Below the pieces are notes generated by a model, which saw only the letters and a list, made by a program, of their open reading frames with translations, did not search any database and had not been told where the DNA came from. Shown one piece after another: positions 1 through 64,000 of a stretch of 64,000 nt of DNA. A program made the translations under genes and the position numbers. The stretch comes from a virus. Lineage: Duplodnaviria > Heunggongvirae > Uroviricota > Caudoviricetes. The stretch lies in IMG/VR virus record IMGVR_UViG_3300025913_000018. The stretch is one strand, 5' to 3'. Each line of letters starts with the position of its first letter. The stretch's first letter is position 1.

Positions 1-191
1 CGCGCGCGGACCGCGAACGCGGCGTCGATCTCCGCCTGTTCTTCGCTGGAGACCTCCGGACACGGGGCCCCCGACCACCGATATCCCTCCTCCGAGCTTC
101 CACCGAGCGCCGCGTCCACTTCCCACCCGCTGAGAGGGGTCGCCTTCTTCTCGACGGCTTCGATCTCTTGAAGCTCGCGTTCGCTGATCAT
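1..191 (-). CDS. hypothetical protein, 5' part only (ATG at 189-191; 3' end lies beyond the window start)
   Basis: Minus-strand ORF reading MISERELQEIEAVEKK... from 191 down to base 1. Its start overlaps the stop of the upstream gene as ATGA. Confidence 0.4.
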   Translation of the reverse strand, partial: MISERELQEIEAVEKKATPLSGWEVDAALGGSSEEGYRWSGAPCPEVSSEEQAEIDAAFAVRA

Positions 192-746
192 GGCGTCTCT
201 CCGATCTCACAGTCCGAATAGAAGTCGTTCCACGTCTCGATCAGCTCGCCCACTCGCTTCGGTTCGAGGGGCGAAAGCTTCTTCATCGGTCGTTGGTACC
301 CCGGAGAGACTTCGCTGTCTGAATAGGGCTTTCCGACGATCATGATCGACCAGGAGGACTCGGGAGCGCGGACGTAGTGCCACGCGTGAGGGTCCGTCAT
401 CTCATATGTGATCGTCCCTCGAATCCTCTGGACGACGGCGCGCGGCGGAGGCTCTCCCGAACGAGTCCCGTCGTATCCGACGCCATGCTCGTAGATCCCC
501 TCGCTTCGGACGACCTTCACGATCGAAGGCCACGGGTGAGGGTGCCAGAGGGCTTCGCTCGAAGCGCATGGAAGGACGTGGTGAAGGAAGACGCGATGGT
601 GTGCGTCCAGCTGGAACCAGAGTCTCTCCACGAACGGAGGAGAATAGTCCACGAAGACGCTCTGGAAAGACCCCCGAGTCGCCTCGTGGAGACGGCGCGG
701 AAGTTCTTTCTCAACCCGATCGAGAAGCCCCCAGAGATTGGTCATG
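188..746 (-). CDS. cupin-like protein (two His-rich motifs, HPHPW...E and P.G..H)
   Basis: ORF 188..991 trimmed to the internal ATG at 744-746 (MTNLWGLL...), which overlaps the upstream stop as ATGA. The cupin call rests on weak motif resemblance. Confidence 0.45.
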
Positions 747-1038
747 ACGGAAACGGATCCTTCCCGCTCCACACTCGACGACGACCCTTCGCCGTGAGGA
801 AGTAGTCGAACCCTCGGTAGAACCTCGAAGGCTTTCGGTACATGAACTTCGCAGCCACGAGACGGCGAAGCGCCTTCCGAACCGAAGTCTCCTTCTGTCC
901 GCCGAAGTGGAGGTAGTACCCGACCTGGGTCCCGTTGCCGAAGGTTTTGAACGTCTGATCGAGGATTCGGAAGGGAAGGCGAAGAGCCCACTCTCGCCGG
1001 ATCTTCTTCAAACGCTCTTTCTCGGCCTTGGTCGTCAT
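742..1038 (-). CDS. hypothetical basic protein
   Basis: 98-aa ORF MTTKAEKERLKK...; its stop overlaps the next start as ATGA. Confidence 0.5.
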   Translation of the reverse strand: MTTKAEKERLKKIRREWALRLPFRILDQTFKTFGNGTQVGYYLHFGGQKETSVRKALRRLVAAKFMYRKPSRFYRGFDYFLTAKGRRRVWSGKDPFPS

Positions 1039-1053
1039 CCTCCCCTTACCCCC

Positions 1054-1380
1054 TCAACAGCCGTCGTCGTCTTCCCGCGAGAAGCGGTGTTGGGGAGAGA
1101 TCTCCTTTCGGATCTGCTCGTCGAGCGCCATTCGGATCAGACCGAACCTACGTCCGGCTCGACGCGTAGCACTCTGTTTGGCCTCTTCGTACCCCTTCCC
1201 CATCTGCTGGTGCTCGAAGCGAAGGGCTTCGTGGATGAATTCTCTTTCCGCCAGGGACAACCCCCGTCGAAGGGTACCCAGGAGTTCTTCCCGAGCTTCT
1301 TCCTTCGCTTGGAGACGGATCTGGTGTTCGTAGTTCTCGCCGATCTCGGACATGGTCTCTCCTACTTGTTGCACTCGCAC
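1054..1380 (-). CDS. hypothetical protein
   Basis: ORF track; charged helical-looking protein. Confidence 0.4.
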   Translation of the reverse strand: MRVQQVGETMSEIGENYEHQIRLQAKEEAREELLGTLRRGLSLAEREFIHEALRFEHQQMGKGYEEAKQSATRRAGRRFGLIRMALDEQIRKEISPQHRFSREDDDGC

Positions 1381-1783
1381 ATCGGGCCGCCGCCCTGCCA
1401 GGTACGGATCCCACAGTTCTCACACAGGGCGTTCGGCTGCTCGAAGTAGACCCTAGCCCGATTCGACTGGATCATTGACACGATAAGGTGCATCCCCTCG
1501 TCCGTTCCGAGGGCCTTACACTTCAAGGCCTCCTGAGCCAGGTACGAAGCCCACGCGGCCGGGGACATGTCTCCGAAGGTCCCTAGGTCGTCCGAGTCGC
1601 CCTCCGGGTCGGAGACGGCCGGGATCGTTCGAGCCAGTTCGTGGACGATTCGGATGTGCTTCCGTTGAGTCTTCCCGTTGATGTAGGCGAGGAACCAGGC
1701 GTTCACCGCGTCGTTGATCGGGACGAGAGCCGAGGCGTCGACCGGAGCGATCGTATCCTCGTCTTCAAGAACGACTTGGGTCA
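1362..1783 (-). CDS. hypothetical protein with C-terminal CxxC...CxC
   Basis: Start trimmed to ATG 1781-1783 (MTQVVLEDED), preceded by GGAGTAAGAG SD. Confidence 0.45.
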
Positions 1784-1791
1784 TGTAGCTC

Positions 1792-2100
1792 TTACTCCGA
1801 GAAGGCCACGCCGAAGGAGAGAAGGACGCGACGGCGGCGAACAGTAGCGACGGCATGGGGTGTGATGTCGGGGCGAAAGACGATCAGCCGTCCGAGTCGG
1901 AACGAAGCCTCTCCCTCGAAGTTGTCTTCGCCGAGAAGGCGAAAGTTGGCTCTCCAGTGTCGACGTCCCGGGACGGGGTCGGTATGGGTGGGGATCGACG
2001 TACCCACCGGGTAGTCGATCACGTAGAGGTCCCAGCTACGACCCGAGGCGAGCCTCAGTTTCCAGTAGCCAGTCCCCTGGCGTCCTCGTTCCCAGCGCAC
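1792..2100 (-). CDS. hypothetical protein
   Basis: ORF track, 102 aa. Confidence 0.4.
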   Translation of the reverse strand: MRWERGRQGTGYWKLRLASGRSWDLYVIDYPVGTSIPTHTDPVPGRRHWRANFRLLGEDNFEGEASFRLGRLIVFRPDITPHAVATVRRRRVLLSFGVAFSE

Positions 2101-2274
2101 TCAGGCTTCCGGAGTCGCGTCACGGAAGCGGGCGAGCGCGGAGATCGCGTCCTTCAGAGCTTCGCGCTGCTTCTCGGAGAGAACGCGAACGTGATCTGAG
2201 GCCAGCTCGATCAGGATGTTCGAGCACCAACGGACCCCTGCGGCGACGAGTGAGACTCGGGTTTCTTCTTTCAC
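2101..2274 (-). CDS. small hypothetical protein (~57 aa, GTG start)
   Basis: Unlisted small ORF VKEETRVSLVAAGVRW...TPEA filling the gap; GTG 4 nt after the upstream stop. Confidence 0.3.
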   Translation of the reverse strand: MKEETRVSLVAAGVRWCSNILIELASDHVRVLSEKQREALKDAISALARFRDATPEA

Positions 2275-2277
2275 GAC

Positions 2278-2742
2278 TCAGGCCGCCTTCGCGACGTCGG
2301 CCGCCCAATCGGGAAGGTGGGCGCCGTTCTCCGAGAGGAGCTTCAGGTACGCGGCGTGGATCGCGATCGCCTTCTCTCCGATCTTCGGATCGAAGGTGAG
2401 GTAGAGGGCGGAGCGACGGTCCGAGGTTCCCGCCATGACGCGGACCTTGAACCCGTTCGCCTTCAGAATCGACGCGAGGCGAAGGATCTCCGCCTCGTAG
2501 GCCGCACCGTAAAGCGAGCGATTGCCGATCTGGAAGGTCCGGCCCTTGTACTCCGTCGCGCTCTCCATCCAGAAGTTCGGAGAGATCCCCGCGAGGAACC
2601 TCCGCATCTCGTCCTCGGCGACGTTGTAGACGCGATTTGCCATGACCGAAGCCACCGGGGCATACCCGCCGAAGGCTTCGTGGCTGAACTTCACGTCGAA
2701 AGCGAGCCAGGCGGCCGAGAACGTAGCGAGTAGCGTTTCCAT
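2278..2742 (-). CDS. hypothetical protein
   Basis: 154-aa ORF METLLATFSAAW... with the 30-bp promoter motif 8 nt upstream of the ATG. Confidence 0.55.
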   Translation of the reverse strand: METLLATFSAAWLAFDVKFSHEAFGGYAPVASVMANRVYNVAEDEMRRFLAGISPNFWMESATEYKGRTFQIGNRSLYGAAYEAEILRLASILKANGFKVRVMAGTSDRRSALYLTFDPKIGEKAIAIHAAYLKLLSENGAHLPDWAADVAKAA

Positions 2743-2748
2743 ATCCTA

Positions 2749-2778
2749 GTAACGGACGGGAGGGAGGTTTCTACACTG
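2749..2778 (-). promoter_or_regulatory. conserved 30-bp promoter-like motif (mRNA sense GAGTGTAR-N11-TCGTTCGTTAC), instance a
   Basis: Plus strand gtaacggacgg-N11-ctacactg, ending 6-8 nt before the ATG of 2278..2742. Confidence 0.6.
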
Positions 2779-2800
2779 TCTCCGGAAGTTCCAGAAACAG

Positions 2801-3538
2801 CTAGAATTTCCCCTGTCTTTCGTCCTCTTCCTTCATCTTTCGCTGGAGAGCCGCGATCCGTCGAAAGCGCTCCACCCCGAGATCTCGGAGGTCTTCGAGG
2901 CTCTTGTATTTCGGAGGCGGGGAAGTGAGCCACGCGTCGAGGGACTCGACATCGCGGTCTTCCCCCACGTACACGAAGAGCGGGTTCAGAGGCGCCAGTT
3001 CGGAGACGAGCGCGCGGTTGTGGGTGACGATGTAGGCGGCCTGGAGAAGCTCGGGCTTCTTCTTCATGAAGGTCGCGATCTCCCGACCCATGCACGCCGC
3101 CCACCCATCGCTGAGACCGATGTCAGGTTCGTCCCAGAAGATCGCGTGAGGCTTCTCGCGCTTCTTCGAGGTACTGATCGCCCCGAGGACCGTGTTCGCC
3201 GGGTTCGCCCCGGTCGATTCTTGATCCTCACCCCCGTAGACCATGACCATGATCGGGTTGTAGGAGACGTTTCGGCGACCCTCCATGCTAATGTGGATCA
3301 ATTCGACGTCGAGTCGACGGTAGCCGATCGTGATGATCCTCCGAAGGAAGCTCTTCCCTCCGGCGTTCTCTCCGACGATCACGACGAGAGGCGGAACCTT
3401 CCCCCTCGGCGCCGTGTACTGGAGAGTGACCGGAGGGTACTCCTGGTCGGACTCCGCGCAGAAGTAGGTCAACCCCTGGCAGAAGTTGAGCAACTGAACG
3501 GAAGAGGGGCCCTTCGGTTTCAGTTCCTTGCCGCTCAT
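2801..3538 (-). CDS. AAA/ABC-type ATPase (Walker A VVIVGENAGGKSF, Walker B IFWDEPDIGLS)
   Basis: P-loop GxxxxGKS near the N-terminus, hhhhDEP Walker B; resembles AAA_21/AAA_15 ABC-like ATPases. Confidence 0.7.
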   Translation of the reverse strand: MSGKELKPKGPSSVQLLNFCQGLTYFCAESDQEYPPVTLQYTAPRGKVPPLVVIVGENAGGKSFLRRIITIGYRRLDVELIHISMEGRRNVSYNPIMVMVYGGEDQESTGANPANTVLGAISTSKKREKPHAIFWDEPDIGLSDGWAACMGREIATFMKKKPELLQAAYIVTHNRALVSELAPLNPLFVYVGEDRDVESLDAWLTSPPPKYKSLEDLRDLGVERFRRIAALQRKMKEEDERQGKF

Positions 3539-3831
3539 CGTCGAACCCTGTTCAGTCTCTTGATCGGTTCCTGGACGAGCGTCTTGTGGGCGAGTCCGAC
3601 CTGAGAATGCCCACCGTAGTCGCTGGCGGACACGAGGTACGAAGACCCTTCCTTCGGGAGGTCGTCCTCACCCGGAACGGAGTTGACGTACACGTAGAAG
3701 GCTGGGCCTCCTGCCTTCGTTCGTACCTGGAGCCCCGTTCCCTTCTTAATGGGAGGACCCTCGATCGAGGCGACCCAGGTACTGGTCACCTTCGCTTGGG
3801 AACGAAGGGAACGTCTTTCTTGATCTTCCAT
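3535..3831 (-). CDS. hypothetical protein
   Basis: Start chosen at MEDQERR (ATG 3829-3831), preceded by AGCGTAAGGAAGAA SD. Confidence 0.4.
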   Translation of the reverse strand: MEDQERRSLRSQAKVTSTWVASIEGPPIKKGTGLQVRTKAGGPAFYVYVNSVPGEDDLPKEGSSYLVSASDYGGHSQVGLAHKTLVQEPIKRLNRVRR

Positions 3832-3968
3832 TTCTTCCTTACGCTGGCCCATCCAAGAAGCTCTTCGATCAAGAAATAGAGGAGCCACAGGCTCACTCCG
3901 ACGACAACCTGGACCGCGACTCGAAACGATTCTTTCATGAACCTACGGTCGTTCGGACGACAGGTTCG

Positions 3969-4364
3969 TTACTTCTTTTCGAGGAGCTTGCAGTCGATGA
4001 TCTGGGACCCTTCCTGGAGGGTCTCTACGAGAACTCGGTTCCCCTCGAACAGAACCTCATCCCCGGGACGAAGTCCGATCCCCACCGAGGGACTCGTCTC
4101 GCAGAGACTCCCGTCGGTGAGGTACACGTTCGAGTAGTCCGAGAACGAGTGGACGCAGACCACCTTCCCCGACCTTCGCGTTCGCTCGGGGTGAGAGAAC
4201 GTTGCCCAACTCGTGTGGATGTGGGGTTCGTTCGGAGAAAACCCTCTCTTCGAGAGGAGCTTCCATCCGGGCGGGACCCAGATCTCGGGTTGGTTGTCGC
4301 GAGTGAACGAGGCGTCGTTCCGGATAGTCCACTCAATCTTCGGAGGCACTTCCCTCACCTTCAT
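3969..4364 (-). CDS. hypothetical protein
   Basis: ORF track, 131 aa. Confidence 0.45.
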   Translation of the reverse strand: MKVREVPPKIEWTIRNDASFTRDNQPEIWVPPGWKLLSKRGFSPNEPHIHTSWATFSHPERTRRSGKVVCVHSFSDYSNVYLTDGSLCETSPSVGIGLRPGDEVLFEGNRVLVETLQEGSQIIDCKLLEKK

Positions 4365-4725
4365 CCTTCAGGGACGAGTAGCGGATGTAGGTGTTGGTCG
4401 CGGGGTCCATGAACGAGCTGAGGCCCCGCGCTTCCTCTTCCGTGATGATCCGGTACACTGCCGCCTGGATGATGTGGACGTGACCGAGGTTACAGGTCGC
4501 CGTCTTCTCCTCGGAGATCAGGAGCGTCTTCAGGACGTCGTCGGTAAGGATCCCCTGACTGTCACAGTTCGTGTCGTCCACGACGTTCGTGAAGGCCGGC
4601 CGAGCCCCGCAGTTCGGACAAAGCGATCGCTTCTCTTCCTCGCCTCCGAAGTAGTAGGGGTCGTCCCAGTTCCCGTGGAGGTGTCCGTTCTCACAGAACA
4701 CCTGAGCGTAGCCTTCCCAAGACAT
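4333..4725 (-). CDS. zinc-finger-like protein (C..H, CPNCG, C..H)
   Basis: Trimmed to MSWEGYAQVFCENGHLHG... with ATG 4723-4725 and GGGAGTAAGG SD 6 nt upstream. Confidence 0.5.
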   Translation of the reverse strand: MSWEGYAQVFCENGHLHGNWDDPYYFGGEEEKRSLCPNCGARPAFTNVVDDTNCDSQGILTDDVLKTLLISEEKTATCNLGHVHIIQAAVYRIITEEEARGLSSFMDPATNTYIRYSSLKDEGEGSASED

Positions 4726-4733
4726 AGGAGACC

Positions 4734-5021
4734 TTACTCCCGAGCGGAGGATCGGTAGGGAGAGACCGGGCGAACAACTTCTTCGATTCGGTCTCCTGAG
4801 TTGTACACCCCGAGACGATCTTTGAATACGGACATTTTGCCTTTCGAGATCACAAAGATCCGAACGGCTCTGTACTGAAGCTCGCGAATCGGCATGGGAG
4901 TGATCCCAGGCTCGGGATCGAGGATGCTGGTCTTCATCGACCCGTCCGCGAACACGTAGATGAAGGTGATTCGATTCTTCCGATCTACGATCATGACCCC
5001 ACCTTCTCGAACTACGATCAT
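4734..5021 (-). CDS. hypothetical protein
   Basis: MIVVREGGVMIVDRKN...; ATGA overlap with the upstream stop. The N-terminus is encoded by a tandem ~24-nt imperfect repeat. Confidence 0.4.
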   Translation of the reverse strand: MIVVREGGVMIVDRKNRITFIYVFADGSMKTSILDPEPGITPMPIRELQYRAVRIFVISKGKMSVFKDRLGVYNSGDRIEEVVRPVSPYRSSARE

Positions 5022-5308
5022 GAGCCCGCCTTTCCGAACAGTTCGAGCAACAGTCCATTCACCTTCAAGATCGTCTCGGACCTCTCCGGCGTTCGGTCTT
5101 CCCCGTAGCAGTCCACCCACGGAGCCCCGTCGTTCTGATGGCCGTTGTACTTCAACTTCCCGCCGAAGCCGAGGGTCCCGCAGAACCGCCACTCCACGAA
5201 GCGATCTTCCACGCGAACGTAGTGGCCAAAGATCTCCCCGTCCTCCGGTCGGGCTCCCGCGTGCTCCACGAGAATCGCCCAGACCTTCTTCGCCTTCTCC
5301 TGATCCAC
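5018..5308 (-). CDS. hypothetical protein
   Basis: 96-aa ORF MDQEKAKKVWAILVEH... Confidence 0.5.
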   Translation of the reverse strand: MDQEKAKKVWAILVEHAGARPEDGEIFGHYVRVEDRFVEWRFCGTLGFGGKLKYNGHQNDGAPWVDCYGEDRTPERSETILKVNGLLLELFGKAGS

Positions 5309-5554
5309 TTACGCCCCCACTTCTTCGAGGCGCCACGTCGTAGCTCTCCGCGGCCCCCGACGAGGCGTCCACCGACTCGCGAACGTCATGCACTTCTCGT
5401 GACGCATCGGGTACCCAGTGAGGTACGTCTTCTCGTCGTTGAGTCGCTCTCCGGTCCGAGGGTGAACCTGAACGACCACGACGTGATAGAGGCGCTTTCC
5501 CTCAGCGCGGGCCGCCTCGCGTTCTTTCTCAGCGTCGATTTCGAGAGGACTCAT
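5309..5554 (-). CDS. hypothetical protein
   Basis: 81-aa ORF with GGAAGAG SD. Confidence 0.45.
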   Translation of the reverse strand: MSPLEIDAEKEREAARAEGKRLYHVVVVQVHPRTGERLNDEKTYLTGYPMRHEKCMTFASRWTPRRGPRRATTWRLEEVGA

Positions 5555-5563
5555 CGCTGAGGG

Positions 5564-5938
5564 TTACTCTTCCTGGCCCAAGAAGAAATTGAGCGCCTGG
5601 CGGTACTTTTCCGAGTAGAGGAAGCAGTCCTTCCGGTGCCTCTCCACGACGCCCCATTCGAGGTCGCACAAGCGACAGCGGAACGTAGTACGTCCGTTCG
5701 TTCGCTCGATTCGAAGGGGCGTCGCAAGAAGGTCCGCCACCTTCGTCAGGGTCTCCCGAGAGGCATGGGAGACCCCATTGTCGTCGCAATCCCTTCCCTG
5801 AGCGCACCCGTTCTCGTTGACGCGTTCGGGCTGGATCTCCCCCGAGACGACGGGGCAATCCTCGTAGCCGTACTTGCACCCTCCGTGACCCGGAAGAGGG
5901 CAACAATGGGAGGGGCAACAACGTCGATCGGCGTTCAC
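5564..5938 (-). CDS. Cys-rich hypothetical protein
   Basis: 124-aa ORF with many Cys (CCPSHCCPLPGHGGC...). Confidence 0.45.
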   Translation of the reverse strand: MNADRRCCPSHCCPLPGHGGCKYGYEDCPVVSGEIQPERVNENGCAQGRDCDDNGVSHASRETLTKVADLLATPLRIERTNGRTTFRCRLCDLEWGVVERHRKDCFLYSEKYRQALNFFLGQEE

Positions 5939-6237
5939 TTCTTCGGTCTCTCTTCGTCGGCGAGGATTTTCTTCATGGTCTCGTCCGAGAGGGGCCAGGG
6001 CTGACCTGCGTGGACGAAGGCTCGGATCCCGAGGCGCTCGCTTCGGTACGGGATCTCCTCGCCTGGAGCGAACAGCTCATCCGCAAGCTTCATGACGTCA
6101 CGAGCTGCGCTGTCGTAGGCGGCCCCTAGCCCATCGCTGAACTCGGTCTCGTCGGAAGCCAGTCGACTCGATTGAGCCTCCTTCCGGAGCTTCGCCGCGA
6201 GACGTTCGAGCTTTCGAGCGATTTCGAACTTGTCCAC
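5935..6237 (-). CDS. hypothetical protein
   Basis: 100-aa ORF with ATGA coupling at 5935-5938. Confidence 0.5.
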   Translation of the reverse strand: MDKFEIARKLERLAAKLRKEAQSSRLASDETEFSDGLGAAYDSAARDVMKLADELFAPGEEIPYRSERLGIRAFVHAGQPWPLSDETMKKILADEERPKK

Positions 6238-6765
6238 CTAGGCCTCTTCGATCTTCCCCGTGGGACGAAGGGGCGCGACGACTGCCTTACGCTTCGCCAT
6301 GAACTTGTTGAACGCGTCGTTCTCGGCCGTAGCGAAGGCCTCGGCCTCCACTACGATCTTCGAGAGCCGTTTGCGAAGCGCCTCGCATTGAGGGAGCGAG
6401 AGGAAGACACCCACCCGGAACGAGGGGAGCGTGTAGAAGCCCTTCCCCGCAACCCACTCCGGCTCTTTCTGGTCGCTTTGGGAGAGGATGTAGAGGTAGT
6501 CGCTGACGTCCTTCGCGGGGACGTGGATGGTGAGTCCGTCGATCGGTTCGAGTACGTAGATCTTCCGACGGGAAGAAGCCATCCCCCCGAGATCCAGATG
6601 GCCGTCGGTAGTCGGAGTCCGATCGGGCTCGTGGAACTCCACCCGATGCTTTTCGGTCGCGTCCTTCCTCCACAGCTCCACCAGGTTGTCCGCGATCGAG
6701 TCCTCGCACAAGGTTCGAGGCGGGCTGAGATCGGCGAAGCCCGGGAACAGGTACATCCAGGTCAT
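6238..6765 (-). CDS. hypothetical protein
   Basis: Trimmed to MTWMYLFPGF... (ATG 6763-6765), overlapping the upstream stop as ATGA. Confidence 0.45.
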   Translation of the reverse strand: MTWMYLFPGFADLSPPRTLCEDSIADNLVELWRKDATEKHRVEFHEPDRTPTTDGHLDLGGMASSRRKIYVLEPIDGLTIHVPAKDVSDYLYILSQSDQKEPEWVAGKGFYTLPSFRVGVFLSLPQCEALRKRLSKIVVEAEAFATAENDAFNKFMAKRKAVVAPLRPTGKIEEA

Positions 6766-7559
6766 GCCGGCCTCCGAACGAGAGCGGGGCGGACTTGGAG
6801 GAGGTAGAGGATGTCGTCGTGGATCGCCCACTCGATGTCCAGAACCTCGAAAGACGGGAACGCGTCGCGGCACTTCTCCGTCAGCTCGACGAGCGCGTCC
6901 AGCTCGTCAGTTCCGAGAAGGAGCTTCGAGTGAGTCTCCACCTCGACCTTCAGAGTCCCGATCACGGGGCTCGGCTGGAACATGACGGTCTGGTGACCGA
7001 GACGCGCTGGAGGGTCTACCGTCTCCCCCGTGAGCCGGTACTGGTCCGGGTCGACGATCCCCTGAACGATCGCCTCCCCGAGTCCTCGAACCGCCTCGAC
7101 GACATACTCGTCGGCACCCGTTGCGGGGTTCCGAGTGAAGAGGACCCCCGAGAGTTCGGCCGGGATGAAGGTCTGGATGCAGACGGCCATTTCCGGAGCC
7201 CCCGACACCCCTAGGCGCCTTCGGTACTCCTCCGCCCGCGGCGAGTAGGCCGAAGCCTCGACGCCCCGAATAGCCTCCTCTAGGAACTTCTTCGGGACGT
7301 TCAGGCTGGTGGAGTGGATCCCGGCGAAGGAAGCCTCCACCCCGTCCTCTTTCGGAGCCGAAGAGCGAACCGCGTACGGACCCTGAAGAAGCCCCTCGAC
7401 GAGGGTTCCGATCTCGTCCGGAAGGTCTGCCACCTCCGAGACCGAGAGGGCGAGCCCGTCCGGAACCGGAAGCCCGGCACGAAGGGCGATCGCGAGGGCC
7501 GCCGTCTTCCCGCCGTAGAGGCGAGAGTCGATCGCGTCCGCGAGCGAGGTGAGGGTCAT
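6762..7559 (-). CDS. PEP synthase / pyruvate-phosphate-dikinase N-terminal (PPDK_N, ATP-grasp-like) nucleotide-binding domain protein
   Basis: YGGKTAALAIALRAGLPVPDGLALS and SSAPKEDGVEASFAGIHSTSLNV resemble the GGKAANL...GxPVPxGF and SSA..ED...SFAGQ..T motifs of PEP synthase / rifampin phosphotransferase N-domains. ATGA-coupled to the upstream gene. Confidence 0.65.
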   Translation of the reverse strand: MTLTSLADAIDSRLYGGKTAALAIALRAGLPVPDGLALSVSEVADLPDEIGTLVEGLLQGPYAVRSSAPKEDGVEASFAGIHSTSLNVPKKFLEEAIRGVEASAYSPRAEEYRRRLGVSGAPEMAVCIQTFIPAELSGVLFTRNPATGADEYVVEAVRGLGEAIVQGIVDPDQYRLTGETVDPPARLGHQTVMFQPSPVIGTLKVEVETHSKLLLGTDELDALVELTEKCRDAFPSFEVLDIEWAIHDDILYLLQVRPALVRRPA

Positions 7560-8968
7560 TCGTCGTCTCCCGTGTCCTGGTACGGGGAGGGGTGGCTGAT
7601 GTAGCCGCGATCCGAGTCGAGGCGGAGCTTCATCCCCCTCGGGTAGCGCTTCACCGCGTCCTTCACGCGGAAGATCGGGATCCGCATCTCACGGGCGATG
7701 ATCGAGAGGTGGGAAAGCTCCCCGCCGTTCTCGGTGATGATTCCGCGCGCCTTCTCGATCGCTGCGTTGTTCTCGGGCGTGTTGCTGAGGTCCTTCAGGA
7801 CGAAGATGCAGCCGGGGGATTCCCCGACGTACCCCTCGCACTCCGGAGCCGACGCCAAAACGGTGCACTCGAAATTCCCGTATTTCGCCTGGACCTCGCC
7901 CATCTTCGCGAGAGCCGCTTCCATGACAGGGTTCCGAGAGAAGGAAGATCCTTCTTCGAAGGAGATCCCCGCCCCGAGCAACCAGTCGGTGTGGTAGGGG
8001 TCGTCCATCTGCATCTTCATCCCCGAGACCGAGACTTCCTTCCATTCCGGGGCGAGATGGCGAAGGGAGTGGGAACGACGAAGGGCCCAGTTCTCGAAGG
8101 GCGCGAGGGGGACCTGGAACGTTCGACCGTCCGACGTGACGAGATCGAAGAGGTTCCCATTGGCCTGCTTCAGGACGTCCTCTCGGATCTGAACGAGCTT
8201 CGCCTGGTAGGCGATCTCCCGCTTCATGTCCTCCTCTTCTTGGAACTCGGCTTCGCACTCGGCTTCCTCGCGAGCCTCACGCTCCCCGCGGTAGTCGCGG
8301 TGGTCTTCTTCCTCGTCCGGCGACCCCATCGCTCCGATCGCGCTGATCTTGTGGCCGGCGGCGACGTACTCGCGAATGGCGTCTTCGGGGAGGAGAAGCT
8401 CGTCGCGCCAGAAGGGGGCTTCTCCGACCGGCTCGAACAGGAAGAAGCGGCAGCGTCTGTGGTCGTAGTCGCTCTTCCGGTCGCGGGGGATCTCCACGCA
8501 GATCACGCCCTCGTGAGCGTAGTGGCGGGCCCGGTTCTTCCACCATTTACGGATCAGCGCCATGTGCTCGGGCGCCGTCCCGATATCCTCGTTGGGGTCG
8601 GGCAGGTCGAGCGAAGCGGAGATCGCGTCCTCGGGGCTGAAGGCCACGACCTCGGCGTACGGGCGATACCACGCGTTCTTGATCTTCACGCGACCGGCGT
8701 AGATGAACGCCAGGGTCTTCTGGTACTTCGCCGAAGAACGGTCCTTCGCGACTCGGATCCCCTTCGACGAATCGCCGGTGAACTTCTTCAGACCCTTCAG
8801 GACGTCGATCGCGACGCCCTGAAGCTCCCCCGGATTCCCTCCCGAGAGGGACGTCTGGATCATCCGCCACGCCTTCCCCGGAGCGTCGGAGAGGAGCAAG
8901 CCCCGAGCGTGCTCGGTGATGAAGGAACCCTCGATCAGGAAGTGGGCGACGCGTTCCGTACTGGTCAT
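7556..8968 (-). CDS. protein with C-terminal PEP-utilising (phospho-histidine swivel) domain; N-terminal ~380 aa unknown
   Basis: C-terminus ARGIITENGGELSHLSIIAREMRIPIF resembles the PEP-utilizers mobile domain GG.TSHAAI.ARE.GIP with its catalytic His. An acidic EEED-rich linker sits mid-protein. Confidence 0.65.
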   Translation of the reverse strand: MTSTERVAHFLIEGSFITEHARGLLLSDAPGKAWRMIQTSLSGGNPGELQGVAIDVLKGLKKFTGDSSKGIRVAKDRSSAKYQKTLAFIYAGRVKIKNAWYRPYAEVVAFSPEDAISASLDLPDPNEDIGTAPEHMALIRKWWKNRARHYAHEGVICVEIPRDRKSDYDHRRCRFFLFEPVGEAPFWRDELLLPEDAIREYVAAGHKISAIGAMGSPDEEEDHRDYRGEREAREEAECEAEFQEEEDMKREIAYQAKLVQIREDVLKQANGNLFDLVTSDGRTFQVPLAPFENWALRRSHSLRHLAPEWKEVSVSGMKMQMDDPYHTDWLLGAGISFEEGSSFSRNPVMEAALAKMGEVQAKYGNFECTVLASAPECEGYVGESPGCIFVLKDLSNTPENNAAIEKARGIITENGGELSHLSIIAREMRIPIFRVKDAVKRYPRGMKLRLDSDRGYISHPSPYQDTGDDE

Positions 8969-9162
8969 GACGCCTCCGAGATCTTCTTCCAGGTACCCTG
9001 GTAGACCTGGCCGGCCGCCGCTTTCGCGGTCATGTGGTGGACGAAGCGCTTCGCCTTCTTCGGGTCGAGGGTGTACCCGCCTTCGAGGCCTCGCCCGGCG
9101 ATCGCCTTCGAGAGGTTCACGAGGTAGGCCCCCTGGGACATCACGACGTAGTGAGCCTTCAT
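8965..9162 (-). CDS. small hypothetical protein
   Basis: MKAHYVVMSQGAYLVNL...; GGAGGAA SD; ATGA overlap at both ends. Confidence 0.45.
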   Translation of the reverse strand: MKAHYVVMSQGAYLVNLSKAIAGRGLEGGYTLDPKKAKRFVHHMTAKAAAGQVYQGTWKKISEAS

Positions 9163-9665
9163 TTCGGTTCCTCCGGATTGGCGAGGTCTTTCATCCATCG
9201 CTGAGCGTCCGCCTTCTGGACGAAGACCAGCCAGGGGCGATCGTCGCGGTGTAGGGAAGGGACGCTCAGCGTAGTGCCCGTATCGAGCGCCCACCAGGCG
9301 TCGTGCTTCGTAGCGAGTCGACGAAGAGTGGTCGTCGGTTCGACCAACGACTGTCGGATCCGAGAGACATCCTGGAGGCGGTGCTTCATCGGACCGAGCT
9401 GGTCCTTCACGAAGTCGGTCGCCTGGACGAGGTACCGCGGATCTCCGAGGAACCAGAGGGCCTTCGCCTCGGAGTGACCGTGTTCGAGCTTCAAGATCTG
9501 AAGGTCAACGAGATGCTCTCGCATCCGACGAGTCGCTTCCCCGAGGCGTCCGTACTCGAACTCCGCCGACCCCATGTAATCGAACGTGAAGTGTCGGTTG
9601 ATCCCCTTCATGTCCTCACGGACTCGATCTCGACGGTTCACGCGCTGGACGAGGTACGGGGTCAC
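9159..9665 (-). CDS. hypothetical protein
   Basis: 168-aa ORF. Confidence 0.5.
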   Translation of the reverse strand: MTPYLVQRVNRRDRVREDMKGINRHFTFDYMGSAEFEYGRLGEATRRMREHLVDLQILKLEHGHSEAKALWFLGDPRYLVQATDFVKDQLGPMKHRLQDVSRIRQSLVEPTTTLRRLATKHDAWWALDTGTTLSVPSLHRDDRPWLVFVQKADAQRWMKDLANPEEPK

Positions 9666-9856
9666 TTTCGGTCTCCCTTGAGGCAGAAGACCAGGCGAAG
9701 TCGACCGGTCACCGGGACTCCGTTCGTGGCGTCCCCCTGCCGGATCTTACGCGCGACCATGGCGATCGCCCGCCCTCGCTTCCGACCGTACGAAACCGTG
9801 TCGAAAGGAACGGGGTCCCCTTCGCTCTCGAATCGAATCCAGAAAGCACGTCTCAT
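9662..9856 (-). CDS. small hypothetical protein (64 aa)
   Basis: MRRAFWIRFESEGDPVPF...; ATG 6 nt downstream of promoter motif instance b. Confidence 0.45.
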   Translation of the reverse strand: MRRAFWIRFESEGDPVPFDTVSYGRKRGRAIAMVARKIRQGDATNGVPVTGRLRLVFCLKGDRK

Positions 9857-9862
9857 GCCAGA

Positions 9863-9892
9863 GTAACGAACGACCTCCGCCCCTTTACACTC
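9863..9892 (-). promoter_or_regulatory. conserved 30-bp promoter-like motif, instance b
   Basis: Plus strand gtaacgaacga-N11-ttacactc. Confidence 0.6.
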
Positions 9893-10391
9893 CCGGAGCG
9901 AAGCCCTGGCTCTCGACGAAGGACGCCAGGGTCTCGATGGCCGTTTCCAGCTCGATCTTCCGGATCGCCTCGTCCACGATCTTCCGGTGGTCGAAGCACC
10001 AGACGACGGAGTCCAGATCTCGAAGGGAGACCATCTTGAAGTCCTTCGCGTCGTCGCCCGCGACGGGGAGCTGGTTCGGATCTTTCGGAGACCCGAGGAA
10101 GGCGACCGAGACAACGTGCTGACGAGGATCTCGGGCCGGGTCCGAGTACACGCCGATGAGGCGCATCTTCTCGCCGTCGATGTCCAGGTTGGTCTCCTCC
10201 TTCGCCTCCCGAAGGGCAGCCGTCTCGACCGCCTCCCCGTAGTCCACGAAGCCCCCTGGAAGGGCGAGACCCAGGGGCGGGTTCCGACGCTCGATCACGA
10301 CGATCTTCGAGTCGAGGATCTCCGGAGCCCGGTAGAGGATCACGAGATCCACCGCGAGGGACGGGCACTTGTATTCGGCTTTGGAAGTCAT
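9885..10391 (-). CDS. NUDIX hydrolase
   Basis: Nudix box LPGGFVDYGEAVETAALREAKEETNL (GX5EX7REUXEEXGU). Start MTSKAEYK overlaps the upstream stop as ATGA. Confidence 0.8.
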   Translation of the reverse strand: MTSKAEYKCPSLAVDLVILYRAPEILDSKIVVIERRNPPLGLALPGGFVDYGEAVETAALREAKEETNLDIDGEKMRLIGVYSDPARDPRQHVVSVAFLGSPKDPNQLPVAGDDAKDFKMVSLRDLDSVVWCFDHRKIVDEAIRKIELETAIETLASFVESQGFAPGV

Positions 10392-10615
10392 GACGGCCAC
10401 TCGGCCCCTTCTTGGGTATCGGTCCAGTACAATCGAGTCGTGAAGGTGTCGTCGTCCCCGTCGAAACGAGGAGAGAACGCCGCGCACACCTTCACGCGAC
10501 GTCCGGTGTTCTTCTGGAAGTACTGACCGTACACCCCTGGCTCGTAGACCCACTCGCCTCCGTGGGTACGCCGAAGACGCTCGATCAGCCGATCTCGTTT
10601 TCGACGAGAGGTCAT
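10388..10615 (-). CDS. small hypothetical protein
   Basis: MTSRRKRDRLIERLRR...; ATGA overlap. Confidence 0.4.
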   Translation of the reverse strand: MTSRRKRDRLIERLRRTHGGEWVYEPGVYGQYFQKNTGRRVKVCAAFSPRFDGDDDTFTTRLYWTDTQEGAEWPS

Positions 10616-11097
10616 GTCCAGGTCGTGAGGTACGTAGAGCGACCGAGGCGGCCGATGTTCTTCATCCACTCGGCGACGCGCTGAAGAGCCACGATCTCCT
10701 CCCCGACAGGCAGGATGAACTTCCGACGGAGACCGTCCCACACGTACCAGGACGTCGGCTCTGTCCACCACCACCAGCTGTCCCAGAAACCCTCCTCAGA
10801 TCTCTCGGACACGAAGACCTTGAACGCGTTCACCTCATCGATCGGATTGGCGAACGCGATCGCCCCGAGCGAGACGAGATCGAGCTTCGGGTTGTAGTGA
10901 GATCCGGAGGGAAGACGAATCACCTCCTGGTCCCCGAACTTCTCGCGTTCCCACGCCCGAACGTCCACGAGTTCCTCGTTCTGGATCTTGAAGAACGAGT
11001 AGCCGACGAACTTCACGAAGGTGTCGATGTCCTCGTCGGTGAGGAAGCAACGCATGTCCTCCTTCTTGAAGTAGTAGTAACCGCCCTCAGCTCCCAT
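10612..11097 (-). CDS. hypothetical protein
   Basis: 161-aa ORF with GAGGAG SD. Confidence 0.5.
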   Translation of the reverse strand: MGAEGGYYYFKKEDMRCFLTDEDIDTFVKFVGYSFFKIQNEELVDVRAWEREKFGDQEVIRLPSGSHYNPKLDLVSLGAIAFANPIDEVNAFKVFVSERSEEGFWDSWWWWTEPTSWYVWDGLRRKFILPVGEEIVALQRVAEWMKNIGRLGRSTYLTTWT

Positions 11098-11422
11098 TTC
11101 TCAACTCCTCGAAGCGACGGATCAGCTCCATGACCCGGGAGTCCCCAAGGGAGCGAAAACACGTTCGCGAGGAAGCATAATGAGAGTCGGCGAACGATCG
11201 ACCCTCTTGATACTTCAGGACCCCATTCTCGTCATCGGAATCCTCGTATCCGTCGCACGCCCAGACCATGTCTCTGGAGTCCTGGAGGGAAAGATTCCTG
11301 CCGCACACTCGACACGGAGGTGGTTGCCGGACCTTGTACGTCTCCCGAACCACTTCGATCAGCTCATCGTGGGTGAGCTGATCGATCGGTCGCGTGAAGA
11401 GCATATCAGGAATCGTAGACAT
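11087..11422 (-). CDS. zinc-ribbon hypothetical protein
   Basis: CRVCGRNL...C motifs; 111 aa. Confidence 0.45.
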   Translation of the reverse strand: MSTIPDMLFTRPIDQLTHDELIEVVRETYKVRQPPPCRVCGRNLSLQDSRDMVWACDGYEDSDDENGVLKYQEGRSFADSHYASSRTCFRSLGDSRVMELIRRFEELRNGS

Positions 11423-11430
11423 GGGAAACC

Positions 11431-11964
11431 TCAGAACAGGGGAAGGTGGCCGAGTGAGATCACGTCTTCTCGTCGAGTTCCCTCGGTGAAGACTGCGAGA
11501 GTGGCGACGTGGGTCGCTCCGATCTTCGTCACCAACGCCTTCAACGCGTCGAGAGTTCCGCCCGACGACACGACATCGTCCACGAAGGCGACGCGCTTTC
11601 CTCGGAGGCGCTCCACGTCCTCTTCGGAGAGATAGAGTGTCTGGACCCGATCCGTAGTGATGCTCTTCACCTCGACCGAAACAGTCTCCCCCATGTATGG
11701 CTTCCGCTCCTTCCGAGCAACGAAGGTAGGGAGTCCGCTCTCACGTCCAAGAACGTGGAGAAGAGCTTGAGCCTTCCCGTCCGGCATGAGGAGCGCTTTC
11801 ACTCCAGACGGGAGCTTCGCTGCGAGAGCCTTACCGGCGGCCTCGGCTAGATTCCAGTCCCCGAGGATGTTGAACAGGGCCACTCGAACGCCTGGAGCTA
11901 CCTCGCGAATCGGCAGGAGCCGTATTGCGGGGCCGATCTCTATCTCGACGAATTCTTCGCCCAT
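11431..11964 (-). CDS. type I phosphoribosyltransferase (APRT/HGPRT-like)
   Basis: PRPP-binding motif VAFVDDVVSSGGTL; ~178 aa from MGEEFVEIEIG with GGGCGTAAGC SD. Confidence 0.7.
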   Translation of the reverse strand: MGEEFVEIEIGPAIRLLPIREVAPGVRVALFNILGDWNLAEAAGKALAAKLPSGVKALLMPDGKAQALLHVLGRESGLPTFVARKERKPYMGETVSVEVKSITTDRVQTLYLSEEDVERLRGKRVAFVDDVVSSGGTLDALKALVTKIGATHVATLAVFTEGTRREDVISLGHLPLF

Positions 11965-11972
11965 AGGTTTGC

Positions 11973-12248
11973 TTACGCCCTTCGATCCAAGTGCTCGCGC
12001 TTCGCCAATACGGCCTTCACGCGCGCTTCGTAGTCGAGGGCCTCCTTCCAACAGATCATGAAATCGGCCCGATCTTTCTCCGACATTCCAACGCACTGGG
12101 AGAAGTGTTCCCCGCAAGAGTCGCAGACGTTCCCGTTCGAAGCCCGCCGAGCAATCTTCAGAACTTGGAGGAGACGTTGAGTCGAGAGCTTCGCCAACTT
12201 CTCGTCGGGAAGGGGGTGGGGGGCCTTGAACCAACTCGCCCAAGTCAT
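11973..12248 (-). CDS. small hypothetical protein with CDSCGEH motif
   Basis: MTWASWFKAPHPLP...; ATGA coupling. Confidence 0.4.
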   Translation of the reverse strand: MTWASWFKAPHPLPDEKLAKLSTQRLLQVLKIARRASNGNVCDSCGEHFSQCVGMSEKDRADFMICWKEALDYEARVKAVLAKREHLDRRA

Positions 12249-12880
12249 GGCTCGTACCTCGATCGATCGAAACCTTCGGGAGGAGACCAACCCTCGGCGA
12301 GGGCCTCCTTCATCCACTCTCGGAGCGGAGGCTTTCGCCCGAGGAAGGTGTAGAGCCGGCACAGGTCGTCGTAGTCGTCCCGAAGGGCGAGAAGCAGTCC
12401 TTCGAGATCTTCGAGCTTCTTCGCCTCGTCGCCGTTCGTGGCGTACCAAACCGAACCTTCAGCGTCGACCGCCCACCACTCCGTGGGGTCCTCTCTCCCG
12501 GAGAAGATACCTCCCCCACCTCGAAGAGGCAGAGGCGGGAAACCCAGGAACTCCACCATCCATGGGAAGTTGTCTCGGTCCCTGACCTCGACCATGCAGC
12601 GGCCTTCGACGATCATCGGGTTCTGAGTCGCCACCCCCCAGAACACCGGCTGGTACCCTTCCGGAAACTTGCCGGCCTTCCTCGCCTCGAAGAGAACGTG
12701 ATCGAGGCGAGCCTTCTCCCGAGCGCGCTCGGCGTCGATCATGCGCATTCGGATCTCGTGAGCCTCGATGTTCTTCCGCTCGACCTCGATACGGGCCTCG
12801 AAGCCTGCGCGCTCCTTCTCCGTGAACGTGGCGAGACGTTCCTCGGGAGAAGCCTTCTTGTAGCGGTTGAACGCGGTCAT
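12245..12880 (-). CDS. hypothetical protein, paralogue family A member 1
   Basis: 211 aa, similar to 13682..14368: KAGKFPEGYQPVFW vs AEGKFPADERFIPTF; C-terminus LGRKPPLREWMKEALAEGWSPPEGF vs LGRKPPLPEWIRTALQKGWTPPSDF. Confidence 0.55.
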   Translation of the reverse strand: MTAFNRYKKASPEERLATFTEKERAGFEARIEVERKNIEAHEIRMRMIDAERAREKARLDHVLFEARKAGKFPEGYQPVFWGVATQNPMIVEGRCMVEVRDRDNFPWMVEFLGFPPLPLRGGGGIFSGREDPTEWWAVDAEGSVWYATNGDEAKKLEDLEGLLLALRDDYDDLCRLYTFLGRKPPLREWMKEALAEGWSPPEGFDRSRYEP

Positions 12881-13158
12881 AGGTTGTCTTGGTAGTAGGC
12901 TTCCGCCCTACTGCATTCGAGCCACTTCACGATGGATTGGCAGAAGTGGTAACCGCAGGAGAAGGCTAGGAAAGCGATCAGCCCTCGTTCCGGAACGCAG
13001 AACGCTGTCGCCACCCCGCTCACGAGAAACGTCGCGAAGGCGATGTACGTTTGTCGTCGGAAGCGGCGAACGTCGGAGAGGGAGTACGTCCGGGTGTACA
13101 TCCGCGGGGGAGCCGCGATCATCTGGGACTGAGAGTGAGGAGGACGACTCATGCTCAT
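12877..13158 (-). CDS. small membrane protein (2 predicted TM helices)
   Basis: Hydrophobic stretches IAFATFLVSGVATAFCV and LIAFLAFSCGY. Confidence 0.45.
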   Translation of the reverse strand: MSMSRPPHSQSQMIAAPPRMYTRTYSLSDVRRFRRQTYIAFATFLVSGVATAFCVPERGLIAFLAFSCGYHFCQSIVKWLECSRAEAYYQDNL

Positions 13159-13685
13159 GTTGAGGGACTTTCGTACTTGGCCTTCAGCCGTTCGTACTCC
13201 CTACGCTCTTTCGACTCGTCTTCCTGAGCCAAGCGCTCGATGTAAGAGTTCGTCTCACTGAGAAACAGTGAGATTCCTTCTTGCACTTTCTCCATGCGAG
13301 TCTCGTACTCCGCCAGGCGTTTCTCGTAGTCCTCGGTATGGACCTTCCGAACGGTCTCGATCTTCAGGCACGCGTCGTCGTGGTAGGGGACCGCAGTCAC
13401 CCGAGTCGACTCGAAGATCTTCTTCAGATCGAGGATGTCCTCAGCCCGGTGAGGGGTACGTTCCAGGACGAAGGCGATGATGTCGGAGAGAAGATTGCCG
13501 TGGTCGTACTCGTCCAGAAGGTTGACCTCTTCGTAGGTCTCTTCGGGCGGGGACGTGGACATCCCCGGAAGGACCGGGGCGCCGAATCGCCGAAGCTTCG
13601 GGATGGAGAGCCACACCCTCCGGGCCTCCTCCCAAGAGGCGCGGGTCTCCACCCCCAAGGCCAAGATCTCTTCCTTCGTCCTCAT
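13155..13685 (-). CDS. hypothetical protein
   Basis: Trimmed to MRTKEEILALGVE (ATG 13683-13685), overlapping the stop of 13682..14368 as ATGA. Confidence 0.45.
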   Translation of the reverse strand: MRTKEEILALGVETRASWEEARRVWLSIPKLRRFGAPVLPGMSTSPPEETYEEVNLLDEYDHGNLLSDIIAFVLERTPHRAEDILDLKKIFESTRVTAVPYHDDACLKIETVRKVHTEDYEKRLAEYETRMEKVQEGISLFLSETNSYIERLAQEDESKERREYERLKAKYESPST

Positions 13686-14368
13686 ACGGTCTCCTCGAAG
13701 TCTTCGCGCCGGAAGTCGGAAGGCGGGGTCCACCCCTTCTGAAGGGCTGTTCGAATCCACTCGGGAAGCGGCGGCTTCCTCCCGAGAAGTTCGTGGATGG
13801 TCTGGAGATCCGAGAGATCTTCCTTCGCCTCCGCGAGTAGCTGGTCGCTCGTGACTCGGCCGAGGCTACCACCATGGGCCGAGTCCATCCAGCAGACTCC
13901 GGCCGAATCGATCGCCCAACACGTCGGGATATCCCAACCGGTGTGCCAGACGGAACCCGTTCCGCGAAGCGGGAGCACCGGAAGGCCTTCCCACTCTTCT
14001 TCGATGTAGAACTCGGTGAGACGTTCTCGACTTCCCTTCGGACTCTCGATCCGAACGAGATGGTCGACCATGTAGGGGTCTCTCCCGTCCTTGTAGCGGA
14101 AGGTCGGGATGAAGCGCTCGTCCGCGGGAAACTTCCCCTCAGCGCGGGCCTTCGCGGTGATCTCGCTTTCTACCCGCGCGAGCCTCTCGTTCTCCCGAGC
14201 GAGGTTCTCATCGCTGAGGCGAGCGCGCCGCAAGCTGTCGTCGGCGCGACGCGTGGCGATGTCCTGGATCTCGGTCCTCAGCTCCGGGGAAGCCTTCTGA
14301 CGCTCCTCGTAGGAGAGGGAGATGAACGCGTCGAGCTTCTCGATTTCTTCTTCGGTGGGGGCGCTCAT
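13682..14368 (-). CDS. hypothetical protein, paralogue family A member 2
   Basis: 228 aa; see 12245..12880. Confidence 0.55.
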   Translation of the reverse strand: MSAPTEEEIEKLDAFISLSYEERQKASPELRTEIQDIATRRADDSLRRARLSDENLARENERLARVESEITAKARAEGKFPADERFIPTFRYKDGRDPYMVDHLVRIESPKGSRERLTEFYIEEEWEGLPVLPLRGTGSVWHTGWDIPTCWAIDSAGVCWMDSAHGGSLGRVTSDQLLAEAKEDLSDLQTIHELLGRKPPLPEWIRTALQKGWTPPSDFRREDFEETV

Positions 14369-14370
14369 GA

Positions 14371-14577
14371 TCAGATGCTCTGGATGAAGTCGAGGATGGA
14401 GTTCCTCTCGTCTTGGGTCGGGCTTGGACTGTTACTCGCTCGGCGCGCGTAGAACGTCGCCCAAGCGCCCGGCATGTCCCCCGAGCAAGCGAGACGAACG
14501 AAGAGACGTCGATCCTCACCGTTCGGGAGGAAGACTCGAAGGAGCTGATGCCCGGGGTGAAGCTTCAGATCGTTCAC
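14371..14577 (-). CDS. small hypothetical protein
   Basis: 68-aa ORF. Confidence 0.35.
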   Translation of the reverse strand: MNDLKLHPGHQLLRVFLPNGEDRRLFVRLACSGDMPGAWATFYARRASNSPSPTQDERNSILDFIQSI

Positions 14578-14855
14578 GAGACCACTTCCACTTCGTAGCT
14601 CGCGAGATCGAACTGCTTTCCGTCCGGGGCCCGGACGGAGTAGATCACGAGGGCTTCCTCGGGAAGGCCCGTCCCGGGCTTCACATCGTGATCCACATCG
14701 TCGTCGTTCTCCACGGTGTTCGAGACGACGACACCGGTGAACCCGAGGTCTTCCTTCTGAGGATGGGGATCGCGACCCAAGAGGCCGTACTGGTCGATCT
14801 CGACGAGACGAACACGAGCGCCGAAGGGGAGGATCACGGTGGGGTCGTAGGACAT
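14574..14855 (-). CDS. hypothetical acidic protein
   Basis: MSYDPTVILPFGARV...; ATG 14853-14855 one nt from the upstream stop. Confidence 0.45.
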   Translation of the reverse strand: MSYDPTVILPFGARVRLVEIDQYGLLGRDPHPQKEDLGFTGVVVSNTVENDDDVDHDVKPGTGLPEEALVIYSVRAPDGKQFDLASYEVEVVS

Positions 14856-14856
14856 G

Positions 14857-15357
14857 TCACGGCTCCATGGGGCAGGGGAGTTTCTCTTCGCTTCGCGCCG
14901 TCCCCCACGCGTACCAGGGCGCGCGAGGATCTCCGCAGGTCGTCTCGGTCTCGCGGATCGCGAGCATCGCCTCTCGATGGGAGGCGTAGGGACCACGAAC
15001 GATCCGGGTCTTCCCCTTCTCGTTCCGAACGCTGACGTAGTAGTTCCCCGGACGCGGGTCGACGGGACCGAAGCGGATCGTCGGGTCGTAGGGAGCGGGA
15101 TTCTCGCGAACCCACCGCTCGATCTTCCGGTAGCGCCAGCGGCACTCCCCGCCCCGATACTCGCGTTCGAGGGCGCGGCCCCCGTCCCAGATCTGGACGA
15201 TGAACGCTTCGATCGTCTCGGGGGCGAGGGGCGCGAGAAGGCCAGCGTGGGAGAGGGCCTCGATCACGTCGCTCTCGAAGAGGCGCTCGTTCTCGATCGT
15301 CGCGCGGAACGCGAGACCGTAGATGATCCCGTTGAGGGCCGAGTCGACGTGGTTCAT
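14857..15357 (-). CDS. hypothetical protein
   Basis: 166-aa ORF. Confidence 0.5.
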   Translation of the reverse strand: MNHVDSALNGIIYGLAFRATIENERLFESDVIEALSHAGLLAPLAPETIEAFIVQIWDGGRALEREYRGGECRWRYRKIERWVRENPAPYDPTIRFGPVDPRPGNYYVSVRNEKGKTRIVRGPYASHREAMLAIRETETTCGDPRAPWYAWGTARSEEKLPCPMEP

Positions 15358-15602
15358 GAGCCCCCTCCTTCGAATTGGACCTCAACTAGACCGTCTTCGA
15401 AGTCCTCGTTGGTCAGGTCGAACCACTTGTTCCGCGAGTCGCACTCCTCGCAACAGTACTGAGCGGCCGTGAGGGTCTCCCAGGGCTTGTTCGTCCAGCA
15501 GATCACCCCTCCGAGCCCTCCGTCCCACTTGGTGGCGTTCGGCTTCCCGCAGAACTTGCAGATCCTCTGAGCGGGATCTCGAACCGGCTTGAAGTTGTTC
15601 AT
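15354..15602 (-). CDS. zinc-ribbon protein (CKFCG...CCEEC)
   Basis: 82 aa with ATGA overlap at both ends. Confidence 0.5.
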   Translation of the reverse strand: MNNFKPVRDPAQRICKFCGKPNATKWDGGLGGVICWTNKPWETLTAAQYCCEECDSRNKWFDLTNEDFEDGLVEVQFEGGGS

Positions 15603-15775
15603 GACTTCTTCTCCCGATATTGACGGATGTGACCGAGAATCTCCTTCCGACGGCGAAGACGCCAGTGCCAGTCGGTCTTCACTTCGGCCCGACTCTTGAA
15701 GAGTCGGAAGGCCAAGATCTTGTGAATCTCGGCCTCTCGTTCGGGCGTGATCACGACCCCCACGGGCGCTTCCAT
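15599..15775 (-). CDS. small hypothetical protein
   Basis: MEAPVGVVITPEREAEIHKILAF... Confidence 0.35.
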   Translation of the reverse strand: MEAPVGVVITPEREAEIHKILAFRLFKSRAEVKTDWHWRLRRRKEILGHIRQYREKKS

Positions 15776-16056
15776 CCCGAGTACTGGATCGCCGAAGCGT
15801 CGCGCCAGAGGTCGACGGCGAACTTCCCGACGTTCGCCCACTCTTGATCCGAACCGTTCTCCTCGTCCACGACGTTCTGAGCCGCGACCGCTGCGAGGAG
15901 GTTCGAGCAAACGAGACCCCAACGGATCTCGTTCGAGACGTGCTTCCAACCCTCCCCGAGGGTGTTCTTCGCGTTCTCGACCGCCGACCAGGCGATCTTC
16001 TGCGAACGGGTCGCCTCGGACTTCGTCTTCGGGCGATTCGTCGTTTCCGTGTTCAT
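15751..16056 (-). CDS. hypothetical protein
   Basis: MNTETTNRPKTKSEATRSQKIAW...; lies ~100 nt downstream of motif instance c. A 28-aa hydrophobic micro-ORF may occupy the leader. Confidence 0.45.
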   Translation of the reverse strand: MNTETTNRPKTKSEATRSQKIAWSAVENAKNTLGEGWKHVSNEIRWGLVCSNLLAAVAAQNVVDEENGSDQEWANVGKFAVDLWRDASAIQYSGWKRPWGS

Positions 16057-16155
16057 GACATCACCGCGAGGAGAGCGATCGCCGCGGACCAACCCGCGAG
16101 CCAAAGGAAGACACCGTTTCGTTCGAGAAAGTCCACTTCGTTACCCTCCGCCTCT

Positions 16156-16185
16156 GTAACGAAGGGGAACCAATTCCTTACACTC
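16156..16185 (-). promoter_or_regulatory. conserved 30-bp promoter-like motif, instance c (variant CCCTTCGTTAC)
   Basis: Plus strand gtaacgaaggg-N11-ttacactc. Confidence 0.5.
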
Positions 16186-16203
16186 TCCCGATCAAGAAAC
16201 TGG

Positions 16204-16557
16204 TTACTGTTGATTCTCTTGAGTTTTCGGCGGAAGCCCCAGGCGTCGCCTGTCTTCCCCCGTCGGAATTCCGAAGGAGAAGGCCGCGCTCTGGGCCTCG
16301 GACCAGTTCCCGATCTTGCTCTCGTAGTCCTTCCCGACGCCCATCATCCGGGCCACCCCGGAGACCCTCCCCGCCCCGATGAACAGGTGGATCGAGTAGT
16401 AGGTCAGGAACTCCGCTCGGACCAGGTAGAGCGTGAACCGGGGCTGCTTCTTGAAGAAGCTCTTTTCCCGGGACTCGAACCGCTCGACTTTCCAGCCGCG
16501 ATCCTCCGCGTACTTGATCAATGCGAGGGATTTCACCTGCGTAATCGTGGGCTTCAC
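16204..16557 (-). CDS. hypothetical protein (GTG start, GTGA-coupled)
   Basis: VKPTITQVKSLALIKYAEDRGWKVERF... Confidence 0.4.
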   Translation of the reverse strand: MKPTITQVKSLALIKYAEDRGWKVERFESREKSFFKKQPRFTLYLVRAEFLTYYSIHLFIGAGRVSGVARMMGVGKDYESKIGNWSEAQSAAFSFGIPTGEDRRRLGLPPKTQENQQ

Positions 16558-16766
16558 GGCTCGACCTCGTGGAAGAGGATCTCGAAGTTCCCACGGATCA
16601 TGTCCCGTGTCTCTTCCGTGTCGGCCCATACCATCTCGTTCCGATGGAACAAGGAAGGCCGATACTCGACTCGACGCATGGAGACGAGGCCTCCCGTGAA
16701 GGAGGTAACGCGCCACCGAACCCGAGAGGAGTCGGTAACCATCATCCCTACCGAGAGTTTCATCAT
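16554..16766 (-). CDS. small hypothetical protein
   Basis: MMKLSVGMMVTDSS...; ATGA overlap. Confidence 0.4.
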   Translation of the reverse strand: MMKLSVGMMVTDSSRVRWRVTSFTGGLVSMRRVEYRPSLFHRNEMVWADTEETRDMIRGNFEILFHEVEP

Positions 16767-16999
16767 GAGGCCCACTCCGGGACGAAGACCATCGCATCCG
16801 GACCCTTCGCGAGGGTTCCGGTCCCCGGAAGGATCCGGCGAATCTGGAGGCGGTACTGGGCGGTCCCTTCCCGCTCTTCCGCTCGAACGCGAGCGATGAG
16901 CTCATCGAGCGAAAGCCCGAGCGCGTTCGCGATCGTACGGATCGGGACGGGGTTTCCCTCGTAGAAGCAGCCCACGGTCTCGCTAATCTCGGTCGCCAT
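16763..16999 (-). CDS. small helix-turn-helix DNA-binding protein
   Basis: IRTIANALGLSLDELIARV looks like an HTH. Preceded by promoter-motif variant d and a short inverted repeat. Confidence 0.5.
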   Translation of the reverse strand: MATEISETVGCFYEGNPVPIRTIANALGLSLDELIARVRAEEREGTAQYRLQIRRILPGTGTLAKGPDAMVFVPEWAS

Positions 17000-17016
17000 A
17001 GTCGGTTCCTGGACCT

Positions 17017-17046
17017 CTAACGGTCGAGGACCGACTCTTTACACTC
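17017..17046 (-). promoter_or_regulatory. conserved promoter-like motif, instance d (variant TCGACCGTTAG)
   Basis: Plus strand ctaacggtcgaggaccgactctttacactc. Confidence 0.45.
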
Positions 17047-17263
17047 GCGGAACCGGGGAAGCGAGCGGAGGCGCGACGGCTTCCGGGGGGATCGTAGGCG
17101 TGTCGGAGCAGATCTCGACGGGGAGATACTCCCCCGGTCCTTCGCACGGGGAGTCGGGGAGGAATCCGGACTCCGTCATCCACCCGAGAACCACCGGATC
17201 TCGATAGAAGTTCGGGACGAAAGCCATGCGACGGGCGGTGCTCTTCTTCACTGTATCACTCAC
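17039..17263 (-). CDS. hypothetical protein
   Basis: 74-aa ORF (GTG start). Confidence 0.35.
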   Translation of the reverse strand: MSDTVKKSTARRMAFVPNFYRDPVVLGWMTESGFLPDSPCEGPGEYLPVEICSDTPTIPPEAVAPPLASPVPRV

Positions 17264-17634
17264 TTCGTGATGTATTTCAGAGACTTCAGCTCAGAGAGGC
17301 GCTTTTCCAGGACGTCCAGATCGAACCGAAGGAGGGAGGAAAGATCGAGGGCAGAAACGGTGTCCCCACGAGCGAGGATCTCTTCCGCCTCCTCTACGTT
17401 CCGATAGAGATTTTCCGCGACGACGCGAATCGCGGTCACGATCTCGACGCCGTTCTCGGAGGAAGATGGGTCCTCGGTCCCGACGACCTCGTGGATGATC
17501 TGGAGCAATACCTTGTGCTCCCAGGACCCCTCGGCTGGGACGTCCTCGTCCTCCACCACTCCGCCCGCGTCCTTGAATCCCTGGTTGTACGCGCGGTTGG
17601 CGATCTTCATCGCTTCTTCGAGGGAAATCTTCAT
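17260..17634 (-). CDS. hypothetical acidic helical protein
   Basis: MKISLEEAMKIANRAYNQGF... Confidence 0.45.
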   Translation of the reverse strand: MKISLEEAMKIANRAYNQGFKDAGGVVEDEDVPAEGSWEHKVLLQIIHEVVGTEDPSSSENGVEIVTAIRVVAENLYRNVEEAEEILARGDTVSALDLSSLLRFDLDVLEKRLSELKSLKYITK

Positions 17635-17639
17635 CTGAT

Positions 17640-17945
17640 TCACCACTTGCAAGGGAGAAGCGCCGAGACGTCGAGGGTTCGCTCGACCTTCGGGAGTCCG
17701 CCGTTCTCGACGACGACACTGTCTCCGGTCCGAGAGACCACGTAGACGCGATCGTAACGGCCGATCTCGATCGCCTTCGAACCCGCGACAAGAGCGTCTC
17801 TCGAAGGGTTCCGGCACGGGCAGATGGGCTGGCAGGAAGAGCAGATCTTCCGGCGACATCCGTTCTTACAGTTACGGCGCGGGTCCCGAGTGCTGGGGGT
17901 ACGACACACCTCGCAACTCGTCCGCTGGTTGCTTCCGAGACGCAT
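17640..17945 (-). CDS. Cys-rich zinc-binding protein
   Basis: CEVCRT...CKNGC..KICSSCQPICPC. Confidence 0.45.
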   Translation of the reverse strand: MRLGSNQRTSCEVCRTPSTRDPRRNCKNGCRRKICSSCQPICPCRNPSRDALVAGSKAIEIGRYDRVYVVSRTGDSVVVENGGLPKVERTLDVSALLPCKW

Positions 17946-18298
17946 CAGTCCGCCTCTTCCTCGGGGCCGCCCCACGCTTCGACCGCCGCTGCGTTGAACT
18001 GCTCGTCGTGAGCGTCGGCCCAGCGCTCGAAGGCTTCGCGCTCCTCCCTAAAGGCTTCGCGCTCCGACCCGTCGTCGGCCCGTACGCGGACCCCGAGGAT
18101 GTCCTCGACGCCCGGGGGCTGACCGTAGTAGTCGATATCCGAGGCGGCCGTGTACAGGCCCCCACTTCCCGGGAAACCCGGATCGATCGAGACGTCCACG
18201 ACGAACGTGATCCCTAGGAATCGGAGGTCTTCCCCTTGAAGGTCCGAACCTTCATGGAGGGTGATCTCGACGGTCGCGTCTGCTTCGGTGTCGCTCAT
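17945..18298 (-). CDS. highly acidic hypothetical protein
   Basis: 117 aa; promoter motif e ends ~8 nt upstream of the ATG. Confidence 0.55.
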   Translation of the reverse strand: MSDTEADATVEITLHEGSDLQGEDLRFLGITFVVDVSIDPGFPGSGGLYTAASDIDYYGQPPGVEDILGVRVRADDGSEREAFREEREAFERWADAHDEQFNAAAVEAWGGPEEEAD

Positions 18299-18304
18299 GG
18301 TCTT

Positions 18305-18334
18305 GTAACGAACGGGGGGAGCTTCCCTACACTC
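18305..18334 (-). promoter_or_regulatory. conserved 30-bp promoter-like motif, instance e
   Basis: Plus strand gtaacgaacgg-N11-ctacactc. Confidence 0.6.
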
Positions 18335-18773
18335 GAACCTTCATCTTGGTGACGGCGACGAGGGCGAGGATCTTCTTGTACCGAAGCTCGGCCGGAAGTA
18401 TCGGCCTTTCGACCGAAGGGAAGAAGGGGATCTGGAAGTCCTTCATATCCTTCACGTAGTCCCTCGTGAAGGAGTCGAGAGTGAGGAAGGGGATCGCCTC
18501 GGGGGAGATCATCCGCCGAGCCCTCTCTCGACTCGTGATGTCTGAGAAGGCTTCGAGAACGATCGACGACTCCCTCAAGGTTTCTTGGAGGATCTCGCGT
18601 TCGAAATCCATAGCGTCATCGATCAGGATCGCCGTCACCGGATGCCCGCGGAGGAGAGGGATTCCGTACGGGATGATGTCGGGCGCGTTCCCGTAGATGG
18701 TCTCCAGATCTACCACCGCGATCTTCGAGGGTCGCTTCGGAGATCGTTTCGACTTTCGCGAACCTCGACTCAT
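18327..18773 (-). CDS. hypothetical protein; possible RNase-H-fold/DEDD-like nuclease (VVDLETIYG)
   Basis: DxE(T) motif near the N-terminus; weak evidence. Confidence 0.4.
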   Translation of the reverse strand: MSRGSRKSKRSPKRPSKIAVVDLETIYGNAPDIIPYGIPLLRGHPVTAILIDDAMDFEREILQETLRESSIVLEAFSDITSRERARRMISPEAIPFLTLDSFTRDYVKDMKDFQIPFFPSVERPILPAELRYKKILALVAVTKMKVRV

Positions 18774-18780
18774 GGAACCG

Positions 18781-19566
18781 TTACTCCCCCGCGTTCGAGG
18801 CCAGGAGCGAACCCGTTCCCGAAGCGAACACCCGAGCCAGCGTCTTCTGAAGATCGGCGCCGAGCAGCGAATCGAGCTTCGAGAGAAGTGTCTCCATCGC
18901 CTCGACGATCGCGAGGAGCGCAGCGCGGTTCTCGGTCGTATCGGGAACCATCCCGACCACCGACTGGAGGGAAGAGTCCGGAGATCCGTACCGTCCCTTC
19001 GCGAAGATCTCGCCGACCTCCGGCCACCCGTCCTGGATCAGGTTCCGACCGCGCTGGGGAAGGGTGTAGTAGCGCCACTTCTTCTCGCCCAGGATCGTCG
19101 TCGTCTCGACCGCTTCGACCTTGAGTCCGACCCTCTTGTAGACGTCCAGGTGGGCCGTGGGGTATCCGAAGAGCGAGCGCTCGCTGACCTTCGTCCCGTA
19201 CGAGACGCCACCGTTGGGTCCGAACGGGTAGTGAGGCGCTTCCGGATCGTACCATCCCCCCTTCCCGTCGGGACGACGAGTCCCGTCCACGGTGACGAGC
19301 AGCATCCGCGACCAAGTCACGACCGCGCGCTCCTGGATCTCCTTCATCGCGAGCGCCGTGATGGCGTTGAGGTCGGTCCCTTCGTGGCGGATGTCGAAGT
19401 CGTTGTTGATCACGACGAACAAGGTCGAGCCGATGGGCATCGACCTCTGCTTGAAGCCCTCCTCCCTCGTCTTGGTCATGTAGACGTCGATCTCAAAGAC
19501 CTTTCCCTCGACCATGACGGTCTCGACGTCGATCTTCTTCCCACCGGTGACGGGTCGCTTCGCCAT
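18781..19566 (-). CDS. hypothetical protein
   Basis: 261-aa ORF. Confidence 0.55.
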   Translation of the reverse strand: MAKRPVTGGKKIDVETVMVEGKVFEIDVYMTKTREEGFKQRSMPIGSTLFVVINNDFDIRHEGTDLNAITALAMKEIQERAVVTWSRMLLVTVDGTRRPDGKGGWYDPEAPHYPFGPNGGVSYGTKVSERSLFGYPTAHLDVYKRVGLKVEAVETTTILGEKKWRYYTLPQRGRNLIQDGWPEVGEIFAKGRYGSPDSSLQSVVGMVPDTTENRAALLAIVEAMETLLSKLDSLLGADLQKTLARVFASGTGSLLASNAGE

Positions 19567-19569
19567 GAT

Positions 19570-19875
19570 CTACTCCCACTCCAACAAGAGCCAGACGCCT
19601 CGATCCGGGATCGTCCCCGACGAGTACGAGAGGGTGGCCTCAGAAGGACCCACGGAGACCTTCCAGTCGTGAGGGAAGTCCTCCAGAAAGGCCCCTTGAA
19701 GGTGGACCGGCGAGTAGGGGAGCGTCGGGGAAACGCTCTCCGAACGAAACCTCGGAAGGGTCCAGACCGCCTCGGGGCGCTGCCTCTTCAGAGGCGCGAA
19801 CGAGATGCGGACGGTCCCCTTCCCGGGAGGTACCCACAGCAACTGTTGAAGCTTCGACACGGTTCCTTCTCTCAC
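19570..19875 (-). CDS. hypothetical protein
   Basis: 101 aa; promoter motif f immediately upstream. Confidence 0.45.
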   Translation of the reverse strand: MREGTVSKLQQLLWVPPGKGTVRISFAPLKRQRPEAVWTLPRFRSESVSPTLPYSPVHLQGAFLEDFPHDWKVSVGPSEATLSYSSGTIPDRGVWLLLEWE

Positions 19876-19877
19876 TC

Positions 19878-19907
19878 GTAACGAACGAGCGCGGAACCTT
19901 TACACTC
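19878..19907 (-). promoter_or_regulatory. conserved 30-bp promoter-like motif, instance f
   Basis: Plus strand gtaacgaacga-N11-ttacactc. Confidence 0.6.
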
Positions 19908-19910
19908 CGA

Positions 19911-20141
19911 TCAGGTACCGCCGACGCAGGGCATGTCCCCGCACCACGCCGGGGCGTCTACGTTCGCGTCTCCCGAGCCCGAGTCAAGCCCGACGTCCGC
20001 CTGACCTACGTCGAATCCGGAGTCGGCGTCGTCGCTCGCGTCGAGAAGCGGAGCCGAGTCCGCGTAGCCCGAATCGGAGACCGGATTCGTGGAACACGAA
20101 CATCCAGAGAGAACCGAGAGAACCAGAAAAAAACGCATCAT
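19911..20141 (-). CDS. small Asp/Ser/Gly-rich lipoprotein
   Basis: MMRFFLVLSVLSGC lipobox signal peptide; GAAGGA SD. Confidence 0.55.
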   Translation of the reverse strand: MMRFFLVLSVLSGCSCSTNPVSDSGYADSAPLLDASDDADSGFDVGQADVGLDSGSGDANVDAPAWCGDMPCVGGT

Positions 20142-20368
20142 TCCTTCTTCTGAGGCTCCTTCAAGCCCCCTCCGTTCATGTAGTGAGCACCGCACTTCGA
20201 GCACCAGGTATTCGTCGTTGCCGACATCTGGTGAGATCCTCCCGGGCCGTAGACCCGGTGCATGGGGTCCCCTCGGTACTCGTGGGTCGTGTGAGAAACC
20301 AGGGCGCCTCCGCAACCGGAACAGAACGTTCCAGTCTCGGCGGGCCCTGGTTTGATCTCTCGCTTCAC
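20138..20368 (-). CDS. zinc-ribbon protein
   Basis: CSGCGG...CSKCG. Confidence 0.45.
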   Translation of the reverse strand: MKREIKPGPAETGTFCSGCGGALVSHTTHEYRGDPMHRVYGPGGSHQMSATTNTWCSKCGAHYMNGGGLKEPQKKE

Positions 20369-20371
20369 CGA

Positions 20372-20770
20372 TCAGCGACCGCGATCGCCCCGACGGCCGC
20401 GCGAGTCGTCACCCCGATCGTCTCGACGACCACCCCCGCCTCCGCCGCCGAAGTCGTCACGACGACCTCCACCGAAGCTCGTGGGACGGCCGCCTCCCCC
20501 TCCTCCGCCACCGGCCGAGCGCTCCAGGGCCTCGTTCACGTTGATGGTGCGGGGCGGGTTGCCCATGACGCTTCCATCCATCGCCTTGATCGCCTTCGCG
20601 GCCTGATCGTCGGTCGCGTACGTGACGAACCCGAACCCGCGCGAACGACCCGTCTCCCGATCGGAGATCACCTTGGCATCGCGGACGTCGCCGAAGGAGA
20701 CAAACGCCTCCTTCAGATCCTCGTCGTTGACGCCCCACGGAAGACCACCCACGAACAGCTTCTTTCCCAT
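20372..20770 (-). CDS. glycine-rich RNA-binding protein with RRM domain
   Basis: RNP-2 KLFVGGLPW and RNP-1 RGFGFVTY, followed by GGGGGGGG / RGG-like tail. Confidence 0.8.
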   Translation of the reverse strand: MGKKLFVGGLPWGVNDEDLKEAFVSFGDVRDAKVISDRETGRSRGFGFVTYATDDQAAKAIKAMDGSVMGNPPRTINVNEALERSAGGGGGGGGRPTSFGGGRRDDFGGGGGGGRRDDRGDDSRGRRGDRGR

Positions 20771-20846
20771 CTCACGACTCCCTTGAGTTCAGAACCAGGC
20801 ACCAGAGAAGCAACCTTACGCTCCAATCAGAGCGGATTCGACCGGG

Positions 20847-21437
20847 TCAATCCTCTTCTTCGGGCTCGGGAGGGAAGACCTTCGAAAGCTCGCGGACTCC
20901 CTGAGCGAAGTTCTTCAGTACCTTCTCGACCTTCCGAAGACTGTCCAATTCGTCGGCGATGCAGTAGGCTTCTTGGATCGTGATCTGAAGGGAGCGTCCC
21001 TTGCTCTCGAAGGCGTAGTCTTTCAGCTTCCGGGTGTCGATGATGTTGGGCTCGTTCCACTCCCCCTTCGCGAAGAAACCGTCGCTGGGTCTCGGGTTCG
21101 GAGCAGGGTCCGGAATGTCTCTCGGAGGTCCTTCGGCCCGTTCACCGTCTTTGAACCCTGGGAGGAACTTCACTCCCACCGTATGGGGGACGGCGATCCG
21201 GAAGCTCAACCCACAGTTCTGACACGAATGGGTGTGGTGAGGTTTCGTCGCGAAAGCTCCCTCGTCGATGTGGCGGGTATGACACATCGGACACTGAAGG
21301 ATCATCGGGATCGGAGCGAGGAGCTTCGCGACCTCGTGGACGATAACCCCCTCAGTAAGATCCACGTTCTTCGGGAGTCGATCGTCGAGGAGCGCGCGCA
21401 GCATGTCGTAGAGGGTCGGCTTTCCGGACTCAATCAT
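20847..21437 (-). CDS. zinc-binding hypothetical protein
   Basis: CPMCH...H.H.C.NC; 196 aa. Confidence 0.5.
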   Translation of the reverse strand: MIESGKPTLYDMLRALLDDRLPKNVDLTEGVIVHEVAKLLAPIPMILQCPMCHTRHIDEGAFATKPHHTHSCQNCGLSFRIAVPHTVGVKFLPGFKDGERAEGPPRDIPDPAPNPRPSDGFFAKGEWNEPNIIDTRKLKDYAFESKGRSLQITIQEAYCIADELDSLRKVEKVLKNFAQGVRELSKVFPPEPEEED

Positions 21438-21727
21438 GAGAACACCTCTTTCACGACAGACGGGGGGAGGGCCGGGATCTCCCTACAGGAGCACCGGTCA
21501 CATCGATCCGTTCGAAGACCTTCGGGGATCGGACCTTCCGGCTCGACCCAGATACGGATGTCGGTCGAGGCTTCCGTCGTCGGAGCGTCGCCGCGAACGT
21601 GACGGACGACTCCCGTGAGAACGAACTTCTTCGCGGTGAACTTCAGCTGAGCCCCGGCGAGAGAGCCCGGTGGGTCGTCTGCTTGGAGGATCTCGACCCG
21701 AACTCGGTCGCCCTTGTTGAGGTACAT
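21434..21727 (-). CDS. hypothetical protein
   Basis: 97 aa with ATGA overlap. Confidence 0.45.
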   Translation of the reverse strand: MYLNKGDRVRVEILQADDPPGSLAGAQLKFTAKKFVLTGVVRHVRGDAPTTEASTDIRIWVEPEGPIPEGLRTDRCDRCSCREIPALPPSVVKEVFS

Positions 21728-21750
21728 CCAGCCCTTACCCCCCTAGGAAC

Positions 21751-22371
21751 TTACGGGATACGACAAAGACCTCTTACCCAACTCCACCATTGTTGGTAGG
21801 TGCGTTCCACCTGACGATAGAAATTGGCGTCCGAAGAGTACCCGTCTCGGTACGACTCAACCTGTTCCAATCCCCCAGGAGACGCCGGGTCGCATCGACT
21901 CGTACTGATACGGTGGATGTTTCCGCTCAGTTCCATCGAAGCCTGTTCCGAAGGAACTGAGAATTGCTGTCCTCCAACTGGTCGTCTGAGTAGCTCCAAC
22001 ACGACCCTCAAGGGACGGATCTCGTACCCTCGGGCGGACGGATCCTCCATCTGAAGCGCCGAATTGATCTCGACCTCACATTGCCTTACGCTCGCTCGGC
22101 AAGCCTCGTCGTAGAACGAGTACACGGTCGGATCCGAGGACGGACGACAGATCGCGGTGACGTTCAGGAGCGCTCCGGACGCCTGCTGAAGAGCGGCTAT
22201 CGTTGGACCGAGAAGCGTCGTCGGGTAGTCGGGCGTCTGGGCCACCGTGCTGCACTCGGACGGGACACGACCATGGGCCCCGTGAGGCGGTTGGGCTCTC
22301 GCGCCCGCCCCCGCATACCCTAGGACTGCTGTCGCCGCGAGTATGGAAATCGAAACACAGATCTTCTTCAT
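21751..22371 (-). CDS. secreted hypothetical protein
   Basis: N-terminal signal peptide MKKICVSISILAATAVLGYAGAGARA; GGAGGGA SD. Confidence 0.55.
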   Translation of the reverse strand: MKKICVSISILAATAVLGYAGAGARAQPPHGAHGRVPSECSTVAQTPDYPTTLLGPTIAALQQASGALLNVTAICRPSSDPTVYSFYDEACRASVRQCEVEINSALQMEDPSARGYEIRPLRVVLELLRRPVGGQQFSVPSEQASMELSGNIHRISTSRCDPASPGGLEQVESYRDGYSSDANFYRQVERTYQQWWSWVRGLCRIP

Positions 22372-22400
22372 CTAATCCCTCCGAATGCGTTTAGGGAATC

Positions 22401-22604
22401 TCACTCCGCTTCGGTAAAGCGGATCGTGATCCTCTGGCCCGACTCGACGATCTCACCCTGGGCGACCCAGGAGCGCTTTCCTCGGACGCGCTTCGCGCTG
22501 GTCGAGTGGACGAGGAAGTGACCGGTGAGGTCCGCTCCCGTGACGTCGAGGGAGTAGACCTTCCCGGGCTGAACTTCGAAGGTGACGGGGCGAGTGGTGG
22601 CCAT
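22401..22604 (-). CDS. small hypothetical protein
   Basis: 67 aa; promoter motif g 10 nt upstream. Confidence 0.45.
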   Translation of the reverse strand: MATTRPVTFEVQPGKVYSLDVTGADLTGHFLVHSTSAKRVRGKRSWVAQGEIVESGQRITIRFTEAE

Positions 22605-22614
22605 AGGTATCTCG

Positions 22615-22644
22615 GTAACGACCGAGCGCCGCTAGGTTACACTC
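22615..22644 (-). promoter_or_regulatory. conserved 30-bp promoter-like motif, instance g
   Basis: Plus strand gtaacgaccga-N11-ttacactc. Confidence 0.55.
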
Positions 22645-23059
22645 ACTCCAGTTCGAGCGAGACGATCTGCTCCGGAACGACCTTCAGGTCCTCGCTACCG
22701 CAGTAGCATTCGGCCAGGTAGAAGATGACGTTTCGGTGAACCTGATCGTCGCGGGACTGCTCGATCCGCCGATGCGCTCGGGCGAGGAGCCGAGCCCGCT
22801 GTTCTTCGATCGGGGAAGCCTTCTCCGGATCTCCGAAGCGATGGTAGCGGAAGAGCCCGCCCCACCCGTGCATCCCGACCTTCCGGAAGACGCGACCGTC
22901 GGTGAGCGTCAGCTTGAAGATCCCGTACTCCCCGCACCGCCCTTCCCCGCCCGAGTCTCGAATGCTCTGGGCGTGTGCGGCGATCTCCGCGAGCGCGGTC
23001 TTCTCTCGAACGTCGTTGAAGAACGAAACCCCTACCGGACTCTTCAATGGAACCCCCAT
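22643..23059 (-). CDS. hypothetical protein
   Basis: 138-aa ORF. Confidence 0.5.
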   Translation of the reverse strand: MGVPLKSPVGVSFFNDVREKTALAEIAAHAQSIRDSGGEGRCGEYGIFKLTLTDGRVFRKVGMHGWGGLFRYHRFGDPEKASPIEEQRARLLARAHRRIEQSRDDQVHRNVIFYLAECYCGSEDLKVVPEQIVSLELE

Positions 23060-23247
23060 CGAGCGGCCTCTTGGATGAAGAGGCGAAGTAGATCAGGACC
23101 TGTCGTTTCCAGAGCGCCCCACGTGAAGACCTTCTTCACCTTCATGAGGCGTCCGCAGGCGTCCGCGCAGACGGGCCGGTTGTCGAACATCAAGGCCTTC
23201 CGACCTCGAAGGTTCTCTCGACACGCTGCGCAGAACATCCCCTTCAC
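23044..23247 (-). CDS. small zinc-binding protein
   Basis: CAACREN...CADACG. Confidence 0.4.
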   Translation of the reverse strand: MKGMFCAACRENLRGRKALMFDNRPVCADACGRLMKVKKVFTWGALETTGPDLLRLFIQEAARWGFH

Positions 23248-23256
23248 GGGAAGACC

Positions 23257-23583
23257 TCAGCCGCGGAGCTTGTAGACGGCGCTGCGCGAAATCCCGAGCC
23301 GACGCGCGGCCTCCGAGACGTTCCCGCCCGAAGCCGAGAGCGTCTCGTGAACGAGCGCGGTCGTGATCTTCCGCTCCTCCGTCTGCTCCTTCGGAGCGTC
23401 CATCGCCCCCGCCATCTTCCGGGTCCGCTTCCGAGCCGCTCGCGGGGGCTGGAAGGTCGTACCCATCTGGAGCTTCGCGATGGCGTCCAGGGCGACCTGC
23501 CGAGCCGAAGCCTGGATCAGGTCGGAGAGGTCCTTCGTGAAGGTGTCGATTGCGTTCTGGATCTGTGTGCTCATGTTCTTCAT
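23257..23583 (-). CDS. Fis-type HTH DNA-binding protein
   Basis: C-terminus GNVSEAARRLGISRSAVYKLRG matches the Fis/NtrC-family HTH. Confidence 0.65.
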   Translation of the reverse strand: MKNMSTQIQNAIDTFTKDLSDLIQASARQVALDAIAKLQMGTTFQPPRAARKRTRKMAGAMDAPKEQTEERKITTALVHETLSASGGNVSEAARRLGISRSAVYKLRG

Positions 23584-23644
23584 CTCTTACTCTCCGGGGA
23601 GTATCCCCCTCTCAGACTCTACCAGTACGGATGGCTTGAAAGCC

Positions 23645-23988
23645 CTACGGACGGAACTCGTTCGGAACCTTCAGGAGGTCCAATTCTTCGGCGGAGAGGC
23701 CCGCCTCGCGAAGCTTCTTGGCGAGGGCCAGCTTCCGCGTCTCTTCTTCGGTCGGGGCCGAGACCTTCACGGCTTCGCCCATAACGATGCGAAGGTCTCG
23801 ATTCTTGTCGGCGATGACCTGGATCTTCACGACCTTCGCCCCAGGGCGATCGCGAACGAGAAGAGCAGCGGAATCCTCCGACCAGTAGAAGAGATCCGTC
23901 GACCCTTCCTTTTCGCCCTCCACGGCGAAGACGGTGTAGATCTTGCCTGGAAGGATGGCGGGAATCTTGAACGGTTTCGGATTCTTCA
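23645..23988 (-). CDS. hypothetical protein
   Basis: MKNPKPFKIPAILPGKIYTVF...; ATGA overlap. Confidence 0.45.
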
Positions 23989-24477
23989 TGACGACTTTAC
24001 TCCCTGTAGGACTTGCTTCTCTTCTGAGTCGGAGAGCGTCCACAACCCCATCATACCCTTCGCCGGAACGGGTATGGAGAGGGGTCGGACGTCCTCCAAA
24101 AGCCACCCTACCGGCCCGAGCCACCACGGATCTGAGTCGAGGGTGAGAAGCCGCGCTCGAAGCGCCTCGTTCGGGTCCGAGTCGCTGAAGAGGTCGAGGA
24201 TCCCCCGGTCCCCCGCCATACGAATCTCCCGCCTCCCGTCCCGAAGGTCCAACGCGCCAACGACGATTGCCGTAGCCACGACGGCCGACCTCGGGAGGGG
24301 TTCGGGTATCTCGACGCCAGGAGGGAGCTTCCAGGCGTCCTTACGGGCCGCCCCCGCGTGGATAGCGAACCTCTCTCCAAGAAGGTTCTCCGGAGGGAGC
24401 CAGGTCCGGTTCTCCACGAACTTTCCGTAGAGGGCTACGCCGCTCGCGTAGGGCTGCCAAAGGGTGAGGGCTCTCAT
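23986..24477 (-). CDS. ASCH domain protein
   Basis: MRALTLWQPYASGVALYGKFVENRTW matches the ASCH/PUA-like N-terminal signature. Confidence 0.65.
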   Translation of the reverse strand: MRALTLWQPYASGVALYGKFVENRTWLPPENLLGERFAIHAGAARKDAWKLPPGVEIPEPLPRSAVVATAIVVGALDLRDGRREIRMAGDRGILDLFSDSDPNEALRARLLTLDSDPWWLGPVGWLLEDVRPLSIPVPAKGMMGLWTLSDSEEKQVLQGVKSS

Positions 24478-24715
24478 TGTCGGACGATCTTGTGGAGGCG
24501 GCCGTCGCTGTCGTAGATGAACGTTTCAAGGAGAGGGACGACCAAGTCTTGGGGCGCGCGACGGTGAGCCTTTCGGTAGTCCTCGATCGGCCACACCTTC
24601 TCGACGTTGTGGTGTCCGCCGTAGATCTCGTAGACCACGACCTCCGAGTCCCCCTTTCCGTAGATGTACGTACAGGTCGGCTTCCCGGGGAAACGGTAGG
24701 GGTGGCCGCTCACGC
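24474..24715 (-). CDS. small hypothetical protein (GTG start)
   Basis: VSGHPYRFPGKPTCTYIYGKG...; GTGA coupling. Confidence 0.35.
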
Positions 24716-25006
24716 GGGGAAAGCCGCGACGCTCGCCTTCAGGTCGTCCTCTCGACGACGAAGCTCCGAGAACGCGTCGAGGACGGCCCCATCGGGAGTC
24801 GAACTGATTCGACCGAACTCTCCGGAGAGACCCTCGACCGTACATGTCCAGTTGTCCCGACGGACGGTGGTAGAGATCCTCTCCGTCCACTTCTCCAGAA
24901 GGAGCTTCGTGTGGGATGTCAACGACACGCGCCACACCCTCGGCTTCTCGCAGGTGAACCGGAGGCCTCGAACGATCATGTCCTTCGACTCGGAGGGGTC
25001 AGTCAT
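24710..25006 (-). CDS. hypothetical protein
   Basis: 98-aa ORF. Confidence 0.45.
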   Translation of the reverse strand: MTDPSESKDMIVRGLRFTCEKPRVWRVSLTSHTKLLLEKWTERISTTVRRDNWTCTVEGLSGEFGRISSTPDGAVLDAFSELRRREDDLKASVAAFPA

Positions 25007-25984
25007 GGTTCTCCTCGCTCGAACAGAGCGCTTTCGCCATCGCCGGGGTGATGAACGAGAGGTCGATCGGATTGTCCAATCTCTCGTTGATCACTTCCGC
25101 TACTTCCTTCGGGGAAAGGCTGCTGCCTCTCTCCCGATTCGATCCGCCGATGATGTCCGAGCCTCCCCACGGGGCGTCATCCTCGGCGCTGAGGGCTCCG
25201 TACAGGTCCTGGACCGGGAAGTCGACGTACCGCGAACGCCGACCGATCGTATAGACGTTCCGACCGTCGGGGCGCCGAGCGACGAGGCTCACGTACCCGT
25301 CGAGCTTCCCTTCCGCGAAGAGAGCGAATCGGGCGTCATTCCCTCCCGTCTCTTCGATCACCTTGAAACGAGGCGACTCGTAGAGGACGTGGTGTCGAGT
25401 GTCCAGGTTTCGGAGACCGGCCGAACCCATGAACGCTTGGGTGAGGTTGTTCATCACCGACTGGATACAGTTTCGGATTACCGACTCGTTCGCAGCCGCG
25501 AGCGCGCCCGACTTTCGGAGGTCCGAGTACGGGCTAAAGACCCAGGTGTGCTGCTGGAGAACCCGTTCATCGAGGCTCATCGGATAGGCGCCGCCGGTGA
25601 TGTCGAGGCGATCGCTCAGTTCGAGGAAGCGGTTGATGATGGGGTGGCTCTGGACGCCGGTGAAGCTCTTCCACCGCGAGATCAACCAGACCGCGAAGGA
25701 GGTGTCCTGGTCCGGATCATTCACGTAGATCGTCGCGTTCCCGTCGAACCGCTCCATGAGGCCGCCCTTGATCGCGAACATGACCTGCTTCGCGGTGCTC
25801 ATGGTCGCTTCTCGGATGCACGAGTCGTGGTGGTCGAAGTTGACGTGGAGCGTACGCTCGTTCCAGTTCGGACCTCCGGTCACGATCCCGTCGAGCGCGA
25901 TCGAACACTTCGGCGCAGAGGCCACGAAGGCCTCCCAGGTCATGACGTGACGCGGGAGGACGACGAGATTGATGTTGTCGTTCA
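24999..25984 (-). CDS. hypothetical protein (328 aa)
   Basis: MNDNINLVVLPRHVMTWEAF...; contains VNFDHHD. No confident family. Confidence 0.5.
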
Positions 25985-26353
25985 TTCGTGGGCTTTGATG
26001 GAGCTCATGAGGTCGATCGCGAGCTTGTAGCTCTCGCACTCCGGGTTTACGCCCGAGACAATCGTGTACGAGCCTTCGCCGAAGAGAAGGTGGAGGTGCC
26101 ACCCCTCATTCTCCTCAGTCGCCCCGTCGTCTCTCCAGGAAGCCTCCGACTCTGGGTCCCGGTACACGAGCCACTCCGAAGGGATCTTCACGTCCCGATC
26201 GAAGTGACGAAGAGGCTCGGTGTCCTCTTCCGAGTCCACTCCCGCGATCTCCGCCTCGGGCCAGGTCAAGGAGATCAGCTTCAGGAGAAAGCGCGCCTTC
26301 GAGGGCGTCGGCTTCGATTCCAGGATGTGGTCGTGTCCTCCGATCTCCATCAC
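25982..26353 (-). CDS. acidic hypothetical protein
   Basis: 123 aa. Confidence 0.5.
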   Translation of the reverse strand: MMEIGGHDHILESKPTPSKARFLLKLISLTWPEAEIAGVDSEEDTEPLRHFDRDVKIPSEWLVYRDPESEASWRDDGATEENEGWHLHLLFGEGSYTIVSGVNPECESYKLAIDLMSSIKAHE

Positions 26354-26655
26354 TTCTCTCCTCGGTAGAGCCTCTGGGCGGCTGCCAGGCCCTTCTCTCG
26401 AAGCTCCTTCTCGAACTCATCGAGAAGGCGCCAGGAGCTTAGGGCGCAGAAGGCGCGAGCCAGCCACTCGGGCAACCCACACCATCTCCCTTCCTCGTCC
26501 ACGAACCCCTCGCGAACATAGTGGGCCGCGAGGAAAAGCGAATGGGTGTCGTTCTTTTCCGGCTGCAGATTCGGCCAGTCGACGAATCGAGGATCCCACG
26601 TCGCCGGGTCTTCTCCGAGGAGATGAGTCCAGTTCGCTCGGCGCGCTTCGGTCAC
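26350..26655 (-). CDS. hypothetical protein
   Basis: 101 aa with ATGA overlaps. Confidence 0.5.
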   Translation of the reverse strand: MTEARRANWTHLLGEDPATWDPRFVDWPNLQPEKNDTHSLFLAAHYVREGFVDEEGRWCGLPEWLARAFCALSSWRLLDEFEKELREKGLAAAQRLYRGEK

Positions 26656-27587
26656 GCGTTCTTCCCTTCGTATCGCTCACCGGTGTCGGTGAACACGATG
26701 CCGTCTTCGAGAGTCACTCGAACCGGACGAGTCTCGAAGCGCTCGCGGCTCGTCTTCTTGTCGCGCCGTTCCTCGTGGAGAGCGTCATTCTCGTCCCACC
26801 GATCGAAGATCTCCTCGACCTCGGCCTTCGTCTCGTAGATGCAGTACCCGAGCAGGTTGGAGACGATCGCCTTCGGACCGCCTTCCTTTTCCAGAATCGC
26901 GAAGCCCTCCACCGGACCGAAGTAGAGATCGGTCGCCAGCTCGTTGACCGTCTTGAACGCCGGGAGGAATCGAGCGACGAGCAGGGCCCGATCGACCTTC
27001 TGCGCGGCCGAGATCGGAAGGGGGTTCCCGTTGTCGTCCTTCCGGTTGAGGAGCCGACTCCACGAGATCGCCGTACAGGAAGCGCTCACGATCGTGAGAG
27101 CCTTCTCCAGCGGGGAGACGTGGTCCTTCATCGACCGAGGGACCTCGTCTCGGTGGTGGTCCTTCACGAGATGCCAGATCGCGGCAAGGACCGCCCACGG
27201 ATCTTCGATCCCCTTCTCGATCGAGTCGAGAAGGTCCGGGAAGGTCGCGAACAGAGACTCCGACCCATCGTGGGATTCCTGGAGGAAGGCGAGGCGCGAG
27301 AGGTCCTGGGGCTTCGCCCATTCCTCAGCGAACCGGAACCACCCGTCCACGAGGTCCTGACAGGCGCTCGAATTCGCGCAGCAACCTCCGATGTAGAACT
27401 CACCGTCGTTTCGCGCGATCTTCACCCACGTCTCGGCCGAGAACGGGATCGACACGGACGAGAAGCGAGGGAGGTCGAAGCGCTTTCGATCGACCCCAGG
27501 CTCTCCTCGGTACTCGTAGTCGAACCCGTACTCGCACCCGAGCTTCGTGAGGGCAGCCTTCGCGGTTTCGAAGTCGATTTTGCTCAT
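26652..27587 (-). CDS. hypothetical protein (311 aa)
   Basis: Long ORF with codon-like composition. Confidence 0.55.
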   Translation of the reverse strand: MSKIDFETAKAALTKLGCEYGFDYEYRGEPGVDRKRFDLPRFSSVSIPFSAETWVKIARNDGEFYIGGCCANSSACQDLVDGWFRFAEEWAKPQDLSRLAFLQESHDGSESLFATFPDLLDSIEKGIEDPWAVLAAIWHLVKDHHRDEVPRSMKDHVSPLEKALTIVSASCTAISWSRLLNRKDDNGNPLPISAAQKVDRALLVARFLPAFKTVNELATDLYFGPVEGFAILEKEGGPKAIVSNLLGYCIYETKAEVEEIFDRWDENDALHEERRDKKTSRERFETRPVRVTLEDGIVFTDTGERYEGKNA

Positions 27588-27802
27588 GTCTTGGGCTTAC
27601 GCTTCTTCGGCTTCGACATCGCCAGGAGGATTCGAAGAAGACGCTCTCGCTCCTGGAACTTCTCCTCCGTGGAGAGCCTACCGAAAGCGTCGTAGTCCCC
27701 TTCAGGAGGGTCCTTACCCATCTCCGCGCGATAGTCCTGGCGATAGCGCTCCTCACATCCCGCATCGAGCTGGGCGAACGTGAAGGGGGCCGACAACTTC
27801 AT
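27584..27802 (-). CDS. small hypothetical protein
   Basis: MKLSAPFTFAQLDAGCEERYRQDY... Confidence 0.4.
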   Translation of the reverse strand: MKLSAPFTFAQLDAGCEERYRQDYRAEMGKDPPEGDYDAFGRLSTEEKFQERERLLRILLAMSKPKKRKPKT

Positions 27803-28068
27803 CGCTGGACGATCCCCTTCTCCTCGTCGGTCATCTCCCGAGGCGTGAAGGGAACGCTGGGGATGTCCGTAGCCACCCCGCACACGGGGCAGATGAAGGT
27901 GTTGTAGTATTCCGAAGATCCGTCGTGGCTGTGGTGGGCAGTCCGGAACACGTCCTTCTGCTCGACGAGGAGCAGAGAGCTGCACCCACCCCCACCGTTC
28001 CCGTCTCCGGTACAGGTGTGCTTCCTCGCCCAACCCTTCTGAGGGTTGCCTTTCACCAAAACTCTCAC
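27799..28068 (-). CDS. zinc-ribbon protein (GTG start)
   Basis: CTGDGNGGGGC...CPVCG; GTGA coupling. Confidence 0.4.
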   Translation of the reverse strand: MRVLVKGNPQKGWARKHTCTGDGNGGGGCSSLLLVEQKDVFRTAHHSHDGSSEYYNTFICPVCGVATDIPSVPFTPREMTDEEKGIVQR

Positions 28069-28445
28069 GGTGTCCTTTCCGGAGCCCCGCCAAGATCTTG
28101 GGGCGCCGACGGATCCGTTACGCCCGGTCTCTGAAGTCGCTCTGGGTGAGGATCCCGGTACCGCTCCCCGCCCGGCTTTCGAAGCCACTCGTCCACCTCG
28201 TGGTTGAGGATGCGCTTCAGAGAGTCGAGGACCGCGCGTTCTTCCGGCATGTAATCCGGGTAGAAACACTCTGTGGTTACGGGTCCGAGGCATCCCGTAT
28301 CTACGTCGGGCGCCCAGAAGGTGATCTTCACCTTGTATTCGCCTCGGCGCTGGTGATCGTTGAATGGGAAAAACTCATGGGGGTTGCGATCGATCTCGAT
28401 CTTCGCGTCCTGGATCCTGAACTTCCCCAGGGACCACTCGCTCAT
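28065..28445 (-). CDS. hypothetical protein
   Basis: 126 aa. Confidence 0.5.
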   Translation of the reverse strand: MSEWSLGKFRIQDAKIEIDRNPHEFFPFNDHQRRGEYKVKITFWAPDVDTGCLGPVTTECFYPDYMPEERAVLDSLKRILNHEVDEWLRKPGGERYRDPHPERLQRPGVTDPSAPQDLGGAPERTP

Positions 28446-28672
28446 CGCGCGTTCTTCTCTTCGGTGAGGAACTCCTCAATCGCCGGCTTCACCCAACAGC
28501 TACAGACGTCGTAGCTGTCCTCGTCGGTAAGCGAGGCGTAGCCTCCAGCCGCCGGGAAGTGAGAACCGTCGGAGGTAGTGTGGGCTTTCTTCGGGCCGTG
28601 AGGACATCCCAACTCGTGACGAATCAGGGAGCCTTGGAGGAGGGTACGAGCGGCCTTCGCTAGCGTTGACAT
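28442..28672 (-). CDS. small hypothetical protein
   Basis: 76 aa. Confidence 0.4.
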   Translation of the reverse strand: MSTLAKAARTLLQGSLIRHELGCPHGPKKAHTTSDGSHFPAAGGYASLTDEDSYDVCSCWVKPAIEEFLTEEKNAR

Positions 28673-28673
28673 C

Positions 28674-29044
28674 CTACTTCTTTCCGCACACGATACAGGT
28701 CCCGAAGCTGAAGTCGGAGACGCCCGTAGGGGTCTCGTCTCCCAGCTCCTTCCCGCACGAGTAGCACTTCTCAGGGTTCACCGGTGGGATCACGAGGCTG
28801 AGCCGAAGCTCAGAGATCTCTTTCTCAGTCGAGGCTCCGCGATCGAGGGCTTCGAGGAACTGGCGGATCCTCTCCCGATCTCTCTTCAACCGATCGACGA
28901 GAGTCGACACAATCGGATAGCTCCCCTCGTGAAGACGAGCGCGAGCTTCCTCTTCGGTCGAAGGGAAGAGCATCGCCATGAGGAGACTCTCCGAGAACCG
29001 AATCGGATCCGAGTCCAAGGCCGCTTTCTCGGAGCGCTTCATCG
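28674..29044 (-). CDS. hypothetical protein with C-terminal CYSCG...CIVCG zinc ribbon
   Basis: MKRSEKAALDSDPIRF... Confidence 0.45.
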
Positions 29045-29548
29045 TCGACTCTTCCTCGTCTCGGGGTCCCAGCGTCTCTCGTTTTCCGGGACCCATCGGT
29101 ACTTCGGGAAGAGGTCCACCGCGTTGTACCGCCCCTCTTCGAGACCGAGAAGTCCGTCAGAAGCGGAGACGGACTCCCCGTTCCTGAAGTGGAAGCGAAG
29201 CTCCAGCACCCCCAACATCCCGAGCGCGAGCCACATCAGGACGTCGTGTACGTCGCCCATCTCCAAGTCTGGGACCAACCTCTTCACCTCGGAGGCATAG
29301 AAGTGAGTCTCAGGGGCCAGCCCCTGATCGAACTTCGCTTCGAGGAGAGCGTTGTAGAGGCGCTCGTGCTTCGAGGCTTCGCCCCAAACCTCTCGAATGA
29401 ACTTCAAGGGAGGGCTCACCGGAGCCGGAGGCAGGGAAAGAGAGCGAGCTTCCGGAGAGCCAGAGTACCTCTCTTGAACGCAGTACCAACACGCACGAGT
29501 TCGTATGTGTAGGTGATTGTGTTTCTTGCAGAGTTTCCTACTGGCCAT
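29039..29548 (-). CDS. hypothetical protein
   Basis: MASRKLCKKHNHLHIRTRACWYCVQE... Confidence 0.45.
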   Translation of the reverse strand: MASRKLCKKHNHLHIRTRACWYCVQERYSGSPEARSLSLPPAPVSPPLKFIREVWGEASKHERLYNALLEAKFDQGLAPETHFYASEVKRLVPDLEMGDVHDVLMWLALGMLGVLELRFHFRNGESVSASDGLLGLEEGRYNAVDLFPKYRWVPENERRWDPETRKSRR

Positions 29549-30039
29549 CAGGGTACCTGATTTGACCTCTCGACGAGAATCTCTTCGCGGACCCTCATGA
29601 GAAGCTTTCCAAGATGGTTCTCTCCGATCCCTCCGGCGTTCTCGTCCACGCCCCAGAACCGATCTCCCCAAGTAGTTCCCTCGATCAACTCCGCGTCTCC
29701 CGTGGAGATGAGTAGGGCTCGAAGGGTCGGGTACTTGAACTTCTGGACGAGGAGGGCGTACATGACCTTCACTCGAATGTCGTCCCAGTCGTCGCGTCGC
29801 GGAACCCGGCGACCGGCCTTCTTCGACTCGGAAGCGGTCATGGTCTGGAACGACTCGGTGAGCTGAACGCGATTCGGGATCTTCGAGTCGATCTTTGCCG
29901 CTTGGAAGGCGTTCTCGACCGAGGGCATCTTGAAGGACATCTTCTCCCCGTCGTGGGTGAAGCTGAGTACGACGGGGATCTGATAGAAGTTCGACAGGAA
30001 GCGATAGCTCCCTGAGAAACGACGGATGACCTCAGCCAT
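29548..30039 (-). CDS. NADAR / YbiA-like (DUF1768) N-glycosidase-family protein
   Basis: Signature RFLSNFY...E..FQA.K...GTTWGDRFWG; 163 aa. Confidence 0.75.
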   Translation of the reverse strand: MAEVIRRFSGSYRFLSNFYQIPVVLSFTHDGEKMSFKMPSVENAFQAAKIDSKIPNRVQLTESFQTMTASESKKAGRRVPRRDDWDDIRVKVMYALLVQKFKYPTLRALLISTGDAELIEGTTWGDRFWGVDENAGGIGENHLGKLLMRVREEILVERSNQVP

Positions 30040-30054
30040 CCCCTCGTTACTCCC

Positions 30055-30540
30055 TCAGTGATTCGAAGTGAGCCAGATCTGGTCGGTCGGCTTCAGCTCG
30101 TAGGAACTCGACACGAGCGGGACGGAGGGGTCGACGTTGAACGAAGAGGTCGACGCGAGATCAGACGTCACGAGCGTCGTTCCAGGGAACGAATCGCCGA
30201 CGTGGATGCCGGCCGATCCGTACTGAGGAGCGGAGTACCAGAACGGCTGAGTCCACGGCTCCACGACCGGGAAGGCAGGCTGGTACGGAACCGTGTAGGG
30301 AACGTACGGGACCGCGTAGGGGATGAAGATGGGGGTGTTGTACCAGAACGTCGTCTGAGGGAGTCCGCGGAAGACTTCCTCGACCGCCTTCTGGAAGGCC
30401 TCTCGAAGGGCCCTACGGCTCTCCTCGGAGACCTCGACGGGCTTCGACGGGGAAAGGGCCAGGGCGAACGCCGAGCACTCCTCGGGGGTTCCCTCGACCT
30501 CGGCGATCGAACCGTCCGGACGCGTGAACTTCATCTTCAT
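30055..30540 (-). CDS. hypothetical protein (Pro/Tyr-rich)
   Basis: 161 aa. Confidence 0.5.
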   Translation of the reverse strand: MKMKFTRPDGSIAEVEGTPEECSAFALALSPSKPVEVSEESRRALREAFQKAVEEVFRGLPQTTFWYNTPIFIPYAVPYVPYTVPYQPAFPVVEPWTQPFWYSAPQYGSAGIHVGDSFPGTTLVTSDLASTSSFNVDPSVPLVSSSYELKPTDQIWLTSNH

Positions 30541-30584
30541 GGGTAGGGCTCCTCCCTGAGGGACCGTACCCGAAGATCACCGGC

Positions 30585-30789
30585 TCACTCGTCCTTCAGG
30601 TCTTCGATCTCCCCGAGCGGACGACCGAACATGCTCTTCTCCAGGTCGTGTAGCGCCAGGGCCGCCTCCGAGGCGCGACGTTCCCCACGCCGATAGCCGC
30701 GCCGGTATCCGGCCATGTAGCCCACCCCGGCCCCCGAGAGCATCATCACCCAGACGAAAATGTAGTACCCGATGGTCATTCTTCGGACT
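30585..30789 (-). CDS. small membrane protein
   Basis: MTIGYYIFVWVMMLSGAGVGYMAGY TM helix. Confidence 0.4.
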
Positions 30790-31279
30790 TGATGTTGTAG
30801 AGGCGAAGTAGGGTGGAGGCGGTTCGACGAAGGAGGTACCGCCGAACGGGCTGCCTCATCGCTGGGTGAGGGGCTGCGGCTCCCGAAGCCCACCTCTTCA
30901 CGGTCGGACTACTTACCGAGAGGGCGTTCCCCAACTCTCCCGGCACCATGTCCATGACTTCGAGCGCGCATCGAACAACCCCCGAGAACTGAGCGTCGTC
31001 GGAGAGATCGGACTTCATCACTAGGTCTCGAAGATCCATGAGCCTCTGAGCCTTCGGTTCCGCCTTCAACCAAGCGGTCTTCTGAGGTTCGAGAGCCGCT
31101 TCGATCTCCTCGACCTTTGCCCGATCCATCGCGTGGTTGTCACACTCCAGGTTCGAGCAGCGAAGGACTTCGATGGTCTCGGGAACCGTCGTCGGAACCC
31201 CGGGAATCGCCTCCCATGGGATCCCCTTCGCGCTTCTCATCGAAAACTCGGAACCGCACACGCTACATCGAAGGGTCAT
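30776..31279 (-). CDS. zinc-ribbon + XRE-like HTH protein
   Basis: N-terminal CSVCG...C; C-terminal LSVSSPTVKRWASGAAAPHP HTH, paralogous to the next gene. Confidence 0.5.
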   Translation of the reverse strand: MTLRCSVCGSEFSMRSAKGIPWEAIPGVPTTVPETIEVLRCSNLECDNHAMDRAKVEEIEAALEPQKTAWLKAEPKAQRLMDLRDLVMKSDLSDDAQFSGVVRCALEVMDMVPGELGNALSVSSPTVKRWASGAAAPHPAMRQPVRRYLLRRTASTLLRLYNIKSEE

Positions 31280-31533
31280 AGAACGACCTCGATCTTCTTC
31301 AGGAGGAACCTTCGGAGCCCCTCTCTCATCCCAGGGGCAGGAGAGGTTACCCCGTTCTTCCACCGAGCTGCGGTGGGTCGACTGATCCTCATCCCTGAGG
31401 CGAAGTCCCCCTCCGACATCCCCAGAACGTCGCAAGCTCGTCGGATGGTTTCCGCGAACGAGGCGTCGTTTTGGAGGTCAACGTTCCGGACGTAGGAGCG
31501 AAACGTCTCCAGATCGGAAGGGGACGAGACCAC
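31276..31533 (-). CDS. small XRE-like HTH protein
   Basis: MRISRPTAARWKNGVTSPAPGMREGLRRFLL. Confidence 0.5.
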   Translation of the reverse strand: MVSSPSDLETFRSYVRNVDLQNDASFAETIRRACDVLGMSEGDFASGMRISRPTAARWKNGVTSPAPGMREGLRRFLLKKIEVVL

Positions 31534-31534
31534 G

Positions 31535-32461
31535 TCAGTGATCGCTCATCATGACGCCGAACCCGCTGTTCGGCACGAACATCGTCCGAGTCCCGGTGCT
31601 CTGGAGGACCGAGCTGAGCGCTTCGATCCGACGATACTCCAAGACCGACGGGGTCATCGAGGCGGAGATCGTCTGGTTCGCGTAAGCGGTCGCGTCCGCT
31701 TCGGCACGTGTCGTGTAGGCGGCCGTGTCCGCGACGATTCTCTGGGCCGTGGCGTGACCGTTCGCCTCGGTCTGAACTCGGTTCGCTTCAGCCTGAGCCG
31801 TGAGAAGAGCCTGCTGAGCGCGAACGGTCTCCTGACGTTGGTTCTGGACGGCTGCGATCGCGGCGTCGAGAGAGTCCGGAAGATCCGTCCCCTGTAGGAG
31901 GATGTTCTCCACGACGACCGCATTCGTCGGAACGTTTCGACTCGACAGAGCCTCTTCGAGACGAGAGTGGACGAGGTTCTCCATCATCGTCTGGAGCCGT
32001 GGGCGCTCGTCCACCAGCTCGATCGCTGTGAAGGTCGAGGCGGCGTCTCGGATCGCAGTGCGGACGATCGGATGTACGATCGTGTCCGCGTACGACTCTC
32101 CGTAGTACCGGTAGATCTGAGGCGCCGTCGTCGCGTTGAGATGGAACTGGACCGTCGCGCTGAGGATCACTTCCAGCTGGTCGTGGGAGAGGACGTGGAT
32201 CGCGTCTCCGCGGGCGATCGTGCTCTCCGGGGCTCCATCCTGAGAAGTGGTCGTTCCGCTCGTCCCCATCTCGTAGGCCTGGGTCCGAGTCGACATGTGG
32301 ATGACGTTCATCCACATGCTCGTGAAGTGGTAGCCCTCGGGATAGATCCACGGCTGGGTCTCGCCCCAATCGACCCCGACCCCGACCTCGCCGGGATTGA
32401 TAGTCTCGGAACACCCGATCGAGAACGCCGACGCCAACAGGAACATCAGAACACGAGTCAT
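31535..32461 (-). CDS. SPFH/band-7 (prohibitin/HflKC-like) lipoprotein
   Basis: Lipobox MTRVLMFLLASAFSIGC; SPFH-like core and Ala/Gln-rich coiled-coil tail. Confidence 0.65.
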   Translation of the reverse strand: MTRVLMFLLASAFSIGCSETINPGEVGVGVDWGETQPWIYPEGYHFTSMWMNVIHMSTRTQAYEMGTSGTTTSQDGAPESTIARGDAIHVLSHDQLEVILSATVQFHLNATTAPQIYRYYGESYADTIVHPIVRTAIRDAASTFTAIELVDERPRLQTMMENLVHSRLEEALSSRNVPTNAVVVENILLQGTDLPDSLDAAIAAVQNQRQETVRAQQALLTAQAEANRVQTEANGHATAQRIVADTAAYTTRAEADATAYANQTISASMTPSVLEYRRIEALSSVLQSTGTRTMFVPNSGFGVMMSDH

Positions 32462-32658
32462 CGCTCACCCTCCTAGATACAGAAACTACTCTTCTCGCTC
32501 TTCCAATTCGTGACGGCCGTCTTTCGACGTCGGCCACGCACCGCACAATAGGCACTGTCCAGTCTCCTCAGAGACCTTCCCTCGACAGGCCAGTATCACC
32601 ATCACGAGCCGGTCTCGGGAGATGATCTTCACCTCCTCGACGGTCTCGTCTTTCGGAA

Positions 32659-32844
32659 TCACTTCTTCCGGTCAGGGACGCCGAAGCCGTTGTCGTCCAC
32701 ATGCTGATCGGCGTGAGGCGCTCGTCCCGGAACCGGAGGTCCCCACGGGGATCGTCGATCGATGAAGGGGATGTAATCTCCCTCCGAGGTGTAGTTGCTG
32801 CGTTCGTGGTGAGGAATCGTAGCCGGGTCTCGCTTCTCAGTCAT
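32659..32844 (-). CDS. small hypothetical protein
   Basis: 61 aa. Confidence 0.3.
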   Translation of the reverse strand: MTEKRDPATIPHHERSNYTSEGDYIPFIDRRSPWGPPVPGRAPHADQHVDDNGFGVPDRKK

Positions 32845-33065
32845 CGCCCCTCGTTTCGAAGATCACGCTTCGACAGTTCGACCAACAACTCATCCGTCCC
32901 CGCCGACTTCAAACCCTCGACGGTCCGAAGCTCTTCCTCAACCCGAACCTTCACGATCCGCTCGTCCCTCCACGCGAGGTACCGACGAGTGAGGTAGGAC
33001 AGGAACACCCCGCTCGGGACGCCGAGAAGGAATCCGAAGAGGATGAAGATTTCAAGGCGAACCAT
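32841..33065 (-). CDS. small membrane protein
   Basis: N-terminal TM MVRLEIFILFGFLLGVPSGVFL; GGCGTAAGG SD. Confidence 0.5.
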   Translation of the reverse strand: MVRLEIFILFGFLLGVPSGVFLSYLTRRYLAWRDERIVKVRVEEELRTVEGLKSAGTDELLVELSKRDLRNEGR

Positions 33066-33074
33066 TTCTTGACC

Positions 33075-33572
33075 TTACGCCCGGTTCTTCGTCAAGAGCA
33101 ACGCGCGCTCAGTTCCGACGCGCGTCCCCAGGAGGATGATGGCCTTCTCGACGAAGGCGCCTCGGAATCGGAGACGCCATCGAAGGGGCCACGTCTCGCT
33201 CAGGATGTCGAGTAGGACAGGCGTAGGGAGACGGCTGGCGTCGATCTGGAGAAGCATCCCGTCGATCACCTGGACTTCGTCCGGAGAATGATCGTCGATC
33301 CAACAGATAGCAGAGATCCCCGCTTCCTCGGCGGCGTCGCCTTCCTTGTCGTACCAGGCCGCCCAGGTGGCCTGACGGTACGGGTCGGCCCGCCCTTCGT
33401 TCGGATACGCGCAAGGCGTCCTAGGGGCGATACAGGGCTTCGTAACACCATCCTCGGGCGGGCCCTCAGCGCATACGCACGCGGGGTTCGAGGCCATGCA
33501 GGCTTCGCCCGGATCTTCGATCCCGCAGTCGAGGCACCAGGCCCCCGGCCACCCACTCCACCGATGGGTCAT
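33075..33572 (-). CDS. Cys-rich hypothetical protein
   Basis: 165 aa. Confidence 0.5.
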   Translation of the reverse strand: MTHRWSGWPGAWCLDCGIEDPGEACMASNPACVCAEGPPEDGVTKPCIAPRTPCAYPNEGRADPYRQATWAAWYDKEGDAAEEAGISAICWIDDHSPDEVQVIDGMLLQIDASRLPTPVLLDILSETWPLRWRLRFRGAFVEKAIILLGTRVGTERALLLTKNRA

Positions 33573-33850
33573 TCTCCCCGGTAGCCCGCGTAGTGACCCG
33601 AGGGCGCCCAGAAGTTCCGACCGAGAACCGGAAGGCGAATCACCCTCCCGCCGAGCAGAGGCTGGAACCGACCCGCCTCCTCTTCCCCGATCGCCTGGGT
33701 GAGGCGGTCCATGTCGATCGAGTAGAGTTCGGGCAGGTCCGTACCCCGAACGTGTTCGAGAGGACCGATCGCCCCGTCCCAGATGAAGACGGCGTTGTGT
33801 TCCCTCGCGAGAGCGAAGAGGGCGCGGAGATCGGGGTCGACGTAGGTCAT
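33569..33850 (-). CDS. hypothetical protein
   Basis: 93 aa with GGGCGTAAGG SD. Confidence 0.5.
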   Translation of the reverse strand: MTYVDPDLRALFALAREHNAVFIWDGAIGPLEHVRGTDLPELYSIDMDRLTQAIGEEEAGRFQPLLGGRVIRLPVLGRNFWAPSGHYAGYRGE

Positions 33851-33869
33851 AGGACCCTTACGCCCAAGT

Positions 33870-34763
33870 TCACGGAAACTTTCTCGTCGGGGCTCTCGAT
33901 AGGCCCGGCGGACGGATCAACTCGTCCGTGAGCTTCGAGGGGAGATCGTTCGTCTTCCCGAGGAGCGACCCGAGCCCCAAACAGAGCGCCGCGAGGGTGT
34001 CTACGTCGCCTCCGAGGGCGACCGCCTGTACGAGAAGCTCGTGGAGGGTCTCGTGCCGTAGGAGGAGCCCGAAGGCGGCCTCAACGATCATCCTCCCGCT
34101 CGTAGAACCGACCCTCCATTGGACCGGATCCCAGAACCGAGGGTCGGCCCATCCGAGGTGGGACATTGTGGTCGTGAGACCGGTACGAGTCCCGTTGTAG
34201 GCCGCCAGCGCCACGGCCACCGCCGCGTCGATCGAGTCCGGATGGTGGTGGGTAGCGCGAGCCTGAGCTATCGCCGCCGTCATGACGTGATACCCGGCGA
34301 ACTTCTTCTCACCGGTGAATGGGCTGATCAAGCCGACCGGAATCGCTCGCATCGCCGCCCCGCACGTGTCCTTCAGGTTCGTCTCGATTCCTTCGCGGCA
34401 TCTCGCCATGAGGTCGAGGCCTGGTGTCACGCTTCGAGCGGCCTCGGGGAGAACGGCTCTCATCCGGCCGCCATAGCCGGGGGCGGGGTCGAACTTGTAC
34501 TCGGCGACGAACTCGTCCGCGAAGTCCACCGACCTCCACCAGAACTCCGTCTTCATGACCGCGAGCGTCATCTGGGTGTCGTCGGTCGTTCCTCCCGGTC
34601 GATGGTTCCGATCGAGCCCGTGGACTCGGTAGGTGAGCCCGTCGTTGTTCTCCTTCACGAAGGAGAGAGGACGCATCTCGAACCCGGCCCCGTAAGCGTC
34701 GCCCACCATGAAGGCGAGAAGCCACTCGGAAACGGTCTCGACCTCGGGATAGTGCTCAGACAT
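33870..34763 (-). CDS. ADP-ribosylglycohydrolase (ARH/DraG family)
   Basis: N-terminal GDAYGAGFE, GGTTDDTQMTLAV, C-terminal GGDVDTLAALCLGLGSLLG; 297 aa. Confidence 0.8.
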   Translation of the reverse strand: MSEHYPEVETVSEWLLAFMVGDAYGAGFEMRPLSFVKENNDGLTYRVHGLDRNHRPGGTTDDTQMTLAVMKTEFWWRSVDFADEFVAEYKFDPAPGYGGRMRAVLPEAARSVTPGLDLMARCREGIETNLKDTCGAAMRAIPVGLISPFTGEKKFAGYHVMTAAIAQARATHHHPDSIDAAVAVALAAYNGTRTGLTTTMSHLGWADPRFWDPVQWRVGSTSGRMIVEAAFGLLLRHETLHELLVQAVALGGDVDTLAALCLGLGSLLGKTNDLPSKLTDELIRPPGLSRAPTRKFP

Positions 34764-34766
34764 CGT

Positions 34767-35117
34767 CTACTCCTGGCGCGGATCGGTACCGAAGATCTGA
34801 GGGTCGAAAGGAAAGACCTTCTTGAAGTCGGGCTTGTTCACGACCCCCCAGAGAATCGTCTCGTCCTTCGAGAGCCACGAAAGCCCGCTGGGCTCTTCGT
34901 TCCCCGAGTACCAGACGAGGAGGTCCTGGTCCAGGTACACCACCGTCGGTTCGCGGTCCCCGAGCTTCATCCAGTAGTATCCGGGCTGGGTGGGGACGAA
35001 ACGAACCTTCAGCGCCTCGCACCTCGGGCACTCGCTTTCCAGAAAGCGGTTCTCTGAAAGCGGAAGACCCCTCGCCATACAGAGAAAGCAAACCTTCGGG
35101 TCGGCCGTGAACTCCAT
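34767..35117 (-). CDS. hypothetical protein
   Basis: 116 aa. Confidence 0.5.
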   Translation of the reverse strand: MEFTADPKVCFLCMARGLPLSENRFLESECPRCEALKVRFVPTQPGYYWMKLGDREPTVVYLDQDLLVWYSGNEEPSGLSWLSKDETILWGVVNKPDFKKVFPFDPQIFGTDPRQE

Positions 35118-35118
35118 C

Positions 35119-35322
35119 TCAAGCGCCGAGCTTCGCGATCGCCCGCTTCAGCTCCGTCTGGTAGCTTGACAGAATCGCGCCCGCGACCATCGGGTTGTGA
35201 TGACGTGTCGACTCTCGCTTGAAGGTCTCTCCGTTCGGGAGCTTCACGACGAGGCGCGCTCTCCAACCTTCCTGATCGTTGAGGTACTTGATGGAGCCCT
35301 TCGAGCCACGGAGCTTGTTCAT
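35119..35322 (-). CDS. small hypothetical protein
   Basis: 67 aa. Confidence 0.4.
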   Translation of the reverse strand: MNKLRGSKGSIKYLNDQEGWRARLVVKLPNGETFKRESTRHHNPMVAGAILSSYQTELKRAIAKLGA

Positions 35323-35969
35323 TTTTTCTTGAACCCCAGGGTGTAGTCGTCGGCGTAGAGGAGGTCGAGGATCGCGATCTGGTTTTCCGGATCGTACGAA
35401 GCCTGGATAGTCGGAGGGAGGTCCGGGATCGTACCGTCGAACGGCTGAGGGGGCTCCGGAGCCTTCGGCCCTAGCCGAAGCAGGAGCATCTCCCGAAGGC
35501 GATGGGATTCGACGACGATCCGATCGGGGGAGATCCGAATCGAGACATAGGCGTAGTCTCGGTCCCCCTCCATGAGATGGGTCTTCCCGTCCCCCGAATC
35601 GCAGGTGTTGAACCCGAGAGATCGAAGCCAGTAGACGGTCTCGACGATTCCGGGGTTGAGGTCGGGGATCTCTCGAACCTCATCCGCAATCTTCATCTCT
35701 CTCTTCAAGACGTACGTCTTCCCGTACTCGTTCTGGAAAGCGATCAGAGACCCCTCAGAGGAGTACGCGGGGATTCGAAGTTCGTCGACTCTCTCCTTGA
35801 GGACGTCCGCGAAGACGATGCGGTCTCGATCAGAATCGTCCCGCTTATCGATGTGGAGCTTCTGGCGAAATCGTTCGAGCTGTTCGCGTTCGGTCGCGCA
35901 GGAGTAGATTATCCCCTCGTGGAGGTACCACCAGAACTGGAGTCGAAACGCGACGTTCACCTCACTCAT
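35319..35969 (-). CDS. hypothetical protein
   Basis: Trimmed to MSEVNVAFRLQFWW... Confidence 0.5.
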   Translation of the reverse strand: MSEVNVAFRLQFWWYLHEGIIYSCATEREQLERFRQKLHIDKRDDSDRDRIVFADVLKERVDELRIPAYSSEGSLIAFQNEYGKTYVLKREMKIADEVREIPDLNPGIVETVYWLRSLGFNTCDSGDGKTHLMEGDRDYAYVSIRISPDRIVVESHRLREMLLLRLGPKAPEPPQPFDGTIPDLPPTIQASYDPENQIAILDLLYADDYTLGFKKK

Positions 35970-35977
35970 GGGATACC

Positions 35978-36175
35978 TCAGAGAGACCGACTGATACGGT
36001 CCAGATCGAAGGGAGCCGCGCACTCCTTACAGAGGAACCGCGGAAGACGAACGCGAACGCCCCCTACACGGAGCGCCTGGCCTCGAAGAGAAGCGGGGAT
36101 CTGGCCCTCGAAGATCGCGACGTCCACCGCATCGCGAATGTAATGCTCAAACTGGAAGTGAGTGAGGAGCATCGG
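35978..36175 (-). CDS. small hypothetical protein
   Basis: MLLTHFQFEHYIRD...CKEC. Confidence 0.35.
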   Translation of the reverse strand, partial: PMLLTHFQFEHYIRDAVDVAIFEGQIPASLRGQALRVGGVRVRLPRFLCKECAAPFDLDRISRSL

Positions 36176-36209
36176 CACGTCCCATCGTCGAAGGACGCGC
36201 TCGAACACT

Positions 36210-36548
36210 TCAGCGTCGGTCACTGAGGTCCCTTCGTTCCGGGATCCACCCGCAGTGATCGAGTTCGTCCGGGGACCAGTTCTCTCCGTCCGACATGAGC
36301 AGAAGTACCTCCCCCGGAGGTACATGGAGAGAGTCCTCGAAGACCTTCACCACCTTCATCGGTCCGAAGAGCTTCGGCTCCGTGACCCCCTTCGGATGCG
36401 TCCACTCGGCCCCCACGTACTCCCCAGCCCTCTCGTCGGAGGCGGGGTGGGTGTCGCAAAGGACACGGATCGCCTCGGTCGTCTCCGCAGAGAACTCGTT
36501 CCCCAGGAATCGACTCCGGAGGTACTTGAGAGCCTCGCGCGGGGTCAT
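36210..36548 (-). CDS. hypothetical protein
   Basis: MTPREALKYLRSRF...; GGCGTAAGG SD. Confidence 0.5.
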   Translation of the reverse strand: MTPREALKYLRSRFLGNEFSAETTEAIRVLCDTHPASDERAGEYVGAEWTHPKGVTEPKLFGPMKVVKVFEDSLHVPPGEVLLLMSDGENWSPDELDHCGWIPERRDLSDRR

Positions 36549-36753
36549 GGAAACCTTACGCCTTCGAAGGCCTAGTGCCAGCCCTTTTCGATCTCGACGT
36601 CGTGGAGGGCGAGGGCGATGTCGGCGCGCGGATACGAGCGATCCAGGAGGTAGATCATCATGTGAACCTCCAAGTTCTCTTTCGTCGCGCACCGACGAAA
36701 GTCCCTCACCATCTCGTCGTACTTGGCCTGATCCTGAGGTTGTTGAGCCACTT

Positions 36754-37113
36754 CTACCTCAGACCGAGAAGGAATGACGCGAAGCGAGGATGGGCGAGGG
36801 CGTTGGAGACGTTGCGGTTGAGCGACACGAGGTCGTCGCAATCGATCGTCACCGAGAGGTGGGGGATCGCCAGGGTCATCGGCCACCCGGTTCGAAGAGG
36901 CCAGACCTGGAACATCTGAGCCGACCCTTTCGAACCGGAGGCATGAAAGAGGAAGCGATTGTCCACGTACTCGACGGTGACCCTCAGAGAACCGTCGCCG
37001 AAATGAACCTTGAACGCGTGGTTCAGCTTTCGAGCGAGTTCGCTCATGTCGTGAGAGCAAGCGTCGGAGGTCGCCCCCTTCAACCCCACTTTCAGAGCCG
37101 TCGCGAAGTCCAT
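36754..37113 (-). CDS. hypothetical protein
   Basis: MDFATALKVGLKG...; coupled to the upstream micro-ORF via TAATG. Confidence 0.45.
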   Translation of the reverse strand: MDFATALKVGLKGATSDACSHDMSELARKLNHAFKVHFGDGSLRVTVEYVDNRFLFHASGSKGSAQMFQVWPLRTGWPMTLAIPHLSVTIDCDDLVSLNRNVSNALAHPRFASFLLGLR

Positions 37114-37196
37114 TACGCCCTGCACCCGAGGCACGGACCGTAGCCCTTACGGCAGTTGGAGCACCAGAGGAGCTTCTTGATTCGGAGGTAGCCCAT
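37113..37196 (-). CDS. 27-aa Cys-rich micro-protein (MGYLRIKKLLWCSNCRKGYGPCLGCRA)
   Basis: Perfect GGGCGTAAGG SD 7 nt upstream; CxxC...CxxC; stop overlaps the next start. Confidence 0.35.
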   Translation of the reverse strand: MGYLRIKKLLWCSNCRKGYGPCLGCRA

Positions 37197-37212
37197 GAGG
37201 AGACCTTACGCC

Positions 37213-37539
37213 CTACGACTTGTCGAGCTTCTGGACCCACCCGTACGCAGAATCCATCATGCGTACGGCGCGTTGCTCTTCAGCTTCCGATCCGCACTCT
37301 CGCTTCTGGGCGATCTCGCGGTACCCATACCACCGCGCGTGATCCGCGATCATACGAAGTCCGCCCCGAGCCGGCTTCGACAAGCGCGCTTCGCGGCGTC
37401 CCTCTTCTCGCGCCGCCTCTACGATCTCGGCGAGTAGACCTCCGAGCCATCCCGTACGTCCGCGATACCCATCACCATCGCGTTGAATGGCTTCGGGTAC
37501 TTTCGAGAGGAGCTGGTTGACCTTACTGCGTCTCGTCAT
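37213..37539 (-). CDS. hypothetical protein
   Basis: MTRRSKVNQLLSKVPEAIQRDG... Confidence 0.45.
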   Translation of the reverse strand: MTRRSKVNQLLSKVPEAIQRDGDGYRGRTGWLGGLLAEIVEAAREEGRREARLSKPARGGLRMIADHARWYGYREIAQKRECGSEAEEQRAVRMMDSAYGWVQKLDKS

Positions 37540-38117
37540 TCCGACTTCGTCTTCTCGATCTCGGCGAGAGCGTCCACATCCCGAACGAGCATATCCAGCT
37601 CGCCGGAGACCCGGTTCTTGTCCTTCGTTCCGCGGAGGAGGGTGCTTCGATCCGCCATGACCTTCGCGGCCATGTGAAGACCCGAGGCTCGACCCCGAGC
37701 GGTGAGCTGACCGATCGTGATCTTCCCGAGCTTCGCCGCCTCGGCCGTGGCCAACCGGTTCTCTGCCAGTTCGGCGCGCTCCCGAGCCTCGTCGCGCTGT
37801 TCCCGGATCTTCCGCCCGGCCTCGGCCTCGTCTCGCCAGAGAGACTCGTAGTAGCCCTCTTTCCGAGTCGAGAAGCTCGAACTCACGGCGACTGAGGACG
37901 GTTCGGTTTCGAGCAGACCCAGGTTCTTCTGAAGTTCGTCTCCGAAGAGACCGACCTGAGCGAAGATCTCCCCGAGGGGTCCGGAGGCCTTCGAAGAGAT
38001 CTCCGAGAACGGAATCATCGAGATCTTCTTGGAGATCTCGATGAGGTCCTTCTTCACCCCGCGGACGATCTGTTCCTGTAGGTCCTTCGGGATCTCGTCC
38101 CACTTCTGATCAGTCAT
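37536..38117 (-). CDS. hypothetical coiled-coil protein
   Basis: 193 aa. Confidence 0.55.
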   Translation of the reverse strand: MTDQKWDEIPKDLQEQIVRGVKKDLIEISKKISMIPFSEISSKASGPLGEIFAQVGLFGDELQKNLGLLETEPSSVAVSSSFSTRKEGYYESLWRDEAEAGRKIREQRDEARERAELAENRLATAEAAKLGKITIGQLTARGRASGLHMAAKVMADRSTLLRGTKDKNRVSGELDMLVRDVDALAEIEKTKSE

Positions 38118-38478
38118 GGCGACTCTCCTCGACCTTGTCCTGGTGCCCGCCGTAGAAGTAGTCCTCCTCAGGGATCGCCTTCACGGCTTCGTCGATCTGC
38201 TTCTCGATCTCCTCGATCGAAAGACCCGCGAAGGTCCCGAGCATGTACGCGATGAGGTACATGTACTTCGCCCGCGAAGCCTGGAGCCATTGGTAGCCCT
38301 TCGTCACGCAGTCTCGTTCGGCATACCAGATGAAGGTGTTCTCGTCCGCGAGAGCCTCGCGATGGAACCGATCGAAGACGCTCTCTCGTTCGAGGAACTT
38401 GACGTACTTGTTCAAGTCCCGACGGCTCTTTCCGCACCGGGCTGCCAGACGATCGTGCTCCTCGATGTGAGAGTTCAC
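38110..38478 (-). CDS. hypothetical protein
   Basis: 122 aa. Confidence 0.5.
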   Translation of the reverse strand: MNSHIEEHDRLAARCGKSRRDLNKYVKFLERESVFDRFHREALADENTFIWYAERDCVTKGYQWLQASRAKYMYLIAYMLGTFAGLSIEEIEKQIDEAVKAIPEEDYFYGGHQDKVEESRHD

Positions 38479-38481
38479 GGC

Positions 38482-38790
38482 CTACCCCTCGTCTTCGACG
38501 GAAGCTCCGAGGAGATCGAGGGCGAGACGGGCGCTGACCGCTCGGACCCTGGCGTTCTCCAGCATGGAAGCGACCCGGACGAGATTCCCCGGAGTCCCAG
38601 CCCCGTCCGCCACGCGCTCTTCGGAAGTGGCCTCGCGACGGAGACTCTCCGCATAGATCTTGATGTTCGTCAGGGCGGTCTTTCGCTCGTGACGGAGACG
38701 ATAGACGACGGACTCCCGATCCTTTCGCTCTTGCTCCAGAGCCTTCTTGAAAAGCTCGGCGTCGGTTTCGGTTTCGATCTTCTTGACCAT
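38482..38790 (-). CDS. hypothetical protein
   Basis: 102 aa. Confidence 0.5.
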   Translation of the reverse strand: MVKKIETETDAELFKKALEQERKDRESVVYRLRHERKTALTNIKIYAESLRREATSEERVADGAGTPGNLVRVASMLENARVRAVSARLALDLLGASVEDEG

Positions 38791-38797
38791 GGAGTCC

Positions 38798-39346
38798 TTA
38801 CACCTTCCCGGTCTTCTTGACCGAACGGATCGCAGCCTCGACCTGACGGATATCCGTCGTCGCGAACATCTCGACGAGGGACCGAACGACGTCCCAGCCG
38901 TCCACCTTCTCGGCGACCGCGCGAGCGATCAGAGTCGAAAGGGGGTCTTCGATCGGGATGAGCGAGTTCACCACGTCGTGAGAGAAGTCCGTGGACGGAG
39001 AAACCGACAGGGAGGTCTTCTTCCCCTCGTCCGTCATCCTCGACGTCTTCATGATGTCGATGCGGGTGAACTCGAAGGGCGTTCCGCGCTGACCCTGGAG
39101 CGAGATGTCGGTCACGGCGATCTTCAGACCGCCGACGTCGTCTTCCTTCGTGAAGACGGAGGCCTTGAAGACCGTGTCGACCGGGATCCGATCGATCCCT
39201 CGATGGTCGCTCGACGGAAGCCGGCAACGCCGGTCGTGGTTGAAGTTCGTGACTGTACGATCGAGCCGGTAGGACTTCCCGTCCTCATACTCGAAGTCCT
39301 TCTCGGACAGCTTCACGGTCGAACGTTCTCGGGTCTTCGCAGTCAT
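38798..39346 (-). CDS. hypothetical protein
   Basis: 182 aa; promoter motif h upstream. Confidence 0.55.
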   Translation of the reverse strand: MTAKTRERSTVKLSEKDFEYEDGKSYRLDRTVTNFNHDRRCRLPSSDHRGIDRIPVDTVFKASVFTKEDDVGGLKIAVTDISLQGQRGTPFEFTRIDIMKTSRMTDEGKKTSLSVSPSTDFSHDVVNSLIPIEDPLSTLIARAVAEKVDGWDVVRSLVEMFATTDIRQVEAAIRSVKKTGKV

Positions 39347-39363
39347 CTCTGTCTCCTGTAGTC

Positions 39364-39393
39364 GTAACGAACGAGGTTCGCCGGACTACACCT
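39364..39393 (-). promoter_or_regulatory. conserved 30-bp promoter-like motif, instance h
   Basis: Plus strand gtaacgaacga-N11-ctacacct. Confidence 0.55.
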
Positions 39394-39580
39394 TCGTCTT
39401 CTGACGGTCGGCTTCGCGCTTCCAGAACCGGTCGCGACACTTCATCGCGTGCCTTCGGCTCGGATGGAGATGACCGAGGCCGCACGCGTAGCGGACCGGA
39501 CAAGGGATACTCACCCCTCGGTTCTTCGGCATACGGACCGGTTCGATCGGTCCGAGCGAGGTTCGAGTCGGTTCGGTCAC
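39386..39580 (-). CDS. small basic protein (GTG start)
   Basis: GGAGGG SD 8 nt upstream of the GTG. Confidence 0.4.
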   Translation of the reverse strand: MTEPTRTSLGPIEPVRMPKNRGVSIPCPVRYACGLGHLHPSRRHAMKCRDRFWKREADRQKTKV

Positions 39581-39583
39581 GGC

Positions 39584-39744
39584 TCAGCCCTCCGAGGCGA
39601 GCGCGCGATCGAGTCGACGGCGCGCGCGAGTGATGCGGCGCTTCGCGACGCGACGAAGGACCGAAGAGCGGTGGCTGCTGTTGCGACGCGCGTCTGCGAG
39701 GAGGTAGTCGCGATCCGTGAGGAGCTTCGGGAGGTTCTTGGTCA
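39584..39744 (-). CDS. small basic protein
   Basis: MTKNLPKLLTDRDYLLADARRN... Confidence 0.3.
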
Positions 39745-39990
39745 TGACGGAGTCTCCTTCATCGCTTCCGAGAGGACCTCGATCGCCGCTCGACGCGAGG
39801 AAGCGCCAGCCGTAACGAGACGACCTCGGAGGGACGCGGTCCAGACGAGTTCGGGGGTGGGGTTGTGAAGGTTGCCGTTCCGAGCGTACTTGAACCCGAC
39901 GCAGATCGACTGGACCTCGCCGCCCGCATCGCGAAGGTGCTTCGCGATCTTCGAGACGCGGCGGTCTCCTCGGGTACGGGTCTCGGTCAT
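39742..39990 (-). CDS. hypothetical protein
   Basis: MTETRTRGDRRVSKIAKHLRDAGGE... Confidence 0.45.
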   Translation of the reverse strand: MTETRTRGDRRVSKIAKHLRDAGGEVQSICVGFKYARNGNLHNPTPELVWTASLRGRLVTAGASSRRAAIEVLSEAMKETPS

Positions 39991-40103
39991 CGTCGTTCTC
40001 CTGAGTACCGGGTAGGGGGTCGAACCCACAGTTTCCTGCTCGAATCACCTTGGAAGGCTCTCCCTAGCCCGGGAGACTTTCTGTTCGAGTTACCGGCACC
40101 TAT
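39991..40103 (-). ncRNA. structured ~110-nt 5' leader / candidate cis-regulatory RNA between promoter motif p and the 39742..39990 gene
   Basis: Contains a perfect hairpin UCUCCC-GGGCUA-GGGAGA, CUCGAA/UUCGAG pairing and a GGGUUCGACCC element. No ORF with an SD. Confidence 0.3.
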
Positions 40104-40133
40104 GTAACGGACGACTCTCCCGATCCTACACTC
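40104..40133 (-). promoter_or_regulatory. conserved 30-bp promoter-like motif, instance p
   Basis: Plus strand gtaacggacga-N11-ctacactc. Confidence 0.55.
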
Positions 40134-40533
40134 TTTCGGACGTATCTTCTCCGATACTGGATGGGAAGATCGTGACCAGAGGAGCGTCGACTCGGGCGGA
40201 ATGGGCGTTGTAGGACCCCTCCCGAGTGAGAACGGGGACCCCGAGCTTCGTGGCGACGGCCTGATCCAGCTCGGGCCACGGGCCCACGTAGTCCGGGAGC
40301 CGGACGTGGAGTTTCCCGTTCACGAGCGCGTACCCGCGGATCTCCCCCTTCGCGGGCTTCGACATGACATGGACCCACCGGAGCGGAAGCGTCAGCTTCC
40401 CTTCGACGAGGGAAGGCTTCGCCTCGTCCCGTCCGAGGAAGTTCGAAGTGAAGACACTCGTCCCTTCGCTGATGCGATCGTCGAGAACGACCGAGAGCCG
40501 ACCGTCCGAGAAAGCTGTCTCGATCTCGTTCAC
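40126..40533 (-). CDS. hypothetical protein (GTG start)
   Basis: GGGAGG SD; GTGA coupling to the upstream micro-ORF. Confidence 0.4.
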   Translation of the reverse strand: MNEIETAFSDGRLSVVLDDRISEGTSVFTSNFLGRDEAKPSLVEGKLTLPLRWVHVMSKPAKGEIRGYALVNGKLHVRLPDYVGPWPELDQAVATKLGVPVLTREGSYNAHSARVDAPLVTIFPSSIGEDTSERV

Positions 40534-40682
40534 AGGGACCTCCCGAGAAAGAATGCGAGCGTGAGAAGGGCGAAGAGAACGAGAGCGTGCTTCCAGTAGT
40601 GGCGAACGTAGATCTCGACGTGAACGAGACCGTAAGTGAGAACGAACGCCCCGCCGATGAGAAACCCCAGGATGCGCTCCAT
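40530..40682 (-). CDS. 50-aa two-TM membrane micro-protein (MERILGFLIGGAFVLTYGLVHVEIYVRHYWKHALVLFALLTLAFFLGRSL)
   Basis: Unlisted small ORF filling the gap; overlaps its neighbours' stop and start. Confidence 0.4.
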   Translation of the reverse strand: MERILGFLIGGAFVLTYGLVHVEIYVRHYWKHALVLFALLTLAFFLGRSL

Positions 40683-41089
40683 CAGACTTCTCCGTACGCG
40701 CGAGGTTCGGGCTCGATCCGCTCGGCCATCTTCTCAACGGCGCGGATCTCGGCTTCGTAGTCGGAGATCACCGCGTCGATCATGCGACCGACGATCGCTT
40801 TCGCGAAGTTCATCCCCGGCCAGGGCTTGTTCCAGTCGCGAATGTGGTCCGCCCTCATCTTCCTCATGCTCTCGATCTCCGGCTCGACCCGAGCCCGGAC
40901 CCGAACGATGCGCGCGGCGTTCTCGTCACACTGCCCGCATGAGAGAGACGAGAAGGTGGGGAGATGGTTCTTCCCGGCGGTGCAGTGGTAGAGGATGTCT
41001 CCGAGGGGCGCGCAGGTGCGACAGATCCGGAGCGCGAGAGGTCCCGGCATCGGATCTTCGCACCACAGGCAACGGAGACCCGTCTTCAT
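40682..41089 (-). CDS. zinc-finger protein
   Basis: CLWCED...CRTC...C..C..C. Confidence 0.5.
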   Translation of the reverse strand: MKTGLRCLWCEDPMPGPLALRICRTCAPLGDILYHCTAGKNHLPTFSSLSCGQCDENAARIVRVRARVEPEIESMRKMRADHIRDWNKPWPGMNFAKAIVGRMIDAVISDYEAEIRAVEKMAERIEPEPRAYGEV

Positions 41090-41586
41090 CGCTTCGGCTC
41101 CTCTCGACCGTAGACTGACGCGACGCGACCCTTCGGGATTCCCCCGATGCTGGTACGCTTCGCTCCCGACTCGACCGGAACGAGGGCTTCACCCTTCTCC
41201 GGGGTGAGAAGCTTTTTCGCCGCGAGGACGATGCGTAGGAACTCTTTCGCCGCGAGATGGAACTGAAACTCTCCGCACGTGAAGCGAGACTTGTAGCTCC
41301 CGTCGGTCGAGTCGTTGGTGGAAGGACGCTCCAGCTCCTTCTGGTCGTCCCACGTCCAGATGAAGAACTGATCCGAGCCGCGGACTTCACCGAAGAAGAT
41401 GCGCACCGTGTTTCGCTCGAAGCCGTAGTTGATCGAAGCGCAGTAGCCGCGCTCGCGACCGTTCCGAAGCTCCGTGAAAGAGATTCTCCACAGAACATCC
41501 TCGTCGAAATTTGCCACGTCCAGGATATGGATGGCGATCGGACGGAAGGCCTGGGCCTGGAGATTCAATTCGTCTGCGAGTCTCAT
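41086..41586 (-). CDS. hypothetical protein
   Basis: 166 aa; promoter motif i upstream. Confidence 0.55.
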   Translation of the reverse strand: MRLADELNLQAQAFRPIAIHILDVANFDEDVLWRISFTELRNGRERGYCASINYGFERNTVRIFFGEVRGSDQFFIWTWDDQKELERPSTNDSTDGSYKSRFTCGEFQFHLAAKEFLRIVLAAKKLLTPEKGEALVPVESGAKRTSIGGIPKGRVASVYGREEPKR

Positions 41587-41602
41587 TTTCGGTTTCCTTC
41601 GT

Positions 41603-41797
41603 TCAGGTAACGATCGACTCGGGGGAGTTTACACTCCTCTCGATCCTACATCCGAGGCATCGGGCGAGACCTTCGGCGTCTCGTGTCGCGTCCTTCTCGT
41701 TGTTCGTGTATCGAACCGTGAGGACGCCCCCGGGGCCATGGAGGTACACGTACCAGTGGTGGTTCCCGAGGGTTCGGATCTCAACGAACGGAAGCAT
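41603..41797 (-). CDS. small hypothetical protein
   Basis: MLPFVEIRTLGNHHWYVYLHG... Confidence 0.4.
   Translation of the reverse strand: MLPFVEIRTLGNHHWYVYLHGPGGVLTVRYTNNEKDATRDAEGLARCLGCRIERSVNSPESIVT
41607..41636 (-). promoter_or_regulatory. conserved 30-bp promoter-like motif, instance i (inside the 3' end of the upstream CDS)
   Basis: Plus strand gtaacgatcga-N11-ttacactc. Confidence 0.55.
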
Positions 41798-41966
41798 CCT
41801 CGCCCCTCTCCTCTCCACCGGGGCAGTCGATCGGAAGGCCGGACGACTCCACGATCCGGAGCTTCACCTGCTTCTTGCATCGGAAGAGGGGGTGCTTCGG
41901 GTCGACCGCCATCGACGTGACCGGCCCGAAGTGAACGCATTTCCGGCACTCTGTTGGCTGGCTCAC
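41781..41966 (-). CDS. small zinc-ribbon protein
   Basis: CRKC...C..C. Confidence 0.4.
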   Translation of the reverse strand: MSQPTECRKCVHFGPVTSMAVDPKHPLFRCKKQVKLRIVESSGLPIDCPGGEERGEDASVR

Positions 41967-42322
41967 GGGTTCTCCCGTTCGTAGAGACGGGCCTCGACGT
42001 CGCGAACGTCCTGCTGAAGGGACTCGACCTTGTCGAGGAGGTCTCGAACGGCCTCAACCGGATCTCCGCCCGGCTTCAGAAGCCCTTCGGTCGCGAGGAA
42101 GGCGAGGACACGAAGACCCTCGTGAGTCATGATGCGGCCGACGTTCCTCATGTAGCCGGCCTGCTCCAGGACGTTCTGGAAGGGCTCCTCGGGCGGCATC
42201 CACTTCAGGATCGCCTTCATGTTCCGGTCCGAGAGGTGAAGACCTCCGATCCGCGAACCCTCGTCCTTCGTCGGCTCGTCGCCGTCGACCCAGCCCTTCG
42301 GCTCGTAGCTACCCTTCGTCAT
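41963..42322 (-). CDS. hypothetical protein
   Basis: MTKGSYEPKGWVDGDEPTKDEG... Confidence 0.5.
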   Translation of the reverse strand: MTKGSYEPKGWVDGDEPTKDEGSRIGGLHLSDRNMKAILKWMPPEEPFQNVLEQAGYMRNVGRIMTHEGLRVLAFLATEGLLKPGGDPVEAVRDLLDKVESLQQDVRDVEARLYERENP

Positions 42323-42524
42323 CGTCTTCTCCTCGCACCATGGTTCCGTCGGCCATGAGGCAGACGGTCGTGTTCTTTGCACTACGCCAGTTGGCTCGAT
42401 CTCCGGAGAGAATCGTCGCGGGCCCCTGGAAGCCTTGAGCCTTCATATGCTCGCAGGCGTGCTCTCGATCTTCCTTCTTCTCGACGAGAATGAGGTTGCC
42501 GTAGACGTTGACGAAGAGAGACAT
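42309..42524 (-). CDS. small hypothetical protein
   Basis: 71 aa. Confidence 0.4.
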   Translation of the reverse strand: MSLFVNVYGNLILVEKKEDREHACEHMKAQGFQGPATILSGDRANWRSAKNTTVCLMADGTMVRGEDDDEG

Positions 42525-42531
42525 GAGACCC

Positions 42532-42828
42532 TCAGAGCGAAGTGTAGAGACCGGTGTGATGCTCGATCACGGTCCGGAGCTGGTCGTTGTAAACGAACGA
42601 GGCCGAAGAGACCTCCTTCACCGTAACACCACGAGCGCGGAGGAAGGTGAGCGAGTAGGTGTCGCTCGGGTCGAGGGTCACCACCACGTGGGTAACGCTC
42701 CTCGCGTTCTTCCCGATCCGGAAGTGGACCGACTTCTCGTCACCGACCATCTGCTTCGCGCCGATCATGACGAGGGCGCGGCGGCCGATCTGATCGAGGA
42801 TGGTGTTCGCTACGGTCATGTCGCTCAT
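42532..42828 (-). CDS. hypothetical protein
   Basis: MSDMTVANTILDQIGRRALVMIGAK...; promoter motif j upstream. Confidence 0.5.
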   Translation of the reverse strand: MSDMTVANTILDQIGRRALVMIGAKQMVGDEKSVHFRIGKNARSVTHVVVTLDPSDTYSLTFLRARGVTVKEVSSASFVYNDQLRTVIEHHTGLYTSL

Positions 42829-42847
42829 GTTCGTCGTCTCCGCCTCT

Positions 42848-42877
42848 GTAACGAACGACCCCGCGACCCCTACACTC
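42848..42877 (-). promoter_or_regulatory. conserved 30-bp promoter-like motif, instance j
   Basis: Plus strand gtaacgaacga-N11-ctacactc. Confidence 0.6.
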
Positions 42878-42880
42878 GGT

Positions 42881-43512
42881 TCAGGCGTTTTTCCACTTTC
42901 CGACTTCGCGGTAACTATCGCCCCAAACCTCCAGCATTTCGTGGTTGAAGTCGAGGCGAACGACGAGGTTCTGGCGCAGATCCTTGAAGCCATACTCCCG
43001 GGTCAGGTACGAGAGAAGAGCCTCCGATCGGAGGGAGACGTTGAACGGGCGCTTCGCCCCCTTCAACTCGTCGAGCCGCGAGAGGAACGAAGGCGGGACC
43101 TTGAAGTCCTCCTCGTTCGGGGCCCCGTAGGCTCCTCCGAACACCCAGTAGACGGCCACGAACTTCCGACCGTCCTGCCCGAAGGCCATCTGGTAGACGT
43201 GGCCCGAGCGGCGGCAGATCGCGAGAACCCACCCCGGTGCGTTGTCGTAGGGGAGACCCCCGAACATCCGGGCCTCCATCTCCGCGTCGAAGCTCTCGTT
43301 TCCATACGGGTCGAGAACGAGGAAGGTCTCCGCGCCCACCTTCAAGTCGAAGTTGAAGAGTCGACTCGGGCCCGGAGCGCGCGTCCCACTGCTGTGAGAT
43401 GACCACAACCCCTCGGTGCAGTAGACCTTCGAGATGACCTTTCCCTCGACGGCGGTGTACTGGACCGGTCGATAGGCGTCGGAAGGGAGATCGAGGCGAG
43501 GCTTCTTCATGA
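42881..43512 (-). CDS. hypothetical protein (210 aa)
   Basis: MKKPRLDLPSDAYRPVQYTAVEGK...; motif k 6 nt upstream. Confidence 0.55.
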
Positions 43513-43515
43513 TGT

Positions 43516-43545
43516 GGTAACGAACGAGAGGCGAAGCTCTACACT
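43516..43545 (-). promoter_or_regulatory. conserved 30-bp promoter-like motif, instance k
   Basis: Plus strand gtaacgaacga-N11-ctacactc. Confidence 0.6.
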
Positions 43546-43889
43546 CAGAAAGGCGGGCGATGGAATCCGAGAAGAGCCAGCTCATCGTCGGTGAGGCCGG
43601 AGGCTTCAAGCTTCTTCATGACGCGACTCCGATCGTCGTCATTCACGTCTGCGAAGACTGGCGACAACTCCCCGACCCAGAAGTGACCGTCCTTGTCCAC
43701 GACCGCGGAGAACTTGGAGACCTTCGCCGAGGTCCCGCTCGGACCCTTGTTGCTTCCGTAGATCTGAGCGTGACGCTTGTCGAAGAAGTAACGCGTGACC
43801 TTGTTCGGCCCTCGTCCTTCGCAGTCGGTCGCCTCTTCGGCTCCGTAGACTTCGAGGATGTCGCCCGGGACGTACTTGGGAAGGTCCAT
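43545..43889 (-). CDS. hypothetical protein
   Basis: 114 aa. Confidence 0.5.
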   Translation of the reverse strand: MDLPKYVPGDILEVYGAEEATDCEGRGPNKVTRYFFDKRHAQIYGSNKGPSGTSAKVSKFSAVVDKDGHFWVGELSPVFADVNDDDRSRVMKKLEASGLTDDELALLGFHRPPF

Positions 43890-43896
43890 CCCTCCC

Positions 43897-44322
43897 TTAC
43901 TCCGGGCGCTCGTCGGTCTCTCCTGCGAGGTACTCCTTCAGGTCGACCCGTCCGCTGAAGGAGACGGGGATGAAGACTCGTCCCAGCGCTCGATGAGCGA
44001 AGTACCGGTGCCATCCGTCGATCAAGATCGGCTCGGGGTAGACGTGGCCGCGATCGCACTTGCAATCCAAGACGATCGGTTCTTCGAGGTCCTTCTCCGA
44101 CGTCGTCAGGAAGAGGATTCGGCCGGCGTGCTTTTCCGCCGACCACGAACCCTTCCCCCCCGAGTCCACGGTCTCCGAGTAGCTCTCGTCGATCAGAGGA
44201 AGACCCTCGACCTCCAGGAGGTCCTGGTTGAACCCCGAGCCCCACGGGTCGTATGTGTCGCCGAAGAACTCCTCCAGTCTCTCGACGAGGAGCATGTCGA
44301 TGATGTCTTCAGATTGGTCCAC
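43897..44322 (-). CDS. ParB-like nuclease domain (ParBc) protein
   Basis: PILIDGWHRYFAHRALG matches the ParB/Srx GxHR motif. Confidence 0.55.
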   Translation of the reverse strand: MDQSEDIIDMLLVERLEEFFGDTYDPWGSGFNQDLLEVEGLPLIDESYSETVDSGGKGSWSAEKHAGRILFLTTSEKDLEEPIVLDCKCDRGHVYPEPILIDGWHRYFAHRALGRVFIPVSFSGRVDLKEYLAGETDERPE

Positions 44323-44342
44323 AAGAAGCTTACGCTCTGCGC

Positions 44343-44784
44343 TTAGAGAGCGATCGTCTTTGTCGATCCGTCCGAGAAGACGGCGCGGAAGGTCTTCGGG
44401 GCGAGGTCGGTAACTGGAACCAGCGGGATGTACGAGATCTCGGCAGAACGCCGGTACGGACTCTTCGTTTGATCTGTCGAAGGGACCTGAGCGACGAGGG
44501 CCGCGATCGTCTCTGTTGAGGCCTCGATCTTCACCACGAGGGGACCGATCCTCTTCAACTCCGCGATCGTCTTCTCCATCCCCCTGAGCGCTTCTCCGAG
44601 GTCGTAGTCGTGAGGAGCGCGGATCAGGTACCGGCCCTCGAACACTTCAACCGTCTTCCCGCGGGCATCGAACACCTCGCGAGCGCGTTCTCGACGTTCG
44701 GGCGCGCACTCAGGACAGAAGTGGATGCCAGCGTCCACGCCTGGAGGAGGGGCCCAAGGCCGACCGCAGAAACGACAGGTCAAT
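44343..44784 (-). CDS. zinc-ribbon hypothetical protein (TTG start, TTGA-coupled)
   Basis: LTCRFCGRPW...FCPECAPE; no ATG or GTG available in frame. Confidence 0.4.
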
Positions 44785-45178
44785 CGAACCGAGCGAAGTC
44801 GCCCCTCGCCGCAGGAGTGAACACGAACACCGTCGCGTCCCGGCCGTCCGGATCGGTGACGAGAGGGTTCCCGCCTCGGAACCCTACCACACGCTGGAAC
44901 CGTGGGATCCCGCTCGGATCCGGCTCGCCCGTTGAGCAGTCGACGAGCTGGATGAACTCCTCGATCTCTCGATACCGAAGCCCGGTAGGACCGTCGTCGG
45001 TAGCGACCTCGATCGTCGGGTTGTCGGAGCACTCGGTCGCGTCTCCGCACCCATGGGTCGACTCGTAGATCACGAGCGTGTCCCCGCCTTCGCCCATGTT
45101 CTGAGCGACGCCCAGGACGAAGTAGATCCCACCATTGTAGTGGACGTAGAAGCCCTTCTTCACTCGATGCTCAGTCAT
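44780..45178 (-). CDS. DUF1653-like protein
   Basis: GFYVHYNGGIYFVLGVAQN...TLVIYES resembles the DUF1653 core. Confidence 0.5.
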   Translation of the reverse strand: MTEHRVKKGFYVHYNGGIYFVLGVAQNMGEGGDTLVIYESTHGCGDATECSDNPTIEVATDDGPTGLRYREIEEFIQLVDCSTGEPDPSGIPRFQRVVGFRGGNPLVTDPDGRDATVFVFTPAARGDFARFD

Positions 45179-45759
45179 GGCTTCTGCTTACCCTCGGGGA
45201 TGAGATGGGTCAGGGCACTCATGACCTGCTCCATCGCCAGGCGCGTCGAAAAATCGAAGTCCGGGTCTTCGTAGTGGCTCGCGAACTTCACCCAGGAGTG
45301 AAGGTTACTCGTGGCCACGAAGACGGGAGGATGACTGCTCCCCTTCTGGACGACGGGCCACGACATCAGGAATCGAGTGTCTCGCGCGAAGGCCCACTCG
45401 ACCTCAGTCGGAAACCGGGCGAAGAGGAGGCTCAGAGTGGTCCACCTCAAGGCCCAGTCGTGATCCTTCGTGAGGCAGAGATCTCCCAGCTCATCCGTCG
45501 TGAGCTGGTTTCGGTTCATGTACGTGAGAACGGCCGAGAGCCCGAGCGCCTTTCGAACTTCCCCTGCGATGTCGTCGGTCGACCCTCCGCACCATCGGTA
45601 GCGAAGTCTCTCCGCCGTCTCGTCCAGAGTGATCGGGAAGCCTCCCACGGCGACGACGTGAACTCCTTCATGACGACGAGCGAACTCTTCCGCTCGTTCG
45701 AGAACGGTCCCCTTCGGAAGCGCTCCTACGGCGCGGTGTAAGTCGAGGAAGGAGATCAT
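45175..45759 (-). CDS. hypothetical protein
   Basis: MISFLDLHRAVGALPKGTVLERAEE... Confidence 0.5.
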   Translation of the reverse strand: MISFLDLHRAVGALPKGTVLERAEEFARRHEGVHVVAVGGFPITLDETAERLRYRWCGGSTDDIAGEVRKALGLSAVLTYMNRNQLTTDELGDLCLTKDHDWALRWTTLSLLFARFPTEVEWAFARDTRFLMSWPVVQKGSSHPPVFVATSNLHSWVKFASHYEDPDFDFSTRLAMEQVMSALTHLIPEGKQKP

Positions 45760-46613
45760 GACGCAGACGTTCGGGGAGAAGGTGGTCCGAACATCGGAAC
45801 GTACTCGTTCCATCCTTCGGGGAGCTTCGTGTGGGAGCGTCTCTCTCGATTGAACGCGATGAGCTTCGCATCCATGACGGGATCCGTATCGAGGAGGTGG
45901 TAGAAGTCCTCGATCATCCACATCGTCAGCTCCAGGCCGTCGAGGTTCGGGTTGTATCGCGCGTTCGGAAGACCGATCGGGTACCACCCCGTCTTCTTCA
46001 TGAGGTTCCAGTTGTGGTCGATGAGGCATCGATCCGCTTCGAGCATCGGCACGTAGTCGTCCACGAACCTCGTGGCCATGTCCGACTCTCGAACCCAGCG
46101 GGGCCGACTCTTCTTGTGGAGGAGATCGTCGAGACGAGCCGCGATCTGAGGGATCGAACGTCCCCGGAGAGGTCCTTCGAGAAGCCCGATAGCGTTCCGT
46201 GTTTCGAGGAATGGCTTCAGGGACGGGAAGTTCGCGGCGATCGATCCCGCGAGGGCGAACTCGGTGAGGGTGAGGACCGCTACCTCTCCGCACATCTGAG
46301 CGCGCTTGTAGAGGAAGAAGTCGTCCTCGGTCATGTGAGGGCTCGGGATCGGAAGACCCCAGAGCTGGTGGAGGCAGTCGTGAGCCCGGTAGAAACACGA
46401 CTTCACCGCCGTCTCCAACTGGTCCTTCCCCGTTCGAACCGTCGGAGAGATCGGAGTCCATCGCGGGGCCCACGGTACGGGCTCCTTGGACATCGTAGCC
46501 CCAGATTCCAGAATGCGGGCGGCGACTGCGTCCCACTCTCGCGGAAAGACGAGGTGCATGAACGTCGAGAGGTCTCGCGTGTCGAACGCCTTCAGGAAGT
46601 TCATCTCGTTCAT
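45756..46613 (-). CDS. hypothetical protein (285 aa)
   Basis: MNEMNFLKAFDTRDLSTFMHLVFPREWD... Confidence 0.55.
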   Translation of the reverse strand: MNEMNFLKAFDTRDLSTFMHLVFPREWDAVAARILESGATMSKEPVPWAPRWTPISPTVRTGKDQLETAVKSCFYRAHDCLHQLWGLPIPSPHMTEDDFFLYKRAQMCGEVAVLTLTEFALAGSIAANFPSLKPFLETRNAIGLLEGPLRGRSIPQIAARLDDLLHKKSRPRWVRESDMATRFVDDYVPMLEADRCLIDHNWNLMKKTGWYPIGLPNARYNPNLDGLELTMWMIEDFYHLLDTDPVMDAKLIAFNRERRSHTKLPEGWNEYVPMFGPPSPRTSAS

Positions 46614-47107
46614 CGGTCGAACCCTCTCCGAACGATCAGGTGGTTCCCCTTACTCTCTGGAGAGAAGGCGGTCCCCGGAAGCGTTGCCTCGACCGTGAAG
46701 GTCGAGAACAGCTCGTCTCGAAGCTTCTCCGGGATCAACAAGAGCACGTCCTCGATCTCGTTCGCGTAGATCCACGCGAGAAGGAACGGAAGAAGCTCGT
46801 AGGGCGGATTGCTGATTACGCAGACCTTGGACTTGGACTGGACCTCCTCGCCCGGATAGACCCCGCTGTAAGCGATCCGCGTCCCTCTGAAATCCATCTC
46901 CCTCAAAAGGAGATACGGGTGGGTCAGCTTACACAACCCGGGCTCGATCTCCCAGGCAGTGACGATCGGGCCCCGATCGAGGATCAGCTTCGTGAGGACC
47001 CCGGTCCCCGCTCCGATCTCGAATACGTGGCGCCCCTTCAAGTCCAATCGGGAGAGGACGCGTTCGTGGTACGAGGTATCCCGGAGCATATGCTGTTCGA
47101 GGTTCAC
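46610..47107 (-). CDS. small SAM-dependent methyltransferase with NPPY motif (N6-adenine / N4-cytosine DNA MTase-like or HemK-like)
   Basis: Motif I VFEIGAGTGVLT, then motif IV VISNPPYE. Confidence 0.65.
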   Translation of the reverse strand: MNLEQHMLRDTSYHERVLSRLDLKGRHVFEIGAGTGVLTKLILDRGPIVTAWEIEPGLCKLTHPYLLLREMDFRGTRIAYSGVYPGEEVQSKSKVCVISNPPYELLPFLLAWIYANEIEDVLLLIPEKLRDELFSTFTVEATLPGTAFSPESKGNHLIVRRGFDR

Positions 47108-47409
47108 AGTCTCCGCTTACCCTTTATTCCGGGGAGGAAACCGAAGTCCACGGAGTCCTGCCTCAACCGTTCGAACCCAGCGAGTAGCTCGGGCTTCTCA
47201 AGCCCCATCGCTCGAAGTTCCTCGACCCGACGACCGTGAGCGGCGTTGAAACGCTTCACGTACTTGATTCGAGCGATGTGGATCCCCTCGTAGTCACCGT
47301 CGCTGTCTCCGCAACGAAGCGTTCTCACCTTGTGAGCGTTGCACCAGGTAACCGGACAGTAGACAGGGTGGTCCTTCACCCAACCGTCCTCGTCGGTATC
47401 CAGATCCAT
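47104..47409 (-). CDS. hypothetical protein
   Basis: MDLDTDEDGWVKDHPVYCPVTWCNAHK... Confidence 0.45.
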   Translation of the reverse strand: MDLDTDEDGWVKDHPVYCPVTWCNAHKVRTLRCGDSDGDYEGIHIARIKYVKRFNAAHGRRVEELRAMGLEKPELLAGFERLRQDSVDFGFLPGIKGKRRL

Positions 47410-47423
47410 TTTGAGATCTGAGT

Positions 47424-48044
47424 TCACTTTCGGTTCTGTTCCACGAGGGCCTGAGAGAACCGGGGCTCCGCGAGTCCGGTTCCGTACGCCCACTTCAGCG
47501 ACGTCGAGATGGCGTCGTAGGGACCGGGAACCGATCGAACGCCGTAGGAGCCGACCTCGATCCCGCCCACGTACAGGTCGTTTCCGTTCTGAGTGATGAC
47601 GCGCTTCATAGAGGCGCCTTCCTCATGGAAGAACTCAGCCGCATCCGCAATGAGCTTCGAGAAGCCCTCCTGAGGATCCGGGTTCGGAACGAACAGCTCC
47701 ACCTTCATGAAGGTCTTCTGGTGAATGGCGGAACGAGGGTCGCCCCGGAAGCACGGGCTGACCCCGACGATCGGCGTGACGGGATCTATCGCCATGCGTC
47801 TCAACAGCCAGAGGAAGGACTGCTCGGCCGAACCCACCAGCTCCCCGAACGCCCGATCGCCGACGGAGATCTGGTAAGGGGTTGCCCCCGGTGGGAGAGT
47901 CTCGCGGACGATTTCCGCGGGGACCACCCAAGGCGCCTCGGCGTACGCGTAGCCCAGGCTCCGGTAGAACTCGACCGCCCGACCGATCCGAGACCAGTCG
48001 ATCGGGACGTTGTCAAGGAATTCGAGGGGTTCGGGTTCCGTCAC
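47424..48044 (-). CDS. class II aminoacyl-tRNA-synthetase-like catalytic core (AsnA/PoxA-like), truncated
   Basis: Motif-2-like SPCFRGDPRSAIHQKTFMKVELF. Only ~206 aa; no anticodon-binding domain. GTG start with AAGGAGG SD. Confidence 0.45.
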   Translation of the reverse strand: MTEPEPLEFLDNVPIDWSRIGRAVEFYRSLGYAYAEAPWVVPAEIVRETLPPGATPYQISVGDRAFGELVGSAEQSFLWLLRRMAIDPVTPIVGVSPCFRGDPRSAIHQKTFMKVELFVPNPDPQEGFSKLIADAAEFFHEEGASMKRVITQNGNDLYVGGIEVGSYGVRSVPGPYDAISTSLKWAYGTGLAEPRFSQALVEQNRK

Positions 48045-48267
48045 GGAAGACCTCCTTCGTCCGCTCGTTCATCTGCCTCAGATCATCCATCGAGACGCCG
48101 AGCTTCTCCGCGTACCCCTCGATCGCCCCGTAGAGGTCGGCCAGCTCGCAGAGTTCCATGATGAAGATGCCCTGCTCGTTCGAGTCCTCCAGCTCCTCAA
48201 GTTCCTCTCGAATCTTGGAGATCTCCCCGTAGACTCCCGGCGCGATTTCTCGTTTGTGGTACCCCAC
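48013..48267 (-). CDS. MazG-like nucleotide pyrophosphohydrolase domain protein (small)
   Basis: IREELEELEDSNEQGIFIMELCELADLYGAIEGYAEKLG resembles the MazG EExxE...D helix pair; GTG start after GGGCGTAAAGAGG. Confidence 0.45.
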   Translation of the reverse strand: MGYHKREIAPGVYGEISKIREELEELEDSNEQGIFIMELCELADLYGAIEGYAEKLGVSMDDLRQMNERTKEVFRDGTRTPRIP

Positions 48268-48308
48268 GTCCTCTTTACGCCCCTCGCCTCTCTCGGTAAG
48301 GTTCGAAC

Positions 48309-48542
48309 ATGAGCACCGCCAATTGGAAAGTCCCCTTCCGCCAGGTCTACACGAACTCGTTCCGCGAGTGGGTGAAGTGGAGCATCTGGTGTCACTTCGT
48401 GATCCGGGTCTTCCCGGGCGCGCGAGACCTGAAGTCCGACGCTCTTCAGGACTACTACCGTGAGAACCCGGCGGAGATGTACAACCAGTACCGCTACGTT
48501 TGGGGCCACGGCGAGGACACGCGTCCGGACGCCGTAGCCTGA
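48309..48542 (+). CDS. hypothetical Trp-rich protein (plus strand)
   Basis: GGTAAGG SD then ATG; strand switch. Confidence 0.5.
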   Translation: MSTANWKVPFRQVYTNSFREWVKWSIWCHFVIRVFPGARDLKSDALQDYYRENPAEMYNQYRYVWGHGEDTRPDAVA

Positions 48543-48550
48543 GTCTCCGG

Positions 48551-48831
48551 TGGGACCTAGGAAAGCGACGGTAGGGCCGGGGTCTACCCGCCATCTCGTG
48601 AAGGACCGTTACGGGGTCTTTCACGAACCTCATCCGCTTATGTTCTCCTCGGAACGCATCTCTCGGATCCGAAAACGCCTCCTGGTTCTCCTAGCAGACA
48701 ACGCCGAGGCTGTGGAGACGGCGGGTCGCGTGTACTACAACGAAACCCGGGATCAACTGGAATTCGAGGGCAACCCTCCCAGCGACAATCCTCCCGGCCT
48801 TACCCTTCTGTGGGAAAAGCCGCCCGCCTAA
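48551..48831 (+). CDS. hypothetical protein (plus strand)
   Basis: 93 aa, immediately after the previous gene. Confidence 0.45.
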
Positions 48832-50108
48832 GGCAGGTACGAGACCATCGCCCGGAACGCCCCTTCCAACCCTCCTCCGAAGAGAGAGTCGAGGGTGACG
48901 GGGTGTTGGTCTTTCCGTCGTCGAGGCGTCGGGAACTTCGGCTCGTTCGGAGCGATCAACACGAGCAAGTAGTGGAGGGACGTAGGCCTCACCGAGAAGC
49001 CGTCGTCGCGAAGACGATCGATGATCCTCGCGAGCGCGGAGATCGTCGCTCTCGTCGGATAGAAAGCGGATCGACCTTCGAGGGGTCTCTCGTATTTCGA
49101 GGTCGTCGCCTCCAGCACCGAGAGAGGGATCGGAGGTCGGACTCCAGGTCCCGCCTTAGCCCTGTTCATGAGGTAGTTTCGGTCGTTCGTCCAATCCTTC
49201 GTTCTTTGGTCGGCGGAGATCTTCTGACGCTTGCCCAGCTCCAACCTAGCGCGGTAGGAGTCGAGAGATCGATGCGTTTGTCGGAGATTGTCCGGAGAGG
49301 GACCCACCTCGAAAGTGCGACGGTATGGGTAGCCCTCCGGCGGTTTGTCTAGCCAGTGACGCGGATCTCCGAGCGCTAGCTCGTTCATGAACTCGATCTC
49401 GTCGTGGACGACGAACTTCGCGAATCCGTTCGTCAAGCTTCCGTCGGCGAGAGTCTCCACCGACTCGAACAGAAGTCGGATTCCCTCCTCAGTGTTAGAG
49501 CGGTCGATCGGCCAAGGGTGATCGATGTTACCTCCGCTGGCCCTCGCCTGACAGGTGGCGCAGACGTGGTCACCTACCTTCGGTTTCTTTTCCCAAGCGT
49601 CGGAGATCGCAAAGCGACACAGCGTCATCTTCCCGTCGTAGGAGGCGTGGTCTCGGGTAACCGTCGATCTCGTGCTGTGAGTGTTCGTTCCTCGCCTTCG
49701 GAACCAGAGCAAATTGGGTGGGGGGCGAACTGGTTGCTCTGGGTGAGCGATCTCCTCGGCGATTGCTTCGGGAGAGTCACCCACCGTCTCTCCGATGTCG
49801 ACCAAGTAGGCGAGACCCTCGGACTCGCCCCAGATCCACGATCCCACCTTCACTCCCGGATACAAAGTCCGGTGCCAGGCCGGTCCCTTGTACATGGGGA
49901 GCCTCGCCACGGACAGGACCGAGAGGAGCTTCGCCTCTTCGACTCCGAAGCGAACGCGGAGGCGGCGACCACGCTGAAGAGAATGGAGACCGACGAGAAG
50001 CGACTTCACGTCAGAAGCAATCGGAGTGGACGACTCTGGACGATCCGTCGGATGGGCGACCCTGAACCCCTGGATTCTCTGAGTGGTGGCTACTAGCTCA
50101 TTCGGCAA
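48828..50108 (-). CDS. hypothetical protein (426 aa)
   Basis: Long ORF, no recognisable motif; convergent with the plus-strand pair. Confidence 0.55.
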   Translation of the reverse strand: MPNELVATTQRIQGFRVAHPTDRPESSTPIASDVKSLLVGLHSLQRGRRLRVRFGVEEAKLLSVLSVARLPMYKGPAWHRTLYPGVKVGSWIWGESEGLAYLVDIGETVGDSPEAIAEEIAHPEQPVRPPPNLLWFRRRGTNTHSTRSTVTRDHASYDGKMTLCRFAISDAWEKKPKVGDHVCATCQARASGGNIDHPWPIDRSNTEEGIRLLFESVETLADGSLTNGFAKFVVHDEIEFMNELALGDPRHWLDKPPEGYPYRRTFEVGPSPDNLRQTHRSLDSYRARLELGKRQKISADQRTKDWTNDRNYLMNRAKAGPGVRPPIPLSVLEATTSKYERPLEGRSAFYPTRATISALARIIDRLRDDGFSVRPTSLHYLLVLIAPNEPKFPTPRRRKDQHPVTLDSLFGGGLEGAFRAMVSYLP

Positions 50109-50175
50109 GAGAAGATCCTAGAACTTTCTACGAGGTCTCTACCTTCACCCGAACGATCGGGCGAGGCGACGGCTC

Positions 50176-50601
50176 CTACACGTTGTACTTGCCGTCGCGG
50201 ACGTCCTTCACGAATTGGGCGACCTTCTGGCGAGCTTCTTTCACGCTCTCCAACTCGCGTAGAGCCGCCTTACGGATCGCCTCGATCAGAGCGGGGATCT
50301 GCTGAGCCGCCGCGATCCGATCAGCCCGAGAAGCACTCGTGACTGGCACTTCGTCGTTCTGTTGAGCCACGTAGAGACCCCACTCCCGTCCCTTCTTCTT
50401 GAAGGTCAGGATGGCCCCCGGTCGAAGGTCGACCTCGGCCCACACCCCGTACCGCATCTCTTCGATGACCTGTTCGGCTTGCCTCAGGGCCATGTTGAGA
50501 GCGTCGGTCTCCTCTTGAAGGAGGTCGCCGGTGACTTCTCCCGAGATCTCGGGCTTCGAGGTCTCGGGATCCTTGGGCTTCTGGCGTCGAACGACGGTCA
50601 T
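50176..50601 (-). CDS. hypothetical protein
   Basis: 141 aa. Confidence 0.55.
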   Translation of the reverse strand: MTVVRRQKPKDPETSKPEISGEVTGDLLQEETDALNMALRQAEQVIEEMRYGVWAEVDLRPGAILTFKKKGREWGLYVAQQNDEVPVTSASRADRIAAAQQIPALIEAIRKAALRELESVKEARQKVAQFVKDVRDGKYNV

Positions 50602-50741
50602 GTCAACCTCAGCATCTTCACGTTGTTACGCTGCGGGCTCAAGGATTGGCCTAAGAGACCCGAGGCGGGACTCGGACGACCGTAGACCCGGTCCCGATCG
50701 AAACGGCTCCTAGGGGCGCGTAGGAGGGGGGTAACACCTGT

Positions 50742-51113
50742 ATGGATCAAGACCAACCCCTCGTCCCCGTCGACCTCGATTCCCTCCCTCGACCGAGCGG
50801 TTACTCGGACTGGCCGATCGACCGAACGGTCCCCCCGATCGCGATCGGACAGAAGATCTACCTTCGGACGTCCTGTTCGATCGGTCACGGAGAGACCGAC
50901 GTCCGAGGAGGCCTGGCCACCGTGAAGAGGGTCTCGCTGGGAGGAAGCGCCGGAAAGCTTCAGCCCTTCATCGAAACGAAGGAAGTCCCTGGTCACGGGT
51001 ACAACTGGGCTTCTCTCGCGGAGCAACAGGAGGAACTGAAGAAGCGATTCGGAGACTCCGCCGCCCTTCCGGATCCTGACTACCGCCCCGAGTTCAATAC
51101 GGGACGACTCTAG
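50742..51113 (+). CDS. hypothetical protein (plus strand)
   Basis: GGAGGGGGG SD; divergent from 50176..50601. Confidence 0.5.
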   Translation: MDQDQPLVPVDLDSLPRPSGYSDWPIDRTVPPIAIGQKIYLRTSCSIGHGETDVRGGLATVKRVSLGGSAGKLQPFIETKEVPGHGYNWASLAEQQEELKKRFGDSAALPDPDYRPEFNTGRL

Positions 51114-51114
51114 C

Positions 51115-51387
51115 ATGAGGTCCGCTGACGGGGAAGAGTGCGAGAGGCTGGAGAAGCTCTTGCTTTCGAAAGAGCAGCTTCGTGTCGTCAACAACGAAGG
51201 GTACGAACGCGAAAAGGGAGAGCGAAGCCCTCGGTGGGACCTCGACCCTCCCCAACGCGAGAACTACGAGTCCCCGATCCGGTACATCCTCGCCCTTCGA
51301 GACTACGCGAATCGCGTCTTGGCGAGCGAGCCTAGACCTTCACCCGGAAGGTCTTCACGATCAGGTCGCGAACCGAAGCCGACCTGA
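51115..51387 (+). CDS. hypothetical protein (plus strand)
   Basis: Overlaps the previous stop as TAGCATG. Confidence 0.4.
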   Translation: MRSADGEECERLEKLLLSKEQLRVVNNEGYEREKGERSPRWDLDPPQRENYESPIRYILALRDYANRVLASEPRPSPGRSSRSGREPKPT

Positions 51388-51613
51388 ACTTCAGGTCGTC
51401 CATCGCACCTCGGTACGGGGCGAACCCTCGGACCCCACCCTCTTCGAGACCGGCGAGGAACCCCGCGTTGTGGCGGTACGCGCCCCAGCGAAGAAGAGCG
51501 TCCCCGAGGTTCCCCTTCTTCGCAGCGGCTTCCGCCTCATCGAGCGCCTTCTTTGCATCTTCGAAGGTGGCGCGGATGAGGGGGTTGGTCGGGGTCGTTG
51601 CTGTGGACGTCAT
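51332..51613 (-). CDS. hypothetical protein
   Basis: 93 aa. Confidence 0.45.
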   Translation of the reverse strand: MTSTATTPTNPLIRATFEDAKKALDEAEAAAKKGNLGDALLRWGAYRHNAGFLAGLEEGGVRGFAPYRGAMDDLKFRSASVRDLIVKTFRVKV

Positions 51614-52146
51614 TCCTCGCCTCCGTTCATGATCTGCAGACGACTCGGGTCGTTGGACTGCCCCGCGCGCGGCTCACGGGACTTCGATTCGGTGAGGGCC
51701 GGGTAGCGAACCGCCGTCAGCTTGTGCCAGGCCTCGTGAGCCGCACGCGCCTCGGCTCGACAATCCGTGAGGTCGTCCAGGTTCATAGCGACGCTCCTCA
51801 TGTAGACGAGGGTCGAGGCGACGCGCGACATCGAGTTCCCCGCGCTGACGGCGCGCGCGATGTCGAAGTGTTCGGTTCGATCGAAGCGAGGCGTCACCCA
51901 CGCCTTCGTCGGAGGTTCCTCCCAGACATTCCAGACCAGGACCCCCTGGACGAGTTTGTTCTCGGACGAGAGGATGAAGGAGAACCCCGAGGGTCCCACT
52001 CGAATGTCGTCGAGGATGATGTTCTTCGTCCCCACGATGTAGTGCTCGTGGATCTGAGCGAGGGCGCTCAGGACGCGATTCGACGGGAGGCTTCGGAACT
52101 CCCGGCTGGCGAAGATGATCGAGAGTTGCTGAGAATCGAAGCTCAT
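51610..52146 (-). CDS. hypothetical protein
   Basis: MSFDSQQLSIIFASREFRSLPSN... Confidence 0.5.
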   Translation of the reverse strand: MSFDSQQLSIIFASREFRSLPSNRVLSALAQIHEHYIVGTKNIILDDIRVGPSGFSFILSSENKLVQGVLVWNVWEEPPTKAWVTPRFDRTEHFDIARAVSAGNSMSRVASTLVYMRSVAMNLDDLTDCRAEARAAHEAWHKLTAVRYPALTESKSREPRAGQSNDPSRLQIMNGGEE

Positions 52147-52499
52147 GAGGAGATCTCCGCGGACGAGGTTGAGGTTGACGTTTCGTTCTTCGAGGGGGCG
52201 ACCACCGCCAGAGCGACGCTGATCAGCTCGTCGATGTCCTTCTGGGGGAAGCTCTTCGCGCTGACGTTCTTCTCGACGTAGCGCGGGCCGGACCCGAGAC
52301 ACTCCCCCGGAATCGAATGGACGTCCCTCCACTGGCCGCCGTCCCACCGTTCGATCCGGCCGTAGCTCTGATCGACGTAGGCGTTGAAGCGGAACTTCAT
52401 CCGGAACCGATGGTTCCCAGAAGCGAAGATCCGCTCCAGGAACCACGACTGCTCGCCGTTCCAGACGCGCTCGTACAGAACCTTCATCTTCTTCGTCAT
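52143..52499 (-). CDS. hypothetical protein
   Basis: MTKKMKVLYERVWNGEQSWFLERIF... Confidence 0.5.
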   Translation of the reverse strand: MTKKMKVLYERVWNGEQSWFLERIFASGNHRFRMKFRFNAYVDQSYGRIERWDGGQWRDVHSIPGECLGSGPRYVEKNVSAKSFPQKDIDELISVALAVVAPSKNETSTSTSSAEISS

Positions 52500-52750
52500 G
52501 CCGCCACCTTCTCCTCGTCGAGCGAAGCGAGTCCGATGTCGATCGCGGCCTGGCGATCCTTCCGCCACGCGAGTGTGATCGGGGACTCCGAGACCTCCGT
52601 CGTGGCGATCTGCCACGAGTAACCCGAAGGAGTCACGCCCGAAGCCTTCTCGGCCCAGTAGCGACGTACGAGAAGGAACTTCCCGACGGCCTCCCACGAC
52701 GTGTGGGCGGTTCCGCTCTCCGGGTTCGTGGTCCAGTTTCCAGTTTCCAT
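52496..52750 (-). CDS. hypothetical protein
   Basis: METGNWTTNPESGTAHTSWEAVGKF...; GGCGGAGGACGAGACG SD. Confidence 0.45.
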   Translation of the reverse strand: METGNWTTNPESGTAHTSWEAVGKFLLVRRYWAEKASGVTPSGYSWQIATTEVSESPITLAWRKDRQAAIDIGLASLDEEKVAA

Positions 52751-52769
52751 CGTCTCGTCCTCCGCCCCT

Positions 52770-52799
52770 GTAACGAACCAGTCGCGGTTCGTTACACTC
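52770..52799 (-). promoter_or_regulatory. conserved 30-bp motif, instance l - perfectly palindromic variant (GTAACGAACC-AGTCGC-GGTTCGTTAC)
   Basis: The 10-6-10 inverted repeat suggests a dimeric DNA-binding protein half-site GTAACGAAC. Confidence 0.55.
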
Positions 52800-53056
52800 A
52801 CTTTTTCTTGGCGTAGTAGACGATCGTGCAGCGATTCCCGCGGGTGACTGCGACGTACTGAGCGAAGATGTTCTTGCGCTGATCGCTCACGTCGTCGAAG
52901 GCGCCCGGATCCTTGAGGGCCTTCTCCACGAGTTTCAAGGCGCGAGTGACCGCGCCCTTGCTGTTCGGGTCAGCTACCTCGTGGTAGTTCCCTGAGCAGC
53001 CGCAGCAGCACTTGTTGGCCTTCCCGAAGTAGACCCTCTCGACCACCAGATTCATG
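52798..53056 (-). CDS. Cys-rich hypothetical protein
   Basis: MNLVVERVYFGKANKCCCGCSGNYHE... Confidence 0.45.
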
Positions 53057-53080
53057 GATTCCACTGTAGCCTCCGCTCAT

Positions 53081-53110
53081 GTAACGAACGAGGACGGAGC
53101 TTCTACACTC
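53081..53110 (-). promoter_or_regulatory. conserved 30-bp promoter-like motif, instance m
   Basis: Plus strand gtaacgaacga-N11-ctacactc. Confidence 0.6.
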
Positions 53111-53639
53111 ACGTGTCGATCAAGGCCCGGGTCGACCAGTAGACGATCGACTTCGCGAACTGCTCGGCCGTGAAATCCCCTTTCGTTCCGCCAGGAAGCT
53201 CCAGGAAGTTCCGGGCCATCGTCATCGGGTCCATCGGCTCTTCCTCCTCGGTCTCCCGAGCGTTGATCGAGACGATCTCCCAAACCGCGTCGGTCGTTGC
53301 CTCCGCGCCCAAGACGGTCTTCGAGTAGAGAACCACGAAGACGAACTTCGCTGGGGCCTTCCCGCCCTTCGCTCGGACGCTGAGGAACTTCGCTTCCCCT
53401 TCGCGACGCGCTTGGAAGATCGCCCGAAGCTCGGTCTCGGAGGTCACCGGTACCGTGCTGCTCCAGAATCCTTCCGGAGGAACAGGGACGAGGGCGACTC
53501 CCTTCTTGTAGCCCTCCTTCGCCCTGAAGAAGTTCGCCTCCACGAGAGCGACGAGATCCTCCCACGTCCCTTCGTAGTGGGAGTAGGGAGCCTCGGGCGT
53601 TTGCCGGAGGACGAACTTGTTCACGCCGATCTTGGTCAT
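53109..53639 (-). CDS. hypothetical protein
   Basis: MTKIGVNKFVLRQTPEAPYSHYEG... Confidence 0.5.
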   Translation of the reverse strand: MTKIGVNKFVLRQTPEAPYSHYEGTWEDLVALVEANFFRAKEGYKKGVALVPVPPEGFWSSTVPVTSETELRAIFQARREGEAKFLSVRAKGGKAPAKFVFVVLYSKTVLGAEATTDAVWEIVSINARETEEEEPMDPMTMARNFLELPGGTKGDFTAEQFAKSIVYWSTRALIDT

Positions 53640-54133
53640 GGGACTGTTACTCCGAAGGCGCCCAAGATCTTGGAGGTGAAGTCCTTCGGGAGGCTCGGGA
53701 AGCGTTCCGCGAAGGCCGAAACCTTGTCGAGAGGATCTCTCTCCAACCCCAGGTAATCGGCGACGGTCTCGCCCCCTTCCTTCCCCCAGAAGTAGACGGC
53801 GAGGCTCCAGTGAAGCTCGCAGACCCGATCCTCTTCCCATTGAGCGTCCTCGCCCGAGACGACTCTAGGAGCCGCGGAAGGGTTCGCCGGGTCCGGGCCG
53901 AGCCCGAACTCGGGAAGGTGCCTACGGGCTGGCGAGGAGAGGAGAACGTGGGCGACGTCGTGGAGGGAGAGGATGATATCGCTCTCCGAGGTTCGAAGCA
54001 GTCCCGAACCGTCCCAGGTGTATCGAGTGAAGGGGGAGACCTTCCACCGGATCCGATACGAGGGATCGATCGACCGAACGAGCCGAAGCGCGAGCTTTCG
54101 GACCCTTCGAACGTCGCTCGGGAGAATGATCAT
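53636..54133 (-). CDS. hypothetical protein
   Basis: 165 aa. Confidence 0.5.
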   Translation of the reverse strand: MIILPSDVRRVRKLALRLVRSIDPSYRIRWKVSPFTRYTWDGSGLLRTSESDIILSLHDVAHVLLSSPARRHLPEFGLGPDPANPSAAPRVVSGEDAQWEEDRVCELHWSLAVYFWGKEGGETVADYLGLERDPLDKVSAFAERFPSLPKDFTSKILGAFGVTVP

Positions 54134-54492
54134 GGGGCCGACCGGCGGAAGATCATCCCACCCGAACGGGCAAGAAGAAGGGTGAGGTGACCGACGGCAC
54201 GGCTGATCTCTTCGGGCGTCGTCGGAGCCCCCTGGAGCGAAGCCTCGGGCCCGCCGTCCGAGAATCGAAAGCGAGGCTCACCTTCGATGATGTCCACGCG
54301 GACGGAGACCGTCCCGAAGATGCGGCTCCCCGAGAGGTGCTGCTCGGCGGCCACGAAGATCTCCTCGGTCGGGCTTCCTTCCCGCCCTGCGGCGAGGGAG
54401 TGGAGACCGACGGCGATCGCCGCCGACCCACAGAAGCCATCGTCGTATCCGAGGCCAGGGACGTCGGAGCGAGGGAACAGGAGGGTGGTCAT
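54130..54492 (-). CDS. hypothetical protein
   Basis: MTTLLFPRSDVPGLGYDDGFCG...; motif n 6 nt upstream. Confidence 0.5.
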   Translation of the reverse strand: MTTLLFPRSDVPGLGYDDGFCGSAAIAVGLHSLAAGREGSPTEEIFVAAEQHLSGSRIFGTVSVRVDIIEGEPRFRFSDGGPEASLQGAPTTPEEISRAVGHLTLLLARSGGMIFRRSAP

Positions 54493-54498
54493 GCCTAC

Positions 54499-54528
54499 GT
54501 AACGAACGAGAGCGCGACCTCTACACTC
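54499..54528 (-). promoter_or_regulatory. conserved 30-bp promoter-like motif, instance n
   Basis: Plus strand gtaacgaacga-N11-ctacactc; overlaps the stop of the upstream gene. Confidence 0.6.
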
Positions 54529-54994
54529 AGAGGAGACGAAGATGGGCCGCGAGGTTGCGGAGAATGTACTGGCGGTCTTCCGCCCCTTCGCCCGTGTTGT
54601 GGGAGATCGAGACCTCGCACATCTGAGCCGCCTTCTCATAGGCAGCCTTCTCTACGTCGATCAAGGACTTCTGGAACGCGAGCGACTCCCGACCGTGGTA
54701 GGCGCACTCTCCGGATTGATACTCGGAAGGACGACCGCACCAGCACCGAGGGCCATCCGGAGCGTCCATCTGACAAGCCCCCGCGAGGGCGAGGCTCCAC
54801 CCGAGCTTCACAGCAGCTTCGAGGGTGCAGTCGACCAGCGTCTCTGCCCTCGCGATTTCGGTGCCCATGCACTTCGCGACCCAACGCTGGTCGGGCCACC
54901 GAGATCCTCGGGCCGGCTTCTCGAAGGAGACTCCTCCGTGATAATCCAGGTAGGCGCTCGCGCTCTGGTACTGGACCGCTCGGAAGTCGTTCAT
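54527..54994 (-). CDS. Cys-rich hypothetical protein
   Basis: 155 aa; GAAGGAG SD. Confidence 0.55.
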   Translation of the reverse strand: MNDFRAVQYQSASAYLDYHGGVSFEKPARGSRWPDQRWVAKCMGTEIARAETLVDCTLEAAVKLGWSLALAGACQMDAPDGPRCWCGRPSEYQSGECAYHGRESLAFQKSLIDVEKAAYEKAAQMCEVSISHNTGEGAEDRQYILRNLAAHLRLL

Positions 54995-55000
54995 GGAGCG

Positions 55001-55195
55001 TTACTCCTTCACCAGAATGTGGCCCGCTTCCTTCACCCACTTCTCGGCCGAGGTCCTCGAACTGAAGTGAAGGACGGGTCGGATCGACTTCCAGATCTTC
55101 CGCTTCGAACTCGGCTTCGAGGTCGAGGTGAAGACGCGGAAAGCTGAAGAGCCGTCCTCCTCGGTCCGGAGATTCACCTTCGCGTAGGTCGTCAC
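55001..55195 (-). CDS. small basic protein
   Basis: 64 aa. Confidence 0.4.
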   Translation of the reverse strand: MTTYAKVNLRTEEDGSSAFRVFTSTSKPSSKRKIWKSIRPVLHFSSRTSAEKWVKEAGHILVKE

Positions 55196-55201
55196 GGTTA
55201 G

Positions 55202-55426
55202 TTACTCCCGCTCTCGTTCGAGATTCGCCACGAGCACATGGTTCCGACGGGCGATGATTGACCCAGCCGTCTCGCTGATCTCGATCGAGTCGAAGGGGAT
55301 GACGTGCTTCTGGCGGTGGGCGAGCTTCAAGGTGAGGCTCGTCGCTCCGACCTCGACCCAAGCCTTCTCTTCGCCGATGTCAGGGTGGCGAATCAGCCAC
55401 CGTAGATGCGAGTACGAGTTCCTCAT
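55202..55426 (-). CDS. hypothetical protein
   Basis: MRNSYSHLRWLIRHPDIGEEKAWVEV... Confidence 0.4.
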   Translation of the reverse strand: MRNSYSHLRWLIRHPDIGEEKAWVEVGATSLTLKLAHRQKHVIPFDSIEISETAGSIIARRNHVLVANLERERE

Positions 55427-55689
55427 CGCTTCGTCCCGTAGTCGACGATCTGAACCGCAAGAGGAGGCGCGTTGTCGATCCGCCTCTTCATCTCGGCCTG
55501 AATGTACTCCAGGATGTACTCGCACCCCGGAGCGCGGGTCAGCGGATCTCGCGACCACTTCAGCAGGGTGGTGTTGCTCGCGCGACCCACTTCCCTGGTC
55601 CAAGCCTGGTTCCCCGTGACGCCTCCCCCCATCATCGAACTGACCACATCCTTCACGGCTTGGCTCAGCGTCTTTTCGACGGGAATCAA
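55423..55689 (-). CDS. hypothetical protein
   Basis: 88 aa. Confidence 0.45.
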   Translation of the reverse strand: MIPVEKTLSQAVKDVVSSMMGGGVTGNQAWTREVGRASNTTLLKWSRDPLTRAPGCEYILEYIQAEMKRRIDNAPPLAVQIVDYGTKR

Positions 55690-55970
55690 TTCGGCCGCTC
55701 GTTTTCCGACGCGGGCGGAGGCGTCACCAGGGGCTTCGTCTCGGGAGGAGTCGCGGGCGTGTACGTGTGGGTGATCTTCACCGAGTAGTTCTTCGTCATG
55801 AAGCTGTCCCTCACGAAGGCGTCGGTGAGCTTCTCGACCGCGGACTTTCGGATCCGACGGCGAGGTCTCTCCGCCTCGGGAGTTCCGCGAGGAACGAACA
55901 TCAGGATCAGGAAGAACCCGAGAAACCCCAGGACCCCGAATCCAACGGCGACAGCTTCAGGCCAGTTCAT
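55686..55970 (-). CDS. membrane protein (N-terminal TM helix, Pro/Thr-rich tail)
   Basis: MNWPEAVAVGFGVLGFLGFFLILMFV; GGCGTAAGG SD. Confidence 0.5.
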   Translation of the reverse strand: MNWPEAVAVGFGVLGFLGFFLILMFVPRGTPEAERPRRRIRKSAVEKLTDAFVRDSFMTKNYSVKITHTYTPATPPETKPLVTPPPASENERPN

Positions 55971-55979
55971 ACTTGAACC

Positions 55980-56312
55980 TTACGCCTCGGGTTCGACGTC
56001 CCCAAACCGATGCGCGCACCACTGGCACTCCACCCTCTGCTCCTTCGAGGCGTCGACCCGAAGGACGAGGATGTCCAGGAACCAGGTCTTCTCGCCCTCC
56101 TTCGTCCAGTAGACGCTCCGCATCCTCCTCTTCGGAAGATGGTCGCAGTGAGGACATCTCAACGCGTTCACGTTGACGAGGGTCTCCGAGAACAACGGCA
56201 TCTCTAGCTGAAGACGTGAGTGGAGCGGGAGACGAGGCTCCACGGGTAGCTCTTCCCTCACTCGAAACGCTCCGACGTACTCGGGTTCAGAGGTGACGTA
56301 GACCGGCTTCAC
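55980..56312 (-). CDS. zinc-binding hypothetical protein (GTG start)
   Basis: VKPVYVTSEPEY...CPHCDH...CQWC. Confidence 0.4.
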   Translation of the reverse strand: MKPVYVTSEPEYVGAFRVREELPVEPRLPLHSRLQLEMPLFSETLVNVNALRCPHCDHLPKRRMRSVYWTKEGEKTWFLDILVLRVDASKEQRVECQWCAHRFGDVEPEA

Positions 56313-56941
56313 TCGTCGTCTCGCGGTACGGGTCCGTGGGTCGGACAATCGCTCGAAGGGACCCCTTCGTGATAGTCGCCCGGACCACAGGCACAGGTGG
56401 GCAGGAACGTTGAGCAAGGCCCGGAGTGTCCGTTCCTGAGAAAACAAGAGAGTCCCGAAACCACTTTCCCGCAGAACGCGAGCGGTTGTCGATCGGGTTC
56501 CCCCGCATAGACCGTCTCGTGAGGCTTCCATGCAGCCAGGCGTTGGTACTTCTCCTCGGTGGAGTGACCGTCGTACTTTCCTGCATAGGCTGGGAACCCC
56601 GAAGAGGACTTTCGGTCCTCCGCCGTCATGTGCCACGAGACCTGACCCGTGGGGAGGTCGATGTAGAGGATCGGCCACGCCATCGCGTCTTCCGGATCCA
56701 TCGAGAGATCGAGACCCCATCCGACGCGATGACCAAGGCGAGAGGCCGAACGAGCGAGCGAGAGAACCACCTTCGAACGCTCGGCGTAGACCTCGTTGAG
56801 GTTCTGGTTGGCCTTTTCGAGAGCGCCCATGGCCTTCTTCGCCAGTTCCAGGAGTTCGTTGGAGGAGGCCTCGGCCCGCTCCGAACGGCCCTCATGGAGC
56901 TTCAGGAGCTTCTCGTAGGTCTTCAGCAGTTCGTCGATCAT
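56309..56941 (-). CDS. hypothetical protein
   Basis: 210 aa. Confidence 0.55.
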   Translation of the reverse strand: MIDELLKTYEKLLKLHEGRSERAEASSNELLELAKKAMGALEKANQNLNEVYAERSKVVLSLARSASRLGHRVGWGLDLSMDPEDAMAWPILYIDLPTGQVSWHMTAEDRKSSSGFPAYAGKYDGHSTEEKYQRLAAWKPHETVYAGEPDRQPLAFCGKVVSGLSCFLRNGHSGPCSTFLPTCACGPGDYHEGVPSSDCPTHGPVPRDDE

Positions 56942-57231
56942 TTCCCCACCTTCAACCGATCGATCTCATCGTGGGCTTCCACGAGGTACGAGCAGAGGTC
57001 GGGAATGTCCGCGATCGCCGCGTCCCGAGCTTCGCGCTCCATGATGAGCTGTTTGATCACCGATTGGAGAAGGGCAATCGAGTCCTCGATCTGCTTTCCT
57101 TCTCGGATCCGAGTGAATGCGCCCTTGATCGTTAGGACCGAACCGTCCACCGGAACGGGTTGAGGGGCGAGGGCTGCCGTTCGACGGACCTCGATCGCGG
57201 CGAGCTTCTTCTCCAGAATGTCTCTGGTCAT
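56938..57231 (-). CDS. hypothetical protein
   Basis: 97 aa. Confidence 0.5.
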   Translation of the reverse strand: MTRDILEKKLAAIEVRRTAALAPQPVPVDGSVLTIKGAFTRIREGKQIEDSIALLQSVIKQLIMEREARDAAIADIPDLCSYLVEAHDEIDRLKVGK

Positions 57232-57440
57232 TCGTTCTCCTTCGGCCTCGGTTTTCCTCCCCAGAAGGTCGAACTCACCCCGGTCCGACGCTCCTTCCGG
57301 GAGGCCTCGCGCTTACGCTTCTTCCGAGCGCGAGCGACGGAAGGAGCGTCGCAATCGCGCTTCTTGTTTTCGCCCTTCCAGTGAGGTCCGTGCTCGGAAC
57401 GTTTCTTCTCGTCCCGGCGAGCGTTGTCGTGATTGCTCAT
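57228..57440 (-). CDS. small highly basic protein
   Basis: Lys/Arg-rich, 70 aa. Confidence 0.4.
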   Translation of the reverse strand: MSNHDNARRDEKKRSEHGPHWKGENKKRDCDAPSVARARKKRKREASRKERRTGVSSTFWGGKPRPKENE

Positions 57441-57444
57441 GGGG

Positions 57445-58014
57445 TTACATGTCCGTGAGGTCGATCTCTTCGCCCGTGATCGCTTCCGTACACGTCACGA
57501 TCGTCCCGATCGAAGTGTGAGTGATCTTCCAGGTGTACCCGCCGCCAATCGCTCCGTAGTAGGGGCCGCCACCGGTCATCCTCTTCATCCTCTCACCGGT
57601 GTTCTGCTTCGCGACGGCTTTCGCTCGAACCTCTTCGGTCCATCGCAACCAGCGCTCGTACTGGAGCCGATCGAGCGTAATCCCGACGGTCATCTCCAGC
57701 TCCCACACCATCGGACGTCTCATCGTCATCTGGAACTCGTGGTCGAGCCCGTGATTGTAGAGGGCGATGACCTTCGTCGTCCAGTACGAATCCTCGTTCT
57801 TGTAGAAGAGACCGTGGATCTCCCGCGGGTCCTCGCCCTTCTTCACACCTAACGTGTACTCCGTCCCGTCCGTGACGGCTATCACGAAGAGATGGGTGTC
57901 CCCGGCTTCCTTACTGGCGGAGAGCCATCCGCGAAGCTTCTCGCGGTCGACCACTCGATCGCTGAGGTCTCCGTACGCCTTCAACTCTTCTGGGGTGGGT
58001 TCGCGAACGGTCAT
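57445..58014 (-). CDS. hypothetical protein
   Basis: 189 aa; GAAGGA SD. Confidence 0.55.
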   Translation of the reverse strand: MTVREPTPEELKAYGDLSDRVVDREKLRGWLSASKEAGDTHLFVIAVTDGTEYTLGVKKGEDPREIHGLFYKNEDSYWTTKVIALYNHGLDHEFQMTMRRPMVWELEMTVGITLDRLQYERWLRWTEEVRAKAVAKQNTGERMKRMTGGGPYYGAIGGGYTWKITHTSIGTIVTCTEAITGEEIDLTDM

Positions 58015-58196
58015 GGGGAATCCTTCTCGAAACTGGGAGACCTACAGTCCGCCCCGTCCTCGGAGAGATGGGGACGAAAAGCCGAGGCGGGGTCGCTGAA
58101 GATCCGACCGCATCGCTTACAGGTACACGAACGCTCTTCGTCGGTAACGAACCGACCCAGAACTCGGTTCTCGAAGGGTGATTCCTTCTCTATCAT
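58011..58196 (-). CDS. small zinc-ribbon protein
   Basis: CTCKRCG...C. Confidence 0.4.
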   Translation of the reverse strand: MIEKESPFENRVLGRFVTDEERSCTCKRCGRIFSDPASAFRPHLSEDGADCRSPSFEKDSP

Positions 58197-58492
58197 TCTT
58201 CGGGCTTGGGCTTGTAGTACGCGTCCTCGTGTACGTCAGAGAGATGGATGAGAGCGAGATGGGAAAGCGCGAGCGAGTTGATCACCACGTCCGCAGCCCC
58301 GAGAGCGTCTTGAAGAAGTTGTTTCCTCGCCCCTCTCTTCCCTCGAAGACTCTCTGCGATCTCGGCGCGAACACCCCTGTAGAATAAGACCTGGGTCTTG
58401 ATCTGGTCGATGTGATCGCAGAGGGGGATCTCCCCCGGGCAGAAACGGTCCCCGTCGAAAATGACGAGATGGTTTCGCTTCGTCTTCTTCAT
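58193..58492 (-). CDS. hypothetical protein; possible NYN/PIN-like domain (HLVIFDGD)
   Basis: Weak resemblance of the N-terminal hhhFhDG.N motif to NYN-domain nucleases. Confidence 0.4.
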   Translation of the reverse strand: MKKTKRNHLVIFDGDRFCPGEIPLCDHIDQIKTQVLFYRGVRAEIAESLRGKRGARKQLLQDALGAADVVINSLALSHLALIHLSDVHEDAYYKPKPEE

Positions 58493-58794
58493 GACTCCTC
58501 TTCCTCTTCCGTTTTCTCGATGGAGTTGGCGTAGATGCGCTCGACCTCTTTGTATCCGAGATGGGCGTCGAGGGCGCAGAGACGAGCTTCTTGGAGGCGA
58601 GCCCTCTTCGTCAGTCTCTGGTTGAGGAGAATCTGACGAGAGCTGATCATGTCAGCGACGTAGTACAACCCGACGCCAACGAAGAGCCAGACCGAAGCGA
58701 TCATACTCCGTGTTCCGAACCCAGAGATCCAGGCGGAAAGAAAACCGCCTGAAAGCATTCCGAGGAACGGGACGAATCGAGGAAGGATCTTCAT
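58489..58794 (-). CDS. membrane protein (two TM helices; holin-like topology)
   Basis: Hydrophobic segments FVPFLGMLSGGFLSAWISGF and IASVWLFVGVGLYYVA. Confidence 0.45.
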   Translation of the reverse strand: MKILPRFVPFLGMLSGGFLSAWISGFGTRSMIASVWLFVGVGLYYVADMISSRQILLNQRLTKRARLQEARLCALDAHLGYKEVERIYANSIEKTEEEEES

Positions 58795-58804
58795 CGACCC
58801 TCCA

Positions 58805-59533
58805 TTACTCGGTAGAGATTCTGGGCTTCAGGTCGACGATGATCGGAGGGTTCTTCGGCTTCCCGTCCGCGTTGAAGAGCGCCGCGTTCAGACAGAGCGT
58901 TCCGAACTCCGTGACGTAGAGACCTCGACGAGGATGGATGTGTCCGAAGGCGTGGATACGGGGCTTCACCCTCTCGATCGCCCGACGGAGCGCGGGCGAG
59001 CCCGTGAAGTCGTAGTACCCATCCTTCCGGATCATGAGATCCAGAATCCCCTTCGGAGGACTGTGGGTGACGAGAACGTCGATCGGACCCCGAATGTGGT
59101 TGAAGGCCCGCTCGTCTTCGCCTGGGGTAGTCGTCTGGAAGGCGAAGTCTCCGCAGTACCCGACCCAGGGCGCCCCGTAGAACACCAGCCCCTCGACCGT
59201 AGCCGCCCCGTCCTGCAGGTAGATGACCCCGGCCCGGCGGAAGCGGTCTCGTGCCATGGCGGGGCCTTCCGGCCACCCCTTACGGGTGAGGGGACAGGTC
59301 TCGTCCAAGATCTCGTCATGGTTCCCCGCGACGACCACGATGTGCTTCACGTACCCCTTCTTGAGGAGCATCGCGCACCAATCAGCGAACGTCCCCAGCT
59401 CCCCAAGCGTGCCGTGGTACTCGCAGAAGTCCCCGCAGTGGACGAGGATGTCGATCCCCGCCTTCTTCGTCAGGAACTGAGTGACCTTCGTGTGATGAAG
59501 GTGGGTGTCGCTGATGAAGGCGAGGCGGGTCAT
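58805..59533 (-). CDS. calcineurin-like metallophosphoesterase
   Basis: Motifs ISDTHLHH, GDF, GNHD, THSPP, GHIH. Confidence 0.75.
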   Translation of the reverse strand: MTRLAFISDTHLHHTKVTQFLTKKAGIDILVHCGDFCEYHGTLGELGTFADWCAMLLKKGYVKHIVVVAGNHDEILDETCPLTRKGWPEGPAMARDRFRRAGVIYLQDGAATVEGLVFYGAPWVGYCGDFAFQTTTPGEDERAFNHIRGPIDVLVTHSPPKGILDLMIRKDGYYDFTGSPALRRAIERVKPRIHAFGHIHPRRGLYVTEFGTLCLNAALFNADGKPKNPPIIVDLKPRISTE

Positions 59534-59745
59534 ACGCGAGAGAGCGGGATACGGAAGCGTTCCCCCGAATCTGTCTTCACGTGGATGTGGTCATCGGCCC
59601 CGACCCAGAAAGCGACGAACCCGACCGGAGGCGGCTCTGGCTCGTAACCCGGAGGTCTCTTCTGAGCGAGGTACGTGATCCCGGGCTCTATGAACTTCAG
59701 GGGTTGAAAGGTCTCCGCAACCTTGGTGATGGTATCATCGCTCAT
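59530..59745 (-). CDS. small hypothetical protein
   Basis: 71 aa; GAAGGGGG SD. Confidence 0.45.
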   Translation of the reverse strand: MSDDTITKVAETFQPLKFIEPGITYLAQKRPPGYEPEPPPVGFVAFWVGADDHIHVKTDSGERFRIPLSRV

Positions 59746-59767
59746 GACGGGACGTTACCCCCTTCAC

Positions 59768-60280
59768 TCAAAAGACGGGGTTCTGTCCGTTTTTGAGTTC
59801 GTCGCAGAACTGATCCCAATCCTCTTCCGGAGGCTCCGAAGAGACGAAGCGCTGGCAGGCCTCCTCTGGAGAGAGCGGGGGTCCGAGATCGATCGAACCC
59901 ATACTGAGCCCGAGGTCTCGAACGAACTCACGAGCGCACGAAGGGGAACAGAACATCGTCCCATCGTACACGTAGTCCCTACAGGTAGCGCACGGACCCG
60001 TGGGCAACGGGCGATGAGGCTTCTTCGGGTCGACCTCTTCGTACGAGGGGACGATCCCGTCGAACTGAGCGACGGTCGGATCAACGACCGAACCGTCCGG
60101 AGCGACGCACCACCAGTGGGTATCTTCGCCCCACAGGCAGAAGACAAACCCGCACGCTCTTCGAAGCTCGGGGAACTCCGCGACCATCTCTCGCGTCGCC
60201 TCTCCGCACCGCCCCCGGACGAAGTTCTTGTGACGAGCGACGAAAGCCGCTGTCCACGCCTCGTAACGAGGATCGCTCAC
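59768..60280 (-). CDS. Cys-rich hypothetical protein (GTG start)
   Basis: GTGA coupling. Confidence 0.45.
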   Translation of the reverse strand: MSDPRYEAWTAAFVARHKNFVRGRCGEATREMVAEFPELRRACGFVFCLWGEDTHWWCVAPDGSVVDPTVAQFDGIVPSYEEVDPKKPHRPLPTGPCATCRDYVYDGTMFCSPSCAREFVRDLGLSMGSIDLGPPLSPEEACQRFVSSEPPEEDWDQFCDELKNGQNPVF

Positions 60281-60675
60281 AGGGCGCAACACTCGGTGTG
60301 AGCCTTCGACGAACCCTTCTGGTGGTAGGTCTTCGAGGCTTCGATCGGTTGCTTGCAGAAGCAGCACGGGTCTTTGTGGGTCGTCTTCGCCGTCTTCAAC
60401 GGTCTCTCTCGAAGGAGTTCCTTCCAGCGGACACGAGCAGCTTCTCGGTGGGCCGCTTCCTGTTCCGCGTCTCGCTTCTCCAACGCCTCCATGAAGGCGT
60501 CCGACATCAGATACCCCTTCTGAGCGAGGTAGTAGACGATCGCGTTACGGTAGGGACCAGGGGCAGTCCGAGTGACCTTCGCCTCGGCTTCCTCCTGGGA
60601 GAAGATGTGGTCCGCCGAAACTTGGGCCATGAAGTTGTTCGCCGCGGGTCCGCGGAGGGTCACTGTACGCATCAC
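60277..60675 (-). CDS. hypothetical protein
   Basis: 132 aa; C-terminal CCFCK...HTECC. Confidence 0.5.
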   Translation of the reverse strand: MMRTVTLRGPAANNFMAQVSADHIFSQEEAEAKVTRTAPGPYRNAIVYYLAQKGYLMSDAFMEALEKRDAEQEAAHREAARVRWKELLRERPLKTAKTTHKDPCCFCKQPIEASKTYHQKGSSKAHTECCAL

Positions 60676-60962
60676 TCGCTCCTCGTTACGAACTCGAACA
60701 TCTCGATGTCGACCAACGTAGTCTCCAAGACGCAGTCCTCGCTCATGAAGAGGATCGGACGAAAGAACATCCGGATTCGATCGTTCGGAGCCGGGAGGGA
60801 CTCCTTCGGACCCAAGAACAGGCCACGCTTCGAAGCCTCCGAGGCGATCCCGAGGATGGAAAGGAAGCCCCCCTCCTCCGACTTCAGGAAGAGCTTCAGG
60901 CGAAGGGCTTCGACCCGAGCGTCTTCGAAGGAGTAGTGCTTGATCTGTACGGGTTGGCCCAC
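60672..60962 (-). CDS. hypothetical protein (GTG start)
   Basis: GGCGTAAGG SD. Confidence 0.45.
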   Translation of the reverse strand: MGQPVQIKHYSFEDARVEALRLKLFLKSEEGGFLSILGIASEASKRGLFLGPKESLPAPNDRIRMFFRPILFMSEDCVLETTLVDIEMFEFVTRSE

Positions 60963-60975
60963 GTATCCCTTACGC

Positions 60976-62328
60976 CTACCAGAGCTTGTCCCCCGCCCGA
61001 GGCCCGAAAGACTGAACAGCCACCGGGATATCCAGCTCCTGTTCGAGCTTCCTCACGTAGTCCCCCACGTCGTCGTTTCGAACGGTCTGATAGATCGGCC
61101 TACACCCGAGAAGGTCTCGGGTGAGCTGGCTCTGATAGTCGAGGTCCCCAGGCGCGCGAGGACGAAGGGAACTAGCCCGACCCCCTTCCATGAAGAAGCG
61201 TTCCTCGCTCCCCGGAGGAACCTCGTACGCCTCGCACATCGACCACTGAGGGAAATAGCGAAGTCGATCCAGACACGTCACCGCGAGTTCGGTGATGTCG
61301 GGGCACAGACTGAGCGCGTAGCGAGCGAGGGGGAGATCGAACCACCCCACTCGGAAAGATCCTTGCCATCCTGCGTCATGGTTGGCGGCGTCCCGGAGCG
61401 CCTTAGTGAGCGCCTCGTTCTCGGTCGGGAACGGTCCCTGACCGTGACGGGTCGAGTAGGCGCGGAGAACGCCGATACGACGGACCGGACCTTCGCGCCC
61501 CGATTCCTTGATCAGGTCGTCGGCGTTCTTCGTCGTGGTCGTACTCCACGTCGTGTGTGGATGGAACCCGTGCCACTCATCCAAGAGGACTCCCTGAGCC
61601 CCTTCGAAGATGACGTGTTCGGTTCCAGAGATCTGAGCCTCGACCTGATACGGAGCCGCGATGTGGACCATCTCTCCCACATCGAAGTAGAGGAGAAGGG
61701 CCATCTCCTCCAGCATTCCGATCTTGCGGAAGACTCGAAGGTCCTCCGAAGCGCTTTCCATTCCCTGGAGCTTCGGGAGAAGAGGTTCGATCTGAGCCAA
61801 CTTCAACTCCCGAAGCTGGTTCATCTTGCTCAGGAGGATCTTCGAGTCCCGAAGGTCCCCAGCTCGAAGGACGAGATCCGGATGGTCGAGGGAGTCCCCT
61901 ACCGTCTCCCCGACACCCAACCCACACGTACCGTGACGACCTTCTCCCCTCGCCATCTCCCGAAGGCGGTTGGCTGCTTGCTGGTAGGGGGAGATCACGA
62001 GCGCCCTCTCGTCGACCACGAGTCGAGAAAGAGCGTCACTCACCCCGATGGAGATGAGATGGTTGTTCTCAGCGAGGAGACCGGAAGGGTGGAAGACGAA
62101 GTGCTTCGAGAGAAGCGTTCGAGACCCGGGAACGAATGTAGCCGCCCCGAACTGAGAGAACACATGCTCTCTTCCGTCCGGGGCGACAACACGATGACCA
62201 GCTTGGGCGCCGCCATTGTGCCTCACTACGAGAGGCGGCGACGAACAGCGACGCGCGATAGCGTCGACCATCGTGCCCTTACCCGCGTCACCGAAACCGA
62301 GATCTACGACGACGTGGGTAGAGGGCAC
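60976..62328 (-). CDS. adenylosuccinate synthetase family protein (PurA/PurZ-like), divergent
   Basis: VVVDLGFGDAGKGTMVD (PurA P-loop GDEGKGK), RHNGGAQAGHRVV (QGGHNAGHT), HVIFEGAQGVLLDEWHG, AYSTRHGQGPFPTE. The Asp-binding loop reads GWQGSFRV instead of TTGRRRR, and CLD replaces the GTP-specificity KLD. Confidence 0.75.
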   Translation of the reverse strand: MPSTHVVVDLGFGDAGKGTMVDAIARRCSSPPLVVRHNGGAQAGHRVVAPDGREHVFSQFGAATFVPGSRTLLSKHFVFHPSGLLAENNHLISIGVSDALSRLVVDERALVISPYQQAANRLREMARGEGRHGTCGLGVGETVGDSLDHPDLVLRAGDLRDSKILLSKMNQLRELKLAQIEPLLPKLQGMESASEDLRVFRKIGMLEEMALLLYFDVGEMVHIAAPYQVEAQISGTEHVIFEGAQGVLLDEWHGFHPHTTWSTTTTKNADDLIKESGREGPVRRIGVLRAYSTRHGQGPFPTENEALTKALRDAANHDAGWQGSFRVGWFDLPLARYALSLCPDITELAVTCLDRLRYFPQWSMCEAYEVPPGSEERFFMEGGRASSLRPRAPGDLDYQSQLTRDLLGCRPIYQTVRNDDVGDYVRKLEQELDIPVAVQSFGPRAGDKLW

Positions 62329-62337
62329 GGCAGGACC

Positions 62338-63315
62338 TCAGATACGAACGGTGCCGCCGGTCGAGTCACCCGAGTCGGGGAGCTTCCCGACGAGGGAACC
62401 CGGCGTCGCGCGAGCGAGGGCATCCTTCAGCGGAACGATCGCCGCTCCGACCGACTTCACGGTTCCGGCGCTCGCGCCCGAGTCGCGAAGCACCCCGTTC
62501 ACCGCATCGATGGAGTGGCCCTCGCAGAGACCGATCGTCGCCGCGATCAGCTCGCAGATGCTTCCCGGATCGTCGAGCTTCAGCGCACGCTCTCCGAGCA
62601 GCTCCTTCCACCCGGCGAGGATCGAGGGATGATTGCCCGTGGGCGTCCCCACGACGATGTGGAAGACGTTGTAGCGGCTCTGACACGCGCGGATCAGATC
62701 CTTCACCTGGACGTCGGCCTCGTTCGAGTCACCGAAGATCCGCAACGCCTCGTCGCGCTTGATCGTCGGCCAGACCAGCTCGTCGCCGATCGTGAAGAGG
62801 TAGCCCGGCTTCCCGCGCTTCTCCCAGCAATCGATGCTGGTGTGATTCGCGAAGAAGTAGTGGGCGAGCCCGTACGACTCCATGTTCTGACCACCACCGT
62901 TCCCCTCGATGTAGATGTCGGTCAGGCACTGGTCGATCTCCAGGCCCGACTCGAACTGACCGACCTGGAACGGGGTCGTGTCCGAGTACGAGTCGCCCAC
63001 AGCCCCGAAGAGAACCTGGGGGTGGGGGATCACGCTCTTCTCGACGAGCATCCGCATCAGCCCACCCAGCTTGTGCTGGGCGAACTCGAAGGGCGTGTGG
63101 CCCATCGATCCCGTGACGTCGAAGATCACGCCGATCGCGTTCGACTCCGGGTGATCCGCCGAATCGCGCGACTCGCGAACCTTCACCCCCTTCGGGTCGA
63201 GACTCGGCTTGAGCTTCGTCGAGAAGACCTTCGCCTTCGCCGTTCCGTAGTCCATCGTTGCACGGGGTGCGCTGATGTTCTTGTACGCATCATCCGACCA
63301 ACTGGAGTAACCCAT
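62338..63315 (-). CDS. von Willebrand factor type A (vWA) domain protein
   Basis: MIDAS motif IGVIFDVTGSMGH (DxSGS). Confidence 0.65.
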   Translation of the reverse strand: MGYSSWSDDAYKNISAPRATMDYGTAKAKVFSTKLKPSLDPKGVKVRESRDSADHPESNAIGVIFDVTGSMGHTPFEFAQHKLGGLMRMLVEKSVIPHPQVLFGAVGDSYSDTTPFQVGQFESGLEIDQCLTDIYIEGNGGGQNMESYGLAHYFFANHTSIDCWEKRGKPGYLFTIGDELVWPTIKRDEALRIFGDSNEADVQVKDLIRACQSRYNVFHIVVGTPTGNHPSILAGWKELLGERALKLDDPGSICELIAATIGLCEGHSIDAVNGVLRDSGASAGTVKSVGAAIVPLKDALARATPGSLVGKLPDSGDSTGGTVRI

Positions 63316-63332
63316 CTTCGACCTTCTTTCGT

Positions 63333-64000
63333 TCAGACTCGCGGAGGCATCGTAAACGCACGATACTTCCTCTTCCCGAAGTTCTTCTCCAGAACTTCAT
63401 CGTAGACCCGGTAGGCGTCCCACCCGTTCTTGATGCCGCCGGAGCGACACACGGTGAAGAACGCATCCACGTTCGCGGGAACGTCCGAGCGGACCTTCCC
63501 CTTTCGATCCGAGACGAGGAGCGCCGCGCACTCCCCGATGAGCTGGACGTCCAGCACCGAGGTCGCCGGAGCCTTCTTCAGTACCGAGGCAGGGTACATG
63601 TCCTTCCGCGAGGCGCTGATGGCGGTGAGCCGCTGGCCGCTCTGAACCGCGTACGACCAGCCGACGATCCGAGCCCCGTGACCCACGGGATCGACCAGGA
63701 CGTGCTCCGGAAGAACAGCTCCGTGAACGAGGTTGTGGCTGTGGATCCAGCCGAGTCCCTCGAAGGCGCGACGAATCATCCACGCCGCATCCCGCACGTC
63801 GAGCCCGTCCGGGTACGCCGTCCGAACCTCCGCGAGACTGAAGTAGCCCTCGGCTACGTCGAGAACATTCACCCTTCGGTGCTTCCCGCCCTCGATCATC
63901 GGGAAGCTGTCCAGGAGCTTCGGGAAATACTTCTGGAAGACGGGCGCCTTCGCATCGTCCTTTCCGTGGATGTTCGCGAGGAAACGCGCCTCGTTGTCGA
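63333..64000 (-). CDS. protein-kinase-like fold protein with degenerate catalytic motifs (probable pseudokinase); N-terminus beyond window end
   Basis: LGWIHSHNLVHGAVLPEHVLVD...ARIVGWSYA aligns to kinase subdomains VIb-VII (HRDLKPENILL...DFG) with HRD to HGA, N to H and DFG to GWS. The reading frame continues to base 64000. Confidence 0.45.
   Translation of the reverse strand, partial: DNEARFLANIHGKDDAKAPVFQKYFPKLLDSFPMIEGGKHRRVNVLDVAEGYFSLAEVRTAYPDGLDVRDAAWMIRRAFEGLGWIHSHNLVHGAVLPEHVLVDPVGHGARIVGWSYAVQSGQRLTAISASRKDMYPASVLKKAPATSVLDVQLIGECAALLVSDRKGKVRSDVPANVDAFFTVCRSGGIKNGWDAYRVYDEVLEKNFGKRKYRAFTMPPRV

Follow-up and report, generated by a model that had tools for sequence, protein, structure and literature searches.

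A repeated motif at minus-strand gene junctions

The window, i.e., the whole 64,000-nt stretch of DNA analysed here, belongs to a 110-kb phage contig from metagenomic data (JGI 3300009093), and all of its genes are located on the minus strand. One protein encoded in its flanks is also encoded on a 473-kb contig, and the source genome is probably about 0.47 Mb in size. An earlier sequence-only reading of the window reported fifteen copies of a 30-bp motif, GAGTGTAR-N11-TCGTTCGTTAC, abutting gene starts. A search allowing up to three mismatches recovered exactly 15 matches at the same coordinates, the first at 2749–2778 and the last at 54499–54528, whereas 0.01 were expected and 15 were reached in none of 100 shuffles. 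With a weight matrix run over the window, the copies scored 26.8–45.3 bits and the next best site 8.1, so the set is discrete. The exact first block, GAGTGTAR, occurs 13 times in the window (vs. 1.25 expected), always within a motif copy. Positions G3–A7 and C21–C30 are invariant, the central N11 is variable, and no common RNA fold was found among the copies (mean z −0.46). The copies are listed below, the class names being predictions discussed in the next section.

2749–2778, minus strand: motif copy CAGTGTAG-N11-CCGTCCGTTAC, 33.7 bits; putative leaderless class, ATG 2742 exactly 6 nt downstream, gene 2278–2742; the pipeline start agrees (L006 gene 9115–9579 begins 7 nt past the motif end)
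9863–9892, minus strand: exact consensus; ATG 9856 6 nt downstream opens a 64-aa ORF, 9662–9856, without a pipeline call; motif positions 6–8 form the TAA stop of the upstream NUDIX gene
16156–16185, minus strand: motif copy followed by AGGCGGAGG; GTG at 19 nt begins a hydrophobic ORF of 27 aa; the called gene downstream starts at 16056, 99 nt from the motif
17017–17046, minus strand: copy with 3 mismatches; ATG 16999 at 17 nt, preceded by a Shine–Dalgarno-like AGGAA; gene 16763–16999 (78 aa)
18305–18334, minus strand: putative leaderless class, ATG 18298 at 6 nt; gene 17945–18298, called start 7 nt past the motif end; positions 6–8 form the TAG stop of the upstream gene
19878–19907, minus strand: exact consensus; GTG 19860 at 17 nt, preceded by GAAGGA; gene 19570–19860; the TGA of the upstream gene lies 3 nt before the motif
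22615–22644, minus strand: ATG 22604 at 10 nt, with a predicted 3-nt leader; gene 22401–22604; positions 1–2 overlap the upstream gene's TGA
39364–39393, minus strand: AGGTGTAG variant; ATG 39346 at 17 nt, preceded by AGGAG; gene 38798–39346; positions 6–8 form the TAG stop of the upstream gene
40104–40133, minus strand: 113-nt leader, then GGAG and ATG 39990; positions 6–8 form the TAG stop of the upstream gene; a weak tRNA-like fold was noted at 40005–40099 within the leader
41607–41636, minus strand: ATG 41586 at 20 nt, preceded by AAGGA; gene 41086–41586; the copy is embedded in the final codons of the 64-aa gene upstream, whose stop is 4 nt past the motif
42848–42877, minus strand: exact consensus followed by AGAGGCGGAG; ATG 42828 at 19 nt; gene 42532–42828
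43517–43546, minus strand: exact consensus; putative leaderless class, ATG 43510 at 6 nt; gene 42881–43510; positions 1–2 overlap the upstream TGA; the pipeline picked a longer start with a 41-nt overlap with the upstream gene
52770–52799, minus strand: perfect 10-6-10 palindrome followed by AGGGGCGGAGG; ATG 52750 at 19 nt; gene 52496–52750; positions 1–2 overlap the TGA of the upstream gene
53081–53110, minus strand: exact consensus followed by GCGGAGG; GTG 53064 at 16 nt; gene 52798–53064; positions 1–2 overlap the TGA of the upstream DUF3228 gene
54499–54528, minus strand: exact consensus; putative leaderless class, ATG 54492 at 6 nt; gene 54130–54492, called start 7 nt past the motif end; the upstream gene's TGA overlaps positions 1–2

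All 15 copies are thus oriented in the same direction as the genes, and independent pipeline gene calls place each of them at a gene junction. By the same calls, the upstream stop falls between 4 nt before the motif and motif position 8 in 10 of the 15, and in an eleventh copy the stop belongs to an ORF without a call. The proposal that every copy ends 2–20 nt before a start codon is valid for 13 of them, with distances of 6 (five copies), 10, 16, 17 (three), 19 (two), and 20 nt, but not for the copy at 40104, with its long leader, nor for that at 16156, followed at 19 nt by a 27-codon ORF only. No terminators were found ahead of the copies.

Start-codon distances and the predicted transcription start

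The set was extended to 47 unique copies from the window and related contigs (some column statistics were obtained on 30 copies). In this set, start codons are located exactly 6 nt past the motif in 11 copies, at 9–10 nt in 3, and at 15–23 nt in 29, with none at 0–5, 7–8, or 11–14 nt. The 11 starts at 6 nt possess no Shine–Dalgarno sequence, in line with what had been noticed earlier for several starts, whereas among the starts at least 12 nt away such a sequence is present in 32 of 33, often as GGAG beginning at position 37. A pyrimidine–purine step occurs 6–7 nt past the motif: 42 of the 47 copies carry C or T at position 36, although it lies inside a purine-rich stretch (p = 2e-8), and 45 carry A or G at position 37. 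The purine richness past position 37 stems in part from the Shine–Dalgarno sequences themselves. A single transcription start at position 37 accounts for both distance classes; hence, the position-37 purine, 7 nt past the motif, is the predicted start. In the leaderless class, the transcript would begin with the first letter (A or G) of the start codon; in the other class, it would begin with the G of the GGAG Shine–Dalgarno sequence, giving leaders of ca. 10–17 nt.

The motif might instead act at the RNA level, where it would mark gene junctions for translation initiation or mRNA processing. The motif lies directly before start codons, overlaps upstream stops, is confined to non-structural gene regions, and prefers ATG; the same descriptive features were reported for the start-associated sequence (SAS) of Cluster K mycobacteriophages, a 13-bp repeat containing AGGAG and situated 3–7 bp before the start codon (PMC3203893). 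Since no terminators precede the copies, they are likely transcribed from upstream, and such read-through transcripts carrying the motif may give it an RNA-level role. At the same time, the SAS includes the ribosome-binding site, whereas our motif is separate from the canonical GGAG and stands 6 or 15–23 nt from the start. It shows no conserved RNA fold, its N11 varies, and two copies lead into long leaders (99 and 113 nt) instead of a start codon. Moreover, the back-to-back copies described below, with adjacent upstream blocks, are typical of DNA promoters. We regard the RNA-level explanation as quite improbable.

Conservation of the motif in related contigs

The same motif is found in other soil phage contigs of 61% GC lacking any other nucleotide similarity to the window, and it is retained in contigs merely 69–88% identical to it. 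Since the invariant positions are kept in the contigs without other similarity, the motif sequence itself appears to be under selection. In the flanking and related loci, the strand of the motif switches with that of the genes. Thus, L008 carries a minus-strand copy (1442–1471) ahead of a gene that is itself on the minus strand but has plus-strand neighbors, and in L001 two copies, at 4764–4793 (minus) and 4804–4833 (plus), are arranged back to back with 10 bp between them, and each points toward a gene of its own.

These contigs also bear on the possibility that the repeats mainly serve as recombination boundaries of mobile single-gene cassettes, much as promoter-early stem-loops do in T4-type phages, and that they are conserved owing to spread by recombination and not to a shared function. 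A variant contig, L049, lacks exactly one unit (311 bp) comprising the copy 53081–53110 and the gene 52798–53064; the junction, located in or just past the second block of the motif, leaves a hybrid, non-palindromic version of the promoter in front of the gene that the palindromic copy precedes in the window. The gene order around the copies differs in another contig, L051. Still, this is a single clean example, and the retention of the invariant positions without other nucleotide similarity suggests selection on the sequence rather than spread. Recombination between repeated promoters is, in addition, an expected side effect compatible with promoter function. As the main role of the repeats, it seems highly improbable.

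The palindromic copy and a possible regulator

The perfect 10-6-10 palindrome described earlier at 52770–52799 is real. An inverted partial copy was only in part recovered: the 9-mer GTTCGTTAC is present on the plus strand at 3964–3972, slightly off the 3944–3967 given for it, and the weight matrix yields no copy there. The suggestion that GTAACGAAC is a half-site for a dimeric regulator found no support, since the two blocks, 11 bp apart, were never found single or inverted above chance, only one copy in the window is palindromic, and the variant contig carries a non-palindromic hybrid in its place.

More broadly, the copies could form a site array for a phage DNA-binding regulator (a stoperator-like repressor or an activator), marking control points and not promoters. 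The stoperators of phage L5 and other Cluster A mycobacteriophages are asymmetric, short, intergenic, orientation-specific sites bound by a repressor that blocks elongation. The sites in the window are likewise short, asymmetric, and intergenic, and all point in the direction of transcription; one of them is perfectly palindromic, and the window encodes small helix–turn–helix proteins (HTH_8 at 23257–23583; HTH-like at 16763–16999 and 31276–31533). However, such an array predicts neither the start codon exactly 6 nt away in 11 of the 47 copies nor the pyrimidine–purine step at positions 36–37, and the behavior of the two blocks noted above argues against it as well. An integrase/repressor-type lysogeny module was not seen. 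There is also no sigma-70-like promoter near the sites on which a regulator could act: consensus sigma-70 promoters are nearly absent, with a single one on the coding strand of the 64-kb window, and a scan of 38000–56000 gave one on both strands vs. 1.9 expected. Overall, a regulator-site array is unlikely.

Proposed promoter architecture

The promoter reading fits the layout of the motif. AGTGTA-N17-CGTTAC retains identical spacing in all 47 copies and conforms to the bipartite arrangement of the sigma-70 family, with its hexamer spacer of 16–18 bp. If transcription starts at position 37, the blocks would occupy the contact sites of a sigma-70-family holoenzyme: AGTGTA at −35 to −30 and CGTTAC at −12 to −7 (with TCGTT ahead), separated by a 17-bp spacer. 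The dedicated promoter for leaderless or near-leaderless mRNAs proposed from the sequence alone is backed by convergent, albeit indirect, evidence, namely the co-orientation with genes, the divergent pair, the bimodal start distances, the composition of positions 36–37, and the near-absence of consensus sigma-70 promoters from the window. We therefore consider it probable that an uncultivated giant soil phage uses the motif as a class-specific promoter, from which mRNAs with a minimal leader or none would be made.

The housekeeping −10 hexamer is of the TAnnnT type (TATAAT). A housekeeping sigma-70/SigA promoter was rejected as the identity of the motif: its −10 block reads CGTTAC, so the host housekeeping sigma is probably not its reader, and in the alternative register, TACnnn, the hexamer ends in T in only 2 of the 47 copies. 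Sigma-54 promoters carry GG at −24 and GC at −12 (TGGCAC-N5-TTGC); no GG-N10-GC pattern was found among the conserved columns, and this type was rejected too.

The candidate reader of the motif

The motif is more likely read by a dedicated specificity factor, e.g., an ECF-like phage sigma, a factor redirecting the host polymerase, or a phage polymerase. ECF sigma factors comprise sigma-2 and sigma-4 domains, are encoded in the same genome as their promoters, and are usually autoregulated. The search for an element-encoded RNA polymerase or sigma factor, recommended by the sequence-only reading, yielded no sigma-70-family or RNA polymerase gene in the ca. 170 kb covered (window, flanks, and relatives) of a genome of probably ca. 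0.47 Mb. The Pfam search encompassed 121 ORFs of the window, 97 ORFs of related loci, and ca. 26 kb of the flanking contig; 66 of the window ORFs were re-scanned at E ≤ 1, the best 25 of 46 families, down to E 0.095, being considered. Neither Sigma70_r2 nor Sigma70_r4 was matched in the window, its flanks, or the related loci, and there was no polymerase match in Pfam. Six-frame translations of the window and the loci contained no NADFDGD-type motif in any frame, nor did six-frame translations contain T7 motifs B or C.

Comparison with known systems

Large phages employ class-specific promoters, such as the early, middle, and late promoters of T4, those of SPO1 depending on gp28 and gp33-34, and T7-type promoters. 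Like these, the motif is near-invariant, recurs ahead of operons within a single region of the genome, and is absent from bacterial genomes, and it would let the phage steer transcription to its own genes; its sequence is, however, unrelated to any of the T4, SPO1, T7-type, or phiKZ/AR9 promoters. A T7-type promoter is one contiguous conserved block spanning ca. −17 to +6. This type was rejected, as another conserved block of the motif lies at −36 to −29, its N11 is variable, its positions +2 to +6 are not conserved, and no T7-like polymerase was found in the sequence searched.

The early promoter used by the virion RNA polymerase of phiKZ/AR9-type jumbo phages is an AT-rich block of ca. 10 nt near −10, accompanied by split beta/beta′-like genes (PMC7598289). 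Unlike it, the motif is GC-balanced and bipartite, and the window and loci are without an NADFDGD-type motif, so this type was rejected as well.

A parallel in layout is provided by ECF (group 4) promoters, e.g., that of ECF41, TGTCACA-N16-CGTC (PMC3426412). They share with the motif a bipartite organization, a spacer of 16 ± 1 bp ahead of the CGT of the −10 block, an upstream block containing TGT, an inferred start 7 nt past the −10 block, and a very high conservation within one regulon. Indeed, C25, G26, and T27 of the motif are invariant and located 16 bp past GTGTAR. In place of the ECF ‘AAC’ at −35, however, the phage motif has GTGTAR (block GAGTGTAR, with C at position 9 in 6 of 30 copies); its −10 block (TCGTTCGTTAC) is much longer, it occurs ca. 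15 times per 64 kb of phage genome, and no cognate sigma or anti-sigma gene accompanies it in the ca. 170 kb searched. Hence, the earlier statement that the motif differs from sigma-70, sigma-54, and ECF consensus promoters is correct as regards TAnnnT, the sigma-54 pattern, and ‘AAC’, but it overlooks the ECF-like layout (GTGTAR-N16-CGT) and the sigma-70-family geometry.

The SAS/ESAS repeats resemble the motif in being asymmetric, uniformly oriented, placed just before starts of non-structural genes (sometimes over the upstream stop), retained among diverged relatives, and missing from the genomes of hosts. Identity with them was rejected: the motif is 30 bp long, bipartite, devoid of a Shine–Dalgarno core, and falls into two distance classes (6 nt, or 15–23 nt with a separate GGAG), and, in contrast to SAS/ESAS, it displays promoter geometry.

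Leaderless-mRNA promoters are common in Actinobacteria and Deinococcus, and phage lambda cI is expressed in this way from PRM. As in the bacterial leaderless promoters, the start codon lies 6–7 nt past the −10 element, so that transcription and translation would begin at the same nucleotide. The phage motif departs from them in pairing the leaderless design with a non-housekeeping −10 sequence, and in alternating it with a second design, where the predicted transcript start coincides with the GGAG of the ribosome-binding site. The element is thus of a familiar kind, but its sequence is new.

The Motif Copies as a Discrete Set

A pattern scan of the window allowing up to three mismatches yielded 15 matches to GAGTGTAR-N11-TCGTTCGTTAC, all on the minus strand (0.01 expected), reproducing the count, strand and coordinates of the sequence-only reading. 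In a weight matrix built from these copies and run over both strands of the window, they score 26.8–45.3 bits, and the next-best position on either strand scores 8.1 bits, within the range of shuffled sequence. Hence, the copies form a discrete set with no tail of weak members. All 13 exact occurrences of GAGTGTAR in the window (1.25 expected) lie inside copies, and the second block is found outside them 24 times vs. approximately 21 expected (up to two mismatches). The two blocks are, therefore, an obligate pair. In 30 aligned copies, numbered 1–30 from 5′ to 3′ in the gene direction, G3-T4-G5-T6-A7 and C25-G26-T27-T28-A29 are invariant and the central 11 nt are variable.

The palindromic copy at 52770 and an inverted partial copy had been taken to suggest a half-site for a dimeric regulator. 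No orphan or inverted half-sites beyond chance were detected, the inverted copy amounts to a lone match (a plus-strand 9-mer at 3964–3972), and in a variant locus of a related contig (L049) the gene that follows the palindrome at 52770 is preceded by a non-palindromic hybrid promoter, which counts against the half-site. A shared RNA fold was rejected as well: the copies lack a common fold (mean z −0.46), and a strong one (z −4) is confined to copy 52770. Read on the plus strand (52769–52796), this copy is a hairpin (11-bp stem, 6-nt loop) with CTCACTTTTT after it, a terminator-like arrangement for antisense transcription. A second, imperfect instance of the symmetry was seen in the L115/L008 flank copy (L008 1442–1471, minus strand), where part of the sequence is palindromic (GTAAGGAC...GTCCGTTAC) and the opposite strand reaches 16.8 bits.

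Gene Junctions and the Predicted Transcription Start

Pipeline gene calls and a separate ORF analysis agree on the anatomy of the copies. In most cases the 5′ edge of the motif marks the end of the upstream gene, and the downstream start codon follows at a restricted set of distances.

Gene ends and starts around the window copies (named by start coordinate)
22615, 43517, 52770, 53081, 54499 (minus strand): upstream stop TGA, formed by one upstream T and motif positions 1–2
9863, 18305, 39364, 40104, 17017 (minus strand): upstream stop TAR at motif positions 6–8 (for 17017, the stop of an ORF absent from the pipeline calls)
19878, 42848 (minus strand): upstream stop 3 nt before the motif
41607 (minus strand): short gene running through the motif and stopping 4 nt past it
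2749, 9863, 18305, 43517, 54499 (minus strand): downstream start codon 6 nt past the motif
22615 (minus strand): downstream start codon 10 nt past the motif
Seven window copies (minus strand): downstream start codon 16–20 nt past the motif

Long leaders follow two window copies, 16156 and 40104. After the former, the next called gene begins 99 nt away, with a 27-codon hydrophobic ORF in between (16053–16136, minus strand; VDFLERNGVFLWLAGWSAAIALLAVMS). The pipeline missed this ORF, which is preceded by a perfect GGAGG ribosome-binding site located right behind the motif and runs at its end into the ATG of the following gene. The 113-nt leader of copy 40104 harbors a weak tRNA-like fold (40005–40099, minus strand) in which UGCCGG/CCGGUA resembles an acceptor stem and GGGUUCGACCCCC forms a canonical T-arm. 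ARAGORN reported no tRNA in this leader, and the Rfam tRNA-Sec model gave 13 bits, far under its threshold; the motif promoter may here drive a tRNA-like phage RNA that is degenerate or unusual.

Among 47 unique copies, the start codon lies exactly 6 nt past the motif in 11, at 9–10 nt in three and at 15–23 nt in 29; distances of 0–5, 7–8 and 11–14 nt do not occur. A Shine–Dalgarno (SD) sequence precedes 32 of the 33 starts located at 12 nt or more, often as the GGAG of a recurrent AGGCGGAG, this GGAG beginning at position 37 (the seventh nucleotide past the motif). Position 36 is C or T in 42 of the 47 copies, within an otherwise purine-rich stretch, and 45 copies have A or G at position 37. 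Transcription of all copies is predicted to start at position 37, so the message would either be leaderless and open with the start codon itself, or open with GGAG at the usual 5–10 nt from the start codon. A single start site of this kind would explain both distance classes.

With the start at position 37, AGTGTA would occupy −35 to −30 and CGTTAC −12 to −7, separated by a 17-bp spacer. Two blocks at −35 and −10 with a 17-bp spacer are the standard layout of sigma-70-family promoters; the housekeeping sigma factor is unlikely here, since the −10 block is not TAnnnT. The sigma-70 consensus proper (scanned as TTGACA-N16-18-TATAAT) is scarce, with one match on the coding strand over 64 kb vs. 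8.5 per strand in mononucleotide shuffles; both strands of 38000–56000 gave one match vs. 1.9 expected from dinucleotide-preserving shuffles. Overall, the motif quite probably functions as a promoter. The promoter and leaderless reading proposed from sequence alone is well supported, if indirectly, by position, orientation and geometry, its start site being a prediction.

The copies are grouped into a few clusters on a 248-kb contig and lie mainly within ~55 kb on the window's own contig. Such clustering is in keeping with a promoter that serves a single temporal class and has its factor encoded elsewhere. The window segments at 22.6–39.3 kb and 54.5–64 kb contain neither this motif nor a recognizable promoter.

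Search for the Cognate Factor

The element-encoded polymerase or sigma factor envisaged earlier found no candidate in the window, ~26 kb of flanking contig or the related loci. Sigma70 and RNA polymerase Pfam families gave no match among 121 window ORFs (E up to 0.001), and re-scanning 66 mid-size ORFs at E up to 1 brought up no sigma factor or polymerase among the best 25 of 46 families (to E 0.095). The same was true of the 97 ORFs from related loci, of the precomputed annotations of the ~26-kb flank, and of PHROG and Pfam scans of the window ORFs, flanks and related loci. No frame contained catalytic motifs of the NADFDGD or T7 type, and a 10-kb walk further upstream revealed no candidate. 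An 816-aa Gly/Ser-rich flank protein, without a match in a PDB sequence search, looks structural. The search covered the window and its flanks, a minor part of the probable ~0.47-Mb genome, and the related loci.

Genome Context, Relatives and Possible Cassette Exchange

The window (61% G+C) carries ~125 small genes, essentially all on the minus strand according to codon-position G+C and independent pipeline gene calls. Recognizable products are few and of phage-like auxiliary type: a PurA-like adenylosuccinate synthetase; NUDIX, NADAR and ADP-ribosylglycohydrolase proteins; an SPFH protein; a metallophosphoesterase; and a split pyruvate-phosphate-dikinase-like pair. The latter occupies two adjacent genes (6762–8968, minus strand) one for the 265-aa PPDK_N ATP-binding domain, the other for a protein of 470 aa that carries a PEP-utilizers mobile domain and has relatives in Rctr197k and phiCbK-like Caulobacter phages. 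The PurA-like gene (60976–62328, minus strand) matches a PHROG family labelled as a diaminopurine-pathway enzyme. Its use as a marker of a diaminopurine genome is unsupported, and there is no evidence here of a modified-base genome, since the best solved relatives of the protein are cellular PurA. Its conserved 325-aa neighbor (62338–63315, minus strand) belongs to phrog_2971, a family without known function. A 132-aa protein (20372–20770, minus strand) bears a precomputed Pfam hit to the RNA-recognition motif RRM_1 (MGKKLFVGGLPWG...RGFGFVTY), a eukaryote-like and cyanobacterial-type glycine-rich RNA-binding domain that few phages carry.

The window belongs to contig Ga0105240_10000233 (110,349 bp; JGI metagenome 3300009093). 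The genome is probably very large, ~0.47 Mb, because a protein of the upstream flank (P0001, L008 255–515) is identical to one on a 472,929-bp contig. Exact-pattern scans located the motif on further contigs.

Motif-bearing contigs
IMGVR_UViG_3300009093_000035 (Ga0105240_10000045): 248,579 bp
IMGVR_UViG_3300009093_000043: 97,639 bp
Ga0207695_10000111: 249,771 bp
Several shorter soil and rhizosphere contigs: ~61% G+C

Three motif-bearing contigs of one sample (248.6, 97.6 and 110.3 kb; together 456 kb) agree in G+C and motif, and the loci fetched from them do not overlap the window in sequence; a single ~0.47-Mb phage genome may be divided among them. Loci from the large motif contigs have no nucleotide similarity to the window besides the motif, and other motif contigs are variants of the window or 69–88% identical to it, with the motif kept. 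Motif orientation tracks gene direction: in the window's own upstream flank, an opposite-strand copy (L008 1442–1471) precedes an opposite-strand gene, and in a related locus (L001) two copies placed back to back 10 bp apart, 4764–4793 (minus) and 4804–4833 (plus), each face their own gene.

Cultured phages gave no nucleotide match to the window; the relatives seen at the protein level are remote (Rctr197k, phiCbK-like and Cluster C phages, 30–39% identity). In a 41-kb stretch of Rctr197k the motif was not found, the repeated k-mers there coming only from CRISPR arrays. A host chromosomal repeat or prophage is disfavored, since a scan of bacterial and archaeal genomes, one for each species, returned 12 scattered single matches, at or below a roughly estimated chance level. 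Most single metagenome matches in low-GC contigs are chance occurrences, and a full-text literature search for the motif string returned unrelated primers only.

Closely related loci differ by single genes. L049 (Ga0207639_10334311), compared with window 52770–53080, lacks exactly one 311-bp unit comprising one motif copy and an 88-aa gene (52798–53064); its junction lies in or just past the second block, yielding a hybrid promoter. The repeated promoters appear to act as recombination points for single-gene cassette gain and loss. In L022 (Ga0105238_10145974; 96–98% identical), almost the entire 120-aa gene after copy 54499 has been lost (54144–54484), and the promoter and first codons are retained, fused to the next gene. 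It is rather improbable that everything holds together, i.e., that in a ~0.47-Mb soil phage lineage a factor lacking detectable similarity to known sigma factors and polymerases reads the motif, all messages begin at AUG or at the ribosome-binding-site GGAG, and the promoters double as cassette break-points.

For a lineage of uncultivated, very large soil phages in which hardly any gene is annotated, these results offer a testable promoter model comprising a consensus, a predicted start site and two leader designs. The motif can be used for delimiting transcription units and a temporal gene class, for recognizing fragments of the lineage in metagenomes and as a guide to the cognate sigma factor or polymerase. 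Should transcription indeed begin at the predicted site, the lineage would provide a clear natural case of systematic leaderless and 5′-terminal SD mRNA design, which would also constrain the likely host.

Comparison with Known Systems

The motif had been described as unlike ECF promoters, which needs qualifying. Its layout, GTGTAR-N16-CGT, resembles theirs in the CGT at −10 and the spacer of 16 ± 1 bp, e.g., TGTCACA-N16-CGTC for ECF41 (PMC3426412); the difference is the absence of the ECF AAC at −35. A translation signal like the start-associated sequences (SAS/ESAS) of Cluster K mycobacteriophages was rejected: SAS holds an SD core 3–7 bp before the start codon (PMC3203893), and the motif neither contains this core nor keeps this distance. 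Nor is it a phiKZ-type early promoter, i.e., an AT-rich block of ~10 nt at −10 (PMC7598289). An archaeal TATA/BRE reading was dropped, as archaea offer nothing comparable to the second block and the related proteins come from bacteriophages. The motif most likely adds a new consensus to a well-known type of element, the class-specific promoters of phages, here from a lineage of giant phages without cultivated members.

Follow-up and report, generated by a model that had tools for sequence, protein, structure and literature searches.

Dikinases that pass phosphate through a swivelling phospho-histidine domain are known in central metabolism, antibiotic resistance, pigment biosynthesis and aromatic catabolism; to our knowledge, they have so far not been described as a phage function. 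Three two-component dikinases acting on small molecules have been characterised, namely HpeHI from Rhodococcus, CreHI from Corynebacterium and the phenylphosphate synthase PpsAB from Thauera (PMC12167813). The motif of their swivel domain is defined as T/S-x2-GG-x3-H; for HpeHI and PpsAB, activity is lost when the His is substituted by Gln, and the H component alone can move phosphate between substrates (PMC12167813). The complex of HpeH with HpeI is transient and driven by electrostatics (PMC12167813).

Here we analysed a stretch of viral DNA of 64,000 nucleotides (the window), where two adjacent genes appear to encode an ATP-driven kinase, carried by a giant phage, that would pass phosphate via a swinging His domain. 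An earlier note, based on the letters alone, had proposed two ATGA-coupled genes for a split, permuted phospho-His enzyme. Both open reading frames, termed A and B here, are present as claimed:

7556..8968, minus strand: gene A, 470 aa, the 'H-type' component, with a module specific to its phage family and a phospho-histidine swivel domain at the C-terminus
6762..7559, minus strand: gene B, 265 aa, the 'I-type' component, which is a PPDK_N ATP-grasp of minimal size standing alone
7556..7559, minus strand: ATGA overlap of the A stop and the B start, read from the sequence
7567..7570, minus strand: GGAG Shine-Dalgarno site for B, within the 3' end of A and 7 nt upstream of the B ATG

The junction reads ...gacgaATGAccctc, with the TGA stop of A sharing nucleotides with the ATG of B, and the same 4-nt A/B overlap is present in two further loci, L004 and L006. 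The overlap singled out earlier is therefore real, but it is nothing special: ATGA overlaps and GGAGG Shine-Dalgarno sites also mark the junctions of A with its upstream gene and of B with its downstream gene, so A and B belong to a coupled chain of at least four genes, and the coupling is general to the neighbouring genes rather than peculiar to this pair. A is surrounded by small genes of the early type whose function is unknown, and a promoter and terminator scan of positions 5500-10500 gave no signal above chance. Large plus-strand open reading frames elsewhere in the window, mostly without a Pfam match, are probably shadow ORFs in a sequence of 61% GC.

The earlier note had assigned a PPDK_N ATP-grasp to B and a PEP-utilizers domain to A, naming a Pfam HMM search as the check, and this search bore out both assignments. 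Residues 59-261 of B match PF01326 (PPDK_N; E 3e-48, 165 bits versus a cutoff of 27) and residues 385-455 of A match PF00391 (PEP-utilizers; E 3.2e-13, 49.5 bits versus a cutoff of 23.1). The best PDB match of B is 9GOJ (HpeI; E 2.7e-24), followed by the ATP-grasp of rifampin phosphotransferase (RPH). The ATP-binding residues are conserved: K18, R65, T84 and E243 of B align with Lys22, Arg117, Thr136 and Glu297 of RPH-Lm, which position the ATP phosphates and Mg2+. B lacks the helical insert of approximately 64 aa found in HpeI, and the phage B proteins branch apart from a clade of bacterial stand-alone ATP-grasp proteins. B-like proteins carry the name 'pyruvate, water dikinase' in source databases.

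Beyond PF00391, A yielded no further Pfam match, even at E ≤ 1, while its full length matches phrog_11532 (E 1e-46). An AF2 model of A has a mean pLDDT of 82 and a pTM of 0.47, the latter making domain placement within the model unreliable. The regions of A are as follows:

8324..8968, minus strand: N-terminal alpha/beta domain, aa 1-215, pI 8.8
8162..8323, minus strand: disordered acidic linker, then a long acidic helix, aa 216-269 (AF2 secondary structure and computed charge)
7874..8161, minus strand: middle domain, aa 270-365, where conservation suggests an acceptor (second) active site
7982..8008, minus strand: motif D321-D-P-Y-H-T-D-W329, from alignment A5
7589..7873, minus strand: phospho-histidine swivel domain, aa 366-460
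7709..7711, minus strand: codon of the catalytic His420, within T412-x2-G415-G416-x3-H420, Ser419 preceding the His

Near-invariant residues of the N-domain are R22, G59, R102-P103, R146 and W187. The acidic segment (aa 216-269) has a net charge of -11, with AF2 placing the helix at 226-269 and pLDDT falling below 50 at aa 215-226. The middle domain is the best-conserved region common to A and the phiCbK-type homologs. Within it, 100 diverse representatives (alignment A5) show no variation at D322, H326 and D328, just as at the catalytic His; since A5 was taken from an exhaustive HMM search, it is free of selection by this motif. The swivel motif of A is T412-E-N-G415-G416-E-L-S-H420, and the version quoted in the earlier note, GGELSHLSIIAREMRIPIF, is present with His420. 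That this His would be conserved had also been claimed, and it is invariant in the 100 representatives and in 46 of 46 homologs examined at their loci; together with the GG loop, it stays strictly invariant among representatives sharing only approximately 30% identity. A carries all the invariant residues of the phrog_11532 family (G59, P103, D322, H326, D328 and GG-x3-H). Residues 1-375, on the other hand, showed no homology to the RIF-binding type of domain (e.g. Rph_4th, PF27448), hhalign aligning the swivel domain only; a BFVD structure search with A returned only members of its own family, and the acceptor module had no detectable relative of known function in the comparisons run.

A viral-contig search with A as a single protein gave no matches, whereas an alignment-based search succeeded. 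A profile search with the A family recovered 591 clusters at E ≤ 1e-30, revealing a large, essentially phage-only family with hundreds of clusters at 50% identity; the phage setting of the pair is supported. Cultured members include proteins of the Caulobacter phages phiCbK (gp239) and Seuss (gp102), Rctr197k_130, and proteins of some Vibrio phages, such as the 'PEP utilizing enzyme' of VP-1. The Seuss homolog adjoins gp101 (688 aa), which has no Pfam domain. Searching the literature for a phage 'PEP-utilizing enzyme' yielded an unrelated proteomics table only.

We then counted ATP-grasp genes around 46 distinct homologs of A. B lies directly downstream in six, which group, the window among them, in one clade; as the A proteins of these six phage lineages are only 40-68% identical, A and B are linked in divergent phages. 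Natural fusions of A to an ATP-grasp occur in two of the 46, the distant members L075 (665 aa, PPDK_N 33.4 bits) and L077, where A-module, swivel domain and ATP-grasp follow one another in a single polypeptide. When the fused L075 protein was searched against a large database, it matched nothing but itself. No ATP-grasp gene was found within 2.5-10 kb of 32 of the 46 homologs, nor was one detected in the complete genome of phage Seuss, even at HMM E ≤ 10; phiCbK and Rctr197k had no tblastn match for one. The A family can therefore evidently work without a phage-encoded ATP-grasp, and B is possibly auxiliary. When 35 loci were searched for broadly conserved neighbours of A, B alone emerged, confined to its one clade. 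At locus L009, the A homolog is followed by a 283-aa gene, which was considered as a divergent B and rejected for want of similarity. Conservation of the pair in related elements, a check named in the earlier note, is seen in the adjacent and fused cases and not at the 32 loci lacking a nearby ATP-grasp. Both the mostly ATP-grasp-less, phage-specific family of A and the natural fusions had escaped the earlier note.

Taken together, we consider it probable (roughly 0.7) that A and B together make up an ATP-dependent dikinase in two components, encoded by the phage and working by the RPH/HpeHI type of mechanism, with the acceptor bound by A. As a minimal ATP-grasp, B would bind Mg-ATP. The swivel domain of A would dock on B, allowing His420 to attack the beta-phosphate; AMP would be released and the gamma-phosphate would leave as Pi, giving His420~P. 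The swivel domain would then return to A's own family-specific body, where the middle domain, through its D322/H326/D328 site and possibly aided by the basic N-domain, would bind an acceptor that takes the phosphate. The net reaction would be ATP + acceptor + H2O -> AMP + Pi + acceptor-P. ATP-dependent phosphotransfer through a phospho-His intermediate, as proposed before, is thereby supported at the level of sequence; homology suggests both the dikinase chemistry and a transient A:B complex. For the second half-reaction, transfer to the acceptor, we purely infer the step, since the acceptor module has no relative of known function. We lean towards an acceptor hydroxyl carried by some small molecule, or a compound resembling a nucleotide, that many hosts share, because the family is spread over phages of unrelated hosts and A is located among small early-type genes.

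It is possible, if somewhat unlikely, that the A family instead functions as a host-dependent phospho-relay tap, whose swivel His is charged by a host enzyme and whose phosphate goes to an acceptor chosen by the phage, B being a later add-on that freed the window's clade from the host donor. Candidate donors would be a PEP synthase or PPDK, acting through its ATP-grasp, a stand-alone protein of the host resembling HpeI, or PTS Enzyme I using PEP. The 32 homologs without a nearby ATP-grasp and the complete Seuss genome are consistent with this, as is the separation of phage B proteins from the bacterial stand-alone clade; the nesting of B-carrying members in a single clade suggests gain of B, and, since the HpeH:HpeI complex is transient and electrostatic, a foreign ATP-grasp could conceivably take part. 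However, phosphorylation of a foreign swivel domain by a host enzyme is an assumption, the deep-branching fusions L075 and L077 could mean that an ATP-grasp was ancestral and lost repeatedly, and for the window the mechanism would be unchanged, as B is present. A wider version of this idea strikes us as doubtful: the phrog_11532 module would be a new phage-exclusive acceptor domain, and the family a phospho-relay 'tap' fed by a host phospho-His/ATP-grasp enzyme in most phages and by its own ATP-grasp in the window's clade, phosphorylating, for takeover or counter-defence, some conserved molecule of the host or the phage, for instance a nucleotide used in immune signalling, a compound derived from NAD or ADP-ribose, the end of a nucleic acid or a core host protein. 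If true, it would represent a new class of phage enzyme with dikinase chemistry. A survey of NAD/ADPr in viruses names ATP-grasp solely in a ligase context.

The acceptor could conceivably be a protein, making A and B a protein kinase that acts on a host or phage protein in host takeover or counter-defence, but we regard this as quite unlikely. The precedent would be VadK, a PPDK-derived regulator kinase of M. tuberculosis that combines PPDK-type ATP-grasp and swivel domains without a PEP/pyruvate domain and autophosphorylates on His. The position of A among small early-type genes of unknown function fits such a role, and the size of the modelled acceptor module (approximately 375 aa, two domains plus the long acidic helix) would suit macromolecular recognition. 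Against this, all characterised RPH/HpeHI-type dikinases have small-molecule hydroxyls as substrates, no conserved neighbour gene points to a protein partner, and neither A nor B matched the PADLOC defence-system models at E ≤ 0.01, nor was any anti-defence model matched. Still less probable is a noncatalytic swivel domain, with A binding and blocking PEP-utilising enzymes of the host as a decoy or phosphate sink, or with the domain serving in regulation, as the PEP-utilizer domain at the C-terminus of Geobacillus pyruvate kinase does. The absence of a cognate ATP-grasp from most family members would fit; the strict invariance of His420 and the GG loop, the second invariant acidic/His motif and the repeated recruitment of an ATP-grasp, as neighbour gene and as fusion, which a passive decoy would not need, all argue against it. 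Finally, we reject an auxiliary metabolic gene pair, whether a split PEP synthase/PPDK making PEP for the infected cell or an RPH: although these enzymes give weak partial NCBIfam matches and B-like proteins bear a dikinase name, the scores lie far under the curated cutoffs (best 149.9 bits versus 883) and cover the ATP-grasp or swivel domain only, and Pfam finds no PEP/pyruvate-binding TIM-barrel domain in A or B.

For a two-component dikinase as favoured here, the interest lies in a family that pairs a strictly conserved phospho-His carrier with an uncharacterised two-domain module that has an invariant Asp/His/Asp site of its own. The most tractable entry is through the window's clade and the rare fusions: they bring their own ATP-grasp, so two proteins and ATP should suffice to reconstitute the full reaction. 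The question of phrog_11532 function thus becomes a direct substrate screen, and the B-less majority raises the question of whether a phage protein is charged by a host phosphotransfer enzyme.

Comparison with known enzymes places the pair closest to the two-component systems. The earlier note had considered the split, permuted layout unusual, but it is the normal order of HpeHI, CreHI and PpsAB (PMC12167813): an acceptor-binding plus swivel polypeptide with T/S-x2-GG-x3-H, then a separate PPDK_N ATP-grasp, H before I. Like A, PpsA and CreH have a Ser directly before the catalytic His, and all three systems lack, as does A, the regulatory Thr two residues before it. They differ in that HpeH, CreH and PpsA, like RPH, have a RIF-binding-type domain to which the acceptor region of A (aa 1-375) bears no homology, in that B has 265 aa rather than roughly 340-387 and misses the helical insert, and in that A and B are phage-encoded, outside any aromatic-catabolism context, with most A-family members having no I component at all. 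PEP synthase, PPDK and PTS Enzyme I share the swivel phospho-His domain with A, and the first two also the PPDK_N ATP-grasp; A and B lack their TIM-barrel and the HPr-binding subdomain, and the domain order is unlike theirs. RPH (PDB 5HV1/5FBS) is a single chain of ATP-grasp, RIF-binding and swivel domains, an arrangement not seen here, and its model NF041857 gave only 110.7 bits for B and 17.4 for A against a cutoff of 999. In all three bacterial loci examined (L037, L038 and L039), a swivel-domain gene is followed by a stand-alone ATP-grasp with the same 4-nt overlap. Such short bacterial PPDK_N proteins (about 255-285 aa) are 44-48% identical to B over its full length, and the pair they form with Rph_4th+PEP-utilizers proteins is a common, uncharacterised bacterial cassette. 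The upstream partner in these pairs carries Rph_4th (PF27448), whereas the phage partner carries the phrog_11532 module, the swivel domain being the only part that hhalign aligns between them. Other phrog_11532 members share with A the architecture of N-domain, middle domain and swivel domain as well as the invariant residues; the cultured phages have no ATP-grasp neighbour, whereas the window's clade has one. Neither the split nor the order of the genes is new; unlike in the known two-part kinases, the part predicted to bind the target belongs to a phage-only family of unknown function.

Genes A and B lie where the earlier note had placed them, with exactly the sizes it had given.

6762..7559, minus strand: gene B, 265-aa ORF
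7556..8968, minus strand: gene A, 470-aa ORF
6762-9162, minus strand: four-gene chain (65 aa, A, B, 175 aa) with ATGA overlaps and GGAGG-type Shine-Dalgarno sites
7592-9004, plus strand: 470-aa ORF, exact mirror of gene A

At the A/B junction (gacgaATGAccctc), the start of B overlaps the stop of A, with GGAG 7 nt 5′ of the B start codon. The ATGA coupling previously reported for the pair is therefore present, but it is no distinguishing mark, because the 65-aa gene upstream overlaps A and B overlaps the 175-aa gene downstream in the same way, likewise with GGAGG Shine-Dalgarno sites. The chain comprises at least four consecutive genes, and tight translational coupling seems to be a local rule. 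A scan for promoters and terminators inside the gene block yielded none above chance. The window has a GC content of 60-64% and many long ORFs opposite real genes; the large plus-strand ORFs tested there had no Pfam match and are probably shadow ORFs.

The HMM search that the earlier note had proposed gave significant matches for both proteins. Residues 385-455 of A correspond to the PEP-utilizers mobile domain (PF00391, E 3.2e-13, 49.5 bits against a cutoff of 23.1) and residues 59-261 of B to PPDK_N (PF01326, E 3e-48), with no further Pfam domains in either, even at E<=1. NCBIfam listed PEP synthase, PPDK, RPH and PigC/RedH models for the pair, all of them partial matches scoring far under the curated cutoffs (e.g. 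149.9 bits versus 883). Domain content excludes a metabolic PEP synthase/PPDK role, as it does an RPH role.

Gene A was modelled using AlphaFold2 on a 13-sequence alignment. The model was confident overall (mean pLDDT 82) with a pTM of 0.47, hence the domain packing is not reliable.

aa 1-215: alpha/beta N-domain
disordered acidic linker, then a 44-residue acidic helix (aa 226-269)
aa 270-365: middle domain
C-terminal, after the middle domain: swivel domain

The PF00391 match and the motif T412-x2-G415-G416-x3-H420, in which Ser419 precedes the histidine, bear out the canonical swivel with a catalytic-type His recognized earlier at the C-terminal end of A. Across 100 aligned representatives, drawn from an exhaustive profile search with no motif used in choosing them, just eight columns are invariant: G59, P103, D322, H326, D328, G415, G416 and the expected catalytic-type H420. 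The D-x3-H-x-D motif of the middle domain is thus constrained as strongly as the phospho-His loop, as would be expected of a second active site, and we regard it as a candidate for one. The species-genome, IMG/VR and metagenome loci were fetched with patterns built on this motif, so its presence there is circular; its invariance in the 100-representative alignment is free of that circularity.

Gene B encodes a minimal yet complete ATP-grasp of the kind found in two-component dikinases. Its best solved-structure match (PDB 9GOJ, E 2.7e-24) is HpeI, which supplies the ATP-grasp in the two-component dikinase HpeHI; PEP synthase and the ATP-grasp of RPH rank next. The alignment falls into two blocks (aa 10-54 and 61-250), so B is shorter than HpeI, lacking approximately 64 residues of its helical insert. 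B retains the GGK, AVRSSAxxED...SFAG, DIEW and LLQxRP motifs, and K18, R65, T84 and E243 are counterparts of RPH-Lm Lys22, Arg117, Thr136 and Glu297, which position the ATP phosphates and Mg2+. In a database of 5.8 billion proteins, B belongs to a very large family of stand-alone PPDK_N-only proteins (approx. 255-285 aa), with relatives of 44-48% full-length identity in Actinomycetota, Cyanobacteria, Chloroflexota, and Alpha- and Deltaproteobacteria.

The A family is large and phage-specific. A matches phrog_11532, a family of unknown function, with an E-value of 1e-46, and tblastn identified 40 phage records, all annotated as hypothetical, including Virus Rctr197k (37%, full length), Caulobacter phage Seuss gp102, phiCbK-like jumbo phages (gp239), a Brevundimonas phage and Vibrio phages. 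The exhaustive search of 1.84 billion representatives returned 591 clusters at E<=1e-30; nearly all of the top 150 are full length, at 420-580 aa. Pattern scans found a single match among 185,579 species genomes (a Planctomycetota MAG contig), 27 loci with an A homologue in IMG/VR and 34 in metagenomes, many on contigs of 100-580 kb; the contig holding the window spans 472,929 bp.

We then examined linkage in 46 distinct near-full-length A homologues, using an HMM from 120 B-family proteins against six-frame translations of all fetched loci. A separate B lies immediately 3′ of A, or one small ORF away, in six (the window's own locus L007, L004, L006, L010, L042 and L046), whose A proteins are 40-68% identical. 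Two more, from AT-rich metagenomic phage-like contigs, encode A-module, swivel and C-terminal ATP-grasp as one ORF.

L075, 5266-7263, plus strand: 665-aa fusion; PPDK_N 33.4 bits (above cutoff), PEP-utilizers at aa 400-451
L077, about 5455-7608, plus strand: 718-aa fusion; weaker match than L075, GG loop altered to G-T-K-T-A-H

The fusion order (phrog_11532 module, swivel, PPDK_N) is a circular permutation of RPH. Conserved adjacency and natural fusions show, by a Rosetta-stone argument from sequence, that the A family and the ATP-grasp would act jointly wherever both occur. The pair is nonetheless conserved only in part: in 32 of the 46 homologues B is absent for at least 2.5 kb around A, and usually for 6-10 kb, while a further six sit on contigs of insufficient length for a call. 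The 85-kb Seuss genome, which is complete, contains no ORF resembling B even at E<=10, tblastn gave no match in phiCbK or Rctr197k at E<=1e-3, and no other gene is broadly conserved beside A. The A–B link is real but restricted.

Given this B-less majority, the A family can evidently do without an ATP-grasp encoded by the phage. The main open rival, which concerns the family as a whole, is that in B-less phages a host enzyme may charge the histidine, B being a later gain through which a single clade became self-sufficient. Another possibility is that the ATP-grasp is ancestral and has been lost more than once. On neighbour-joining trees built without support values, the A proteins of the six B-carrying loci group in one nested clade, the two fusions on a separate deep branch, and phage B proteins lie apart from the bacterial stand-alone clade.

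For the window itself, we favour A and B acting as a two-component dikinase. Their proposed joint function, ATP-dependent phosphotransfer through phospho-His, is kept, on the domain identities, residue conservation, linkage and fusion observed here; we infer the chemistry from HpeHI, PpsAB and RPH. B would bind Mg-ATP and transfer the beta-phosphate to His420 of A's swivel, with AMP released and the gamma-phosphate leaving as Pi; the swivel would then return to A's own body and hand the phosphate to an acceptor at the putative D322/H326/D328 site. A protein acceptor, in a VadK-like arrangement, is possible. The invariance of the catalytic residues and the repeated recruitment of an ATP-grasp argue against a decoy or regulatory role for A.

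Several other genes, in the window and beside A homologues, were also noted.

Window 9888-10391, minus strand: NUDIX hydrolase (PF00293, E 7e-20)
Window 11434-11964, minus strand: phosphoribosyltransferase-domain protein (PF00156, E 2e-8)
Window 33873-34763, minus strand: ADP-ribosylglycohydrolase (PF03747, E 4e-28)
Window 12245-12880 and 13682-14368, minus strand: look-alike ORFs of 211 and 228 aa with common sequence stretches
L009 1524-2576 and 8262-9455: Thg1-like gene (tRNA-His guanylyltransferase family) and T4 RNA ligase 1-type gene, flanking the A homologue P0012
L004 3957-5009: IS1595-type DDE transposase, a few kb from an A homologue on a phage contig
L043 6839-8002: OrfB_IS605/Cas12f-like TnpB, a few kb from an A homologue on a phage contig

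The first three suggest phage handling of nucleotide, NAD or ADP-ribose; in L044 an ADP_ribosyl_GH gene lies approximately 1 kb from the A homologue. The RNA-repair-like neighbourhood in L009 might be a hint of an acceptor related to nucleic acids; the gene of 283 aa directly 3′ of P0012 is not B-like. The 211- and 228-aa ORFs, without a Pfam or PHROG match, look like paralogues, with a common C-terminal LGRKPPL(R/P)EW...GW(S/T)PP and internal LPLRG(G/T)G.

The A–B architecture is less surprising than first thought, and the greater interest lies in the size and conservation of an uncharacterized phage family, whose substrate could be sought in the window's clade with a two-protein system complete in itself. 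The acceptor module, phage-only distribution, B-less majority and swivel-then-ATP-grasp fusions appear to be new elements, with no description in the literature searched. The split, gene order and phospho-His chemistry are already known. The split and reversed order had been considered unusual, but a swivel gene followed by an ATP-grasp gene is the standard cassette of two-component RPH-like dikinases, of which HpeHI, CreHI and PpsAB are characterized (PMC12167813): in all three bacterial genomes inspected, a short PPDK_N gene lies directly 3′ of an 'Rph_4th + PEP-utilizers' or PEP-utilizers-alone gene, with a 4-nt overlap. Replacing the His by Gln abolishes the activity of HpeHI, its H component can by itself pass phosphate from one substrate to another, and H and I associate only transiently (PMC12167813). 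A carries the T/SxxGGxxxH signature known from HpeH, PpsA, CreH and RPH (PMC12167813), and its swivel has no counterpart of the regulatory Thr of PEP synthase.
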